IMG/VR virus record: IMGVR_UViG_3300028805_000080
DNA: 48,322 nt
Strand: one strand, 5' to 3'
Origin: a virus
Taxonomy: Duplodnaviria > Heunggongvirae > Uroviricota > Caudoviricetes
The position numbers were made by a program, and so were the translations under genes. The number at the start of each line of letters is the position of its first letter. Within the stretch, counting starts at the first letter, position 1. Under the pieces are notes generated by a model that searched no databases, was not told where the DNA came from, and was given only the letters and a program-made list of their open reading frames with translations. This document shows, piece by piece, positions 1 through 48,322 of the stretch.

Positions 1-1
1 A

Positions 2-181
2 TTTGAATTATTGACTAATTTTATTAATAAATTACATAATAATGATAATAACTTGATAATAACTTATGGAGTATTAACTACATCTTATAAAAATCCAAAG
101 ATAAGACCTAATTTTAGTTTATATAATAGAACTATATTAAGATTTCCTTGGGCATTTGATGCATTTAAATTTAATAAATAA
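2..181 (+). CDS. 3' end of a hypothetical protein that begins left of the window
   Basis: Frame 2 is open from base 2 (FELLTNFINK...FPWAFDAFKFNK) to TAA at 179-181, directly before the hairpin at 185-212. Not in the ORF track because the start is missing. Confidence 0.6.
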   Translation, partial: FELLTNFINKLHNNDNNLIITYGVLTTSYKNPKIRPNFSLYNRTILRFPWAFDAFKFNK

Positions 182-184
182 AAT

Positions 185-212
185 AAAGGAGCTCAACCGG
201 TTGAGCTCCTTT
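185..212. terminator. Bidirectional intrinsic terminator (perfect 28-bp palindrome)
   Basis: AAAGGAGCTCAACC|GGTTGAGCTCCTTT, flanked by A and T tracts, between convergent stops at 181 (+) and 229 (-). Confidence 0.85.
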
Positions 213-228
213 TTATTATTTATATTTG

Positions 229-777
229 TTATTTATACCATTTTGGCGGATTATTACAGTTTCTAAACATATCTCCGCTATTTATAGTTTCTAAATCTAA
301 ATCCCATTTATTTGCAAAAGATAAATCTAATTTTGAACAGTTAGCAAACATTAAATCAGTTTCTTTACATTTATCGAATTTCCAGTTTGTCAAATCTAAA
401 ATCTTAAGGTTTTCGCATTTATAAAACACTCCATAAAATGACTGTACATTACTAGTATCCCAGTCACTTATATATATTTCTTCAATTGACTTATTACACC
501 AAAATAATCCATGTATGTCAGTAACTTTAGACGTATCCCATTCATTCATATCGACTGACTTTATATTATTAATGTTTTCAAACAAATATGAAAGCTTTGT
601 TATTTTAGATATGTCAATATCATTTAAGTCTAAAACTCCATCATTACTATCTAAAGCACGTTTTGTAATTATTTTTTTAAGCTCATCATAATTCTTTGGA
701 AAATATTCAACTTGCTTTGTTTTAATATTCTTATTAATACGAAGCTTTTCAGTTATAAAGTTATTAATTGATTTCAT
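229..777 (-). CDS. BspA/DUF285-type leucine-rich repeat protein with conserved N-terminal leader
   Basis: Repeats WDTSKVTDIHGLF, WDTSNVQSFYGVF and WKFDKCKETDLMF. N-terminus MKSINNFITEKLRINK. Paralogue of 16991..17461. Confidence 0.8.
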   Translation of the reverse strand: MKSINNFITEKLRINKNIKTKQVEYFPKNYDELKKIITKRALDSNDGVLDLNDIDISKITKLSYLFENINNIKSVDMNEWDTSKVTDIHGLFWCNKSIEEIYISDWDTSNVQSFYGVFYKCENLKILDLTNWKFDKCKETDLMFANCSKLDLSFANKWDLDLETINSGDMFRNCNNPPKWYK

Positions 778-780
778 ATA

Positions 781-1176
781 TTATATCCAAATCCATTTAG
801 TTTCTGATATAGTGGTTATTCTCATATCTTCAAATCCTTGTTTCATATAGTCTTTGATTACTTTATAGACTTCATCACTAGTAAAAGCAAATACAGGCAA
901 AGAATATTTTAAAGTCTTTATAAATCCATCAACAAATATATCTTCTGCTATTTTTACAATAAATATTTTACTATCATTTATATATTCATTTGCAGAAGGT
1001 TTCAATGATTTCATTATACAAATATCTTCAACTTCTATCTCTTTGCCTAATTCTTCTATTATCTTTGTACCAGCTTCAATAAAATCTTGAGCTTCTGTAA
1101 GATAAGTTTCTTGTATCTCTTTATATTTATTATTTTCTGTTACAATTGTTCTATTTACTTTTACTTTAAAATACAT
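781..1176 (-). CDS. DUF4494-like protein (Bacteroidota family)
   Basis: YFKVKV...ETYLTEAQDFIEAGTKIIEE and C-terminal MRITTISETK resemble the duplicated-fold DUF4494 proteins of Bacteroidota, as recalled. Confidence 0.65.
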   Translation of the reverse strand: MYFKVKVNRTIVTENNKYKEIQETYLTEAQDFIEAGTKIIEELGKEIEVEDICIMKSLKPSANEYINDSKIFIVKIAEDIFVDGFIKTLKYSLPVFAFTSDEVYKVIKDYMKQGFEDMRITTISETKWIWI

Positions 1177-1180
1177 AAAG

Positions 1181-1570
1181 CTATATCTTAACTATTTCTA
1201 ATTTTGCATCATCCCATTTATAGCCGGCTTTATTCAATGCATCATAAAATTCTTCACATTTTTCTTCTGATGCTAATTTATATCTTTCTGGTCTTTCTGA
1301 AATAAGGCCCACACCAGTATCTATGCCAACTTCTAGTTTTTTTCTATTATCACAAATATATGTCGCATGATATACTATAGCATTATCATTAGCATTATTT
1401 ACATGAAAATCTTTATTTAATCCTTTATAAATAAAAAGTAAGTTTTCATTAAGTTCAACAATATCTCCATCTTCAGCTTTATCAATAGACCAATTGTCAA
1501 GATCTCTTGCTTTTTTCATTTTTGAATTGACTTTAAGTTTTTCTAATATAAATTCTTTTATTTGTTTCAT
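1181..1570 (-). CDS. Hypothetical protein with conserved N-terminal leader
   Basis: Begins MKQIKEFILEKLKVNSK. The body (DGDIV...LFIYK...YHA...KLASEEK...FYDALNKAGYKWD) resembles a small domain common in Bacteroidota phages. Confidence 0.75.
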   Translation of the reverse strand: MKQIKEFILEKLKVNSKMKKARDLDNWSIDKAEDGDIVELNENLLFIYKGLNKDFHVNNANDNAIVYHATYICDNRKKLEVGIDTGVGLISERPERYKLASEEKCEEFYDALNKAGYKWDDAKLEIVKI

Positions 1571-1608
1571 TATAGTATATCTTCTATATTTAATGATTCT
1601 TCTTGTTA

Positions 1609-2160
1609 TTATCTACCTGTTAATTCTCTATATTTTTTCAATAATTCATCATCTATTTTCCAATATGGCTCCCAAAGCTTATCTCTTTGTTCTTCAAGTT
1701 TAGCAATTTGTGGTTGTATCTTCTTCATTTTGTTTTTTAATGACTCAATTTCATTTGCTAATTTATTGAATTGTTCTCCATATTCTTGTGCCTTTTCTTC
1801 AGCTTCTTTTTCATTACCAGATGAATAAAGTTGTCCTAATTCATCTTCTTGGTCAATTTGAAGTTGCCTATATTGACGATTAGTATCTTTAAGTTCTTGT
1901 TCATATCTCCAGAGTTCATCTTCAAGTTTTTCTTGTTGCTTTACAAGATTTTTTTCTTGTTCTTTTATTTTTTTACGAATCTCAAATTGTTTGTCTGCTT
2001 CTTTATAATAAGCTTCCCATTTAAGTTTTTCAAGTTCAGGATCTGGATCTTTAACCCACATTGTTACAATTTCACCAGTTTCTTCGTCAACAAAATCTTC
2101 ATAATGGCCATTCTTGCTATCCTTTTCAGATTCTTTAATATATTGTATGATTTTTTTCAT
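1609..2160 (-). CDS. Coiled-coil hypothetical protein with partial leader (MKKIIQYIKE)
   Basis: 183-aa ORF with long E/K/Q-rich heptad-like stretches. TATAAATA lies just upstream. Confidence 0.75.
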   Translation of the reverse strand: MKKIIQYIKESEKDSKNGHYEDFVDEETGEIVTMWVKDPDPELEKLKWEAYYKEADKQFEIRKKIKEQEKNLVKQQEKLEDELWRYEQELKDTNRQYRQLQIDQEDELGQLYSSGNEKEAEEKAQEYGEQFNKLANEIESLKNKMKKIQPQIAKLEEQRDKLWEPYWKIDDELLKKYRELTGR

Positions 2161-2173
2161 ATTATATTCTATA

Positions 2174-2181
2174 TATTTATA
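2174..2181 (-). promoter_or_regulatory. TATAAATA, T4-like late promoter candidate
   Basis: Plus strand reads tatttata at 2174-2181, 13 nt upstream of the ATG at 2160. Identical to the T4 late consensus, but the genome is very AT-rich. Confidence 0.4.
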
Positions 2182-2186
2182 TAACT

Positions 2187-3236
2187 TTATATTATATCTT
2201 CTATATTTAATACACCTTCTTGTTGTTTATTGATTAGCATATCTTTTACAATTTGTTCTATTTCTTCAAATAATTCAGGATTGTCTTTCAATATATCTAT
2301 TACATTATTCTTTCCTTGAGCTATTTGAGTATTCTCATAATAGAACCATGAACCAGATTTTCTAATTACATCTAGATTAATTGCTAAATCTATTACTTCT
2401 CCAAACTTGTTTATACCTTTACCATATGTTATTTCAAACTCTGCTTTTCTAAATGGAGGAGCACATTTATTTTTCACAACTTTTACTTTAGTCAAATTAG
2501 CTATTGCTTCATCTCCATCTTTTACTTGTGAAGATTTACGAACATCTAATCTAATAGAAGCATAGAATTTAAGAGCATTTCCTCCAGTTGTTGTCTCTGG
2601 ATTTCCAAACATAACACCAATCTTGTCTCTTAATTGATTAATGAATATACAACAACAATTACTTTTCTTGATTATTCCTACCATTTTTCGTAATGCTTGA
2701 GACATCATTCTCGCTTGAAGACCTACTCTAGCATCGCCAATAGCACCTTCTAATTCTGCTTTTGGAGTCAATGCGGCAACTGAGTCAATAACTAATATTC
2801 CAATCTTTCCTGATGATATTAGCTTAATAGCTATCTCTAAGCAATCTTCACCACAATCTGGTTGAGCAAAGAAAAGCTTATTGACATCTACTCCTAATGA
2901 TTCTGCATAATCTCTATCAAATGCATTCTCTGCATCTATATAAGCAGCTTTAAGACCTATTTTTTGAGCTTCTGCAACAGCATGAATAGCTAATGTTGTC
3001 TTACCACAACTTTCTGGTCCATATATTTCTACAATACGACCTTTAGGATAACCACCAATTCCTAATGCACAATCAAGAGATAATGAACCTGAAGGTATTA
3101 CTTCAATATCCATTACTTTTGAGTCACCAAGTAACATTACTGCTCCTTCACCATATTGTTTCTTTATATCTTTCAATACAGCATCTAATTCATGATCTTG
3201 GCCAAATTCTTGTTCTAAAATATCTTTTTTAGCCAT
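2187..3236 (-). CDS. recA: Recombinase RecA (bacterial type)
   Basis: [21 protein letters not shown] (Walker A), [63 protein letters not shown]. Confidence 0.97.
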
Positions 3237-3664
3237 TAAGGTAATTCTGGTGTCATTTTTTCTATTTTTTGTCTTAATTGATCTATTTGAGGAAGTTTTT
3301 TAAACCATTTTAATTGTTTCCAATCAGATTTTCCTTTATAATTATAACCATCTTTATAAAGGTTATCTTCAGGATCTAATATAATCCAATGAGCTAAATC
3401 ATTTCCACTTATATTATAATATTCATATTTATCTTTATATTTCAAATATATAAAATAATCAACATAATCACATAAGCCATCTATTAAATCTTCTTTACTA
3501 GGATGATCTTTTAATGTATAATCATATCCTTCAGAAGATAATAATTCTATAAATTCTTTATTAGTTGGCAAACATTTTAATATATTAGATAATTCACTTA
3601 TTGGAGGCTTTATCTTTGAATTTATTTTAAGCTTCTCAATTATAAATTTATTTATTTGTTTCAT
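3236..3664 (-). CDS. Hypothetical protein with conserved N-terminal leader
   Basis: Begins [19 protein letters not shown]. Its stop overlaps the recA start (TAATG). Confidence 0.75.
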
Positions 3665-3676
3665 TATTTAAATAAC

Positions 3677-3695
3677 TATTTATAATTAAAAATAA
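3677..3695 (-). promoter_or_regulatory. Candidate phage late promoter TTATTTTTA-AT-TATAAATA
   Basis: Minus strand reads TTATTTTTAATTATAAATA, 12 nt upstream of the ATG at 3664. The motif recurs at five other operon heads. Confidence 0.55.
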
Positions 3696-3744
3696 TTTTT
3701 CTAAATTTAACTATATTAAAATAAGTATATTTTAAAATATTATT

Positions 3745-4023
3745 ATGGCAGTTTTAAGACATATTGAAGAAGAAAACTATATTAGGTTATATGATCCAGA
3801 TGGAAATTATCTTGGTATGACTAATAGTGAATTAGAGTTTAATGATTTTAGATTACAAATAATTGAAGAGAATAAAGAAGGATATTATTTTATTAAAGAC
3901 CATAAAAAAGTATTTATAAAAGCAACTGGTAGAATAGAAAATGGAAATGATAATTATCCATTTAGCTTATATACAAATCAATTAGCTAAAATTTTAGCAG
4001 ATGGAATAAAAAATTTAAATTAA
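3745..4023 (+). CDS. Hypothetical protein
   Basis: 92-aa ORF, first gene of a plus-strand island, with an A-rich translation initiation region. Confidence 0.7.
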   Translation: MAVLRHIEEENYIRLYDPDGNYLGMTNSELEFNDFRLQIIEENKEGYYFIKDHKKVFIKATGRIENGNDNYPFSLYTNQLAKILADGIKNLN

Positions 4024-4039
4024 TAGATAATTGAATATA

Positions 4040-4213
4040 ATGGATATTATCAAAGAAGAAAGAGATGAGAGAATTTTTTGAATTAATCAATGAATATCCT
4101 TGGACTACAGTGTTTTTAGTAATTGGTATAGGATATTTGATTGAAATAATAGGTGATGCCATAGGAACAATTATTCATGGTAAATTTATAACAGAAGAAA
4201 ATAAAAATGACTG
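4040..4213 (+). CDS. Small membrane protein (57 aa), not in the ORF track
   Basis: MDIIKEERDERIFELINEYPWTTVFLVIGIGYLIEIIGDAIGTIIHGKFITEENKND. It fills the gap between genes and overlaps the next start (ATGACTGA). Confidence 0.6.
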
Positions 4214-4407
4214 AAATAGATTATAATATATTCAAAAATTGTAGTAATGAATTATTAGATGCTGCAATATATAATATTCAAGTTGATATAAATCATTGTT
4301 GTAGTCCTTCATATTTACAAGATTTAAACATAATATTAAGAACATTAGAATATATAAAAGAAGCAAATCAATATGGAAAGAGAAGAGATAAAGAAAATAG
4401 TATATGA
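4207..4407 (+). CDS. Hypothetical protein
   Basis: 66-aa ORF in a tightly packed plus-strand run. Confidence 0.6.
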   Translation: MTEIDYNIFKNCSNELLDAAIYNIQVDINHCCSPSYLQDLNIILRTLEYIKEANQYGKRRDKENSI

Positions 4408-4648
4408 TTGTGCAAGAAATAGATTTGGCAATCCTAATGACTTTGATAATTTAATATTAGGTAAATCTTTTGATGGAGAAAACCAATTAATATACCCAGA
4501 AATATGTTTTGATTCATTAGATATGATTGAATTCATAATGGAATTAGAAGAGAATTTTGACATAACTATTGATGATCAGTTTGTAAATAATGAGCTTACA
4601 TTAGGAAAAGTAATAGATTATATTTATGATAGAATCGATAAAGGATGA
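4373..4648 (+). CDS. acpP: Acyl carrier protein
   Basis: DSLDMIEFIMELEENFDITIDD matches the ACP phosphopantetheine attachment motif (DSL) and helix II. Acidic, 91 aa. Confidence 0.85.
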   Translation: MEREEIKKIVYDCARNRFGNPNDFDNLILGKSFDGENQLIYPEICFDSLDMIEFIMELEENFDITIDDQFVNNELTLGKVIDYIYDRIDKG

Positions 4649-4667
4649 ATTAATTGATAATGGATTT

Positions 4668-4784
4668 ATGAAAGAAACATTAAGACAACAATTATCTTAT
4701 CGTATTAAAAAAATATGGTATAAACTATTATTCTTGTTATTTTTATCTAAAATATATATAAAGAAAAAATTCAATGAGTTATAA
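4668..4784 (+). CDS. Small basic/hydrophobic ORF (38 aa) overlapping the endolysin start
   Basis: MKETLRQQLSYRIKKIWYKLLFLLFLSKIYIKKKFNEL. It fills the gap but also contains the late-type motif at 4737-4745. Confidence 0.35.
   Translation: MKETLRQQLSYRIKKIWYKLLFLLFLSKIYIKKKFNEL
4737..4745 (+). promoter_or_regulatory. Candidate late promoter element TTATTTTTA
   Basis: 28 nt upstream of the endolysin ATG at 4774. Confidence 0.4.
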
Positions 4785-5292
4785 TAAGAAATTATATAAA
4801 GGACAAGATGAACCAGCATTCATATATGCAGGATTTAATACTAACTATAATCTTTCTAAAAATTTTACATATAGAGAGATGATACAATCATATACTTCGG
4901 CTAAATATGGAATAAATAATTCTCCTAATGATGAACAATTATTGAACTTGACTGTTCTTTGTCAAAATGTCCTTCAGCCAATAAGAGAAAAATATGGAAA
5001 ATCAATTAAAGTAAATTCTGGGTTTAGATGTAAAGAACTTAATAAAAAAGTTGGAGGCGCGGATAATTCAGATCATCTTTATGGAGCTGCTGCTGATATA
5101 AAAGCAGGAGATGGAAATAATAGAAAGCTTTTTGACTTGATTTTAAATATGGTTCAAAATAATCAAATTAAATGTCGTCAATTAATTTGGGAATATGGAA
5201 CTCATACATCTCCTCAATGGATTCATATATCAATAAATCATAAGTATAATAAAGAAAAGAAAAATCAAGTAGTATATCTATATAATAAGTAA
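4774..5292 (+). CDS. Peptidase M15A family (Peptidase_M15_3) peptidoglycan hydrolase, probable endolysin
   Basis: LSKNFTYREM, CQNVLQPIREKYGKSIKVNSGFRCKELNKKVGG..NSDHLYGAAADI, WIHIS (Zn ligands H, D, H). Confidence 0.88.
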   Translation: MSYNKKLYKGQDEPAFIYAGFNTNYNLSKNFTYREMIQSYTSAKYGINNSPNDEQLLNLTVLCQNVLQPIREKYGKSIKVNSGFRCKELNKKVGGADNSDHLYGAAADIKAGDGNNRKLFDLILNMVQNNQIKCRQLIWEYGTHTSPQWIHISINHKYNKEKKNQVVYLYNK

Positions 5293-5294
5293 TT

Positions 5295-6149
5295 ATGAAA
5301 TCATTAGAAGAGTTTATACAAGATGAATATGATAAGTCAATAGATCAAGGATGCAAAGCTAAATATTATATTGATGAAATAAAAGAATTTTATAATAATG
5401 AAATTCCTGATAATATATTAAAGCTTATTGATAATAATAGATATGAATTCTATATTGATGAATCATTAAAAACTCATGATACTAATAAATTGAAAGATAA
5501 GCTTAAGAAAGAATATGGAGATGATATAGATTTTTTTGATTATAATGGAAATGATAAGAAATCATTTTATATGATATTATCAAATAATCTTAGAATTATA
5601 GATTTTTCTCGTAAAGGTAGTAGATTAGATACTGATTTTGATAACTTAGAAAAATTTGAAAATATATTAAGTTTTTTTAATTATTATGTTTCTTATACTC
5701 AAAAGATAGATAATCAATGGACTTTATTTATTGAACCTCGATACTCTGACAATATAACACAAGAAGTATTTGATAGACATTATTATATATATCATTTTAC
5801 AGATAAAAAATCTGCTAAATCAATTTTAGAAAATGGCCTTAGAATTAAGAAATCAAAATACAGAGAATTTCCTTCAAGAATATTTCTATATATAACTAAT
5901 AAGAAGATAAATGAAGATAAAGAAAATATTTGTAAGTTTATTAGTATTATTTGTAATAGGAGTAATGTATATAATTATGGGATAAGTATATTAAAAATTA
6001 AAAACAATAATAAATTCAATATATACAATGATACTTCTATGAAAGAAAAGGAAGCTGCATTTACTTATGATAATATTCCTAAAGAATTTATTTCTGAAGT
6101 TAATATTAAGATAGATTATAAACAAGATATTTGTAAATATTATGAATAA
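5295..6149 (+). CDS. ADP-ribosyltransferase-fold (Tpt1/DarT-like) protein candidate with a capsid-targeting-like N-terminus
   Basis: C-terminal half YHFTDKKSAKSILENGL...RIFLY...ILKIK...AFTYDNIPKEFI resembles the H-x-T...GL...IP pattern of ART-fold enzymes. N-terminus MKSLEEFIQDE. Confidence 0.5.
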   Translation: MKSLEEFIQDEYDKSIDQGCKAKYYIDEIKEFYNNEIPDNILKLIDNNRYEFYIDESLKTHDTNKLKDKLKKEYGDDIDFFDYNGNDKKSFYMILSNNLRIIDFSRKGSRLDTDFDNLEKFENILSFFNYYVSYTQKIDNQWTLFIEPRYSDNITQEVFDRHYYIYHFTDKKSAKSILENGLRIKKSKYREFPSRIFLYITNKKINEDKENICKFISIICNRSNVYNYGISILKIKNNNKFNIYNDTSMKEKEAAFTYDNIPKEFISEVNIKIDYKQDICKYYE

Positions 6150-6996
6150 AGAACAAGTACATACATTAGTAATACCAGATATACATGGAAGAACATTTTG
6201 GAAAGAAGATATACAAATATTTTCTAAAGATCAATATCCAAATTTAAATATTGTATTTTTAGGAGATTATCTTGATCCTTATGATTTTGAGAAAATATCT
6301 AGATTAGCTGCAATAGAAAATTTTAAAGAAATTATAAATGTGGCAAAAAATGATAATAGAGTACATTTATTAATTGGCAATCATGATATGCATTATTGGT
6401 ATGATACTAGATATAAATGTAGAGTAGATAATAAAAATTATGAAAAGATTAAAAATCTATTTTTAGAAAATTTTTCATTATTCAATGTTGCTTATGATGA
6501 AGAGATAAATGGAGAAAAATATCTTTATACTCATGCTGGTGTTACAGCATATTGGCTTATGCATTTAAAATTTGTTGGAAATAATGGTATAAGATGGAAT
6601 AAAGAAGAATATATAAATAGTTTAGGAGAAAAAAAGAAAAAAGTATCTGATGAACAATTGCCATTTTGTGAGATGCTAGCAAATATGACTCCTACTGCTG
6701 AAGAACTAAACAAAATGAAATCAAATTTTCAAGGTGAAGCTAATCTTTGGTATGCGTCATGGTATAGAGGTGGTGAAAATGATTGTGGTAGTTGTATATG
6801 GGCAGATTTTAATGAATGGTCTTATGAAAATTCTAATATAGATAATATTTGGCAAATATTTGGTCATTCATTAGCTGCTGGTAGTTTTGATGAAGGAATT
6901 ATAGATTATAAAAAGAAAATTGCTATGGTAGACTCTCGTTGCTCTTGGGTAATTACTAATAATCAAGATATATGTAAATTAAAAGATTATAAATAA
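6142..6996 (+). CDS. Calcineurin-like metallophosphoesterase
   Basis: All five motifs are present: IPDIHG, FLGDYLD, LIGNHD, YTHAG, QIFGHS. Confidence 0.92.
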   Translation: MNKEQVHTLVIPDIHGRTFWKEDIQIFSKDQYPNLNIVFLGDYLDPYDFEKISRLAAIENFKEIINVAKNDNRVHLLIGNHDMHYWYDTRYKCRVDNKNYEKIKNLFLENFSLFNVAYDEEINGEKYLYTHAGVTAYWLMHLKFVGNNGIRWNKEEYINSLGEKKKKVSDEQLPFCEMLANMTPTAEELNKMKSNFQGEANLWYASWYRGGENDCGSCIWADFNEWSYENSNIDNIWQIFGHSLAAGSFDEGIIDYKKKIAMVDSRCSWVITNNQDICKLKDYK

Positions 6997-6997
6997 T

Positions 6998-7117
6998 ATG
7001 GATTGTCTATTAATTGCTGGAATTATAATTATTATAGTATTTGTTGGAAGTTTTACAATACTTCGTTGGTGTGAAAAGAAATATGGTTTTAAACTTAAAA
7101 ATGATGATTTTTGTTAA
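6998..7117 (+). CDS. Small single-TM protein (39 aa), not in the ORF track
   Basis: MDCLLIAGIIIIIVFVGSFTILRWCEKKYGFKLKNDDFC, starting 1 nt after the upstream stop. Confidence 0.55.
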   Translation: MDCLLIAGIIIIIVFVGSFTILRWCEKKYGFKLKNDDFC

Positions 7118-7120
7118 GCT

Positions 7121-7243
7121 ATGTGTGGATCTATAATTGTTTTATTTATATTACTTTTTATACTGGCATGGATATTAATGCCTATATTTGAGAAAATAGG
7201 AGAATTATTAAGTAAATTAGATAAAAATGAAAAATTTATATGA
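7121..7243 (+). CDS. Small single-TM protein (40 aa), not in the ORF track
   Basis: MCGSIIVLFILLFILAWILMPIFEKIGELLSKLDKNEKFI. Starts 3 nt after the previous stop and overlaps the next gene. Confidence 0.55.
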   Translation: MCGSIIVLFILLFILAWILMPIFEKIGELLSKLDKNEKFI

Positions 7244-7466
7244 TAATATAAGACTTATTCCTGAAAGTCTACAACAATATATGACAGAGTTTGATTTGAC
7301 TTTGAATGATATTGATAAAATGGATTTTGAAGAATATAAAGAATTATGTGGACAATTAGAAGAAAAACCTCTTAAAAAATTATTGAATGTCACCAAAGAA
7401 TGGAGAAGACGTTCTTATATATTTGGAGTACTTGACCAAGTATATAGAATAAGATATAGTTTATAA
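7227..7466 (+). CDS. Hypothetical protein
   Basis: 79-aa ORF followed immediately by a terminator hairpin. Confidence 0.7.
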   Translation: MKNLYDNIRLIPESLQQYMTEFDLTLNDIDKMDFEEYKELCGQLEEKPLKKLLNVTKEWRRRSYIFGVLDQVYRIRYSL

Positions 7467-7469
7467 AAT

Positions 7470-7504
7470 AAAGCTTAGAAAAATTGAATTTTTCTAGGCT
7501 TTTT
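7470..7504 (+). terminator. Intrinsic terminator overlapping the next promoter
   Basis: AAAGCTTAGAAAAAT-TGA-ATTTTTCTAGGCTTT: 15-bp stem with one G:U pair, followed by a T run. Confidence 0.65.
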
Positions 7505-7513
7505 CTATATTTA
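7483..7513 (+). promoter_or_regulatory. Host-type (Bacteroidota) early promoter
   Basis: ATTG(AAT)-N19-TATATTTA resembles the Bacteroidota consensus TTTG-N19-21-TAnnTTTG. It is repeated at four other plus-strand island heads. Confidence 0.65.
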
Positions 7514-7539
7514 TAAAGTAATTAAAAATTTAAAAAATT

Positions 7540-7782
7540 ATGAATAAGAATTTGATTTTCAAAGGAGTTGTTCTTCATGGTTTTATCTTTGCTTGTTGTG
7601 TAAGTGTATGTGTAGCTAATTCAACTATTATTCCTATTATAGTTTGCCTGAGTTTAGTTCCTGCTATTAAGAAGATTGTTAACTCTATGAGTGAGGAAGA
7701 TCTTCATAAGGTATTCTTAGTAGAATATCTCCAGAGTAAGTTCTCAAATAATCTTGTAATTATGGATATGACTAAAGAGTAA
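7540..7782 (+). CDS. Membrane protein, hypothetical
   Basis: Hydrophobic segments GVVLHGFIFACCVSVCVA and IIPIIVCLSLVPAI. Confidence 0.7.
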   Translation: MNKNLIFKGVVLHGFIFACCVSVCVANSTIIPIIVCLSLVPAIKKIVNSMSEEDLHKVFLVEYLQSKFSNNLVIMDMTKE

Positions 7783-7787
7783 TAGAT

Positions 7788-8201
7788 ATGAGTAATATTA
7801 AAGCTGGAGATTTTGTAATTGTTCGTTCAAACAACAGTGTTAATCGTGAAGTAGGAAAACAAAGACAAGTGTATCTTACGATTGGATATCGTGATGCTAT
7901 TGAGGAAGGTGCTGATTTTATTTGCATTATTGCTCCACGACCAATGAAAAGATTCTTTAAGGAGAAATTCAATTATAAGACATGTCATTTTGAAAAGAAT
8001 GTAACAATTCATTTTAATGGTATTCGCATTATGTCAACAAAAACAAAGAAGATTTATGATGTTGATGCTGATTGGTGTACTGGATATGCTCCTAATTCAC
8101 AAGATTATAAAGATGCAATTACATTTTCAAAAATAGATAAAATTTTACAAAATAGGTTTCTTAATGATTATGATGATGCTAGGCCTGAAACTTGGGATTA
8201 A
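7788..8201 (+). CDS. Hypothetical protein
   Basis: 137-aa ORF packed in the operon. Confidence 0.7.
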   Translation: MSNIKAGDFVIVRSNNSVNREVGKQRQVYLTIGYRDAIEEGADFICIIAPRPMKRFFKEKFNYKTCHFEKNVTIHFNGIRIMSTKTKKIYDVDADWCTGYAPNSQDYKDAITFSKIDKILQNRFLNDYDDARPETWD

Positions 8202-8233
8202 TATAAAGTAGAATTATAATAAAGTTAAAATAT

Positions 8234-8638
8234 ATGAAATTTTTTAAATATTTCACATATAAAGAGTTGAAAGACATTTGTCTGAAGCTTGATGAAAATC
8301 GTTGTTATTACCGTCATCCTCAAGAAGATTTTATAGAGGTTCTTGGACAAGATATTGTAAATAAACTTATTGATGCTAGATGTATTAAAGATAGTCCTCA
8401 TATAACATATCCTGGTACTGATATTCCTTGGAATGGTGATTATTATAAAGATTGCTATGAGTTCAGTAAGAAATTCAAGAGAGTATTTAATTATTTAGGT
8501 TCACCATTTTGGCTTTGGTTTAAGATTTATATACTTCATATTTATTGGTTTAAGTATAAATGGCAATCTTTTAGAATTTGGTGTGGACACCATTATGAGT
8601 GGCAAGATTATGAAGGGTTAGCATTAGATGAAATTTAG
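8234..8638 (+). CDS. Hypothetical protein
   Basis: 134-aa aromatic-rich ORF ending in TAG. Confidence 0.7.
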   Translation: MKFFKYFTYKELKDICLKLDENRCYYRHPQEDFIEVLGQDIVNKLIDARCIKDSPHITYPGTDIPWNGDYYKDCYEFSKKFKRVFNYLGSPFWLWFKIYILHIYWFKYKWQSFRIWCGHHYEWQDYEGLALDEI

Positions 8639-8661
8639 TTATTTAAATAAAATTTAATTAT

Positions 8662-8835
8662 ATGGGAAATTTTAAAGATATTCTTTTTGGAGCATGTATT
8701 ATATGTTTTATATATAATATTATAAGTATTATAACCAATAATGAAAATATATTTCATTATATTTCACTTATTTTACTTATTATTTATTTTATATTGGAAA
8801 TCTTTAAACGAATTAACACACACAAAACTAGATGA
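8662..8835 (+). CDS. Small two-TM protein (57 aa), not in the ORF track
   Basis: MGNFKDILFGACIICFIYNIISIITNNENIFHYISLILLIIYFILEIFKRINTHKTR, with an ATGA overlap to the next gene. Confidence 0.6.
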   Translation: MGNFKDILFGACIICFIYNIISIITNNENIFHYISLILLIIYFILEIFKRINTHKTR

Positions 8836-9167
8836 AAGAAAATAAGCTATTAGTTCCTCGTTTTCCACATTTAAATAATATTGTTGACAAAGTTTTTGGA
8901 GCAGGAAATTTAGAGTCATGGGAATATGAAGAGGCAAAACAACTTGTATTGCTTGCAAAGGAAGAATTATTGAAAGACCTTGAACTAAAAGAGGTAGACT
9001 TGAAACAACTATATAGAGAATATATCAATAACACATATTCTGAAGAATTTGCTCAAAGTATATTAGATGATAATATAAAAGGTGATTTAGATAATTCAGA
9101 TTTATTTGGTATTATGTCTTATGGGTTTGAACTTGGACTTAAAACACAGAAAGAAGAAACGTATTGA
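8832..9167 (+). CDS. Hypothetical protein
   Basis: 111-aa ORF. Its C-terminal half resembles ORF 9350..9523. Confidence 0.7.
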   Translation: MKENKLLVPRFPHLNNIVDKVFGAGNLESWEYEEAKQLVLLAKEELLKDLELKEVDLKQLYREYINNTYSEEFAQSILDDNIKGDLDNSDLFGIMSYGFELGLKTQKEETY

Positions 9168-9198
9168 TAATTTCAAAGAATATTAAATAGAAATAAAT

Positions 9199-9375
9199 AT
9201 GGGACATTGTAATTTAAAGATGGATGATAATTGCTATGGTTGTCCTTATTATGGTTTAGGTGATATTGATGGTTGTAAATTAACAATCAAGTTTCATAAA
9301 GAGTTTCCAAATGGTGATGATAAACAATATGAACAATATATGATTTCTAATGGAAGAATTATTAAAAGATCTTGA
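9199..9375 (+). CDS. Small Cys-containing protein (58 aa), not in the ORF track
   Basis: MGHCNLKMDDNCYGCPYYGLGDIDGCKLTIKF... has C-x7-C-x2-C-x10-C spacing, a possible metal-binding site. Confidence 0.55.
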   Translation: MGHCNLKMDDNCYGCPYYGLGDIDGCKLTIKFHKEFPNGDDKQYEQYMISNGRIIKRS

Positions 9376-9523
9376 GACAAAAGAAATAGATTTTCATAAG
9401 GAATTATTATCTTTTTATAGATATACAAATGATAGTGGTAGTAAAATAGCACTTGCCAAGTATTTCTTTGATCTTGGAATCAAAGATCAAATAATGACAT
9501 CAAATTTACACCAGAGAATATAA
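9350..9523 (+). CDS. Small hypothetical protein (57 aa), not in the ORF track
   Basis: MEELLKDLETKEIDFHKELLSFYRYTNDSGSKIALAKYFFDLGIKDQIMTSNLHQRI, ending 2 nt before the next ATG. Confidence 0.6.
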   Translation: MEELLKDLETKEIDFHKELLSFYRYTNDSGSKIALAKYFFDLGIKDQIMTSNLHQRI

Positions 9524-9525
9524 TT

Positions 9526-9756
9526 ATGGGACAGATAGATAAAGATACTATTAAACAAGCAAAGGAAGTAGCATTAAAAACCTTTAACTCACTGTCATTT
9601 GAGACAAGAAAGAAACTTGCAAATGGTTATGATAGATTATTGGAAGTAGAATTGTTATTAAGTAGAGGTGATAATCTTTCTATGGCTACTATAAAGAAAA
9701 GAAAACGAGAACTTGAACAATGGCTATTAAATTGGTATAACGAAAATAAAATATAA
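9526..9756 (+). CDS. Hypothetical protein
   Basis: 76-aa ORF. Confidence 0.65.
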   Translation: MGQIDKDTIKQAKEVALKTFNSLSFETRKKLANGYDRLLEVELLLSRGDNLSMATIKKRKRELEQWLLNWYNENKI

Positions 9757-9881
9757 AACATAGAACTACTAATAGTGAAATGTATAGAGATATTTATGAT
9801 AGTAAAGAAGACTTCGTAACTATTAAAGTTCAGAAATGAAGTTTAAAGTGTGAATAACAATATTAATAAATACTAAGAGAA

Positions 9882-10151
9882 ATGGATAAAAATAAAGTTT
9901 GTACCTCAGCTTGTTTTATTGAACTTTATAAATGGTTTAATAAAAAATTATCTTCATGGATAGAAGGACATGAAGGAACATTGGTTTTGACAAAATGGGT
10001 AGATATGCTAAAAAATTCACCAGTATATTGTAGAGAAGATGATGAGAATGGTAATCCTACTGGTAATTGGTTTAGAATTACAAATTTTGAAGATCATGGC
10101 CCTAATATTACTTTAGTTATTAAAAAACCTGATGGAAAGATTGAAGTATGA
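9882..10151 (+). CDS. Hypothetical protein
   Basis: 89-aa ORF. Confidence 0.7.
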   Translation: MDKNKVCTSACFIELYKWFNKKLSSWIEGHEGTLVLTKWVDMLKNSPVYCREDDENGNPTGNWFRITNFEDHGPNITLVIKKPDGKIEV

Positions 10152-10165
10152 TAATCAATATTATT

Positions 10166-10196
10166 TTTGAATTTATTATTGTTTTTACTATATTTT
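10166..10196 (+). promoter_or_regulatory. Host-type (Bacteroidota) early promoter
   Basis: TTTG(AAT)-N19-TATATTTT upstream of the ATG at 10219. Confidence 0.65.
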
Positions 10197-10218
10197 ATTG
10201 ACTAATAAATAATAGTTT

Positions 10219-10716
10219 ATGATTAATAAGATTCAAACATTTTATGTAGATTATCCAACAGCTAAGCTTTTAAAAAAGTTTGGTTTTGGTGTTCCATGTG
10301 AGTTATTCTATGAATGGTTTCCTCATTTTTGTGGTGAGCCACTTTCTTTTGATGATGAATGTGAACTTAAATCAGAAGGACGAGGAGATGAGATTACATA
10401 TAAGCCATTAATTCAAAAGATGTATAATACTAATACATCATTAGGATTCAAGAAAAATTGTTCATGTCCTTCATTAGATATTGTTCGTGAATGGTTATTA
10501 GTTAATTTTAATATTCATATTTCTCCTAATCCATTTCCAAAAGATAATCATATGTATTGGGTATGTAATATTTGGAAAATACATGGAGATGACTATATGG
10601 ACTTACTTAAGACTATTATGTATAAAAGAAATAATCATCAAGCATTAGCCGATGGCATAGAATGGGCAATTAATTATTTAATTAGAAATAAAAAGAATGA
10701 AACAAGAAAACATTAA
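10219..10716 (+). CDS. Hypothetical protein (family common in Bacteroidota phages)
   Basis: YVDYPTAKLLKKFGF...CPSLDIVREWLLVNFNIHI resembles a recurring Bacteroides/Prevotella phage protein, as recalled. Confidence 0.7.
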   Translation: MINKIQTFYVDYPTAKLLKKFGFGVPCELFYEWFPHFCGEPLSFDDECELKSEGRGDEITYKPLIQKMYNTNTSLGFKKNCSCPSLDIVREWLLVNFNIHISPNPFPKDNHMYWVCNIWKIHGDDYMDLLKTIMYKRNNHQALADGIEWAINYLIRNKKNETRKH

Positions 10717-10990
10717 AGAAGTACTTAAAATTATTAGGAAATCTTTCATTATCAATAAATATCTAGAAAATTATCTTAAAGATGATATTGAACAGATAAT
10801 AGAAGACTATGATTTAAATCCAGATTATAATGAAAATGAAATGCCCACTATAATTGGATATATACTTAATAAGCCTGATAATATTGTTGTGTCTATTAAT
10901 TTCTTTGATGAAGGAAGTGAAAATGGAATAGGACTAGAGACCAGAGATATAAATATTAATGATTTCTTAAATTGGCTTAAAGATAATTAA
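10697..10990 (+). CDS. Hypothetical protein
   Basis: 97-aa ORF overlapping the previous gene end. Confidence 0.7.
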   Translation: MKQENIKEVLKIIRKSFIINKYLENYLKDDIEQIIEDYDLNPDYNENEMPTIIGYILNKPDNIVVSINFFDEGSENGIGLETRDININDFLNWLKDN

Positions 10991-10992
10991 AT

Positions 10993-11469
10993 ATGAAAAA
11001 AAGATTACCAAAAGATTTGCCTAAGATTGGAGAATATTATCATTTTTTTGATGATGGCAAATGTTCAATAGGTCGTCATTATATTTGCCGTATAGAAAGA
11101 ATTATTACTCCTGAAGAGTCAAAGAATATTAAAGTGACAGTACCTAGATGGGATTGGGAGAAAAATGAAAACTATTTTGAAGAGATAACACTTTGGAATA
11201 GATATCATGAGCAAATTCGAACACATGATGTATATGATAAAAATGGAACTGACTACTTAATTGAAGCTTCTTGTCCAACTTATGATAAGAATAATCTTTG
11301 GTTTATTAGACAAAAAGGTGGTGGATGGTTTTCAATTGATATTCAGAATTGCTGGCAAGGAGGAGAACTAGATTTTACTGGAAAGATTTTTGAAAGTATA
11401 GTCAATGAAATAATTGAAGATGGAGGAGATCCTTCTGGATATTATGAAGCAACTTATGATAAACATTAA
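10993..11469 (+). CDS. Hypothetical protein
   Basis: 158-aa ORF (LPKIGEYYHFFDDGK...GRHYIC). Confidence 0.75.
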   Translation: MKKRLPKDLPKIGEYYHFFDDGKCSIGRHYICRIERIITPEESKNIKVTVPRWDWEKNENYFEEITLWNRYHEQIRTHDVYDKNGTDYLIEASCPTYDKNNLWFIRQKGGGWFSIDIQNCWQGGELDFTGKIFESIVNEIIEDGGDPSGYYEATYDKH

Positions 11470-11481
11470 ATATTAGAAATT

Positions 11482-11928
11482 ATGGGATATAAGATTAATT
11501 CTCCTTGGACAAAGATTCGAGAAAAAGACATCAATAGACTTAATGAGATTATTGATGATGAATATTGTAATGAAATGGAGATTGGTAGAAAACTTCATAT
11601 TCTAGAAACTTTTGAAAAGAAACTTAATGAAGAAATCAATAGATTTAAATTTGATATTGTCATTAAGTTTATGAAAGCTAATAAATGGACATGGTTCTTG
11701 TATAAAAATGGTAAATCCTCTTATGAAGTTCCAACTAAAGAAGATATTATAGATTCTATTAAAGATAATTTCAAGCATGGATTATTTGAGATTATTGAAT
11801 TGAATCATAATAGATATGGTAGTAGTGGTGGTGGAATTGTATTTGAAATGGGTATGTTAGGAGAATATCCATCTGATGATAATTGCTATATAGATATTTA
11901 TTTTGATATTGCCCATTATAGTAAGTAG
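11482..11928 (+). CDS. Hypothetical protein
   Basis: 148-aa ORF ending in TAG. Confidence 0.75.
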   Translation: MGYKINSPWTKIREKDINRLNEIIDDEYCNEMEIGRKLHILETFEKKLNEEINRFKFDIVIKFMKANKWTWFLYKNGKSSYEVPTKEDIIDSIKDNFKHGLFEIIELNHNRYGSSGGGIVFEMGMLGEYPSDDNCYIDIYFDIAHYSK

Positions 11929-12033
11929 AAATTGTAATTGATTTCTACTTATTACTATTTTATAATTATGAATTTTATAATAAAAGTAATTAATAATTTT
12001 ATATTAAAGTATAAATCCTATAAAATAAAGCAT

Positions 12034-12777
12034 ATGGTATTTAACTTAGAAGAATTATTGCAACTATTTCCAAAGCATGAAAGAATTGATATTAATAAGA
12101 TTAAAGAATTATTAGATAGTCTTTATGATAATTGTACTCATTATCAAGATATTTATAACTATTTCTTAGAATATATTAAAACATGTTTTCCTGGATCTAA
12201 TCGTGAAAAATATTCATATGAATCTCCAGAGTATAATGAATATTTTGATTATATTTATGATGTTGAAAAAGATCATATGACTTTTAATAGTTGGATTAAA
12301 TATGTAGAGTCAAATTTCTTATCTAAGTTTGGACAACGTCGTACTTATGATGAAGCTTGTCTATTAGCTGCAGATAAATGGTGTGAAATGATGTTTAAGT
12401 TCCATTTACAAGATAATGGAGCTATTAATGAAGATCATGGAGGTGGATTTTGGGCATGTGCATTAGCAACAGTTATGAAAAATGACTCTATGAAAGAAAT
12501 AACTGAAGAGATGGTCAAAGCTACTCATGATAATCTTTATAAATATTATAAGAATAGATGTTGGTATGAATGTAAAGATAAAGATGATTCTTGGTCAGGT
12601 TATGTAAATCTTTATGTTGATTATCATCCAAATCGACCATTATATGATATTCTTAAAGATAGTGGAATTCCAGAAAAACATATTGATAGTCTTTGCCCAT
12701 GGAAGACTGGAATAGATATTGATGAAACAGATAATGCTGTAGTTGTGAAAGGATATCAAAAATGTAATTATTTATAA
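12034..12777 (+). CDS. Hypothetical protein (track start at 11938 is a TTG; the ATG at 12034 is more likely)
   Basis: MVFNLEELLQLF... The extra N-terminal residues from the TTG look like non-coding AT-rich sequence. Confidence 0.7.
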   Translation: MVFNLEELLQLFPKHERIDINKIKELLDSLYDNCTHYQDIYNYFLEYIKTCFPGSNREKYSYESPEYNEYFDYIYDVEKDHMTFNSWIKYVESNFLSKFGQRRTYDEACLLAADKWCEMMFKFHLQDNGAINEDHGGGFWACALATVMKNDSMKEITEEMVKATHDNLYKYYKNRCWYECKDKDDSWSGYVNLYVDYHPNRPLYDILKDSGIPEKHIDSLCPWKTGIDIDETDNAVVVKGYQKCNYL

Positions 12778-13068
12778 ATGAAATTTGATTTAAATAAACA
12801 TTTGAAAAATAATAATATATGGAAATGCTGTTCTAATTGCTATTGGTTAGGTAATGATTGCTCAGTATATAAAGAACCATATGTATATTATTATTGTCAA
12901 ATATGGAATCCAAAAGAAGAATGCTTTAAAGATGAAATGAAAAACTCAGATGAGATTTGCTTTGATCCATGGAGTGGAACAGCATGTGAAGAATTTCATT
13001 GGCAACCATCAGCAGATTTATGTGATAGTGATTGGGAATTATATAGAATAGATTTATATTATACATAA
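12778..13068 (+). CDS. Cys/Trp-rich hypothetical protein
   Basis: CCSNC...C...C...C pattern; abuts the upstream stop. Confidence 0.65.
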   Translation: MKFDLNKHLKNNNIWKCCSNCYWLGNDCSVYKEPYVYYYCQIWNPKEECFKDEMKNSDEICFDPWSGTACEEFHWQPSADLCDSDWELYRIDLYYT

Positions 13069-13077
13069 GATTAAAAT

Positions 13078-13950
13078 ATGTTATCATTAGAAAAGAAAAT
13101 AGAGTTAGCTACATGGCTTTGTGAATATAATCATTGTATTGCCTTAACCGGATCTATGATGCTTTATCTTCGTTGGATCAAGAAACCAGGCAATAGTCTT
13201 GAAAATTTCTATTTAGGACGAGAACCTCAAGATTTGGATTTTATAGTAAATACTGAAGAATGTTTTGAAGATGAAATGAGTCTTACTCTTCCACCATTTA
13301 TTGAAGGACTAGAATCACAAGACTCAAAATTTGATAGTTATCCTATACTTAAAAGATTCTATTTAGATGGAACTAAAGTAGAATTTATTGAAATGCCACA
13401 TTTCCGTTATACTTGGGAAACTATACCTCATTTTGGAGATAAAGGATTTAAGTTTGAAGATATAAAAGAATCTATTGAAAGACTTAAACGAGGTCAAGGA
13501 GATATTCGGCTTGCTTTGATAACTGATCTTTATGCAGCTAAAGCAAGATATATTGAAGAAGATGAAAATAAAGAATATATTGAAAAAACTAAGAATGACT
13601 TATTTCTTTTAAATCCTATTCTTAAAGAAGTATATTTTGATGAATATCTTACAATTATTGAATCTTATCTTAGTAATTCTTGGTATGATTCACATAAATA
13701 TGTAGATGATGGTCGTAAGCTATCAGAATCTATGATTAAGAAACTTATTGTTGATAATGATCCTAATAAAGAAAAATGGTTTGAATACATAACTAAGATT
13801 AATCATGATTATATTCAACAATTCAAGAATTGGTATAAAAATACTAAAGATAGATTTTATGATTCTTATGGATATTCTTATCAAATGAAACAGACAATAA
13901 ATAAGCTATTATATGCATTTGAAATACCTTTTGAACTCAATAAAATATAA
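13078..13950 (+). CDS. Pol-beta-superfamily nucleotidyltransferase-like protein
   Basis: IALTGSMMLYL...REPQDLDFIV matches the hG[GS]...DhDh nucleotidyltransferase signature. A later KVEF strand may supply the third carboxylate. Confidence 0.6.
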   Translation: MLSLEKKIELATWLCEYNHCIALTGSMMLYLRWIKKPGNSLENFYLGREPQDLDFIVNTEECFEDEMSLTLPPFIEGLESQDSKFDSYPILKRFYLDGTKVEFIEMPHFRYTWETIPHFGDKGFKFEDIKESIERLKRGQGDIRLALITDLYAAKARYIEEDENKEYIEKTKNDLFLLNPILKEVYFDEYLTIIESYLSNSWYDSHKYVDDGRKLSESMIKKLIVDNDPNKEKWFEYITKINHDYIQQFKNWYKNTKDRFYDSYGYSYQMKQTINKLLYAFEIPFELNKI

Positions 13951-14596
13951 GATATGGAACTATTTTTATTATAAGTCTCCTATTTATATATGTCTTAACC
14001 CATTTAAGATATTTGAATTCTGGTGGGAAGCAAGAAAAGATTTTTTAAAACCAGAGATAGTAAAGCATAAACTTAAAAGAGGAGACTCTTTAGGATCTGA
14101 TTATTTTTATCTTAATACTAATGTTAATAATAAATGGTTACATATTAATTTTGAACCATGTGGATGGAAAAGCAAATTTGAAGATGTAAGATTTGAATCA
14201 GTTCCATATATTCTTATTGTTTGGCTTAATAAAGTATGGGTATGGGGTTTAGAAGCTCCACTTTATGAACAAAAAACACCTAATGAATATCATTATAAGC
14301 ATTATTGGGTAAAAGATAATATGCTTTATTGGGAAAGTATTCTTAGATATAATATACTTTATCATAAGAATATTATAAAAACTTATCAGAATAATATATG
14401 GACCAGGACTTATCATGTAGAGAATCTTAAAGATGGAGGATATCATAAGCTTGAAATTCAAGATACTATTTTCCAAGCATTGACACCTAAAAGTAAAAGA
14501 TTAATAAAGGAACATTATGATTTCTTGAATAGAGTTCCTCCTCCACATAAAAAACATAATAAAGAAAATGAAGGATCCACAGAAAATAAAGAATAG
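13913..14596 (+). CDS. Hypothetical protein
   Basis: 227-aa W/Y-rich ORF overlapping its neighbours. Confidence 0.7.
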   Translation: MHLKYLLNSIKYKIWNYFYYKSPIYICLNPFKIFEFWWEARKDFLKPEIVKHKLKRGDSLGSDYFYLNTNVNNKWLHINFEPCGWKSKFEDVRFESVPYILIVWLNKVWVWGLEAPLYEQKTPNEYHYKHYWVKDNMLYWESILRYNILYHKNIIKTYQNNIWTRTYHVENLKDGGYHKLEIQDTIFQALTPKSKRLIKEHYDFLNRVPPPHKKHNKENEGSTENKE

Positions 14597-14966
14597 TTTT
14601 TTAGATCTTATTAAAAAAGAATATAATGCTCAAGATATTCTTTTTGATGATGTAAAGAAAATAACAGAAAAAAACCTTAAGTCATTTCCTTTATATAGAT
14701 TTAGTGAATATAAGATTTTCAATATAAAATATATGAAATATATTATAGGATTTGATAATTGTTATAATATGATTTTATTTTATTCTGATGGAAGTTTTAT
14801 TGAAGGTTTTATACAAACAGATATTATAAGCTTAATTATACAAGATAGTGAAAAGATAAACTTATTTGAAAAAAGACAAAAAGAACTTAATAAGTTTATA
14901 GAATGGCTCAAAAAAGAATTTGATAAAAGAAATATATGTAATCATCATAATGGAATTAACAGTTAA
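14568..14966 (+). CDS. Hypothetical protein
   Basis: 132-aa ORF. Confidence 0.65.
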   Translation: MKDPQKIKNSFLDLIKKEYNAQDILFDDVKKITEKNLKSFPLYRFSEYKIFNIKYMKYIIGFDNCYNMILFYSDGSFIEGFIQTDIISLIIQDSEKINLFEKRQKELNKFIEWLKKEFDKRNICNHHNGINS

Positions 14967-15426
14967 TGTAATGAAGTTTGACACTCCAAATAAAGCTGGT
15001 AGAATATATTCTAAAGAAGTTATGGAGAAAGCTGTCAAACAATTTAATGAAAATAATAATAAATTTGGTATATTAGGTACTTCAGAATGTTCAGATCCAA
15101 CAACAATATCTTTAGGAGAAATATCACATAAAGTCAAAAATATGAGAATTGAAGAAGATCATCTTAAATGTGATATAGAAGTATTGAATACACCAAAAGG
15201 AAATACATTAAATGCTTTACTTGAAAGTGGAGCTAAATTAGCTATAGCTCCAAGAATGAATATAGATATTCAAGAAGAAAAAGATGAGGAAGGAAATGTA
15301 ATTCTTGATGAAAATGGTAAGCCAAAAACTTATATAGCAGATGCAGATATAATAAGTGTAAATGTAATACCAAATGAATATCGGACTTTTGAAGATAATA
15401 CAATAATAATACCTGATAAAACTTGA
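14950..15426 (+). CDS. T4 gp21-like prohead protease homologue, apparently lacking the catalytic His and Ser
   Basis: FDTPNKAGRIYSKEVMEKAVKQF, ISHKVKNMRIEEDHLKCDIEVLNTPKGNTLNALLESG align with the gp21 family. GELxHP is replaced by GILGTSE and GVSSRG by AIAPRM. Likely start is the ATG at 14950. Confidence 0.7.
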   Translation: MELTVNVMKFDTPNKAGRIYSKEVMEKAVKQFNENNNKFGILGTSECSDPTTISLGEISHKVKNMRIEEDHLKCDIEVLNTPKGNTLNALLESGAKLAIAPRMNIDIQEEKDEEGNVILDENGKPKTYIADADIISVNVIPNEYRTFEDNTIIIPDKT

Positions 15427-15432
15427 ATTTTA

Positions 15433-15894
15433 TCAGGTATTTTCTTTATGACATATTCTTGGAGCACATCCTTCTACATTAAATGATATGATATTTTTAT
15501 GATCTGTTACTAAATAAATACCATGTTTATTTCTATCTTTATCTATAAACATATCATCAGTATCAATTACAATTTCTGGATTATTTTTTAGATAATCATA
15601 AACATATGCATTATCATCATTACAAGGAATATATTTATCTATTATATGTTTAGGTATTTTATGTTCTTTCATTATATTTATTCCCCACGCAGGACAATAA
15701 AAACTAACTTCTTTAACATTATTATCATTTATCCATTCTTTAAGAATATTATAGATTTCATCATAATATTTCTTATAAAACTTTTTATAATATTCTACTC
15801 CCCAAGTTTCTATAATTTCATCAATAAGATAATTAATTTTACTATTCTTATTAATATGTAATTTCTCTATTATATAATTATTTAAATTTTTCAT
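15433..15894 (-). CDS. Hypothetical protein with conserved N-terminal leader
   Basis: Begins MKNLNNYIIEKLHINKNSK. Confidence 0.75.
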   Translation of the reverse strand: MKNLNNYIIEKLHINKNSKINYLIDEIIETWGVEYYKKFYKKYYDEIYNILKEWINDNNVKEVSFYCPAWGINIMKEHKIPKHIIDKYIPCNDDNAYVYDYLKNNPEIVIDTDDMFIDKDRNKHGIYLVTDHKNIISFNVEGCAPRICHKENT

Positions 15895-15900
15895 ATAATA

Positions 15901-16248
15901 TCAATCAACTAATTTAACTGTCTCTGTTCGTGAATATGGATCTTTACCTAAATTACGAATAATTGTAAGTATTTTTTCTTTTTTAAAAAACTTAATTATA
16001 TTAGATTCATCAAAATAAACTACAAGCTTATCATATTCATTAAATAATTGCCAATAGAAATTTCCTCCAGATTCTTTTTTAGCTATTCTATAAATCAATT
16101 CAGTTTCTTGTTGATCAATTAATTTTAATTTAATTGGTAATTGTATTTCTTCTTTAAAATTATCTAAATCAAATTTAAAAAAATCATTTACTTTAGTATC
16201 TTTATTTATTTTAAGTTTCTCTTGTATAAATTGGTTGATTTGTTTCAT
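15901..16248 (-). CDS. Hypothetical protein with conserved N-terminal leader
   Basis: Begins MKQINQFIQEKLKINKDTK. Confidence 0.75.
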   Translation of the reverse strand: MKQINQFIQEKLKINKDTKVNDFFKFDLDNFKEEIQLPIKLKLIDQQETELIYRIAKKESGGNFYWQLFNEYDKLVVYFDESNIIKFFKKEKILTIIRNLGKDPYSRTETVKLVD

Positions 16249-16562
16249 GTCAATTTGATAAATGGATTATCTTTTAAACTATCAATAATTAAGTTTAGTT
16301 CATCACATATATTTTTAAAGTCTATTATATCATTTATATCTAAGCTAAACCATTCTCCAACTTCTCTTTTATTATGAAATCTCATATGTAATAGTTTTTC
16401 TAATCTAAATGGATATTCACATTGATAATAAGAACGTATGAATAATTCTGTTGAGTTTCCTGTTTGAAGTTTTCTAACTCTCTCTTCAATATCTTTCTTC
16501 TTTGTTACTCCTATCTTAAAAGTATCATTAGATGGATCACAAATCAAATATACATATCCCAT
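16245..16562 (-). CDS. T5orf172/MUG113-like GIY-YIG superfamily nuclease
   Basis: GYVYLI...FKIGVT...ERVRKLQTGNS...LEKLLHMRF...GEWF. The start at 16562 is 1 nt after the upstream stop (the track uses 16592). Confidence 0.8.
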   Translation of the reverse strand: MGYVYLICDPSNDTFKIGVTKKKDIEERVRKLQTGNSTELFIRSYYQCEYPFRLEKLLHMRFHNKREVGEWFSLDINDIIDFKNICDELNLIIDSLKDNPFIKLT

Positions 16563-16563
16563 A

Positions 16564-16998
16564 TTACCATAAGAATTTCTTATATTTATCACTATTTAGC
16601 TTTACTTTCATAACAAGTACAAAAATAAATAACTCTTGTTCTGTATAATATCCTCTTTTGATTATTTCATCTTTAAATACATTTGCTGCTTCTTCCCATT
16701 CTAAATCCATAGCAGCAATCCATCGTTTTATCATTTTCTCTCTATTCTTGATTGTTGCTACTAATCTTTCTGGCTTAGATCCTTTTTTATAATAATCTTC
16801 CATTTTCTCCATATTTGTCCATTCACTTTGTGGAGTCTTGAAGGACATATCATTTTTTAAGCCAGTAGGAATATCATTTCTTGTATATTTGCTTAACAAA
16901 TCTTTAATATCTTCATCAGAATATTCTTTTTTCTTATTAGATTTCATGTCTTTATTAACATGAAGTTTCTCTATTATAAAATCTTTAAAATTATACAT
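16564..16998 (-). CDS. Hypothetical protein with conserved N-terminal leader (start revised)
   Basis: The ATG at 16998 gives MYNFKDFIIEKLHVNKDMK and overlaps the stop of 16991..17461. The track start at 17067 adds 23 implausible residues. Confidence 0.75.
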   Translation of the reverse strand: MYNFKDFIIEKLHVNKDMKSNKKKEYSDEDIKDLLSKYTRNDIPTGLKNDMSFKTPQSEWTNMEKMEDYYKKGSKPERLVATIKNREKMIKRWIAAMDLEWEEAANVFKDEIIKRGYYTEQELFIFVLVMKVKLNSDKYKKFLW

Positions 16999-17461
16999 GA
17001 TACCATTTCGGTGGATTTTTTTCTGCTGGACATTTCTTGAATATTGTCTTATTAAGATTTTTGACATTACTTACATCCCAAGAAGATATATCACCATTTT
17101 TTCCAGAAAAACTAGATCTAGCAAACATTGAAGACATATTTGTTACTTTACTAACATTCCATTTTGATAAGTCTCCATCAAATTTGCTATCATCAAACAT
17201 CAATAGCATATTAGTAACATTACTTACGTCCCACTCAGATATATCTCCATTAAAATCAGAATTAAGAAATAAACCAGACATATTAGTTATTTTTGATGTA
17301 TCAATATCATTCAAATCAGCTTCATTTCCACGTTCTTTAATAAGTTTATTTAATAAATCTATTAATTCATCTTTATCTTTAGGATGATAATGATATTTGT
17401 CAACTTTTATATCTTTATTTATCTTAAGTTTTTCTAATATAAATTGATTGATTTTCTTCAT
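16991..17461 (-). CDS. BspA/DUF285-type leucine-rich repeat protein with conserved N-terminal leader
   Basis: DLNDIDTSKITNMSGLF, ISEWDVSNVTNMLLMF, LSKWNVSKVTNMSSMF, ISSWDVSNV; C-terminal NPPKWY shared with 229..777. Confidence 0.85.
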   Translation of the reverse strand: MKKINQFILEKLKINKDIKVDKYHYHPKDKDELIDLLNKLIKERGNEADLNDIDTSKITNMSGLFLNSDFNGDISEWDVSNVTNMLLMFDDSKFDGDLSKWNVSKVTNMSSMFARSSFSGKNGDISSWDVSNVKNLNKTIFKKCPAEKNPPKWYHV

Positions 17462-17474
17462 AATTAATATTATA

Positions 17475-17487
17475 TATTTAAAAATAA
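17475..17487 (-). promoter_or_regulatory. Candidate late promoter TTATTTTTA-AATATA
   Basis: 17 nt upstream of the ATG at 17461, back-to-back with the early promoter at 17488. Confidence 0.5.
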
Positions 17488-17518
17488 ATTGAATTTTTTA
17501 AAGATTATTCTATATTAT
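17488..17518 (+). promoter_or_regulatory. Host-type (Bacteroidota) early promoter
   Basis: ATTG(AAT)-N19-TATATTAT upstream of the ATG at 17544. Confidence 0.6.
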
Positions 17519-17543
17519 TAATGTAATTAAAAAATATAAAGAT

Positions 17544-18284
17544 ATGTTTATCATTACATTAGCTCATAAATACTACGCCCTCTGGGAAATGTATACACGT
17601 ACTAACAACACCTCTTATGGTTATACAGAGGTACGTAATTATTATCGTTTCGTAAAGAATCTTGGTAAGGACCTTGAGAAAGCCAAAGCTAATTATCCTG
17701 ATGTGGAGATAAACCTCAAGATTAATCGTTTCCATAGGACAGAAGAGGTATATGAGAAACGTGTTTGGACTAGTGTTGATTATATTAGATTTGGTAAGTA
17801 TTTTAGAACTCCTGTACGTGAATGTTATGATTTCTCTTGGCTTGAGTGGTATTATGATAGAATTGAGAATGATACAAAGCATAAGGATTTTGTAGAGGAG
17901 TGGCTTCTTGAAAACGGATATAAGCTCAATAAGATGGGTTCTTATTATTATTTAACTTCTCCACTTGAGCAGAAGAGAAGCATGATGATAAGTGATAAGT
18001 ATAAAGATATTCTCGAGAAAGTAAATAACAATGAATCAATCAATTTCTCATTTGAAAAGAATCTTGATTATAAAGGAGAATATTTCGATGGTTCTTCAGA
18101 AATTAGATATCATTTCAATCATTATAATACTTATTCATATGAGGGATATCCTTATGGACTTCCTCTTTTGAATGGCAAAGCAAAAAGAATTAAGTTCAAG
18201 AATCTTGTTCTTACTTCTTATACCACAGAAATGGTAAATGATGAATTAGTAATTAATATTGAGGATTTCAGAATCATCAAATGA
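17544..18284 (+). CDS. Hypothetical protein (contains an FGKY motif)
   Basis: 246-aa ORF directly after an early promoter; IRFGKY resembles small nucleic-acid-binding modules. Confidence 0.75.
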   Translation: MFIITLAHKYYALWEMYTRTNNTSYGYTEVRNYYRFVKNLGKDLEKAKANYPDVEINLKINRFHRTEEVYEKRVWTSVDYIRFGKYFRTPVRECYDFSWLEWYYDRIENDTKHKDFVEEWLLENGYKLNKMGSYYYLTSPLEQKRSMMISDKYKDILEKVNNNESINFSFEKNLDYKGEYFDGSSEIRYHFNHYNTYSYEGYPYGLPLLNGKAKRIKFKNLVLTSYTTEMVNDELVINIEDFRIIK

Positions 18285-18285
18285 T

Positions 18286-18318
18286 TTTGAAATCCTTATA
18301 TTTATAATACTATATTTA
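18286..18318 (+). promoter_or_regulatory. Host-type early promoter
   Basis: TTTG-N21-TATATTTA upstream of the ATG at 18341. Confidence 0.5.
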
Positions 18319-18340
18319 GATAAATTTAATTTAATATATT

Positions 18341-18685
18341 ATGAAATATTGGTTATGTATTTATAGAGGAGAAAAGATTAATTGTCAGGAACAATATAAA
18401 GAAGTTTATCCTGTCATCGGATCTTTGTTTTTAGCAAAGTATGATGAGAATCCACCAACTATTCATAATGATGACAAATGGGTAGAAATCTCAAAAGAAG
18501 AATATGAGAAGGCTATGAATGACAATAATCATGTAATCAAATATGATGGTTATCATTGTATTGGTAAATGCACAGAATGCAAAGAATATATTGAGAAGAA
18601 ACATATTTGTAATGAGACTGATAAATTCATAAAAAATCCAGGAGTATTCAAGAATTGTTGTGTCTATAAATTTGATATAGAATAA
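18341..18685 (+). CDS. Cys-rich hypothetical protein
   Basis: C-terminal HCIGKCTEC...HIC...NCC, possible Zn binding. Confidence 0.7.
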   Translation: MKYWLCIYRGEKINCQEQYKEVYPVIGSLFLAKYDENPPTIHNDDKWVEISKEEYEKAMNDNNHVIKYDGYHCIGKCTECKEYIEKKHICNETDKFIKNPGVFKNCCVYKFDIE

Positions 18686-18716
18686 ATTGAATTTTCTTTA
18701 ATTTTTACTATATTTA
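18686..18716 (+). promoter_or_regulatory. Host-type (Bacteroidota) early promoter
   Basis: ATTG(AAT)-N19-TATATTTA upstream of the ATG at 18740. Confidence 0.65.
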
Positions 18717-18739
18717 AACAGTAATTAAAATTAAAGAAT

Positions 18740-19474
18740 ATGTTAGTAACACTCGATTGGATTCATTATCACTACTACAAGTTCAACAAGGAGTACTTTG
18801 GAGACTTGTTACCAAGTATTGATTTTAAGATTTCGCGTTCAAAGAATTCTTGGGGATTTGCCGAGTTCACTTATGATTATCCTAATGATACTATTATCCC
18901 GACAAGAATTATAATGTCTAATTATTATGATTCACCAGAAGAAGTCAAGCTTCATACTCTTCTTCATGAGATGATTCATATTGCAGATTATACATTCAAT
19001 CCACATCATTTTATCAAGAATCATAAAAAGGTATCTGGACATAGATATGATGCTCATGGTTGGTGGTTCCAAAAAGAATGTGAAAGACTTAAGAAATATG
19101 GATGGAATATTGATAGATTTGTTTCAATGGAAGATCAGAATCTTTCAAAGCCATCTAAAAGAGCTATTGATAATTTGAATAACAAGAAATCTATATGTAT
19201 TGCTTGTGTAATCACTTCAGACAATAAGGCATTTGTATTCAAGACAGATATCTACAAATTGAATGAAGTAAAGAAAACTATCAAAAAGATTTCAAATAGA
19301 GAATGGACAAGATTTCTTGATGGAGAAATAAATTCAGTTAAGTTCTATAAGACATCAAGCGAGCAATTCTCTTCATTAAGAAGCAGATGTAAGAAACTTA
19401 CTGGTAAGAAGATGCCATTGTCATATCTTGATGATTATATGAGTTATTATAAATTTAATGAATTCAATAGTTAA
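18740..19474 (+). CDS. SprT-like zinc metalloprotease
   Basis: YYKFNKEYFGDLLP...TLLHEMIH (HExxH)...DAHGWWFQKECERL, the SprT-family pattern. Confidence 0.88.
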   Translation: MLVTLDWIHYHYYKFNKEYFGDLLPSIDFKISRSKNSWGFAEFTYDYPNDTIIPTRIIMSNYYDSPEEVKLHTLLHEMIHIADYTFNPHHFIKNHKKVSGHRYDAHGWWFQKECERLKKYGWNIDRFVSMEDQNLSKPSKRAIDNLNNKKSICIACVITSDNKAFVFKTDIYKLNEVKKTIKKISNREWTRFLDGEINSVKFYKTSSEQFSSLRSRCKKLTGKKMPLSYLDDYMSYYKFNEFNS

Positions 19475-20755
19475 ATGAAATTAGAATTATATAAAGAGAT
19501 TAGATCTTATATTAAGACATTGATCACTAATACAAAGTTTGAAGGAAAAACCTATTGTGTTGGTGGTTGTTGTCGTGATGAGATTTTAGGTAATGATATT
19601 AAAGATATTGATATTGTCATTGAGTTAGAGAATGGTGGTATTGGCTTTGCTACTTATCTTTATGAGAAACATCTTACTAAAGGAAATGTTAGAGTATTCC
19701 AAAGATTTGGCACAGCAATGTTCATTCTTAAGAAATATCCTAATATTGAAATTGAAGTAGTACATACACGTTGTGAGAAATATCTTGATGGAACTTCAAG
19801 AAATCCTATTACTGATTTTGGAACAATTCATGAAGATTGTTATAGGCGTGACTTGACTATCAATTGTCTTTATTATAATATTTCAGAAGAAAAATTCTAT
19901 GATTTTTGTGGATATTCTTTAGATCATATCAAGAATCATATTATTTGTACTCCATATAATCCAGATATTACTTATAGTGATGATCCTCTTCGTATTTTAC
20001 GATGTGTAAGATTTGCAACAAGATATGGATGGAATATAGAGAATCAAACTTATCAAGCTCTTAAAAGAAATGTCAATAGACTATATATCATAACTGATGA
20101 GCGTATAACAGATGAGTTTATGAAGATTATATCTGATAAGAATTATTTTCATGGATTGAATCTTCTTGAAGATATTGGTGCATTAGATTATATATTGACT
20201 CCTATTGAAATAAGGCCAAATCATTATAAGCCTAAATTCTATGAGTATCATTCTAATCTAATGGTGTCTCCTCTTTTGGATAATGCCAATGTTAGATTAA
20301 CAGTATTGATGTTTCCTTATATGCAATATACTGAGCAGATTTTAAAGAAACGTAAGCTTCCTAATATTAATATTAAATATATTTGCAATCTAAGTAATTT
20401 AGCTAAGAAATATCTTAATTTGTTTGACAAGGCAAATTTGACTAATTTGGCGTTAATAAGAAGATGTCAATATCAATGCAAATCCAAAAAAGTATTTAAT
20501 GACTTAATTAAAATATTGATAACATTGAATCCATCATTAAGAGATCTTATAAAAGTAGATTTTATTATATGTAATCATTTTAATTATGAATTACCAATTG
20601 ATGGTCAAGATGTCATGAAATATTGTAACTTGGGTCCATCTAAAGAAGTAAAAGAAATATTAAGTGATATGTTAGATATTTCATTTGCTATGCCAAGTCT
20701 ATCAAGAGATAGTTATATTGAAATTCTTAAAAAATATAATAAGGATAGAACTTAA
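19475..20755 (+). CDS. cca: Class II tRNA nucleotidyltransferase (CCA-adding enzyme)
   Basis: YCVGGCCRDEILGNDIKDIDI (motif A), FQRFGTA, TRCEKY...SRNP loop, EDCYRRDLTIN, DDPLRILRCVRFA. No HD domain seen. Confidence 0.85.
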   Translation: MKLELYKEIRSYIKTLITNTKFEGKTYCVGGCCRDEILGNDIKDIDIVIELENGGIGFATYLYEKHLTKGNVRVFQRFGTAMFILKKYPNIEIEVVHTRCEKYLDGTSRNPITDFGTIHEDCYRRDLTINCLYYNISEEKFYDFCGYSLDHIKNHIICTPYNPDITYSDDPLRILRCVRFATRYGWNIENQTYQALKRNVNRLYIITDERITDEFMKIISDKNYFHGLNLLEDIGALDYILTPIEIRPNHYKPKFYEYHSNLMVSPLLDNANVRLTVLMFPYMQYTEQILKKRKLPNINIKYICNLSNLAKKYLNLFDKANLTNLALIRRCQYQCKSKKVFNDLIKILITLNPSLRDLIKVDFIICNHFNYELPIDGQDVMKYCNLGPSKEVKEILSDMLDISFAMPSLSRDSYIEILKKYNKDRT

Positions 20756-20758
20756 GTT

Positions 20759-20989
20759 CTATCCTTTTATTATTGTAAATCTAAGATTTTTCATATTAGT
20801 ACCAATATCTATTGTCTTATTCATTACTTTTACTTTAAACAATAGTTCATTTCCTTTTATATAATAAGATAATACTTTACCAGTAACATTGAAATTAGGA
20901 AAGAACTCACAATCAGATTTGAATTGAACTTTATTTCCTATTAATTTCTTTATAAGGTTTTGATATGAATATTTTCTTACTGATTCCAT
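20759..20989 (-). CDS. Hypothetical protein
   Basis: 76-aa ORF, last gene of a three-gene minus-strand unit. Confidence 0.7.
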   Translation of the reverse strand: MESVRKYSYQNLIKKLIGNKVQFKSDCEFFPNFNVTGKVLSYYIKGNELLFKVKVMNKTIDIGTNMKNLRFTIIKG

Positions 20990-20991
20990 AA

Positions 20992-21624
20992 TTAGTCAAC
21001 AATTGTCCAGCATTCTAATAGTTTATTGAAATCTTGATAAAGTAATATCCAATATCCATTAGAACCATATCTTGGACCCCATGAATTTCTAATGATAAAT
21101 CCTTTTTTAGTATATCCTACAATTGCTATAGCATGTCCTCCAAGATTTCTTGATCCATTCCAAAAATCATTAGAACTTTCATTCTTGACATAAAGACCTC
21201 CTACACAAGGGCCATTCAATAATAATGCTTGCTTAAGTGCTAAATAAGATCTAACCATAGCATATTTCTCTATTTTCAATTTACCAATATCCGATTTTAC
21301 TCCTTGTTTCTTCAAAAAATTCAATGCTTCTTTAAAAGTCATTCCATTATCTCCTGGAGTTGTTCTTACTGAATATATTTCTCTTTTGTCAATATGATTG
21401 TTTCTTTTATTATCTTGAGAGTTATCAACATTACAATTCCAATCAAGGTGAGCTGCTAAAGCATATGTTACGCACATGTTAGTAGATCCTTGATTTTCTA
21501 CTTGTGGTAAATAATCTATATAAGAATATTCTTCAGGAATCTCAAAATTCTTGATAACATCAAATTTTTTCTCGGTACCATCAATCTCTGAAGGTCTCCA
21601 TCCATAAGATATTTCTTTTTTCAT
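20992..21624 (-). CDS. Papain-like C1 family cysteine peptidase
   Basis: QVENQGSTNMCVTYA (oxyanion Q, catalytic C), GGHAIAIVGY (H), IRNSWG (N). N-terminal YGWRPS resembles bacterial C1A enzymes. Confidence 0.9.
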   Translation of the reverse strand: MKKEISYGWRPSEIDGTEKKFDVIKNFEIPEEYSYIDYLPQVENQGSTNMCVTYALAAHLDWNCNVDNSQDNKRNNHIDKREIYSVRTTPGDNGMTFKEALNFLKKQGVKSDIGKLKIEKYAMVRSYLALKQALLLNGPCVGGLYVKNESSNDFWNGSRNLGGHAIAIVGYTKKGFIIRNSWGPRYGSNGYWILLYQDFNKLLECWTIVD

Positions 21625-21636
21625 AGTATAAACTCA

Positions 21637-22014
21637 TTATTTTTTAATTCTCTTGGTTATCTTATAAGTATTATTATCTATTTTTATCAAACGATATATA
21701 CTTTCACTTATATTATCATATTTAATATACATATATTCATTAAAAGGAAGTCCATTCTCTCCATCCCTAGAAGAAAATATATACCATTTATTTAAGTCAT
21801 TAGAAATTCTATCCACTTTGCATATTGAGTCAAATTGTATTCTTGTAAACTCTCTTTCAAATGCATTATACATACTCATTCCATAAGTTTGATTATCATT
21901 TGATGAAATTTCTATTGTTTGGTTTTCTATATTATTTAAATGATGACAACTTATTGGAGTAATACAAAGAATCAAAACAAATATTAGCTTAATTAATAAA
22001 TTGAATTTTTTCAT
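21637..22014 (-). CDS. Putative lipoprotein
   Basis: MKKFNLLIKLIFVLILCITPIS-C: basic n-region, hydrophobic h-region, lipobox-like PISC. Confidence 0.65.
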   Translation of the reverse strand: MKKFNLLIKLIFVLILCITPISCHHLNNIENQTIEISSNDNQTYGMSMYNAFEREFTRIQFDSICKVDRISNDLNKWYIFSSRDGENGLPFNEYMYIKYDNISESIYRLIKIDNNTYKITKRIKK

Positions 22015-22035
22015 GTTTATTCTATTTTATTAATG

Positions 22036-22062
22036 TATTTATAACCTTATATTTAAAAATAA
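22036..22062 (-). promoter_or_regulatory. Candidate late promoter TTATTTTTA-AATATAAGG-TTATAAATA
   Basis: Contains both TTATTTTTA (22054-22062) and TATAAATA (22036-22043), upstream of the lipoprotein/peptidase unit. Confidence 0.55.
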
Positions 22063-22067
22063 TTTTT

Positions 22068-22271
22068 ATGATATTAGAAAAAAATATAAATACTGTAAGA
22101 GATTTAGTAAATTTTCTTTTGACATTAGATCAAGATCGTCCAATATGTGGAGAATATATTGTAGATTATTTTGGAGTAAAGTCTTGTCAAGGATATAAAG
22201 AAAGACCATTACTTACATCATTAATTGAAGATAGAGGTTATGATTATAAATTTAAAGCAATGATATATTAA
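22068..22271 (+). CDS. Hypothetical protein
   Basis: 67-aa ORF whose stop overlaps the clpX start (TAATG). Confidence 0.65.
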   Translation: MILEKNINTVRDLVNFLLTLDQDRPICGEYIVDYFGVKSCQGYKERPLLTSLIEDRGYDYKFKAMIY

Positions 22272-23452
22272 TGAAGAGATGTAGTTTTTGTGGTAGATCA
22301 GAAAATGATACTAACTTATTGATTAATGGAGTATTTGGAAATATATGTGAAGAATGTGCAAGTCAAGCATATAAACTTATAAATGAGAATAAGAAGCCAA
22401 TATATAAAGAGTCAATAGGAGGAATGAAAAAACCTAAAGAAATTAAAGAGTTTTTAGATCAATATATCATTGGACAAGATATTGCTAAAGAGAGAATTTC
22501 TGTAGCAGTATATAATCATTATAAAAGAATCAATGCTGCAAATATTGATAATGATGTAGAAATTGAGAAGTCTAATTGCCTCGTTCTTGGTCCAACTGGT
22601 AGTGGAAAAACGATGCTTGCTCGTACTATTGCTAAACTTCTTGATGTACCTTTCTGTATAGCTGATGCTACAGTGCTTACTGAGGCAGGATATGTTGGTG
22701 AAGATGTTGAAAGCATTATTACTCGTCTTCTTCAAGCAGCAGACTATGATGTAGAGAAAGCTGAAAGAGGAATTATCTTTATTGATGAGATAGATAAGAT
22801 TGCACGTAAAGGAGATAATCCATCAATAACAAGAGATGTAAGCGGAGAAGGCGTACAACAAGGATTACTTAAGCTTCTTGAAGGTAGTATTGTTGGAGTT
22901 GCACCTAAAGGCGGTAGAAAACATCCAGATCAAGCATTGATACAAGTAGATACTAAGAATATTCTATTTATTTGCGGTGGCGCTTTTGATGGAATTGAAC
23001 GTCGTATTGATCAAAGACTTAATAAACATGCTGTAGGGTTTAAAGCCACAAATAATAGAAGTAATTATCAAGAGTCATCTCTTTCTTTAGTAACTGTACA
23101 AGATATCAAGAAATTTGGCCTTATTCCAGAGATACTTGGTCGTCTTCCTGTTATTACATATACTAATGAGCTTAATAGAGATGACTTGATTAGAATTATC
23201 ACCGAGCCTAAGAATGCTATTGTAAAACAATATAAGAAACTTTTTGAAATAGATGGAATTGACCTTAAGTTTGAAAAGAAAGTATATGAATATATTGCAG
23301 ATAAAGCCATTGAGAGAGGAGTAGGAGCAAGAGGCCTTCGTGGTATTATGGAAGATATTATGACAAAAGCAATGTTCAATTTACCAAGTGATGATAAAAA
23401 AGAATTCAAAGTCACATTAAAATATGCAAAAGAAATGCTAGAAAATAATTAA
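22271..23452 (+). CDS. clpX: ATP-dependent Clp protease ATP-binding subunit ClpX
   Basis: C4 zinc finger CSFCG...CEEC, Walker [21 protein letters not shown], Walker [30 protein letters not shown] loop, VGF ClpP-docking loop, GARGLR. Confidence 0.96.
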
Positions 23453-23499
23453 ATATTAAGTATTATTAATAAAGTATAATAAATAAATAATATTATTGA

Positions 23500-24645
23500 A
23501 TGAATTTAGAAAATATATATAGTGTATTTAAGACTTTCAATCCACATACTGATGACTATTTAGGAGCAATGTTCATCAATATGTTTGGAGAATTATCAAA
23601 ATGTTATAGAATATATTTTGATGAAAATGAAAAATTAGTATATAAGCCTTATTATGAAGCTTTTGACAGTCTAAAGTTTAGCCTTAAGACAAAGATTGAT
23701 ACTAGAAAAATAGTTGAGAATCTTATCAAGACAAAATTACCTAAAGATCAATATTTCTTTTGTTATTCTCAACATGAATATCTTTATTGTGGAGAAATCA
23801 CAAAAACAAATGTAATATCTGATTTTGAGACATCCACAGATATTTGTCATTTTCTTATATCTTTGACATTATCTGATTCAACTGATTCTTCAAGTTTTTA
23901 TGAAGAGATATTTACAGATAATATTGATATAGCATTTGAAGAAATAAAGAAATATATTGAGAAGTATGAGTTAAAGAATAATATTGATTTTGGTATTGCT
24001 GCTATTGATGCAACAAATTCGGTATATACTTCTTATTATGACTATACACCAATAGATATTGATATTGATAAAAATTATAATGATGATTTTAAACCTGTAT
24101 ATGAAAAAATTTGTAATATTATAGAAAGTGAAGGTAAATCTTCTTTAATGCTTTTCTATGGGAAGCCAGGTACAGGAAAATCATCTGTATTAAAGAATCT
24201 TATCAGTAAATATCCAATGAAGGAATTTGTATTTATTGATGGCGCATTATTAGCAAGTGCATCTCCAGAAAAACTTATGAGTTATTTCTTGGATAATTGC
24301 GATACAGTATTTATTCTTGAAGATTGTGAAAAAGCATTATTGACTAGAGAGCATTATGCTAATCCTGTCATTTCTATATTACTTAATCTTACTGATGGTA
24401 TTATCAGCGATGTATTGAAAATCAAGTTTATTTGTACATTCAATACAGCTTTGAATAAGATTGATGAAGCATTACTTCGTAAAGGACGTCTTTCATTAAA
24501 ATATGAATTTAAAGAACTTGACAAAGAAAAAGCATCTAAGTTATTAGGTAAAGAAGTGAATAAAGCTATGACTCTTGCTGATATATATAATATTGATGAA
24601 GAAAATGATTTCTCTAAGAAGCCACAAAATAAAATTGGATTTTAA
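23500..24645 (+). CDS. AAA+ ATPase (C-terminal IGF)
   Basis: Walker A GKPGTGKS, Walker B FILEDCE, LLNLTDG, TFN, IDEALLRKGRL (SRH arginine finger); ends in NKIGF. Confidence 0.88.
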   Translation: MNLENIYSVFKTFNPHTDDYLGAMFINMFGELSKCYRIYFDENEKLVYKPYYEAFDSLKFSLKTKIDTRKIVENLIKTKLPKDQYFFCYSQHEYLYCGEITKTNVISDFETSTDICHFLISLTLSDSTDSSSFYEEIFTDNIDIAFEEIKKYIEKYELKNNIDFGIAAIDATNSVYTSYYDYTPIDIDIDKNYNDDFKPVYEKICNIIESEGKSSLMLFYGKPGTGKSSVLKNLISKYPMKEFVFIDGALLASASPEKLMSYFLDNCDTVFILEDCEKALLTREHYANPVISILLNLTDGIISDVLKIKFICTFNTALNKIDEALLRKGRLSLKYEFKELDKEKASKLLGKEVNKAMTLADIYNIDEENDFSKKPQNKIGF

Positions 24646-24648
24646 TAT

Positions 24649-25242
24649 ATGGAATTAGAGCAATTTGTAAAGTCTATTACAGATATTTTAGAAGATAATA
24701 ATATTGAATATTTCTATAAAAATGTTGGTCATATACAACCAATTGAAGATAATAAAGCAATATTATATTTTACCAGAGATATTATGATATTCTTTGATAA
24801 TCATAATTGTATGGTTGATATTGTATTCAATTATGTAGATAATATAGTATATCTTAAAGAAATGACAATACAAATAGAAGGAGAAGACTATGGATATAAA
24901 CATTGTAAGATATTTGATAGAAAGACAAATAAATATCATGAAATTCCATTGAATATTAAATTAGATGAATATATATTAAGATATATTCAAGATTATCTTT
25001 CTATATGTCTAAGATATGCAAATGATAATGAAGCTTTACATAATATTTGGAAAAAGTCTTTGACTCGTACAACTTATAAAGAAAAATATCCAATATTTAG
25101 AGTAGACAAGACTACTTATATAGATAAAGATAAATATTTGTCAATAGAAGATATATTTGGTACTTGTGATAGACTTAATGAGAAGCTATTCTTTTTTGAA
25201 GATAATGAAATAGAATTTAAATTAGTTGAAGATGAAGATTAA
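24649..25242 (+). CDS. Hypothetical protein
   Basis: 197-aa ORF packed in the operon. Confidence 0.75.
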   Translation: MELEQFVKSITDILEDNNIEYFYKNVGHIQPIEDNKAILYFTRDIMIFFDNHNCMVDIVFNYVDNIVYLKEMTIQIEGEDYGYKHCKIFDRKTNKYHEIPLNIKLDEYILRYIQDYLSICLRYANDNEALHNIWKKSLTRTTYKEKYPIFRVDKTTYIDKDKYLSIEDIFGTCDRLNEKLFFFEDNEIEFKLVEDED

Positions 25243-25765
25243 AGATATTTTTGATGATATTGTTTGGTATATCTGGGATTGGCCTAAGAAAGTTAAAGGA
25301 GATATAAGGCATTGGATATTGACTTGTGCAAAATATAAGTCTCATTGGAAATTTGTTTGGTATTGTTGTTTTCATTGCTATCCTTGGGATAAAGACTTTA
25401 TGATTAAGACACAATATTATTGGCTAAAGAAAAGTCAAGAATATTTTAATAATAGATGCTATTGTTCAGAAAACAAGCTTAATGAGATAAATAGATATCA
25501 AAGAATATGTATTGGACTTATTGAGATTATGCTTGATATTAGAGAATATTGGGATTATGACATGAAAAGCAAAAAAGTCATTATGAAGATTCCATATAAT
25601 TTAAAGAATAAAGAAAGATTTCCATATAGAGGAATAGATACTAATAGTCATGAATGTATGGCAACAGATATATATGAGAATTTTCCTGATGAGTACTATA
25701 AATATAAAGCAAGATACTTATATTATAAAATATTAGAAAATTATTCAGATGATTGGTGGGATTAA
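25226..25765 (+). CDS. Hypothetical protein (C-terminal WWD phage family)
   Basis: CYPWDKDF...YLYYKILENYSDDWWD. Confidence 0.75.
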   Translation: MKMKIKDIFDDIVWYIWDWPKKVKGDIRHWILTCAKYKSHWKFVWYCCFHCYPWDKDFMIKTQYYWLKKSQEYFNNRCYCSENKLNEINRYQRICIGLIEIMLDIREYWDYDMKSKKVIMKIPYNLKNKERFPYRGIDTNSHECMATDIYENFPDEYYKYKARYLYYKILENYSDDWWD

Positions 25766-25768
25766 ATT

Positions 25769-26368
25769 ATGGGAAGTGTAGTATTAAGAGTTATTGAAGT
25801 CAAATATAATGATAAGTGGCAAATCTTACCATATATTACAATTAAGAATAAGCATTTTGACTATGAAAAAGATGATGACATTGAGTCAAAGAAAATTGGA
25901 GAATATTGGCAAAACTATGTAGAAGAAGCTTCATTAAGGATTCGTGATGGAGTATTTGGATATGGGACTGATAATGAGTTGCATAAAAGAGTGCCAGATG
26001 ATGTATCTGAAGATGTGAAGAAGATTATACCTGAAAATGCTTATTGTATAAGTCTTGATGATTGGGAAGCTTTTATAAATAAGAAAGAAGCTGAATTCAA
26101 GCATCATGTAGAGAATCTATATAACCTTAAGAATTTCAAGAAAATAAACAAGAAGCTTGATTGCCTTTTGACAAATAATGTATATAAAGAAGAAGCTGAT
26201 GAAGATGAAGAAGCTGATGATATAGCATATATGGAAGATGATGTATGGATTGAAGACTTTTATCTATTGATAGCTATACATAATGAATATAATTTTATAT
26301 ATGATACATTATATGCTATATTTGAAAACTGGCCTCAAACAAGAATATATTATTGGATAGATTATTAA
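25769..26368 (+). CDS. Hypothetical protein
   Basis: 199-aa acidic ORF. Confidence 0.75.
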   Translation: MGSVVLRVIEVKYNDKWQILPYITIKNKHFDYEKDDDIESKKIGEYWQNYVEEASLRIRDGVFGYGTDNELHKRVPDDVSEDVKKIIPENAYCISLDDWEAFINKKEAEFKHHVENLYNLKNFKKINKKLDCLLTNNVYKEEADEDEEADDIAYMEDDVWIEDFYLLIAIHNEYNFIYDTLYAIFENWPQTRIYYWIDY

Positions 26369-26973
26369 AAACAAATGTAATTATGGATGAATTTGATGTA
26401 TTAGGACTAGAAGCAAGAGATTATTCTCAATTTAAGTCTAAAAAGAATAATGATGAAGAGACAATTAGTAGAATTGAGCAAATAAACAAGTATCATGACA
26501 ACTATCAAAAATATAAAACGGGAAATCCAATAAGGACTGAAGAAGATTATTTAGGCTTATTGAATAATATGTATATTGTATATTCTAACTATGGACAAAC
26601 AGATTGGATGGGATATGGATATCGTCATGAGACTTATATAATTTCAGATAGTTTTGACAAGATAGATGAATATTGTAGAAATAGATTTGGTGAGAATATT
26701 AAAGAATATTACTATGGACAAGAATATTTTAGATATGTCATCAAGAAAGTAAGTTCTAAAGAATATCTTACAAAGATTAATGAAATATTAAAGAAACATA
26801 AAGAATATGATAATATCAAACCAATAAACAATAACTTTAATATTATCAAGATGAAGATTGTTGCTTCGGAAGGAATTCCAATAAGATTAAAGAATGGTCA
26901 AATTGAATATGATGGACGTGGAGAATTAGAAAGATTTTATGAACCAGAGCCATTAGATGAGATAAGACTTTAG
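26353..26973 (+). CDS. Hypothetical protein
   Basis: 206-aa ORF ending in TAG just before the long inverted repeat. Confidence 0.75.
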   Translation: MDRLLKTNVIMDEFDVLGLEARDYSQFKSKKNNDEETISRIEQINKYHDNYQKYKTGNPIRTEEDYLGLLNNMYIVYSNYGQTDWMGYGYRHETYIISDSFDKIDEYCRNRFGENIKEYYYGQEYFRYVIKKVSSKEYLTKINEILKKHKEYDNIKPINNNFNIIKMKIVASEGIPIRLKNGQIEYDGRGELERFYEPEPLDEIRL

Positions 26974-26994
26974 ATTGCTCAGAATATAATATAT

Positions 26995-27068
26995 TTGCAC
27001 ACTGAACCCATTAAACTATTTTTTAATATAATTTATCATATTAATAGTTTAATGGGTTCAGTGTGCAA
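26995..27068. repeat. Perfect 26-bp inverted repeat with a 22-nt AT-rich loop (bidirectional terminator/cruciform candidate)
   Basis: TTGCACACTGAACCCATTAAACTATT (26995-27020) pairs with AATAGTTTAATGGGTTCAGTGTGCAA (27043-27068), between convergent stops at 26973 and 27071. Confidence 0.9.
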
Positions 27069-27070
27069 TT

Positions 27071-27481
27071 TTAATTATAAAAATCTCCATTAAGAATGAA
27101 ATAGTTTATAGCGCTTAAATCAATAGTTCCATTCAATATGTCTAATTGTGATATCTTGTTCAATCTTGATAAATCAAATTCTATTTTTTGTAAATCTTTT
27201 TTAAATTCATTATCAATATCATCTTTAGCTGTACTTGAATATACAATAACTATTTCATCATCATTTGGTTTTATAATTTCAAATGGTATCACAGATTTAT
27301 CTTTGTCACTTGCACAATATACATTATTTTTGAGATCAACATAATCAATGAATTCTGATATTGTCATTTTCTTCTCTATTTTCTCATTCTCTATTAGAGG
27401 TTTCTCTATTTTATTCTTAGCTATTACAAAATCTTCAATTTCTTCATTGAATTTATTGATATTGCTATAATATGCTTTCAT
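27071..27481 (-). CDS. Hypothetical protein
   Basis: 136-aa ORF, divergent from the structural operon. Confidence 0.7.
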   Translation of the reverse strand: MKAYYSNINKFNEEIEDFVIAKNKIEKPLIENEKIEKKMTISEFIDYVDLKNNVYCASDKDKSVIPFEIIKPNDDEIVIVYSSTAKDDIDNEFKKDLQKIEFDLSRLNKISQLDILNGTIDLSAINYFILNGDFYN

Positions 27482-27547
27482 TCTATCATTATCAATTATT
27501 TTATTAAAAATATATTAAATCCAATAAAGTGAAGTATATTATTAAAT

Positions 27548-27563
27548 TTATTTTTATATAAAA
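27548..27563 (+). promoter_or_regulatory. Candidate late promoter TTATTTTTA-TATAAAA
   Basis: 24 nt upstream of the ATG at 27581; nearly identical to the site at 36804. Confidence 0.55.
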
Positions 27564-27580
27564 GATTTAGAGTATAATAA

Positions 27581-29950
27581 ATGCTTCAATATAATAGTAA
27601 CATATTGAAATCAGATGAAGGAATCATATATGTAGATAATATAAAAGCTGTACAAGAAATCACAAAGTCTTTCTTGAAGCCTAATTATCTTCTTGTATCA
27701 TCTTATAGTTATAGTTTTTATAAAGATTATAATCAATATGATGGTATAAGCTATGAGCTTTATTATATAGACAATGAATCAAATCTTCAACAACTCACAT
27801 ATAATGTAATTGAAGGAAATGGATTATATATTGATGATTTCAATATCAAGCTTAATATTGACAACAAGACAATAAAAGAAAATGAGAATCATCAAATATA
27901 TATAGATGATAATGAATTAACTTGTGCTTATAATAATATTAATAAAGGTGTCATAAAAGGACAAGACCAACTTTTCTATGAAAATGATTTGAATAATAGT
28001 GGAACAATAAACATTCAAAATGGTATTGCAAAAATATCTAATGGATTTTTGATGTCATTATATGAGATTCAAGACTATTATGACAAATTCAATAGATTAT
28101 CATCTGACTTCAGTAACATTGCTATTAAGCTTGATCATGATATAGATGTATTCAATATAGGAGATATTATATATATTGACAAAAATGGAAGATATACAAA
28201 AAATGAAGAAGACAATACTCCATTTATGATTTGTGTCATAGGTAGTAATATGCTTAGTGATGGATCAGCAAGATTTATGCCTTTGAATTTCAATAATACA
28301 AAATCAATATTTGCAAGAAACAATAACAATATTTATGTAAAGAAGTTATTTAGCCATGTTCCTGTATTTGAAGATAATTTGAATTCTATTTCTTCTAAAT
28401 CAAAGATCATAAGAAATAGTTATGGATTTATTGCTACAGACAATAAAGAATGGAAAGAAAATTTCAAGAATCCATTTAACTATAATGAAAACTATTATGC
28501 AAATATATATAGCTTAAGAAATAATATTGTTTGGTATATTGATCCAGATGGATTTCACCAAGAAGACTTATATTCTATAAATTTAAATAGTATTGTAACA
28601 GAAGCTATTAATTTCAAATCTGATGAAAACCAATCAAATATTTATTCAATAATAGAAATAGAATTTAGTGATGGATTCACTGGATATTATTTATTAGAAT
28701 TAAAATATTCAAATGAAAACAAAAGATTTGAGATTTCAAAATCAATAAAGACTTGTAAACATTCAATACTATTAGTAAAGCAATTGAATAACATATTATC
28801 TGGAAATGGTAATACAAACTACAATTCAAAAATCAAAATATATAATGGTGATACATCATCTAATTTAGAGAATATATCTAATCAATATCAAATCAATAAA
28901 AATAATGAAACACAATCATCTATAAAATTCAATAATGATAATTCAACAAATATTGATTATAAGATATTAGAAAGTCAAAATCTTAAAGAAGAAGATAATC
29001 AACCAACTGAAGATTGTTTATTCTATAAGAAAACTGTAAATACAGATGATTTATATGAAACTAATAATGTTAATACAGAATTCAAAGAGAATAGAACTTT
29101 TGCATTATCTACTACTAAACTTGAAGGAGAATTGATATATACTTATAAATTAATTATTGACAAAGATATTTGTGATCGTAATTATGCTTTTCTTATAGTT
29201 CAATTAGGAGATTCATTTAACAATACTAGTGAAAACATATATTTGACTTATGATTCGAATGAAGGATTAGAATATGTATTTGACAAATATCAATCAATAG
29301 TAAAATATGGATATATAAAAATAATTGCTTATGCATCTAGTGAATATCTTGATAAAGAACCAATACAATTAGGAATAATTCCTGTAAATGAATACCAAGA
29401 CTCATTCAAGATTGTACATCTTAATAAAGAATATTATTCATTTGAATTTAGTTTAGAGAATATAATACCAATAAGATCAAATATATATCTAAACAAATCA
29501 TTATTGGATTTCAATATTAATGCTACAATATTATCTAATAACTATTATGACAAATATGTAAATTCTTATGGATATCTTTTAGATTTCAATTATTATCTAA
29601 GAACTGAAGACAATAAATATTATATAAAACCTGGAGGAATCAAGATTAATTTAGGAAATATAAGGAGATCTAAATGCTATTTTGTAAATAGTATATATTA
29701 TTGTTATCTAATGATACGTAATGGTACTGGAAATTCTACTATAGGAAAATATAGATTTATAAACAAGAACAATTGGTTAGAATTAGATGAGAATATACAA
29801 ATATTTGATTTAACAAATATTAATCAAATAACAATATTCAACATACAAGACATTAATGAAAATACTTTGAATATAAGTTTGAAGAAAACTGGAAAATTAA
29901 TTAATAGGACTATTGAATGGTCAAACTTAAGATCTATTAATATAAAATAA
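27581..29950 (+). CDS. Large virion/tail-fibre-type protein (shared N-module plus first half of a CLec-associated domain)
   Basis: 789 aa, N/Y/I-rich. QQLTYNVIEGNGLY...LNIDNKTIKE module, short coiled coil, then GDIIYID...ICVIGSNMLSDGSARFMPL. Confidence 0.6.
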   Translation: MLQYNSNILKSDEGIIYVDNIKAVQEITKSFLKPNYLLVSSYSYSFYKDYNQYDGISYELYYIDNESNLQQLTYNVIEGNGLYIDDFNIKLNIDNKTIKENENHQIYIDDNELTCAYNNINKGVIKGQDQLFYENDLNNSGTINIQNGIAKISNGFLMSLYEIQDYYDKFNRLSSDFSNIAIKLDHDIDVFNIGDIIYIDKNGRYTKNEEDNTPFMICVIGSNMLSDGSARFMPLNFNNTKSIFARNNNNIYVKKLFSHVPVFEDNLNSISSKSKIIRNSYGFIATDNKEWKENFKNPFNYNENYYANIYSLRNNIVWYIDPDGFHQEDLYSINLNSIVTEAINFKSDENQSNIYSIIEIEFSDGFTGYYLLELKYSNENKRFEISKSIKTCKHSILLVKQLNNILSGNGNTNYNSKIKIYNGDTSSNLENISNQYQINKNNETQSSIKFNNDNSTNIDYKILESQNLKEEDNQPTEDCLFYKKTVNTDDLYETNNVNTEFKENRTFALSTTKLEGELIYTYKLIIDKDICDRNYAFLIVQLGDSFNNTSENIYLTYDSNEGLEYVFDKYQSIVKYGYIKIIAYASSEYLDKEPIQLGIIPVNEYQDSFKIVHLNKEYYSFEFSLENIIPIRSNIYLNKSLLDFNINATILSNNYYDKYVNSYGYLLDFNYYLRTEDNKYYIKPGGIKINLGNIRRSKCYFVNSIYYCYLMIRNGTGNSTIGKYRFINKNNWLELDENIQIFDLTNINQITIFNIQDINENTLNISLKKTGKLINRTIEWSNLRSINIK

Positions 29951-29962
29951 TATAAAGAAATA

Positions 29963-32548
29963 ATGAATACACTTTCAAATATTATACCAAATCCATTGAA
30001 TATTGACAAAACACTTAATAGTGATTATTCAAACAATCAATTTGCAACATCAGATTTCAATGGTAAGTCTAATACAGAAATATTGAAAAACTATAAAGAT
30101 AATATCACACCTATGAAGATGCCAAATGGATTCTATTTAGGTGGTATTGGTGAAGTTGGTATAATAATGGAAAACATAAGTTATCTTAACAACATCATTA
30201 AGAAATATGGTGGTACTGAAATATCAATAGATGGTAAGTATGTATCTTCAACTTTGTATAATGAGAAAAATATATCAAACTCTAAATATACATTAGAAAA
30301 TACAAATAAAGTATGGTATTTTGATAATTCTTATGGAAAGATTAGCTATGATTTAATAGATACACCATATCAAAGCATTCCATTATATAAATATGATAGA
30401 AATGATTTTGAATTCAAAGAAGAATATATAGAATCTAGTAAAACATTATATATAGGACATAAAGCTCAAATATCTGATGATTCAGAGATATTCGATGTAA
30501 TGACATATATATATTATTGTCAAAATGATTTTCTAGATAATCTTGAAAACACATCATCTTATTCATTCTTTGAGAAAAAGACTCAAATCCAATATAATTT
30601 GATAAATACAGTTAAATCAACCTATATAATTGTAGATGAACATAATCATTTGAATTTTACAGATAATACATGGAATTCTCCCGCAAGCAATTTATTTGTA
30701 AAAATCAAATCTAATAGTAAATATGTTCCATGTGAACCAATAGTAAATATGAATAATAATTATTATTTGTATTTTTATTATAATGGAAACAATTATTGTA
30801 TTGATTCTAATGATAATAATGTAAAATTCAAAAACCGTGATAATGTACAAATAGATTCTTCACATTATAAAGATTTTAGTAGTCTTCCAGTAGATTTAGT
30901 TGAATGTACATTAGCTGGTAATTCAGTAAGTGAAGTATATCTTTATGTACAAGATTATAAAAATAACGAAAGTATATTAGAATTAAAAGATGATAATATC
31001 ATAAAATATCCAATATACTATTCTGATAATACTTATTCATTTCCTTTATTACCAACATATAGAGAAAATGACTATTATGATTGTGAATTTTATATTTTCA
31101 TACCAGAATTCTCACAATATAATGATAATACTAATCAATTAGATAAAACATTCAGTATTGATTTAATATTCAAGAAAATAAAAGTACTTATTAAATTTGG
31201 TAATAATGAAATAGTTGAGACTCTTGATCCTTATATAAAATTAAATGATACTATTATATATAAATTCAAGAAAAGATTGAAATATAATTATAAGTACATA
31301 CATAATCAAGAAATCAAGATATATTTGATTAATAGTGGAGAAGATGAAGATAATCAAGTAATATATTCTAAAAAAGTATATTTTAATTTATTTGAATTGA
31401 AAATATATCAAAATATATATAATAATCCAATTGATTTTAGATTCAAATACAATAATTATTATCCATTAAAATATCCATTACCATCAAAGAAAAAATTCAT
31501 AGATATTGATTATGTACCTACTGAATTAATAGAGAATTCATCTTATGATGAGTTAATGGAAATTAATAGTAAACTAAATAGTGAAACAGATTTTTTCAAA
31601 GATAGTAATGAAGAATATCAAATAAAATTTAGTTATTTAGTTAATAATTATTCTTATTTGAATCATTATATTTATCATAATTATTCTGAAGGATATGATA
31701 TTATTGATTGGTTTACTAAAGAAAACAGTTATGGATTAATGATAAGTCCATCAAAAAATAATACAAATTATACATATTTTAATTTTTCTATAGAAAATTA
31801 TAAAGCAAATAGTGAAACAGATTCTAATAAAGCTAATGTTGAAATCTATTGCAAAACATTTACTAATTATGATGAAGATGGAATATTAAACTCTACAAAT
31901 ACAGATATTATAAAAATCCAAGGAGAAGATTTACCAATTAATGATATTAATCCTGATCTTACTTATTCTCATTATGGAATGAATATATATGGAATGAAAC
32001 AATTATTATATATACCATATAAATTTAATATAAATAATATTTATGGTATTCAAACTGGACAGAATAAAATGTTTTTTGTAAATGATACATCTATTATTAA
32101 TAATTATTCAATATTTGAAGATTATCTTTATATATATAATTCCAGAGATGATGATATTCAACTTTATTTTAATGATGAATCAAAAATACTTTGTCAAGGA
32201 AATAAAATAATCAATATCAAATCAAAAGAATGTAAATTATATAAGCCTTCTAGACATGATAATTATATTATAACATTAAAAACTAGTATTATTAATAAAT
32301 ATAAATTAATACATTATAAAATTTATAAAAACTATTATAATGACCCAAAAAATAGAATAACAAATATTACTAATATTTTATATAGATTAAATTTATTAAA
32401 ACTAAGTAATATTAATATAGATAGTTCTGATGTAGATAATTTTATAAATAGATATCAGATTTCTATTGATAATGAAGGTCAAATTATAAATATACAAATA
32501 TATAATTATTCAATACCATTATTTGGAAATATAATTGTAATTAGATAG
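29963..32548 (+). CDS. Large virion/tail-type protein with an N-terminal C-type-lectin-fold (DUF1566-like) segment
   Basis: 861 aa. ATSDFNGKSNTEIL...FYLGGIGEVGII...LNNIIKKYGG...KYVSST resembles the DFxGxxNT / WYLPSxGEL / YWSST motifs. Confidence 0.6.
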   Translation: MNTLSNIIPNPLNIDKTLNSDYSNNQFATSDFNGKSNTEILKNYKDNITPMKMPNGFYLGGIGEVGIIMENISYLNNIIKKYGGTEISIDGKYVSSTLYNEKNISNSKYTLENTNKVWYFDNSYGKISYDLIDTPYQSIPLYKYDRNDFEFKEEYIESSKTLYIGHKAQISDDSEIFDVMTYIYYCQNDFLDNLENTSSYSFFEKKTQIQYNLINTVKSTYIIVDEHNHLNFTDNTWNSPASNLFVKIKSNSKYVPCEPIVNMNNNYYLYFYYNGNNYCIDSNDNNVKFKNRDNVQIDSSHYKDFSSLPVDLVECTLAGNSVSEVYLYVQDYKNNESILELKDDNIIKYPIYYSDNTYSFPLLPTYRENDYYDCEFYIFIPEFSQYNDNTNQLDKTFSIDLIFKKIKVLIKFGNNEIVETLDPYIKLNDTIIYKFKKRLKYNYKYIHNQEIKIYLINSGEDEDNQVIYSKKVYFNLFELKIYQNIYNNPIDFRFKYNNYYPLKYPLPSKKKFIDIDYVPTELIENSSYDELMEINSKLNSETDFFKDSNEEYQIKFSYLVNNYSYLNHYIYHNYSEGYDIIDWFTKENSYGLMISPSKNNTNYTYFNFSIENYKANSETDSNKANVEIYCKTFTNYDEDGILNSTNTDIIKIQGEDLPINDINPDLTYSHYGMNIYGMKQLLYIPYKFNINNIYGIQTGQNKMFFVNDTSIINNYSIFEDYLYIYNSRDDDIQLYFNDESKILCQGNKIINIKSKECKLYKPSRHDNYIITLKTSIINKYKLIHYKIYKNYYNDPKNRITNITNILYRLNLLKLSNINIDSSDVDNFINRYQISIDNEGQIINIQIYNYSIPLFGNIIVIR

Positions 32549-32553
32549 GATAT

Positions 32554-34482
32554 ATGGCAAATACAATATTAAATAAGAATACAGATTTAAATAATATATG
32601 TAAAGACTATTCAATAATAGCCTCAGATAATTCATATATCTTAAATTATAATGCTAATTTAGTAAAATTAGATTATAATACAAAAACATTACCTGATAGT
32701 GTTAATATATCTCCATATTTAGAATTAAATGAAATAAATAAAGTTAATAATTTCCAAACAACATATAAAATAAAGAATAAATTTAATTTTAATTATTCAT
32801 ATTATCGATCAGATTATATATTACAAGGAAATTCATTAATAATATCTAACTTAAGTAATGATAATGTTTTAAGTTATTCAAATAGCTATATTGTTTTCTA
32901 TAATACTGAATCTGGTATAAAACAATTGACTTATCATTTTAAAGAAGGTAATGGCTTATATTATGATAGCGATAATCATGTAATTAGAATGAATATTGAT
33001 AATAAAACTATTAAAGAAATAAACAATAAGCTTTTCTTTGATACAAATAGTATACCAATTACTTCTAATGATTGTTTTGGAATATCTTATATTGATAATC
33101 AATATTTAAAGATTAATAATGGTACATTAAGTATAGATATGTCTTATATTGAAAACACTATCAATTATAAATATAAGATAAAGAATCTTTATCAAAAGAT
33201 AAATAGCTTGCATAATTCATTATCTTATTTTAATTATATAAATGCAACAAAAGATAATACAATTGATGAATTCAAAGAAAAATTTGATGAATTGAATAAT
33301 TCAACGGAATATGATGCAATTAACAAATCTATTAATCAATCAATATCTTATCAAAAAGAAAGTACATTATATTTTCCAAAAACTGAAATAAAATATATTG
33401 ATAATTATTATTTTGAGAATGGTTTGATTGATAAATCATATAAACAATATATTAATTTGAATGAAGATAATTCTTATATTATATATTGTAAAGATTTAGA
33501 GCAAATTGAAATTTTAAGTTATATAGAAAACAAATATTTGAATTATCATACTGAATTTGATATCAATAAAATAAAGGATATTGAATTTGAACTATTAAAT
33601 AATGAAGATATTATTGATGTATCTAATATATCTCAAAATACAAATTTTGAAAATTATATAAATGCTAATAATTGTTTAGAGATTGTAAATTCGAATAAAT
33701 TATATTCATATATTTATTCTGATGATACAAATAATTACAATAAATTTGTAATAAAGTCAAATATTGCAAATAATATTGTATATGATGATAATTATCAAAT
33801 GACAAACAATACATTTGTATATTCAAACAAGATAATAGATGAGAAGTTATTTAAAAAATTAGGAATTATATTAAATTCAAAAATTAATCTTCCACAAATA
33901 AAGAAAAATAAGATTAAATATATAAGGAATGGTAATGAAATAAAATATAACTATATCATACAAACTGTAAATTGCAGATATAATCCAAAGAATATAAAAG
34001 TTCTTTATGATGACAGAGATATTGCTTATTGCACACATAATGTAAAACCAATAAATAATTCAAATCAAGATATATATTATTTCTTATCAACTTATAATTA
34101 TACTGAACCTAATGCTTTTATAGTTAATAGCAATATAGATTTTATAATGAAGAATACTAATATTTGTTTTAATAATAATGGTTCTTCATATTTATTCTAT
34201 GGATATAATTTTAGTATGAATAATAACCAAACATTCAAGAAGAAATATTATAGTATTTGGAATAATTATCCAACTTGTTTTATTACTGAATATTTTATGA
34301 AATTATTAGTTAATAATGTTAATTCTAAACAAATATCATTAGATAATTTCAAAGAACTTTATACACAAAATTTTGATGATATAGAATATAATAAATCTAA
34401 TTATCAACCAACAACATTATATCTTTATCAATTATACAATAAAGCAATAATGAAAATACCTAATATCACTATAAATATCTAA
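32554..34482 (+). CDS. Large virion/tail-fibre-type protein (shared N-module)
   Basis: 642 aa. KQLTYHFKEGNGLY...MNIDNKTIKE, then FGISYIDNQYLKINNGTLSID and a coiled coil. Confidence 0.6.
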   Translation: MANTILNKNTDLNNICKDYSIIASDNSYILNYNANLVKLDYNTKTLPDSVNISPYLELNEINKVNNFQTTYKIKNKFNFNYSYYRSDYILQGNSLIISNLSNDNVLSYSNSYIVFYNTESGIKQLTYHFKEGNGLYYDSDNHVIRMNIDNKTIKEINNKLFFDTNSIPITSNDCFGISYIDNQYLKINNGTLSIDMSYIENTINYKYKIKNLYQKINSLHNSLSYFNYINATKDNTIDEFKEKFDELNNSTEYDAINKSINQSISYQKESTLYFPKTEIKYIDNYYFENGLIDKSYKQYINLNEDNSYIIYCKDLEQIEILSYIENKYLNYHTEFDINKIKDIEFELLNNEDIIDVSNISQNTNFENYINANNCLEIVNSNKLYSYIYSDDTNNYNKFVIKSNIANNIVYDDNYQMTNNTFVYSNKIIDEKLFKKLGIILNSKINLPQIKKNKIKYIRNGNEIKYNYIIQTVNCRYNPKNIKVLYDDRDIAYCTHNVKPINNSNQDIYYFLSTYNYTEPNAFIVNSNIDFIMKNTNICFNNNGSSYLFYGYNFSMNNNQTFKKKYYSIWNNYPTCFITEYFMKLLVNNVNSKQISLDNFKELYTQNFDDIEYNKSNYQPTTLYLYQLYNKAIMKIPNITINI

Positions 34483-34491
34483 ATATTATTT

Positions 34492-36774
34492 ATGAATATA
34501 GATCAAATAAGTTATTATAATATTAAAAATGATACATTAAGTTATTATTCATATAATGTTGAATTATCAACAATAAATTTTGATTTATCATATATTAATG
34601 ATCTTTCTTCTGAAGATATCAAAAAACATATAGATAATAATTTATTAGTTGTTTCAATGTTAGATGATAAAATGTATTATGATAAAAATATTGATAAAAG
34701 TTCTTATCAATATAATAACATTTTATTCATAAATAATGAAAGTGATATTATTCCTTTGACAATGAATATCAATAATAAGAATAGTGCTTTGACAATAATT
34801 GATAATGAAATCCAAACTAATGTTGATCAAACAACTATTATTGATAAAGATAAACAATTGACTTCTAATCATAATGAATTCAAATTGGCAAATAATAATT
34901 CTTGTGGATTATTTAAAGTCGATGAAGAGTCATTGATAATATCAAATAATAAATTATCACTTTCATATTTTGCAGCAAACATTATTGATAACATAAATGA
35001 AAATGTAGAGATAATGGAAAATGTAATTAATCAATGTTCTTATAATTTAGAAAAGATTATTGATGATTTTAAAGAATATCAATTATATGACCAAATATAT
35101 TCTTGTAATATTAATAAAGATCATGAATTATATTATTTTGATGAAACAAAGAATAATATAAAAATGAAAGATAATTATATGTATATTGATTATTATCAAA
35201 AATATTTTAAGATAAAAATAAATATCATATATAATTATTCTTCTGGTAATATATATGATTTTAATCCATTTGATCCTAAATATTTAGGTATATCTTTTGA
35301 TTATCAATATCCTGATAATGATGAATCTCATATGTATATGAATAATACATCATTAGATTATAAAGTATTATCAAATAGATTTATTAAAGAAAATAAAGAT
35401 AAATCATATATTTTAAATAATGAAATAACTAACTTTGATGAGAATACTAATAATATATATGGAGAAGTCAATTATATTTGTTATTTTGAAATATTGAATG
35501 ATGAGTTATATGATTATTTAAAAGATATTCAAAACAAACCAGGTTGTATTCCATTTAAGATAATATTTGAATATAATGATACTAAATTAAATTTAAATTC
35601 TAAAATCAATTGTAATTTAGATTTATTTATTAACCGAAATTATGAAAACTTACAACCACATCAATTATTATATCATGACTATAGTGTTGGATTCAATTAT
35701 GATAAAATTGGACAATTAGTTGGCATAAGCATGATTAATAATAAACGATTGTCAGATAAACCAATATTCATGAAATATTTTGACAATGAAGACAATTATA
35801 TTATCAATAGAATAAGTAATGATATTCTTAAAGATGATTCATTAGCTAATATTAGATGTAATAACCAATATAATGGAGGTGGAACTGGAAATGCTATTCA
35901 AAATATTTCGAGAATTGATTTGATAATCAATGAAAACATATCCAGTGATAAAGTATTATATAAAAATTTTGAAACAAATAATGTATTAGATTCATGGAAA
36001 AATAGTAGTGGTATCAATAATATAAATAAATTTTATAATACAAAAAGTATATATAAAAATTATATAAAATATGCTTTCAATAATACTTATAATATTCATG
36101 GAAATGGATTAAGAAAGGGAGATTGTTATGTTCCATGTCTTTGTGAATTAGCATTTTTCTATTTTTATGGATTCTACCCATATATAAGCTATATTGAAAA
36201 GAAAGAATTTAGTAGTGGTGATAAAAAAGAATTAGATTCTTCAACATTATATATAGAAAATAATAGATTATATTTATATTCAATAGACTTTAGTGATGTA
36301 AATGCAAAGGTATCTATTAAAAATGAAGTAGGATTATTGAAAGTAAATGAAAATGGAGATTATGTAAGTACCGGTGGAAAAACTTTACATAGATCTATAT
36401 CATTATTCAAGTTACCAGACTATTCTATTTTAATTGGTAAAGGATATTATCTACAATTTGATGAAGAAATAAATTGTGAGTCATTAGAATATATTACTAA
36501 TGGCCCTATAACTTTGAATATAAAATTGAATAATTCTAATAGAACTCCAATTTATACAGATTTTAATTTCAATTATGAAGATAATTCTATTTCATTATCA
36601 CATATTAAATTAATAAAGAAATCAAAAGATCTTTATCAATTATCATTTAATGTAAATAAATATTCTAATGTAAATAATAATATATATATTTATTATAAAG
36701 ATAAAGATGAATCTTTAAATGATTATAATAAAGATTATAGAAGATTATGTAGATTATCTATAAAAATTAGATAA
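34492..36774 (+). CDS. Large virion/tail-fibre-type protein (shared N-module, degenerate CLec-like segment)
   Basis: 760 aa. IPLTMNINN...NVDQTTI, CGLFKVDEESLIISNNKLSLS, and later KGDCYVPCLCEL...DSST. Confidence 0.6.
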   Translation: MNIDQISYYNIKNDTLSYYSYNVELSTINFDLSYINDLSSEDIKKHIDNNLLVVSMLDDKMYYDKNIDKSSYQYNNILFINNESDIIPLTMNINNKNSALTIIDNEIQTNVDQTTIIDKDKQLTSNHNEFKLANNNSCGLFKVDEESLIISNNKLSLSYFAANIIDNINENVEIMENVINQCSYNLEKIIDDFKEYQLYDQIYSCNINKDHELYYFDETKNNIKMKDNYMYIDYYQKYFKIKINIIYNYSSGNIYDFNPFDPKYLGISFDYQYPDNDESHMYMNNTSLDYKVLSNRFIKENKDKSYILNNEITNFDENTNNIYGEVNYICYFEILNDELYDYLKDIQNKPGCIPFKIIFEYNDTKLNLNSKINCNLDLFINRNYENLQPHQLLYHDYSVGFNYDKIGQLVGISMINNKRLSDKPIFMKYFDNEDNYIINRISNDILKDDSLANIRCNNQYNGGGTGNAIQNISRIDLIINENISSDKVLYKNFETNNVLDSWKNSSGINNINKFYNTKSIYKNYIKYAFNNTYNIHGNGLRKGDCYVPCLCELAFFYFYGFYPYISYIEKKEFSSGDKKELDSSTLYIENNRLYLYSIDFSDVNAKVSIKNEVGLLKVNENGDYVSTGGKTLHRSISLFKLPDYSILIGKGYYLQFDEEINCESLEYITNGPITLNIKLNNSNRTPIYTDFNFNYEDNSISLSHIKLIKKSKDLYQLSFNVNKYSNVNNNIYIYYKDKDESLNDYNKDYRRLCRLSIKIR

Positions 36775-36803
36775 TATCTATCTCAAAGTTTTTAATATAA
36801 AAG

Positions 36804-36818
36804 TTATTTTTATATAAG
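36804..36818 (+). promoter_or_regulatory. Candidate late promoter TTATTTTTA-TATAAG
   Basis: 16 nt upstream of the ATG at 36829. Confidence 0.55.
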
Positions 36819-36828
36819 AGATAGATTA

Positions 36829-37614
36829 ATGTTTATGGATAAGATTTATAATAAAGAAGAAGATAGATGGATAAGACCATGGAATATCAAGAAATTTGAT
36901 GACTTGACTTATCGAGATGAAAGATTTTTTTCTATTCTTATTAAAGGATGTTTAAATTGGCTTAATCATCATATTTTCATGTATGATGAAATAATCAATC
37001 ATTTTATTCTTAATACTGGTAGTGCATATTTATATATTGAATCTGATGGCTATGAATTCAAATGGTCAGAAACCACAGGAGAAGATAAGATATATATGCA
37101 CTTGCCTCGTTGTGTAGTTGAAATCAATGATGTCAATATTCCATTAGAAGAATTAACTAATCCATTTGTCAGAGGAATATATGAAAGAAAATCATCAATT
37201 ACAAATGAATATAAAGGATATAATGCAGAAATTAGAAGACTTCCAATTGAATTGAATATGACACTTCATTATGTATTAGGAACATTCAATGAAAGTATAA
37301 TATTGTTACAAGAAATATTAGATATGTTAGTTTTTCAAAAATATTATATGATAACATATTTAGGACAAAAAATACAATGCTCTATTGAATTTCCGGTTTC
37401 TAATCAAATAAATGTAAATAAGATTGATTTTGATTCTACAGATCCTAATATAAAGAATATGAATTTACAAATAAAAGTTGAATCTTATTATCCTATCATA
37501 AATCCTAATACAGAAATAGAAAATACTTCTATTATAAAACAATCAGAATATAACATTAATATACAAGATAAGAATGAACAAATAATTGATCAAAATAAAT
37601 ATACTATTGGATAA
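36829..37614 (+). CDS. T4 gp15-like tail completion/sheath stabilizer protein
   Basis: RFFSILIKG...HLPRCVVEINDV...RRLPIELNMTLHYVLGTFNESIILLQEIL...KIQCSIEFP resembles the gp15 LPR / P-h-x-h-x-h-x-L / QIL pattern. Size (261 aa) and structural-gene context fit. Confidence 0.55.
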   Translation: MFMDKIYNKEEDRWIRPWNIKKFDDLTYRDERFFSILIKGCLNWLNHHIFMYDEIINHFILNTGSAYLYIESDGYEFKWSETTGEDKIYMHLPRCVVEINDVNIPLEELTNPFVRGIYERKSSITNEYKGYNAEIRRLPIELNMTLHYVLGTFNESIILLQEILDMLVFQKYYMITYLGQKIQCSIEFPVSNQINVNKIDFDSTDPNIKNMNLQIKVESYYPIINPNTEIENTSIIKQSEYNINIQDKNEQIIDQNKYTIG

Positions 37615-37620
37615 TAATAT

Positions 37621-40395
37621 ATGTCTAAATTAAATGATGTAATTAATATGTATGGCCAAGACTTTGGTATTACATTAATGAATGCTAAAACTGTATCTGA
37701 TATTAATGAGGCAGAAAGTAAAAAGTTATTACCAAAGAATATGATATTAATTAATGTACCTGAAGGAGAAAATGGTAATGACTTAAATATGGCCTCAATA
37801 TTTGCAACTGACTATAATGGTAATTGTCTTCAATTAACATATGCTATTAATATGACAAATGGATTATATACATATCAAGATCCAGATCCTGATAAAAAGA
37901 ATCCATTTAATGGATCTTTAATGTTACATATTGATGGTAAATCTATTAAAGAAAATACAAATAAAGAATTATCAGTAGATACAAATTATCTTTCTTATTG
38001 TTCTTTTAATAATTTAGGTGTAGCTAAAGTTGCTGAAGCTATATCTAATAGAACTAATTCATCTTATCCAATAGACACATTTATTAATGTAGACAAAAAT
38101 GGTGTATTATATTTATCAGATTCATTCTTAAATCATATATATGAATATGTAGGAAATAAGATTCGTGAAAACATATATCCATTGATAATTGATAGTATTA
38201 AAGGTTGGTTAGTAGATAAAACTACCACTAATTATTATCCAACAGATAAAATTAGTGTATTGCCAATTGACCCATCATATGGTTTTGTAATTACTCAAAA
38301 ATATACATTACAATATAATTCATTAAATAGCGTTTCTGAAAGTGTAGATATTGATATAAATAATAATGATTATCCAATTAAAGAAATTATATTGATAGAT
38401 AACACAACAAGAGTTACAGAAGCTTCTCAATCTACTAAAGAGATAAAGCTTTATAAGCACTCATTAGATTTTACAATAGTTTTCTATCCTAACTATAATT
38501 TACAAAATAAAGTATTCTTAGATAATCAATATATTATCAAGTTTCAACCTCAATCATTAGAAGGTAATAGAGATTTGATGTTCTATTTCAACCAAAATAA
38601 TGTATTTGACAAGAACTCTAATGAATTATTCAAACCATTCAAGATTGAATCAACAACAATTAATCTTAATCAACTTAGATATGATAAGACATTTGATTTC
38701 AATTTTTCAAATTCATATAGATATTTTGATGATATTGATTATATTGTTGAGATAATGTATGTTCCATCTAATAATATAAACAATACAGATGATTCAATAT
38801 TATTAGTTAACAAGAATATTAATGAGCTTATTGAGTCTAATTATAGTAATATTAGAGTTAGTTTAGAAAAAACTATGGAAGAAAATGATATTTATGAAAA
38901 TTGGAAAAATAGCTTGATAAGTGTTGATGATAAAACCGGAATAATATCTAAATTATCTGGAATAAGCTCATTATATAAATATGTATTAAGATATACAATA
39001 AATGGTGAAAGAGCCTATACTTATGAAGATACATTTACTGTTAATTATATATTGACAAATATCTATAAAGAAAATAATTATCTAATATTAGACAATGCAA
39101 ATGGTGTATCTATATATCATGTAAATAAAGTTAATGGAAAATATTCTATTAATTCGGCATCATTGAATACAACCGAAGATAGATCTAATGTTAATATTGA
39201 TAGAACTGATAATATAACTGAAATAACATTACCAGAAGGAAATTATAATTTCATTTATAAGATATTCAATAGTTTAATAGATTCAAATTCATTAGCAGAT
39301 GGATCACCATCAGATGATTATGATACAACTAATATTTTAGGAACAGATGAAGTCAATTATAACAATAAAGTAGGATTCTTATTAGTATTCAATTGTAATT
39401 ATGTTGATAATATTTTCATTACTAATGGTGGTGCTGACAATAATCAAAAAGAATATACAATTTATAATGCTATAACTAATGCAAAGAATAGTAGTGGTGA
39501 ATATATTGATGGTAATGGAAATGAAATAATTGTACATTATGATGAAAGTATATCTTTACCTCAACATGCACAATATCATTCAATGGTATATCCAAAACCA
39601 TCAGTTGTCACAAACCATTCAAAATCATTACAAATATTATCATTTATCGAACTTGATAAATTCATGTTCCAAAATTCAAATAATACAAGAGAACATTCAA
39701 TAACAACAAAGAAATTGAATTATAATTTTACAGTATATAATGCACAAGGACCAAATTGTTATGTAAATCTTAAATTAGATTATGGTAGATTCTTTGCCGA
39801 TCATATAAAAATCTTTAATTTGAATTATGGTAGACATTTAGATCAATTTGTTACAACAAGTCAATTTATAATAAATGAATCAATATCTGGAGGAAGTAAT
39901 TCAATGTTACAAGAAGTTGCTTCAGATTATTCTAATTCAAGATTCTATGTAGGTATTCAAGAAGATTTAATTGATAATGTAATAGACTTGGCTTCTTGTT
40001 CTATTGAATGGTCATTAGATGTAAATGTAACTGATGAAGAAACAGGTATAACAACATTAAAGAATATCAACATTGTTGCTTCTTCACAAAATTGTATTAA
40101 TCCAAATGAATTATCAACTTTAGGATATGATGTAAATGCAAATACATATAAAGATAGTAAAGGTATATTACATAAATATTATATCTTTGAAATTAATTAT
40201 ATAAATCAATGGTATGATAATATAAATGATAATGTTACATTAAAAATTGATTATGCTTCATATTCACCAGAACTTTATATTAAATATAAATGGAAGAAGC
40301 AACAACAAACATCAGATATTAATATATTCAAACATAATTTAGGATTCAACTTTGTACCAAATCTTCAAGGCCCTGATTTGGTTAATACATTTTAA
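37621..40395 (+). CDS. Large virion/tail-fibre-type protein (shared N-module)
   Basis: 924 aa. LQLTYAINMTNGLY...LHIDGKSIKE...CSFNNLGVAKV. Confidence 0.6.
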   Translation: MSKLNDVINMYGQDFGITLMNAKTVSDINEAESKKLLPKNMILINVPEGENGNDLNMASIFATDYNGNCLQLTYAINMTNGLYTYQDPDPDKKNPFNGSLMLHIDGKSIKENTNKELSVDTNYLSYCSFNNLGVAKVAEAISNRTNSSYPIDTFINVDKNGVLYLSDSFLNHIYEYVGNKIRENIYPLIIDSIKGWLVDKTTTNYYPTDKISVLPIDPSYGFVITQKYTLQYNSLNSVSESVDIDINNNDYPIKEIILIDNTTRVTEASQSTKEIKLYKHSLDFTIVFYPNYNLQNKVFLDNQYIIKFQPQSLEGNRDLMFYFNQNNVFDKNSNELFKPFKIESTTINLNQLRYDKTFDFNFSNSYRYFDDIDYIVEIMYVPSNNINNTDDSILLVNKNINELIESNYSNIRVSLEKTMEENDIYENWKNSLISVDDKTGIISKLSGISSLYKYVLRYTINGERAYTYEDTFTVNYILTNIYKENNYLILDNANGVSIYHVNKVNGKYSINSASLNTTEDRSNVNIDRTDNITEITLPEGNYNFIYKIFNSLIDSNSLADGSPSDDYDTTNILGTDEVNYNNKVGFLLVFNCNYVDNIFITNGGADNNQKEYTIYNAITNAKNSSGEYIDGNGNEIIVHYDESISLPQHAQYHSMVYPKPSVVTNHSKSLQILSFIELDKFMFQNSNNTREHSITTKKLNYNFTVYNAQGPNCYVNLKLDYGRFFADHIKIFNLNYGRHLDQFVTTSQFIINESISGGSNSMLQEVASDYSNSRFYVGIQEDLIDNVIDLASCSIEWSLDVNVTDEETGITTLKNINIVASSQNCINPNELSTLGYDVNANTYKDSKGILHKYYIFEINYINQWYDNINDNVTLKIDYASYSPELYIKYKWKKQQQTSDINIFKHNLGFNFVPNLQGPDLVNTF

Positions 40396-40425
40396 ATAAT
40401 CTAAACAAATAATTATCAATATAAA

Positions 40426-43400
40426 ATGGCTAAAAAAGAATATAGAGAAAAAAATATTAAAGAATATGTATTACAAACCGGAGAAAATATTATTTCTTCA
40501 TCTATATATGATAGTGTAGTATATAAAGATTATCGAAATGAAATAAATAGAAATGATGTTACTAGTCATAAAAATGTATTATTTACAAATCATAGTAATT
40601 ATTATAATGATATACAACAATTAATTAATTATTATGAAATTACCGATAATCCTTTATCTTATTTTGCAAATAATAATACAAAATATAAATATCATGGTAA
40701 TGAAGGTAATATAGAGCCATTAGTTTGTGCATATAGTTATGAGAATTTGACTTCATATACTGATAACTTAAGCGAATGGCCTTCTAATACTGTATCTGAA
40801 GTTGATGCTGATGGTAATATTCATATTGATAATGTTGGATTATCTAAAATAAAGACAACTTTCTATGAAAACTTAAACTATCATATTGATAATACATATT
40901 TCTTATTAAAAGTACTTTATCCTACTAATTTACATTTTATAGATAGAGATAATTATTGGAATTTACCAAAAGTTTCTTATATTGAGCCTAGTTCTGATAA
41001 TGATAAAGGAAATGATAAATATTTAGGTATTCAATTATTAGATTGTACCGAAGAATTTGATGAAAATAATAAAGTAAATCCAAAAAATGTTATTGTAAGA
41101 TTTGCTGATAATAGATTTATTGACTATAAAGTTGAAAATATTCCTTATCATTATTTTGAAGAGTCTAAAACTTATGCATTTAGCCCAAATTATCTTTATA
41201 ATTATGATTTAACTGGTAAAGAAGATTATCCTATTGACAAAGATGCAGTAAAGTTATTCAATTCTTCTACAGGTACATTGACTTTAAATTCTAAGTATCT
41301 AAAAAATAAAGATAGAATAAAAATAACTGCTCAAGTTGCATATGATAAAAATAGTTATTTTTATTATAATACTTATCAAATAGGTCAAACTAAAGATGAA
41401 AATGAAAATTCTATTAATAATGAACCTATTATAATAACTCAAGAATATCAATTCAAAAAGCTTCTTCCAATGAAGTTTGAAGTTCCAGATAATACATTTA
41501 CAGTTTATTTGAATGAGACTATTGAAGATCATAAAGAATATCAAAATAAATTCTTTCCTAATCGAATTGTAATATCAGGAGATAATAAAACGGTTCCTTA
41601 TTTATATGCTTCATCTTATTGGAATTATGATAGTTATTTGAATAAGGAAACACAAGAAAATGCAAGCCCAATATATTCATATATTATAGGATGGCCATCA
41701 GATTGGTTAAATGATTCAAGTAATAATGAAGAAGAATCTACTAATACTAGTGGAGATTCTTCTAATGATGAATCTAGTGAAAATCTTGGTTTTTCTAAAA
41801 AAGAAGTAAATGTCAACAAAAATAATAGAAAAGTATGGATTAAATTAATTAATAATGATTCTAAATTACAAAGTGGATTAAAATTCACTTTAGAAGGTAG
41901 TTTAGAATTTAATAATTATGAATGGATATTTATAGATACTGTAAAAACAAACCAAAATGGAGTATTAGAATTTGATAATGTATCTAATCTATTTACCAAA
42001 TTTAGATTAATAAGTCTTAATAATTATAAATTCATAGAAAATGAAAATTCTAAAGAATATATTGATTATATAATTTGTAAAGATATTATTGATAAAGATA
42101 ATGATTTTGTAAAATTAAGTTGTGAAGTATTCTTAGATCTTGAGTGGAAAAGCTTTGAATTCTTTAAAGGATATAACACTTATCTTCTCAAATCAGATGA
42201 TGCTAATAAATTAAATATAAAAGACTATAATGAAAATTATTTTACATTTGACTCATTATCCCAAATTCAATCAATAACAGGATTATGGGATATATATCCT
42301 TATGGACTTTATACAAGTCAATCAACTAATGTTAGAAGTCAATCATTAGGAAATTCTATTAAGCTTATTAAAGATGATTGTGAAGTTATTTTAAAGAATA
42401 CAGGCTATTATAAAAACAATCAATTACAAGATAAAGATAATTTATATTATTGGGTAAACTCTAATAATACTGCTAGAATATTGCAAATAACTAAAAATGA
42501 TAATATAGAAGTGACAGATGGAGTAATAGCTTCTAAATTTGATGGACTTCTATATCTTCAAACATTACTATTAAAATGGAATTATGGTAATTATTCAGAA
42601 TTATCATTAGTTGATGATATTGACAATACTATTGAGTCAAGAATATTAGATATATCTATTAATGAAGAAGATAATGAAGAAACTACTACTAAAGGTATAG
42701 TATTTGGATCTGGACAAGGCCAATATGGAACTGGTTCTGGTATAGATACTAGTAAATTAGGGTACCCAGAAACTAGTATAGAGAAGTCTAATGCTAATGG
42801 ATATTATCAAAATACTTCAAAAACTCATTCTTGGAGTGATGCTTTTGAATGTGATGCAGCCAAAAATAAAATTGTTGGCTCTATTAATTTAGTTACTAGT
42901 AAAGCAGATGGTCTTACTCCTAGAGTAAATAAAATATGGGTAAGTCAAGGATCATCAATGTTTGTATCTAAAGATGATTTTAGATTTATTGAACATTCTG
43001 AGCCTGATGGAAAATCATATACTGTATATGCAAATAATGTGCTAAAAAATGGTGATCCAACATCTCCTGGACGAGAAGTATTTTTAGATATTGTATTTGG
43101 ATATAATAATGATAATGTTAGTACTATAAAAGTATGTCAAAAATTTGATTCTGATGGAGCTGGAAATACTGGTACTTCTAGTGGAGGATATGATAGTTCT
43201 GTTCCTGATGAAAGTATTGAAGGAACTAGCACTGGTAATGTAGAAATACCAGATAGTGCATTCAAGTTTTCTCCAGAGTCTATTACAGTATCATCAACAG
43301 GAACTTTATCAAATACTCCTATATTAATTAATAATTATAATCTTACAAATATTAAATATAGGTCATCAAATTATAGTGTTGCTGATGTTGATCCATGGAG

Positions 43401-46400
43401 TGGTGAAGTTAGAATTCTTGATGGAGGTGAAGCTAATATTATAGCTAAGTTTGCTGGAGATACTACTTATGCAGCTAAAGAAACAAGCTATAAAATTACT
43501 GCTAATATAAGTGGACAAGGTGGAAATACTCCTGAGGATTTACCAACTTATAAATTTACTTTTGGATATCCTACTTATAGAACAACAACTATTGGAGTAA
43601 TATCTGATTCTAATACATATTTAATAAATACTGAAAATCTTCCTGTAGTATATAGTTCATCTAATTCTAGTGTAGCTACTATTGATAGTACTACAGGAAT
43701 AATTACTACTTATAGTATTGGACAAACAACAATTACTGCGATATTTAATGGCAATAATCAATATAATTATAAAGATGCTACTTGTACTTTAATAGTTGAA
43801 AGTCAAAATAATCCTGGAGGAGGAGATGATCCAATAAATCCATCAACAAAAACTGATTTAGGAAATGAACTGTCATTTTCTACTAATACAGCTCTTGCAG
43901 ATACTGCTGGTACATTGACTACAGGTCCAAAATTGACTAATACTTATAATCTTCCTTTAACATTTTCATCATCAGATACTAGTGTAGCTACAGTAAATAG
44001 TAATACTGGTGAAGTCAATGTTATTGGTAATGGTCATACATCAATTAGTGCAATATTTAATGGTAATGATCAATATAATAACAAGACAATTTACTATACT
44101 TTAAATGTTAGCATCTCTGGAGGAAGTGGCTCTGGTGATCAACCTGCTAATCCTGATAATCCAGATAATCCAAGCAATCCAACAGGAGAATTTACAGTAC
44201 AATCTATATATAATAGTCAAAATCCTTTGAATTATGGAGGATCTCATAATACATATATTGTTATTGGACAAATCAAAAATGTATCAGAGGATTTAGGTAA
44301 TCTTCAAATTAGTTCTATTGCTATTCAAGAAGAGACATTTGGTGATGCTACTACAAGTGGTACAATGATTAGTGGTGTAAATGATATTAGTGCAAATAAT
44401 AATGCACAATATAATTGGTTGATAAAAGCAAAGATTCAATCAAATACTTCTAATTTACCTAAATATATAAAAGTATATTTCAATTTTGAAAATGATCCAA
44501 ATAATACTCAATACCATATAGATGTATATCAATTAAAATATACTTCTAGTGAAGGTTCTGATGGAAATAATCAAGAAGAATATAATCCACAAGGAACTAC
44601 AATTGATAAAGATCCATATAGTATTGATGACCCATATGATGATGAAGGTAATATAAGAATTCCAATAAACTATGGAAAACATACAAGCAATAATTCATAT
44701 TTTGAAGACTATGAAGATGAATATGGCCCAATACAAATTGTAGATATGCCTACATTATATTTACCAGAAAATTTAGATAATAATGTATATAAACATATTA
44801 AATATACTTCTGGTAATCCTGATGTTGCAGAATTAGTATATTTTAAATATAATCCATTAACTGGTTATGAAGAACCACTTACTAAATATGTAAGTAATGA
44901 ATCAGGTGAGCCTATTGTTAATTTTGATGAAGCATTTGAAAATGGATATAAATTAAAATTAAAATTACGTATTTTATCTATTGGAGAATCTTTAATAACA
45001 GCAGAATATCCTGAAGCTGATGATATATTTGAAGTAACACCACCGGTATCATTCAATTTAGTTGTAAAGAAAAAGAATATTCCTACATTAGAATTGAATG
45101 AGAATGAATTTGAGATAGAACGTAAGAATACTTCAATAATAAGTGATACTACAGAAAATCCATTAAATGCTTTCCAAATATTCAAGAGTCCTACTCCAAA
45201 TATAATTACTGAAGAAGATATTAATGCTAGATTTAAATATGTTTCTTCGGATAATAGTATTGGAGAAGCTACTGAGGCTATGTATAATAAGCATTTAAAA
45301 TCTCCATTTAAGTTTGATATAACTAAATATCATGAATTAAGTGATAATAGTGGATATAATTCTAATATGACTCTTGAACAATATATGTATGTCAAGAATT
45401 CTATTGAAATTGGAGATATACTTATATTTGATATTGGAAAAATCAAAGTAACTATCAAATTAAGAGAGACTGAGAAATATCGTTCTGCAAGAATAAACTA
45501 TGGATTATCTATTATTGATCCTCCTAAGAAGACAAAGACTATTCTTCAAACTCCTCAAGCAACTTATACTATAAGATTAGATGAATCTCAAAATAAACAA
45601 GTATATAGAATATTTGATAATGAATTAGATAATGAACATAAAGAAATATCTCACTTTGTTGGAGAATATGATTCAAAGAAATTTAATGAACTTTTAGCTG
45701 CATATCCACTTAATACTGGATTATTCCATCATAGTGATGTAGGTAAAAATGGTCATATTCATAACTATGTAATCGACCGTATTGATTATATAACTACTTT
45801 TAAAGATGGTAAAACTTTATTTAAAGCTCCTAGTGGATCATGGAAAGATCAAGATAACCATGAATATGATAGTGATAAAGGAAAATTTAATAGTCTAGTA
45901 AATTTAATACAAGCTAAAGCTAAATATCATTCAAAAGATGAAAATAATAATAATATTCCATTATTTGATAGTGAGAATATTATATATGATTTATTAAAAC
46001 CAAAAGAAGATGGAAGTGGATATGAAAGAGGATCTGCTTATGTAAGATTGAATTGTGATGTTGTCTATAAACCAGGTAGTAGTACACCATCTTATTATAT
46101 TTTTCCTAAAGCTTTAGAAAAGAGACTTAAAGATGATATTAATAAATTCTATAAGAATCCTGTGGGTCCGGGTTATATTGATGAACATTTATCAGAAGAA
46201 TATCCAGTATATGGCGAATATTTTGAGACTTATGGTTGCTTAATATCATCTGGTACTAAAATTCAAGCAATTAGACTTAGTACTGATTTTCTAGATGAAA
46301 ATTATTCTTCAAGTGATTTTTATCAAGGTGATGGTTTTTTGGTAAAGAAACCAAAAAATGATCTTTCATTAGATGATTTGATGGTTCGTAATAATTATGA

Positions 46401-48322
46401 TATTAATGATACTAGATACCAATTATTTAGAACAACATTCACAAGTAATAATACAGATCCAGAAGTAGAATATACATTTAGATCAAACTGGCCAAACATT
46501 GCAGATGTAAATGCACAAGGTGATGTAATGGTATATTTGCCTGGTACTGTTATTATTACTATAAATTCTAGCGAGACTGAACATTTTACAGCAGGAGAGA
46601 CATGTTATCAATTAATTATAGAAGATAGAAAGAATATCAGATTAGATACTAAATACAATAAGTATCTATATGAAATGGACACTTCTTTAGTTGAGAATGT
46701 GTTTGGTTGTCCTGAATTGACATGGGATAATAGTGATCCAGATACTACATTATCATTCTGGATTAGAGATGGCGGACCTGCAGATAATCCACAATATCTT
46801 AATGATGATGAAATTCGTGCATTATTCACATTAGGATATTATGAGCTTTCTCAACGACCTGGTGAAGAACTTAATCCAAGTCCTAGTGGAGGAGATGATG
46901 AAGATCCATCAACAATAAAATATTCATTATATTTAACTGATTCAGAAAATGGTAGTGGTAGTGTTGATTTAGGATATATAGGAACCTTAGAACAATTACG
47001 TCCAAGAAGTAGTATTTATTTAATATATCCTGATATATTTTATCAAAATGATACTAATCATAGATTTGAAGTTGATAGTACAAGATTTGATATTAAATAT
47101 TATTTACCTGACAGTAATTTTGATGATAGAGCAGAAATATATACATTTGAACAAAGAAATGGTTTAGGAACCCAAGTTGGGACACATTTTACTGGAATAT
47201 TAACAACTGATTATTTTAATTTACCTGCTGCCGGTAATCGTAATTTATTGAGTCCATTAAGTAAAAGTCAAGGTGTACCATATAGTGTTAGCTCAGGTGT
47301 TGGACAACAATCTATTCAATTATTTGAATATAAAGATGAACAAGGATATCTTGATACAAATAATGTACAAATTAGTGTTGATGAAAATCGTTGTATTATT
47401 AAAGTAATGATGAGTTATTCACCAGTATATGGAACCGATGGAAATGAAAATGTAGATTATTTAGGATTTTTTACAAGTGATATATCAAACTCTCTTGGAA
47501 GTAGTATTGCTGGTAAGCCATCTGGTATTCTATGGAGAACACCAATTGAATATGGATATCATGCATATAAAGATGAAAAATTAACTCATGATAATTTAGA
47601 TCCTGAAACTCATCCTGAAGTTACTTGGTTACCTTGTTATTCTAATAAAATGATAAATAGATGGATTCAAACAAATACCGATGTTTATTTTGGAGATACT
47701 AATGATAGTCATACTGGTATGTTAGATTGGGATGTATTTTCAAATTTACCAAATCTAGCTGCAACAACAAATTTAGCTATAATAAGTTGTTTGACTAATT
47801 CTTCATATGTTTATATTTATTATGATTACCCTGGTGAAGAGTCAGAAGAAGAATTATATTTAGAAGAAAATTTATATATAGAAGAAGAAGAAACTGTACC
47901 TATTACATATAATTCAACTGTATTAGAAATGAGATTACTTGTAATGAATAATACAGGTAATCCAATAAATATTGCAGCCGGAAAAGTAAAATTCTTATTA
48001 TGTGAATATGATAATTCTACTAGAAAATATAAAATTGCCGAAGTTATTGGAACTTTAAGTGGCGGACCAACTGTATTAGAAAATAATATGGGTTCACCAG
48101 AAGAATATAAACTTACATTTCAACCAACAAGTGATCAAAATCCTAATGATTATGTACTTTGGCAATTCTGTCCAAAAAATTTATGGGGAACTTATGTTTC
48201 AAATGTAGGAATTAAAATATCTGGAGAATATTATGCTTGTAATACTGATGAAGATGGAATAAGTAAAGATGTAGTATTCTATCCAAATGATTTTGATGGT
48301 CAAATATTACATATTAAAATAT
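40426..48322 (+). CDS. Giant (>2,630 aa) Ig-like/BACON-like domain virion protein, truncated by the window end; missing from the ORF track
   Basis: ATG at 40426 (MAKKEYREKNIKEYVLQTGE...). I read frame 1 codon by codon to base 48322 without finding a stop. Contains Big_2-type repeats and G/S/P/D/N-rich linkers. Confidence 0.9.
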   Translation, partial: MAKKEYREKNIKEYVLQTGENIISSSIYDSVVYKDYRNEINRNDVTSHKNVLFTNHSNYYNDIQQLINYYEITDNPLSYFANNNTKYKYHGNEGNIEPLVCAYSYENLTSYTDNLSEWPSNTVSEVDADGNIHIDNVGLSKIKTTFYENLNYHIDNTYFLLKVLYPTNLHFIDRDNYWNLPKVSYIEPSSDNDKGNDKYLGIQLLDCTEEFDENNKVNPKNVIVRFADNRFIDYKVENIPYHYFEESKTYAFSPNYLYNYDLTGKEDYPIDKDAVKLFNSSTGTLTLNSKYLKNKDRIKITAQVAYDKNSYFYYNTYQIGQTKDENENSINNEPIIITQEYQFKKLLPMKFEVPDNTFTVYLNETIEDHKEYQNKFFPNRIVISGDNKTVPYLYASSYWNYDSYLNKETQENASPIYSYIIGWPSDWLNDSSNNEEESTNTSGDSSNDESSENLGFSKKEVNVNKNNRKVWIKLINNDSKLQSGLKFTLEGSLEFNNYEWIFIDTVKTNQNGVLEFDNVSNLFTKFRLISLNNYKFIENENSKEYIDYIICKDIIDKDNDFVKLSCEVFLDLEWKSFEFFKGYNTYLLKSDDANKLNIKDYNENYFTFDSLSQIQSITGLWDIYPYGLYTSQSTNVRSQSLGNSIKLIKDDCEVILKNTGYYKNNQLQDKDNLYYWVNSNNTARILQITKNDNIEVTDGVIASKFDGLLYLQTLLLKWNYGNYSELSLVDDIDNTIESRILDISINEEDNEETTTKGIVFGSGQGQYGTGSGIDTSKLGYPETSIEKSNANGYYQNTSKTHSWSDAFECDAAKNKIVGSINLVTSKADGLTPRVNKIWVSQGSSMFVSKDDFRFIEHSEPDGKSYTVYANNVLKNGDPTSPGREVFLDIVFGYNNDNVSTIKVCQKFDSDGAGNTGTSSGGYDSSVPDESIEGTSTGNVEIPDSAFKFSPESITVSSTGTLSNTPILINNYNLTNIKYRSSNYSVADVDPWSGEVRILDGGEANIIAKFAGDTTYAAKETSYKITANISGQGGNTPEDLPTYKFTFGYPTYRTTTIGVISDSNTYLINTENLPVVYSSSNSSVATIDSTTGIITTYSIGQTTITAIFNGNNQYNYKDATCTLIVESQNNPGGGDDPINPSTKTDLGNELSFSTNTALADTAGTLTTGPKLTNTYNLPLTFSSSDTSVATVNSNTGEVNVIGNGHTSISAIFNGNDQYNNKTIYYTLNVSISGGSGSGDQPANPDNPDNPSNPTGEFTVQSIYNSQNPLNYGGSHNTYIVIGQIKNVSEDLGNLQISSIAIQEETFGDATTSGTMISGVNDISANNNAQYNWLIKAKIQSNTSNLPKYIKVYFNFENDPNNTQYHIDVYQLKYTSSEGSDGNNQEEYNPQGTTIDKDPYSIDDPYDDEGNIRIPINYGKHTSNNSYFEDYEDEYGPIQIVDMPTLYLPENLDNNVYKHIKYTSGNPDVAELVYFKYNPLTGYEEPLTKYVSNESGEPIVNFDEAFENGYKLKLKLRILSIGESLITAEYPEADDIFEVTPPVSFNLVVKKKNIPTLELNENEFEIERKNTSIISDTTENPLNAFQIFKSPTPNIITEEDINARFKYVSSDNSIGEATEAMYNKHLKSPFKFDITKYHELSDNSGYNSNMTLEQYMYVKNSIEIGDILIFDIGKIKVTIKLRETEKYRSARINYGLSIIDPPKKTKTILQTPQATYTIRLDESQNKQVYRIFDNELDNEHKEISHFVGEYDSKKFNELLAAYPLNTGLFHHSDVGKNGHIHNYVIDRIDYITTFKDGKTLFKAPSGSWKDQDNHEYDSDKGKFNSLVNLIQAKAKYHSKDENNNNIPLFDSENIIYDLLKPKEDGSGYERGSAYVRLNCDVVYKPGSSTPSYYIFPKALEKRLKDDINKFYKNPVGPGYIDEHLSEEYPVYGEYFETYGCLISSGTKIQAIRLSTDFLDENYSSSDFYQGDGFLVKKPKNDLSLDDLMVRNNYDINDTRYQLFRTTFTSNNTDPEVEYTFRSNWPNIADVNAQGDVMVYLPGTVIITINSSETEHFTAGETCYQLIIEDRKNIRLDTKYNKYLYEMDTSLVENVFGCPELTWDNSDPDTTLSFWIRDGGPADNPQYLNDDEIRALFTLGYYELSQRPGEELNPSPSGGDDEDPSTIKYSLYLTDSENGSGSVDLGYIGTLEQLRPRSSIYLIYPDIFYQNDTNHRFEVDSTRFDIKYYLPDSNFDDRAEIYTFEQRNGLGTQVGTHFTGILTTDYFNLPAAGNRNLLSPLSKSQGVPYSVSSGVGQQSIQLFEYKDEQGYLDTNNVQISVDENRCIIKVMMSYSPVYGTDGNENVDYLGFFTSDISNSLGSSIAGKPSGILWRTPIEYGYHAYKDEKLTHDNLDPETHPEVTWLPCYSNKMINRWIQTNTDVYFGDTNDSHTGMLDWDVFSNLPNLAATTNLAIISCLTNSSYVYIYYDYPGEESEEELYLEENLYIEEEETVPITYNSTVLEMRLLVMNNTGNPINIAAGKVKFLLCEYDNSTRKYKIAEVIGTLSGGPTVLENNMGSPEEYKLTFQPTSDQNPNDYVLWQFCPKNLWGTYVSNVGIKISGEYYACNTDEDGISKDVVFYPNDFDGQILHIKI
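43261..44112 (+). repeat. Three tandem Ig-like (Big_2-type) domain repeats
   Basis: YRSSNYSVADVDPWSGEVRILDGGEANIIAKFAGDTTY / YSSSNSSVATIDSTTGIITTYSIGQTTITAIFNGNNQY / FSSSDTSVATVNSNTGEVNVIGNGHTSISAIFNGNDQY. Confidence 0.85.
44137..44184 (+). repeat. Pro-x-Asn linker repeat (PANPDNPDNPSNPT)
   Basis: cctgctaat cctgataat ccagataat ccaagcaat ccaaca: a 9-nt periodic repeat typical of surface-protein linkers. Confidence 0.7.

What the first reader, a model, noticed from the sequence alone, without database searches (positions are those of the whole stretch)
229..17461. Shared N-terminal leader on seven proteins: candidate capsid-targeting/injection signal system
Seen in sequence: seven minus-strand ORFs begin with nearly the same 19 residues. 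They are 229..777 MKSINNFITEKLRINKNIK, 1181..1570 MKQIKEFILEKLKVNSKMK, 3236..3664 [19 protein letters not shown], 15433..15894 MKNLNNYIIEKLHINKNSK, 15901..16248 MKQINQFIQEKLKINKDTK, 16564..16998 MYNFKDFIIEKLHVNKDMK and 16991..17461 MKKINQFILEKLKINKDIK. After the leader the bodies are unrelated, except for the two DUF285 paralogues. Two more proteins carry only the first 10 residues (1609..2160 MKKIIQYIKE; 5295..6149 MKSLEEFIQDE). The seven fall in two minus-strand clusters, each headed by the late-type motif. Established: T4 internal proteins IPII/IPIII carry a 10-residue capsid-targeting sequence (MKTYQEFIAE), removed by prohead protease gp21 after Glu, and are injected with the DNA. Inference: MKxIxx[FY]IxE is a capsid-targeting sequence with cleavage after E10. 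The extra KLxINKxxK is not part of the T4 signal. It would become the new N-terminus and may be a second address for DNA/core binding, ejection order or intracellular sorting. The leader would then be a portable tag that lets the phage load any cargo, such as anti-defence or host-takeover proteins, into virions.
Basis: partly seen in the sequence, partly recalled or inferred. Interest (0 to 1): 0.9.

Follow-up and report, generated by a model that had tools for sequence, protein, structure and literature searches.

The report
Two-part capsid-loading-like leader in megaphage
Seven small genes of an uncultivated 321-kb gut or rumen phage start with the same 20-residue tag: its first half looks like phage T4's "pack me into the head" signal, and its second half also sits between domains of fused proteins, so it is probably a cut site that stays with each cargo.

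Summary
Seven minus-strand ORFs start with MKxINxFIxEKLxINKxxK. There are 7 strict matches against 0.01 expected by chance, all at a start Met. Conservation is in the peptide, not the DNA.

The tag is lineage-wide:
- 66 long-leader and about 40 short-leader genes in six related jumbo-phage contigs.
- 550 protein clusters among 1.84 billion proteins; 144 of the top 150 have the core at residue 7.
- Cargo is mostly small ORFans, plus a DUF285 expansion.

AlphaFold models the tag as a detached helix in front of a confident DUF285 domain.

New here: the leader has two parts. Residues 1-10 match the T4 capsid-targeting sequence at the positions T4 genetics marks for targeting (4, 7) and processing (8, 10). 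The block I-x-E-K-L-x-I-N-K-x-x-K also occurs internally, at junctions of multi-unit proteins whose units also exist as separate full-leader genes (up to 96% identical). The "extension" therefore travels with the I-x-E site and its cargo.

Packaging and cleavage are not shown, and no active protease was found. The neighbouring gp21-like gene lacks the catalytic residues and sits there by chance.

The scan has seen T4-like tags before, 33 kb upstream in this genome and in other phages. Verdict: new variant of a known kind.

The parts
16991..17461 (-). Long-leader gene, DUF285 cargo (156 aa); first gene of cluster B
   Evidence: Leader at the start Met. DUF285 E=4.8e-28. AlphaFold: body pLDDT 95-98; leader is an isolated helix at residues 4-17 with pLDDT about 50-55; hinge at 18-20.
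16564..16998 (-). Long-leader gene (144 aa from the leader Met), ORFan cargo
   Evidence: The public gene call is also 144 aa. No Pfam or PHROG family.
15901..16248 (-). Long-leader gene (115 aa), ORFan cargo
   Evidence: Only 4 close homologues among 5.8 billion proteins.
15433..15894 (-). Long-leader gene (153 aa), ORFan cargo; last gene of cluster B
3236..3664 (-). Long-leader gene (142 aa), ORFan cargo; first gene of cluster A
1181..1570 (-). Long-leader gene (129 aa); cargo shared with two related phages
   Evidence: The cargo clusters with L002 and L003 proteins that also carry the leader.
229..777 (-). Long-leader gene, DUF285 cargo (182 aa)
   Evidence: DUF285 E=2.2e-19.
1609..2160 (-). 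Short-class leader (ten residues ending I-x-E, followed by Ser) on a 183-aa, highly charged, coiled-coil-like protein
   Evidence: Only weak coiled-coil-type hits.
5295..6149 (+). Doubtful short-leader protein (Asp at position 10, then Glu), on the other strand directly after the endolysin gene
   Evidence: No family hit. Not retrieved by the leader profile at a useful score.
17479..17487 (-). TTATTTTTA promoter-like motif 18-26 nt upstream of cluster B
   Evidence: The same motif plus TATAA heads the endolysin gene, the lipoprotein/C1-peptidase pair and two structural-gene blocks.
3687..3695 (-). TTATTTTTA promoter-like motif 23-31 nt upstream of cluster A
16245..16592 (-). T5orf172/MUG113 (GIY-YIG-like) gene inside cluster B, without a leader
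   Evidence: Pfam MUG113 2.7e-14 and T5orf172 8.1e-13. All of cluster B (15433-17461) is missing from the otherwise syntenic region of distant relatives, so it is an insertion.
14950..15426 (+). gp21-like (Peptidase_S77) pseudo-protease; a neighbour, probably not part of the system
   Evidence: Pfam S77 27.0 bits, equal to the cut-off. hhalign to T4 gp21 gives probability 83.6%; the family profile hits PDB 5jbl at E=0.0035. The His85 motif is deleted in this copy and no Ser lies at the Ser140 region in any member. Adjacency to leader genes is not conserved.

Best explanation
The seven genes carry a two-part N-terminal leader used across a lineage of uncultivated jumbo or megaphages of gut and rumen Bacteroidota.

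Part T (residues 1-10, M-K-x-[LI]-[NK]-x-[FYI]-I-x-E) works like the T4 capsid-targeting sequence. It would bind the assembling prohead core and end in a Glu-specific (I-x-E) processing site.

Part J (residues 8-20, I-x-E-K-L-x-[IV]-N-K-x-x-K-[IV]) overlaps part T at I-x-E. It is a self-contained junction module attached to the front of each cargo domain.

Proposed sequence of events:
1. Late co-expression with the neck and structural genes.
2. Loading into the prohead through part T.
3. Cleavage after Glu10, and after the equivalent Glu at internal junctions of multi-unit proteins.
4. Release of cargo units that each begin with the Lys-rich KLxINKxxK tail, which then leave with the DNA.

Shown here:
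- The motif, its N-terminal restriction and its modular anatomy.
- Its portability (fusion and fission of cargo units).
- Its detachment from the cargo fold.
- Its genomic association with head-completion operons.

Inferred only: binding to the core, cleavage, the identity of the protease, packaging and injection.
For: 1. Match to T4. The T4 record gives MKTYQEFIAE for IPII and IPIII. The leader shares M1, K2, F7, I8 and E10.
2. T4 genetics maps targeting to CTS residues 4 and 7 and processing to 8 and 10 (PMC9026906). Among 144 database leaders, position 4 is L/I in 140, position 7 is Y/F/I in 144, I8 is present in 141 and E10 in 144.
3. N-terminal restriction. A profile built from the seven window leaders alone finds about 80 hits in relatives, nearly all with Met at model position 1. 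The exhaustive search finds 550 clusters at E<=0.001, and 144 of the top 150 have the core at residue 7.
4. Sharp module boundary. Information content falls to background after residue 20. There are 34 cargo families among 48 proteins.
5. Selection on the peptide. Synonymous codons differ. Codon identity is 0.61 within genomes and 0.56 between them, while identity of residues 11-20 is 0.63 versus 0.43.
6. The leader is a low-confidence isolated helix plus hinge in front of a DUF285 domain with pLDDT 95-98.
7. A short class (ten residues, then S/N/A/G and similar, as in T4) coexists with the long class in the same genomes.
8. Internal copies occur in 14 of 158 proteins scanned. They keep [IL]-x-E-K-L-x-I-N-K-x-x-K and lose the M-K-x-L-N-x-[FY] half. 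This is what is expected if positions 8 and 10 are a processing site and positions 1-7 are an N-terminal address.
9. Fusion and fission. Unit 2 of P0033 is 96% identical to the free-standing P0181, which has a full leader. Unit 1 of P0028 is homologous to unit 2 of P0064. Three further second units have stand-alone relatives: P0070 (89% identity), P0151 (66%) and the more distant P0125 (30%).
10. Tandem duplications of the 8-12-residue unit centred on E-K occur.
11. Context. In relative G003 the gp14-like (Hc2) and gp13-like (Ad2) neck genes are each followed on the same strand, 3-20 nt away, by runs of leader genes. In the window both clusters share a promoter-like motif with the endolysin gene and structural blocks: 6 of 14 copies sit 15-50 nt upstream of a same-strand start, more than any same-composition permutation.
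Against: - No experiment or proteome shows packaging or cleavage.
- No active gp21-type protease was found. The window's S77 homologue lacks both catalytic residues.
- No S77, S78 or ClpP family and no T4-type gp23 were detected in the three held relatives, which are 10-68% complete. This lineage is not T4-like in its capsid gene.
- Only 48 of the 321 kb of this genome could be read.
- The cargo is acidic (median pI 5.2), unlike the basic T4 internal proteins.
- About 16% of the genes of relative G002 (my estimate from 39 leader genes in 193 kb) and most genes of G003 carry a leader. That is far more than T4 packages.
- The short class shows that the presumed protease would not need K-L after Glu, so the invariant K11-L12 remains unexplained.
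Confidence: 0.5

Rival explanations
1. The leader is an uncleaved N-terminal amphipathic helix that sends the proteins somewhere other than the capsid, or hands them to a phage chaperone or unfoldase. Possible destinations are the membrane, a replication or assembly compartment, homo-oligomers, or the phage's own ClpX, AAA or DnaK machinery.
For: AlphaFold predicts a helix at residues 4-17. The hydrophobic positions 4, 7, 8, 12 and 14 are flanked by Lys. The phage encodes ClpX and an AAA ATPase close by. An earlier scan note reports a DnaK-Hsp20-DnaJ cassette in the same genome (not checked here). The large number of tagged genes is easier to accept for a cytoplasmic address than for a capsid one.
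Against: Internal junction copies keep only the I-x-E-K-L... half and drop most of the helix's N-terminal hydrophobic positions. The invariant residues are polar (E10, K11), which is unusual for a purely amphipathic targeting helix. The short class ends exactly at I-x-E, as in T4. The arrays sit in head-completion operons.
Confidence: 0.2
2. The I-x-E-K-L-x-I-N-K block is a cleavage or maturation site for a phage protease that acts in the cytoplasm, for example the papain-family C1 peptidase at 20992-21624. The system would then be a polyprotein-style processing scheme unrelated to capsid loading.
For: Multi-unit proteins carry the block at every junction, and the units also exist as separate genes. 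A C1 peptidase is conserved in the window and in distant relatives. No prohead protease was identified.
Against: This does not explain why the N-terminal copies also keep a conserved M-K-x-L-N-x-[FY] half matching the T4 targeting positions. Most tagged proteins are single units with nothing to be separated from except the 10-residue stub. No link between the C1 peptidase and the arrays was shown.
Confidence: 0.15
3. The leader is a recognition sequence for a dedicated modifying enzyme (RiPP-like logic: one enzyme, many tagged substrates), as the scan proposed for a different shared tag in phage RB43.
For: The extension is genome-specific without DNA homogenisation, which suggests co-evolution with one partner encoded in each genome. 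There is a precedent note, e1-127136.
Against: No candidate enzyme lies inside or beside the arrays in the window, G002 or G003. The neighbours are neck genes, a dNMP kinase, an endolysin-like gene, RecA and a homing-endonuclease-like gene. The cargo consists of folded domains of 80-300 aa, not short peptides. A co-evolving partner could equally be a scaffold protein or a protease.
Confidence: 0.07
4. The shared start has no signal function. It would be a remnant of common descent, or of recombination at a short conserved sequence that merely helps gene-cassette exchange.
For: The clusters are insertions in variable regions and contain a GIY-YIG-like gene. A 60-nt conserved stretch could serve as a recombination site.
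Against: Conservation is at the amino-acid level with free synonymous change. E10, K11 and L12 are invariant across 144 divergent representatives. The boundary at residue 20 is sharp. Internal copies are retained.
Confidence: 0.05

Closest known systems
Capsid-targeting sequence (CTS) of phage T4 internal proteins IPI, IPII, IPIII and Alt, removed by prohead protease gp21 (Mullaney and Black 1996, as reviewed in PMC9026906 and PMC3012670)
   Same: N-terminal 10-residue M-K-x-x-x-x-F-I-x-E pattern. Conservation is concentrated at positions 4, 7, 8 and 10. It sits on unrelated, fast-evolving small proteins in variable loci near homing-endonuclease-type genes. A short class is followed by small or polar residues, as in T4.
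   Different: A further invariant K-L-x-[IV]-N-K-x-x-K block is fused to the I-x-E site and is also used internally. There are tens of tagged genes per genome rather than about five. The cargo is acidic rather than basic. The host phages have no T4-type gp23 and no active gp21 homologue was found. Nothing has been tested experimentally.
Propeptides of ejection and head proteins of giant phages phiKZ, 201phi2-1 and SPN3US, cut at (S/A/G)-x-E by a gp21-related protease (PMC5694885)
   Same: Glu-specific processing of many packaged proteins in jumbo phages. Several cleavage motifs can occur within one propeptide. A diverged paralogue of the prohead protease exists in those genomes, as here.
   Different: Those propeptides are mostly long (over 100 residues) and are not one shared 20-residue tag. 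The motif there is A/S/G-x-E rather than I-x-E-K-L.
Viral polyprotein processing at conserved junction motifs (general principle, from my own knowledge)
   Same: Multi-unit proteins with the same short motif at each junction, whose units also occur as separate genes.
   Different: Most leader proteins here are single units. Cleavage is inferred and no protease is assigned.
N-terminal motif on the capsid and scaffold proteins of Staphylococcus phage 80alpha that mimics ribosomal protein L27 and is cut by the host protease Prp (from my own knowledge, not checked here)
   Same: A short conserved N-terminal Lys/Leu-rich stretch shared by otherwise unrelated virion proteins and removed by a protease.
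   Different: The sequence is different (K-L-N-L-Q-F-F-A type), the protease is the host's, the hosts are Firmicutes, and only the main head proteins carry it rather than dozens of accessory proteins.

Membership tests
T4-type capsid-targeting sequence (CTS) | Located at the extreme N-terminus of the precursor | tested here: met
   7 of 7 in the window. 144 of 150 database representatives have the core at residue 7.
T4-type capsid-targeting sequence (CTS) | About ten residues of the form M-K-x-x-x-x-F-I-x-E, with determinants at positions 4 and 7 (targeting) and 8 and 10 (processing) | tested here: met
   T4 sequences read from the record, the genetics taken from PMC9026906, and conservation at those positions.
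T4-type capsid-targeting sequence (CTS) | Removed by a gp21-family (Peptidase_S77) prohead protease after the Glu of (L/I)-x-E | not testable with these tools
   No proteomic data are available. The only S77 relative seen lacks the catalytic His and Ser. None was found in the held fragments of relatives. The rest of the 321-kb genome is unreadable.
T4-type capsid-targeting sequence (CTS) | Directs the protein into the prohead, and the protein is injected with the DNA | not testable with these tools
   Only circumstantial evidence: the arrays lie in neck-gene operons and share a promoter-like motif with late genes.
T4-type capsid-targeting sequence (CTS) | Portable: the same tag on unrelated cargo in hypervariable loci | tested here: met
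   34 cargo families among 48 proteins. Fusion and fission of tagged units. Cluster B is an insertion into a syntenic backbone.
T4-type capsid-targeting sequence (CTS) | The tag ends at the cleavage site, with unrelated mature protein following directly | tested here: not met
   This holds for the short class only. In the seven window proteins ten more conserved residues follow Glu10, with K11 and L12 invariant.
Peptidase_S77 (T4 gp21) for ORF 14950-15426 | Sequence homology to the family | tested here: met
   Pfam 27.0 bits at the 27-bit cut-off. hhalign probability 83.6%. PDB 5jbl E=0.0035. T4 gp21 finds the family's distant members by phmmer at 1.9e-5.
Peptidase_S77 (T4 gp21) for ORF 14950-15426 | Catalytic His (T4 His85, motif G-E-L-N-H-P) | tested here: not met
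   Deleted in the window's copy. Kept in distant members (G-D-I-D-H-P) and in P0011 (G-E-M-N-H-P).
Peptidase_S77 (T4 gp21) for ORF 14950-15426 | Catalytic Ser (T4 Ser140, motif G-V-S-S-R-G) | tested here: not met
   The aligned stretch reads A-P-[RK]-M followed by variable non-Ser residues in all 14 members. The alignment in this region is weak.
DUF285 (PF03382) for 229-777 and 16991-17461 | Match to the Pfam model above its cut-off | tested here: met
   69.8 and 97.7 bits against a cut-off of 25. 23 of 150 leader-bearing representatives also carry DUF285.

The most novel reading that the evidence does not exclude
The leader is a two-stage address. The first seven to ten residues load the protein into the prohead. 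The conserved K-L-x-I-N-K-x-x-K tail, exposed on every cargo unit by cleavage after Glu (including units cut out of capsid-loaded polyproteins), is a second signal that acts after cleavage. It could couple acidic cargo to the DNA for ordered ejection, or set the cargo's fate in the infected cell. Its genome-specific sequence would reflect co-evolution with a phage-encoded partner.
Probability: 0.2. Interest if true: 0.8.

Novelty: new variant of a known kind. Interest (0 to 1): 0.6.

Why it matters
If the reading holds, the virion-packaged and probably injected protein set of a whole group of uncultivated gut and rumen megaphages could be read from sequence: tens of genes per genome and at least 550 protein clusters. 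That would give a ranked list of candidate early-acting effectors, including a large DUF285 repeat family with no assigned role in phages. The two-part anatomy also yields testable predictions about how T4-style capsid loading has been extended: a cut site with a conserved P' side, polyprotein cargo, and a tail left on the mature protein. It could also supply a longer, modular packaging tag for engineering. If the reading fails, the motif is still a widespread, sharply defined signal of unknown purpose on hundreds of phage protein families.

Tried and rejected
- Whole genome: none is held. The DNA of the 321-kb source contig could not be fetched. The 435-kb and 148-kb IMG/VR relatives and the 474-kb ENA relative could not be searched as whole records.
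- Cultured phages: no nucleotide match for the window. No tblastn match for the 30-residue leader even at E<=10, although the low-complexity filter may hide it. No phage with virion proteomics could therefore be used.
- Promoter or RNA element, or recent DNA duplication, as the cause of the shared start: rejected.
- Functional link between the gp21-like pseudo-protease and the leader cluster through adjacency: rejected, because distant relatives have the same backbone without the cluster.
- Complex prediction of pseudo-protease with leader: no verdict, score 0.24 against a mark of 0.32. Not used as evidence either way.
- Head module of relative G002: PHROG scans of ten large ORFs found only a neck protein and a baseplate wedge protein among structural genes, no capsid, portal or protease. 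Family searches for Gp23, S77, S78 and ClpP found nothing in G001-G003.
- Size or charge as the difference between long-class and short-class cargo: no clear difference.
- N-degron idea (the exposed Lys11 as a destabilising residue): weakened. ClpS is present in 4 of 5 rumen or gut Bacteroidales genomes, but the Leu/Phe-transferase needed for an N-terminal Lys is absent in all 5. In the control set, which includes Bacteroides thetaiotaomicron, that genome matched neither family.
- Fold of the two-unit protein P0033: the junction has low confidence directly before a confident DUF285 unit, but unit 1 is poorly modelled, so this is only weakly informative.
- Literature: no paper joins capsid targeting with megaphages, Lak phages or Jug phages.

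Full report
**Observation.** The seven minus-strand ORFs exist as described, and each begins with about 20 shared residues. The strict core pattern occurs seven times in all six reading frames, always six residues after the Met that opens an ORF and never internally. Two hundred triplet shuffles give a mean of 0.01 matches. Public gene calls on the 321-kb source contig use the same starts. At the DNA level the similarity covers only the 19-20 codons. Synonymous positions vary and the upstream regions do not align. This rules out a promoter, an RNA element or a recent duplication as the cause. The cargo parts are unrelated apart from the two DUF285 proteins.

**A lineage-wide signal.** A degenerate DNA pattern for the leader, start codon included, found 13 loci in six IMG/VR viral contigs of up to 435 kb.
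- One 29.5-kb fragment (G003) has 13 core matches on one strand, against none for the reversed-pattern control. By a looser rule it has 19 leader genes.
- A profile built only from the seven window leaders retrieves about 80 hits in these relatives, almost all with Met at model position 1.
- An exhaustive profile search of 1.84 billion representative proteins gave 550 clusters at E<=0.001. Of the top 150, 144 have the core exactly at residue 7, with E10, K11 and L12 invariant.
- Twenty-three of the 150 carry DUF285, one is a NUDIX protein, and about 125 have no Pfam family.
- Information content stays high to residue 20 and then falls to background. Forty-eight leader proteins fall into 34 unrelated cargo families.
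- AlphaFold models the DUF285 body at pLDDT 95-98. The leader is an isolated, low-confidence helix (residues 4-17) with a hinge at 18-20. It is therefore not part of a shared folded domain.

**Likeness to T4.** The T4 record confirms that IPII and IPIII start with MKTYQEFIAE and that IPI is cut after I-T-E at residue 19. The leader shares M1, K2, F7, I8 and E10. According to the review of Mullaney and Black's work, targeting depends mainly on CTS residues 4 and 7 and processing on residues 8 and 10 (PMC9026906). These are among the best conserved of the first ten positions here. The same genomes also hold a short class: ten residues ending in I-x-E, followed directly by S, N, A, G and similar residues, as in T4. 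The window's 1609-2160 belongs to this class. ORF 5295-6149 is doubtful because it has Asp at position 10.

**The new point: a two-part leader.**
- Fourteen of 158 proteins scanned (the top 150 representatives plus eight cluster members) carry further copies inside the protein, at positions about 110-160. One protein (P0103) has three units.
- These internal copies keep [IL]-x-E-K-L-x-I-N-K-x-x-K but not the M-K-x-L-N-x-[FY] half.
- The units behind internal copies also exist as free-standing genes with a full leader. Unit 2 of P0033 is 96% identical to P0181. Unit 1 of P0028 is homologous to unit 2 of P0064. Three more such pairs were found.
- Tandem duplications of an 8-12-residue unit centred on E-K occur. 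In one protein the two halves are separated by six residues.
- This is what is expected if I-x-E is a processing site that also serves at junctions of multi-unit precursors. It is hard to explain if the leader were only an uncleaved N-terminal helix.
- The extension is more genome-specific than the first half: identity is 0.63 within genomes and 0.43 between them, against 0.62 and 0.54 for residues 1-10. Synonymous-codon identity hardly differs (0.61 versus 0.56). This points to selection to match something encoded in each genome rather than to gene conversion.

**Context.**
- In relative G003, the gp14-like and gp13-like neck genes are each followed on the same strand, 3-20 nt away, by runs of leader genes.
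- In the window, both clusters are headed by TTATTTTTA(N0-2)TATAA. The same motif heads the endolysin gene, a lipoprotein/C1-peptidase pair and two structural-gene blocks. Six of its 14 copies sit 15-50 nt upstream of a same-strand start, more than for any permutation of the same 9-mer. Overall the motif is not enriched (14 observed against 10.5 expected).
- Cluster B (15433-17461), with a T5orf172/MUG113 gene, is absent from the otherwise syntenic region of distant relatives, so it is an insertion.
- The phage's RecA is closest to Bacteroidota RecA (60-68% identity, all 80 best loci), including rumen Bacteroidales.

**What is missing.**
- No active maturation protease was found.
- The gp21-like ORF next to cluster B is a real but remote S77 relative. 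It lacks the His85 motif, and the whole family lacks a Ser at the Ser140 region. Its adjacency to leader genes is not conserved. Diverged protease paralogues are known in giant phages (PMC5694885).
- No Gp23, S77, S78 or ClpP family was detected in the held, incomplete relatives.
- The cargo is acidic.
- The invariant K11-L12 is unexplained, because the short class shows that a cut after Glu would not need it.

**Verdict.** The best reading, at about 50%, is a T4-like capsid-loading and processing leader extended by a junction module that stays on each released cargo. The main rivals are an uncleaved localisation or chaperone tag, cytoplasmic polyprotein-style processing, and a tag for a dedicated enzyme. 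The scan had already noted T4-like ten-residue tags 33 kb upstream in this genome and in several other phages. What is added here is the two-part anatomy, the internal junction copies with fusion and fission, the global count, and the demotion of the neighbouring pseudo-protease. I found no publication describing this.

Noticed in passing
window 14950-15426 (+); family alignment A2: A small (about 160 aa) gp21-like family found in megaphage contigs of 112-474 kb. It has an invariant Ser-His-Lys triplet and an invariant acidic insert (D-I-Q-E-E-K-D-E-E-G-N...) but no Ser at the canonical nucleophile position. The canonical His is kept in some members and lost in the window's subgroup. Its function is unknown.
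   Followed up: partly
window 3687-3695, 4737-4745, 17479-17487, 22054-22062, 27548-27556, 36804-36812: TTATTTTTA followed by TATAA, 24-40 nt upstream of six operon-first start codons (leader clusters, endolysin, lipoprotein/C1 peptidase, two structural blocks). The downstream part resembles the T4 late-promoter box TATAAATA (from my own knowledge).
   Followed up: partly
L005:1187-2653 (+): A 488-aa protein with an N-terminal ligase-like domain (K-x-D-G motif), then an internal copy of the junction module, then a 126-aa C-terminal domain. This is the one clear case of the module behind an enzyme-like domain.
   Followed up: partly
window 1609-2160 (-): A short-leader protein that is a 183-aa, highly charged, coiled-coil-like protein lying between RecA and a long-leader gene. 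Its composition recalls scaffold or core proteins.
   Followed up: no
window 20992-21624 (-) and 21637-22014 (-): A papain-family (C1) peptidase without a signal peptide, next to a small lipoprotein-like gene. The pair is also present in distant relatives (L033, L034) beside ClpX. Its role is unknown.
   Followed up: no
G002 60451-61290 (L023:451-1290, -): A protein whose start carries a tandem duplication of the 8-residue core (I-N-E-K-L-N-V twice). Similar 12-residue duplications occur in P0031, P0044, P0078 and P0093.
   Followed up: partly
window 2187-3236 (-): A bacterial-type RecA sits inside leader cluster A, with no leader of its own. Its 80 nearest bacterial relatives are all Bacteroidota.
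   Followed up: partly
G002 and G003 (L014-L015, L020-L029): The DUF285 repeat family with a conserved cap (Y-x-Y-x-P-K...D-E-L) directly behind the leader is the commonest cargo, with several paralogues per genome in five of six phages.
   Followed up: partly
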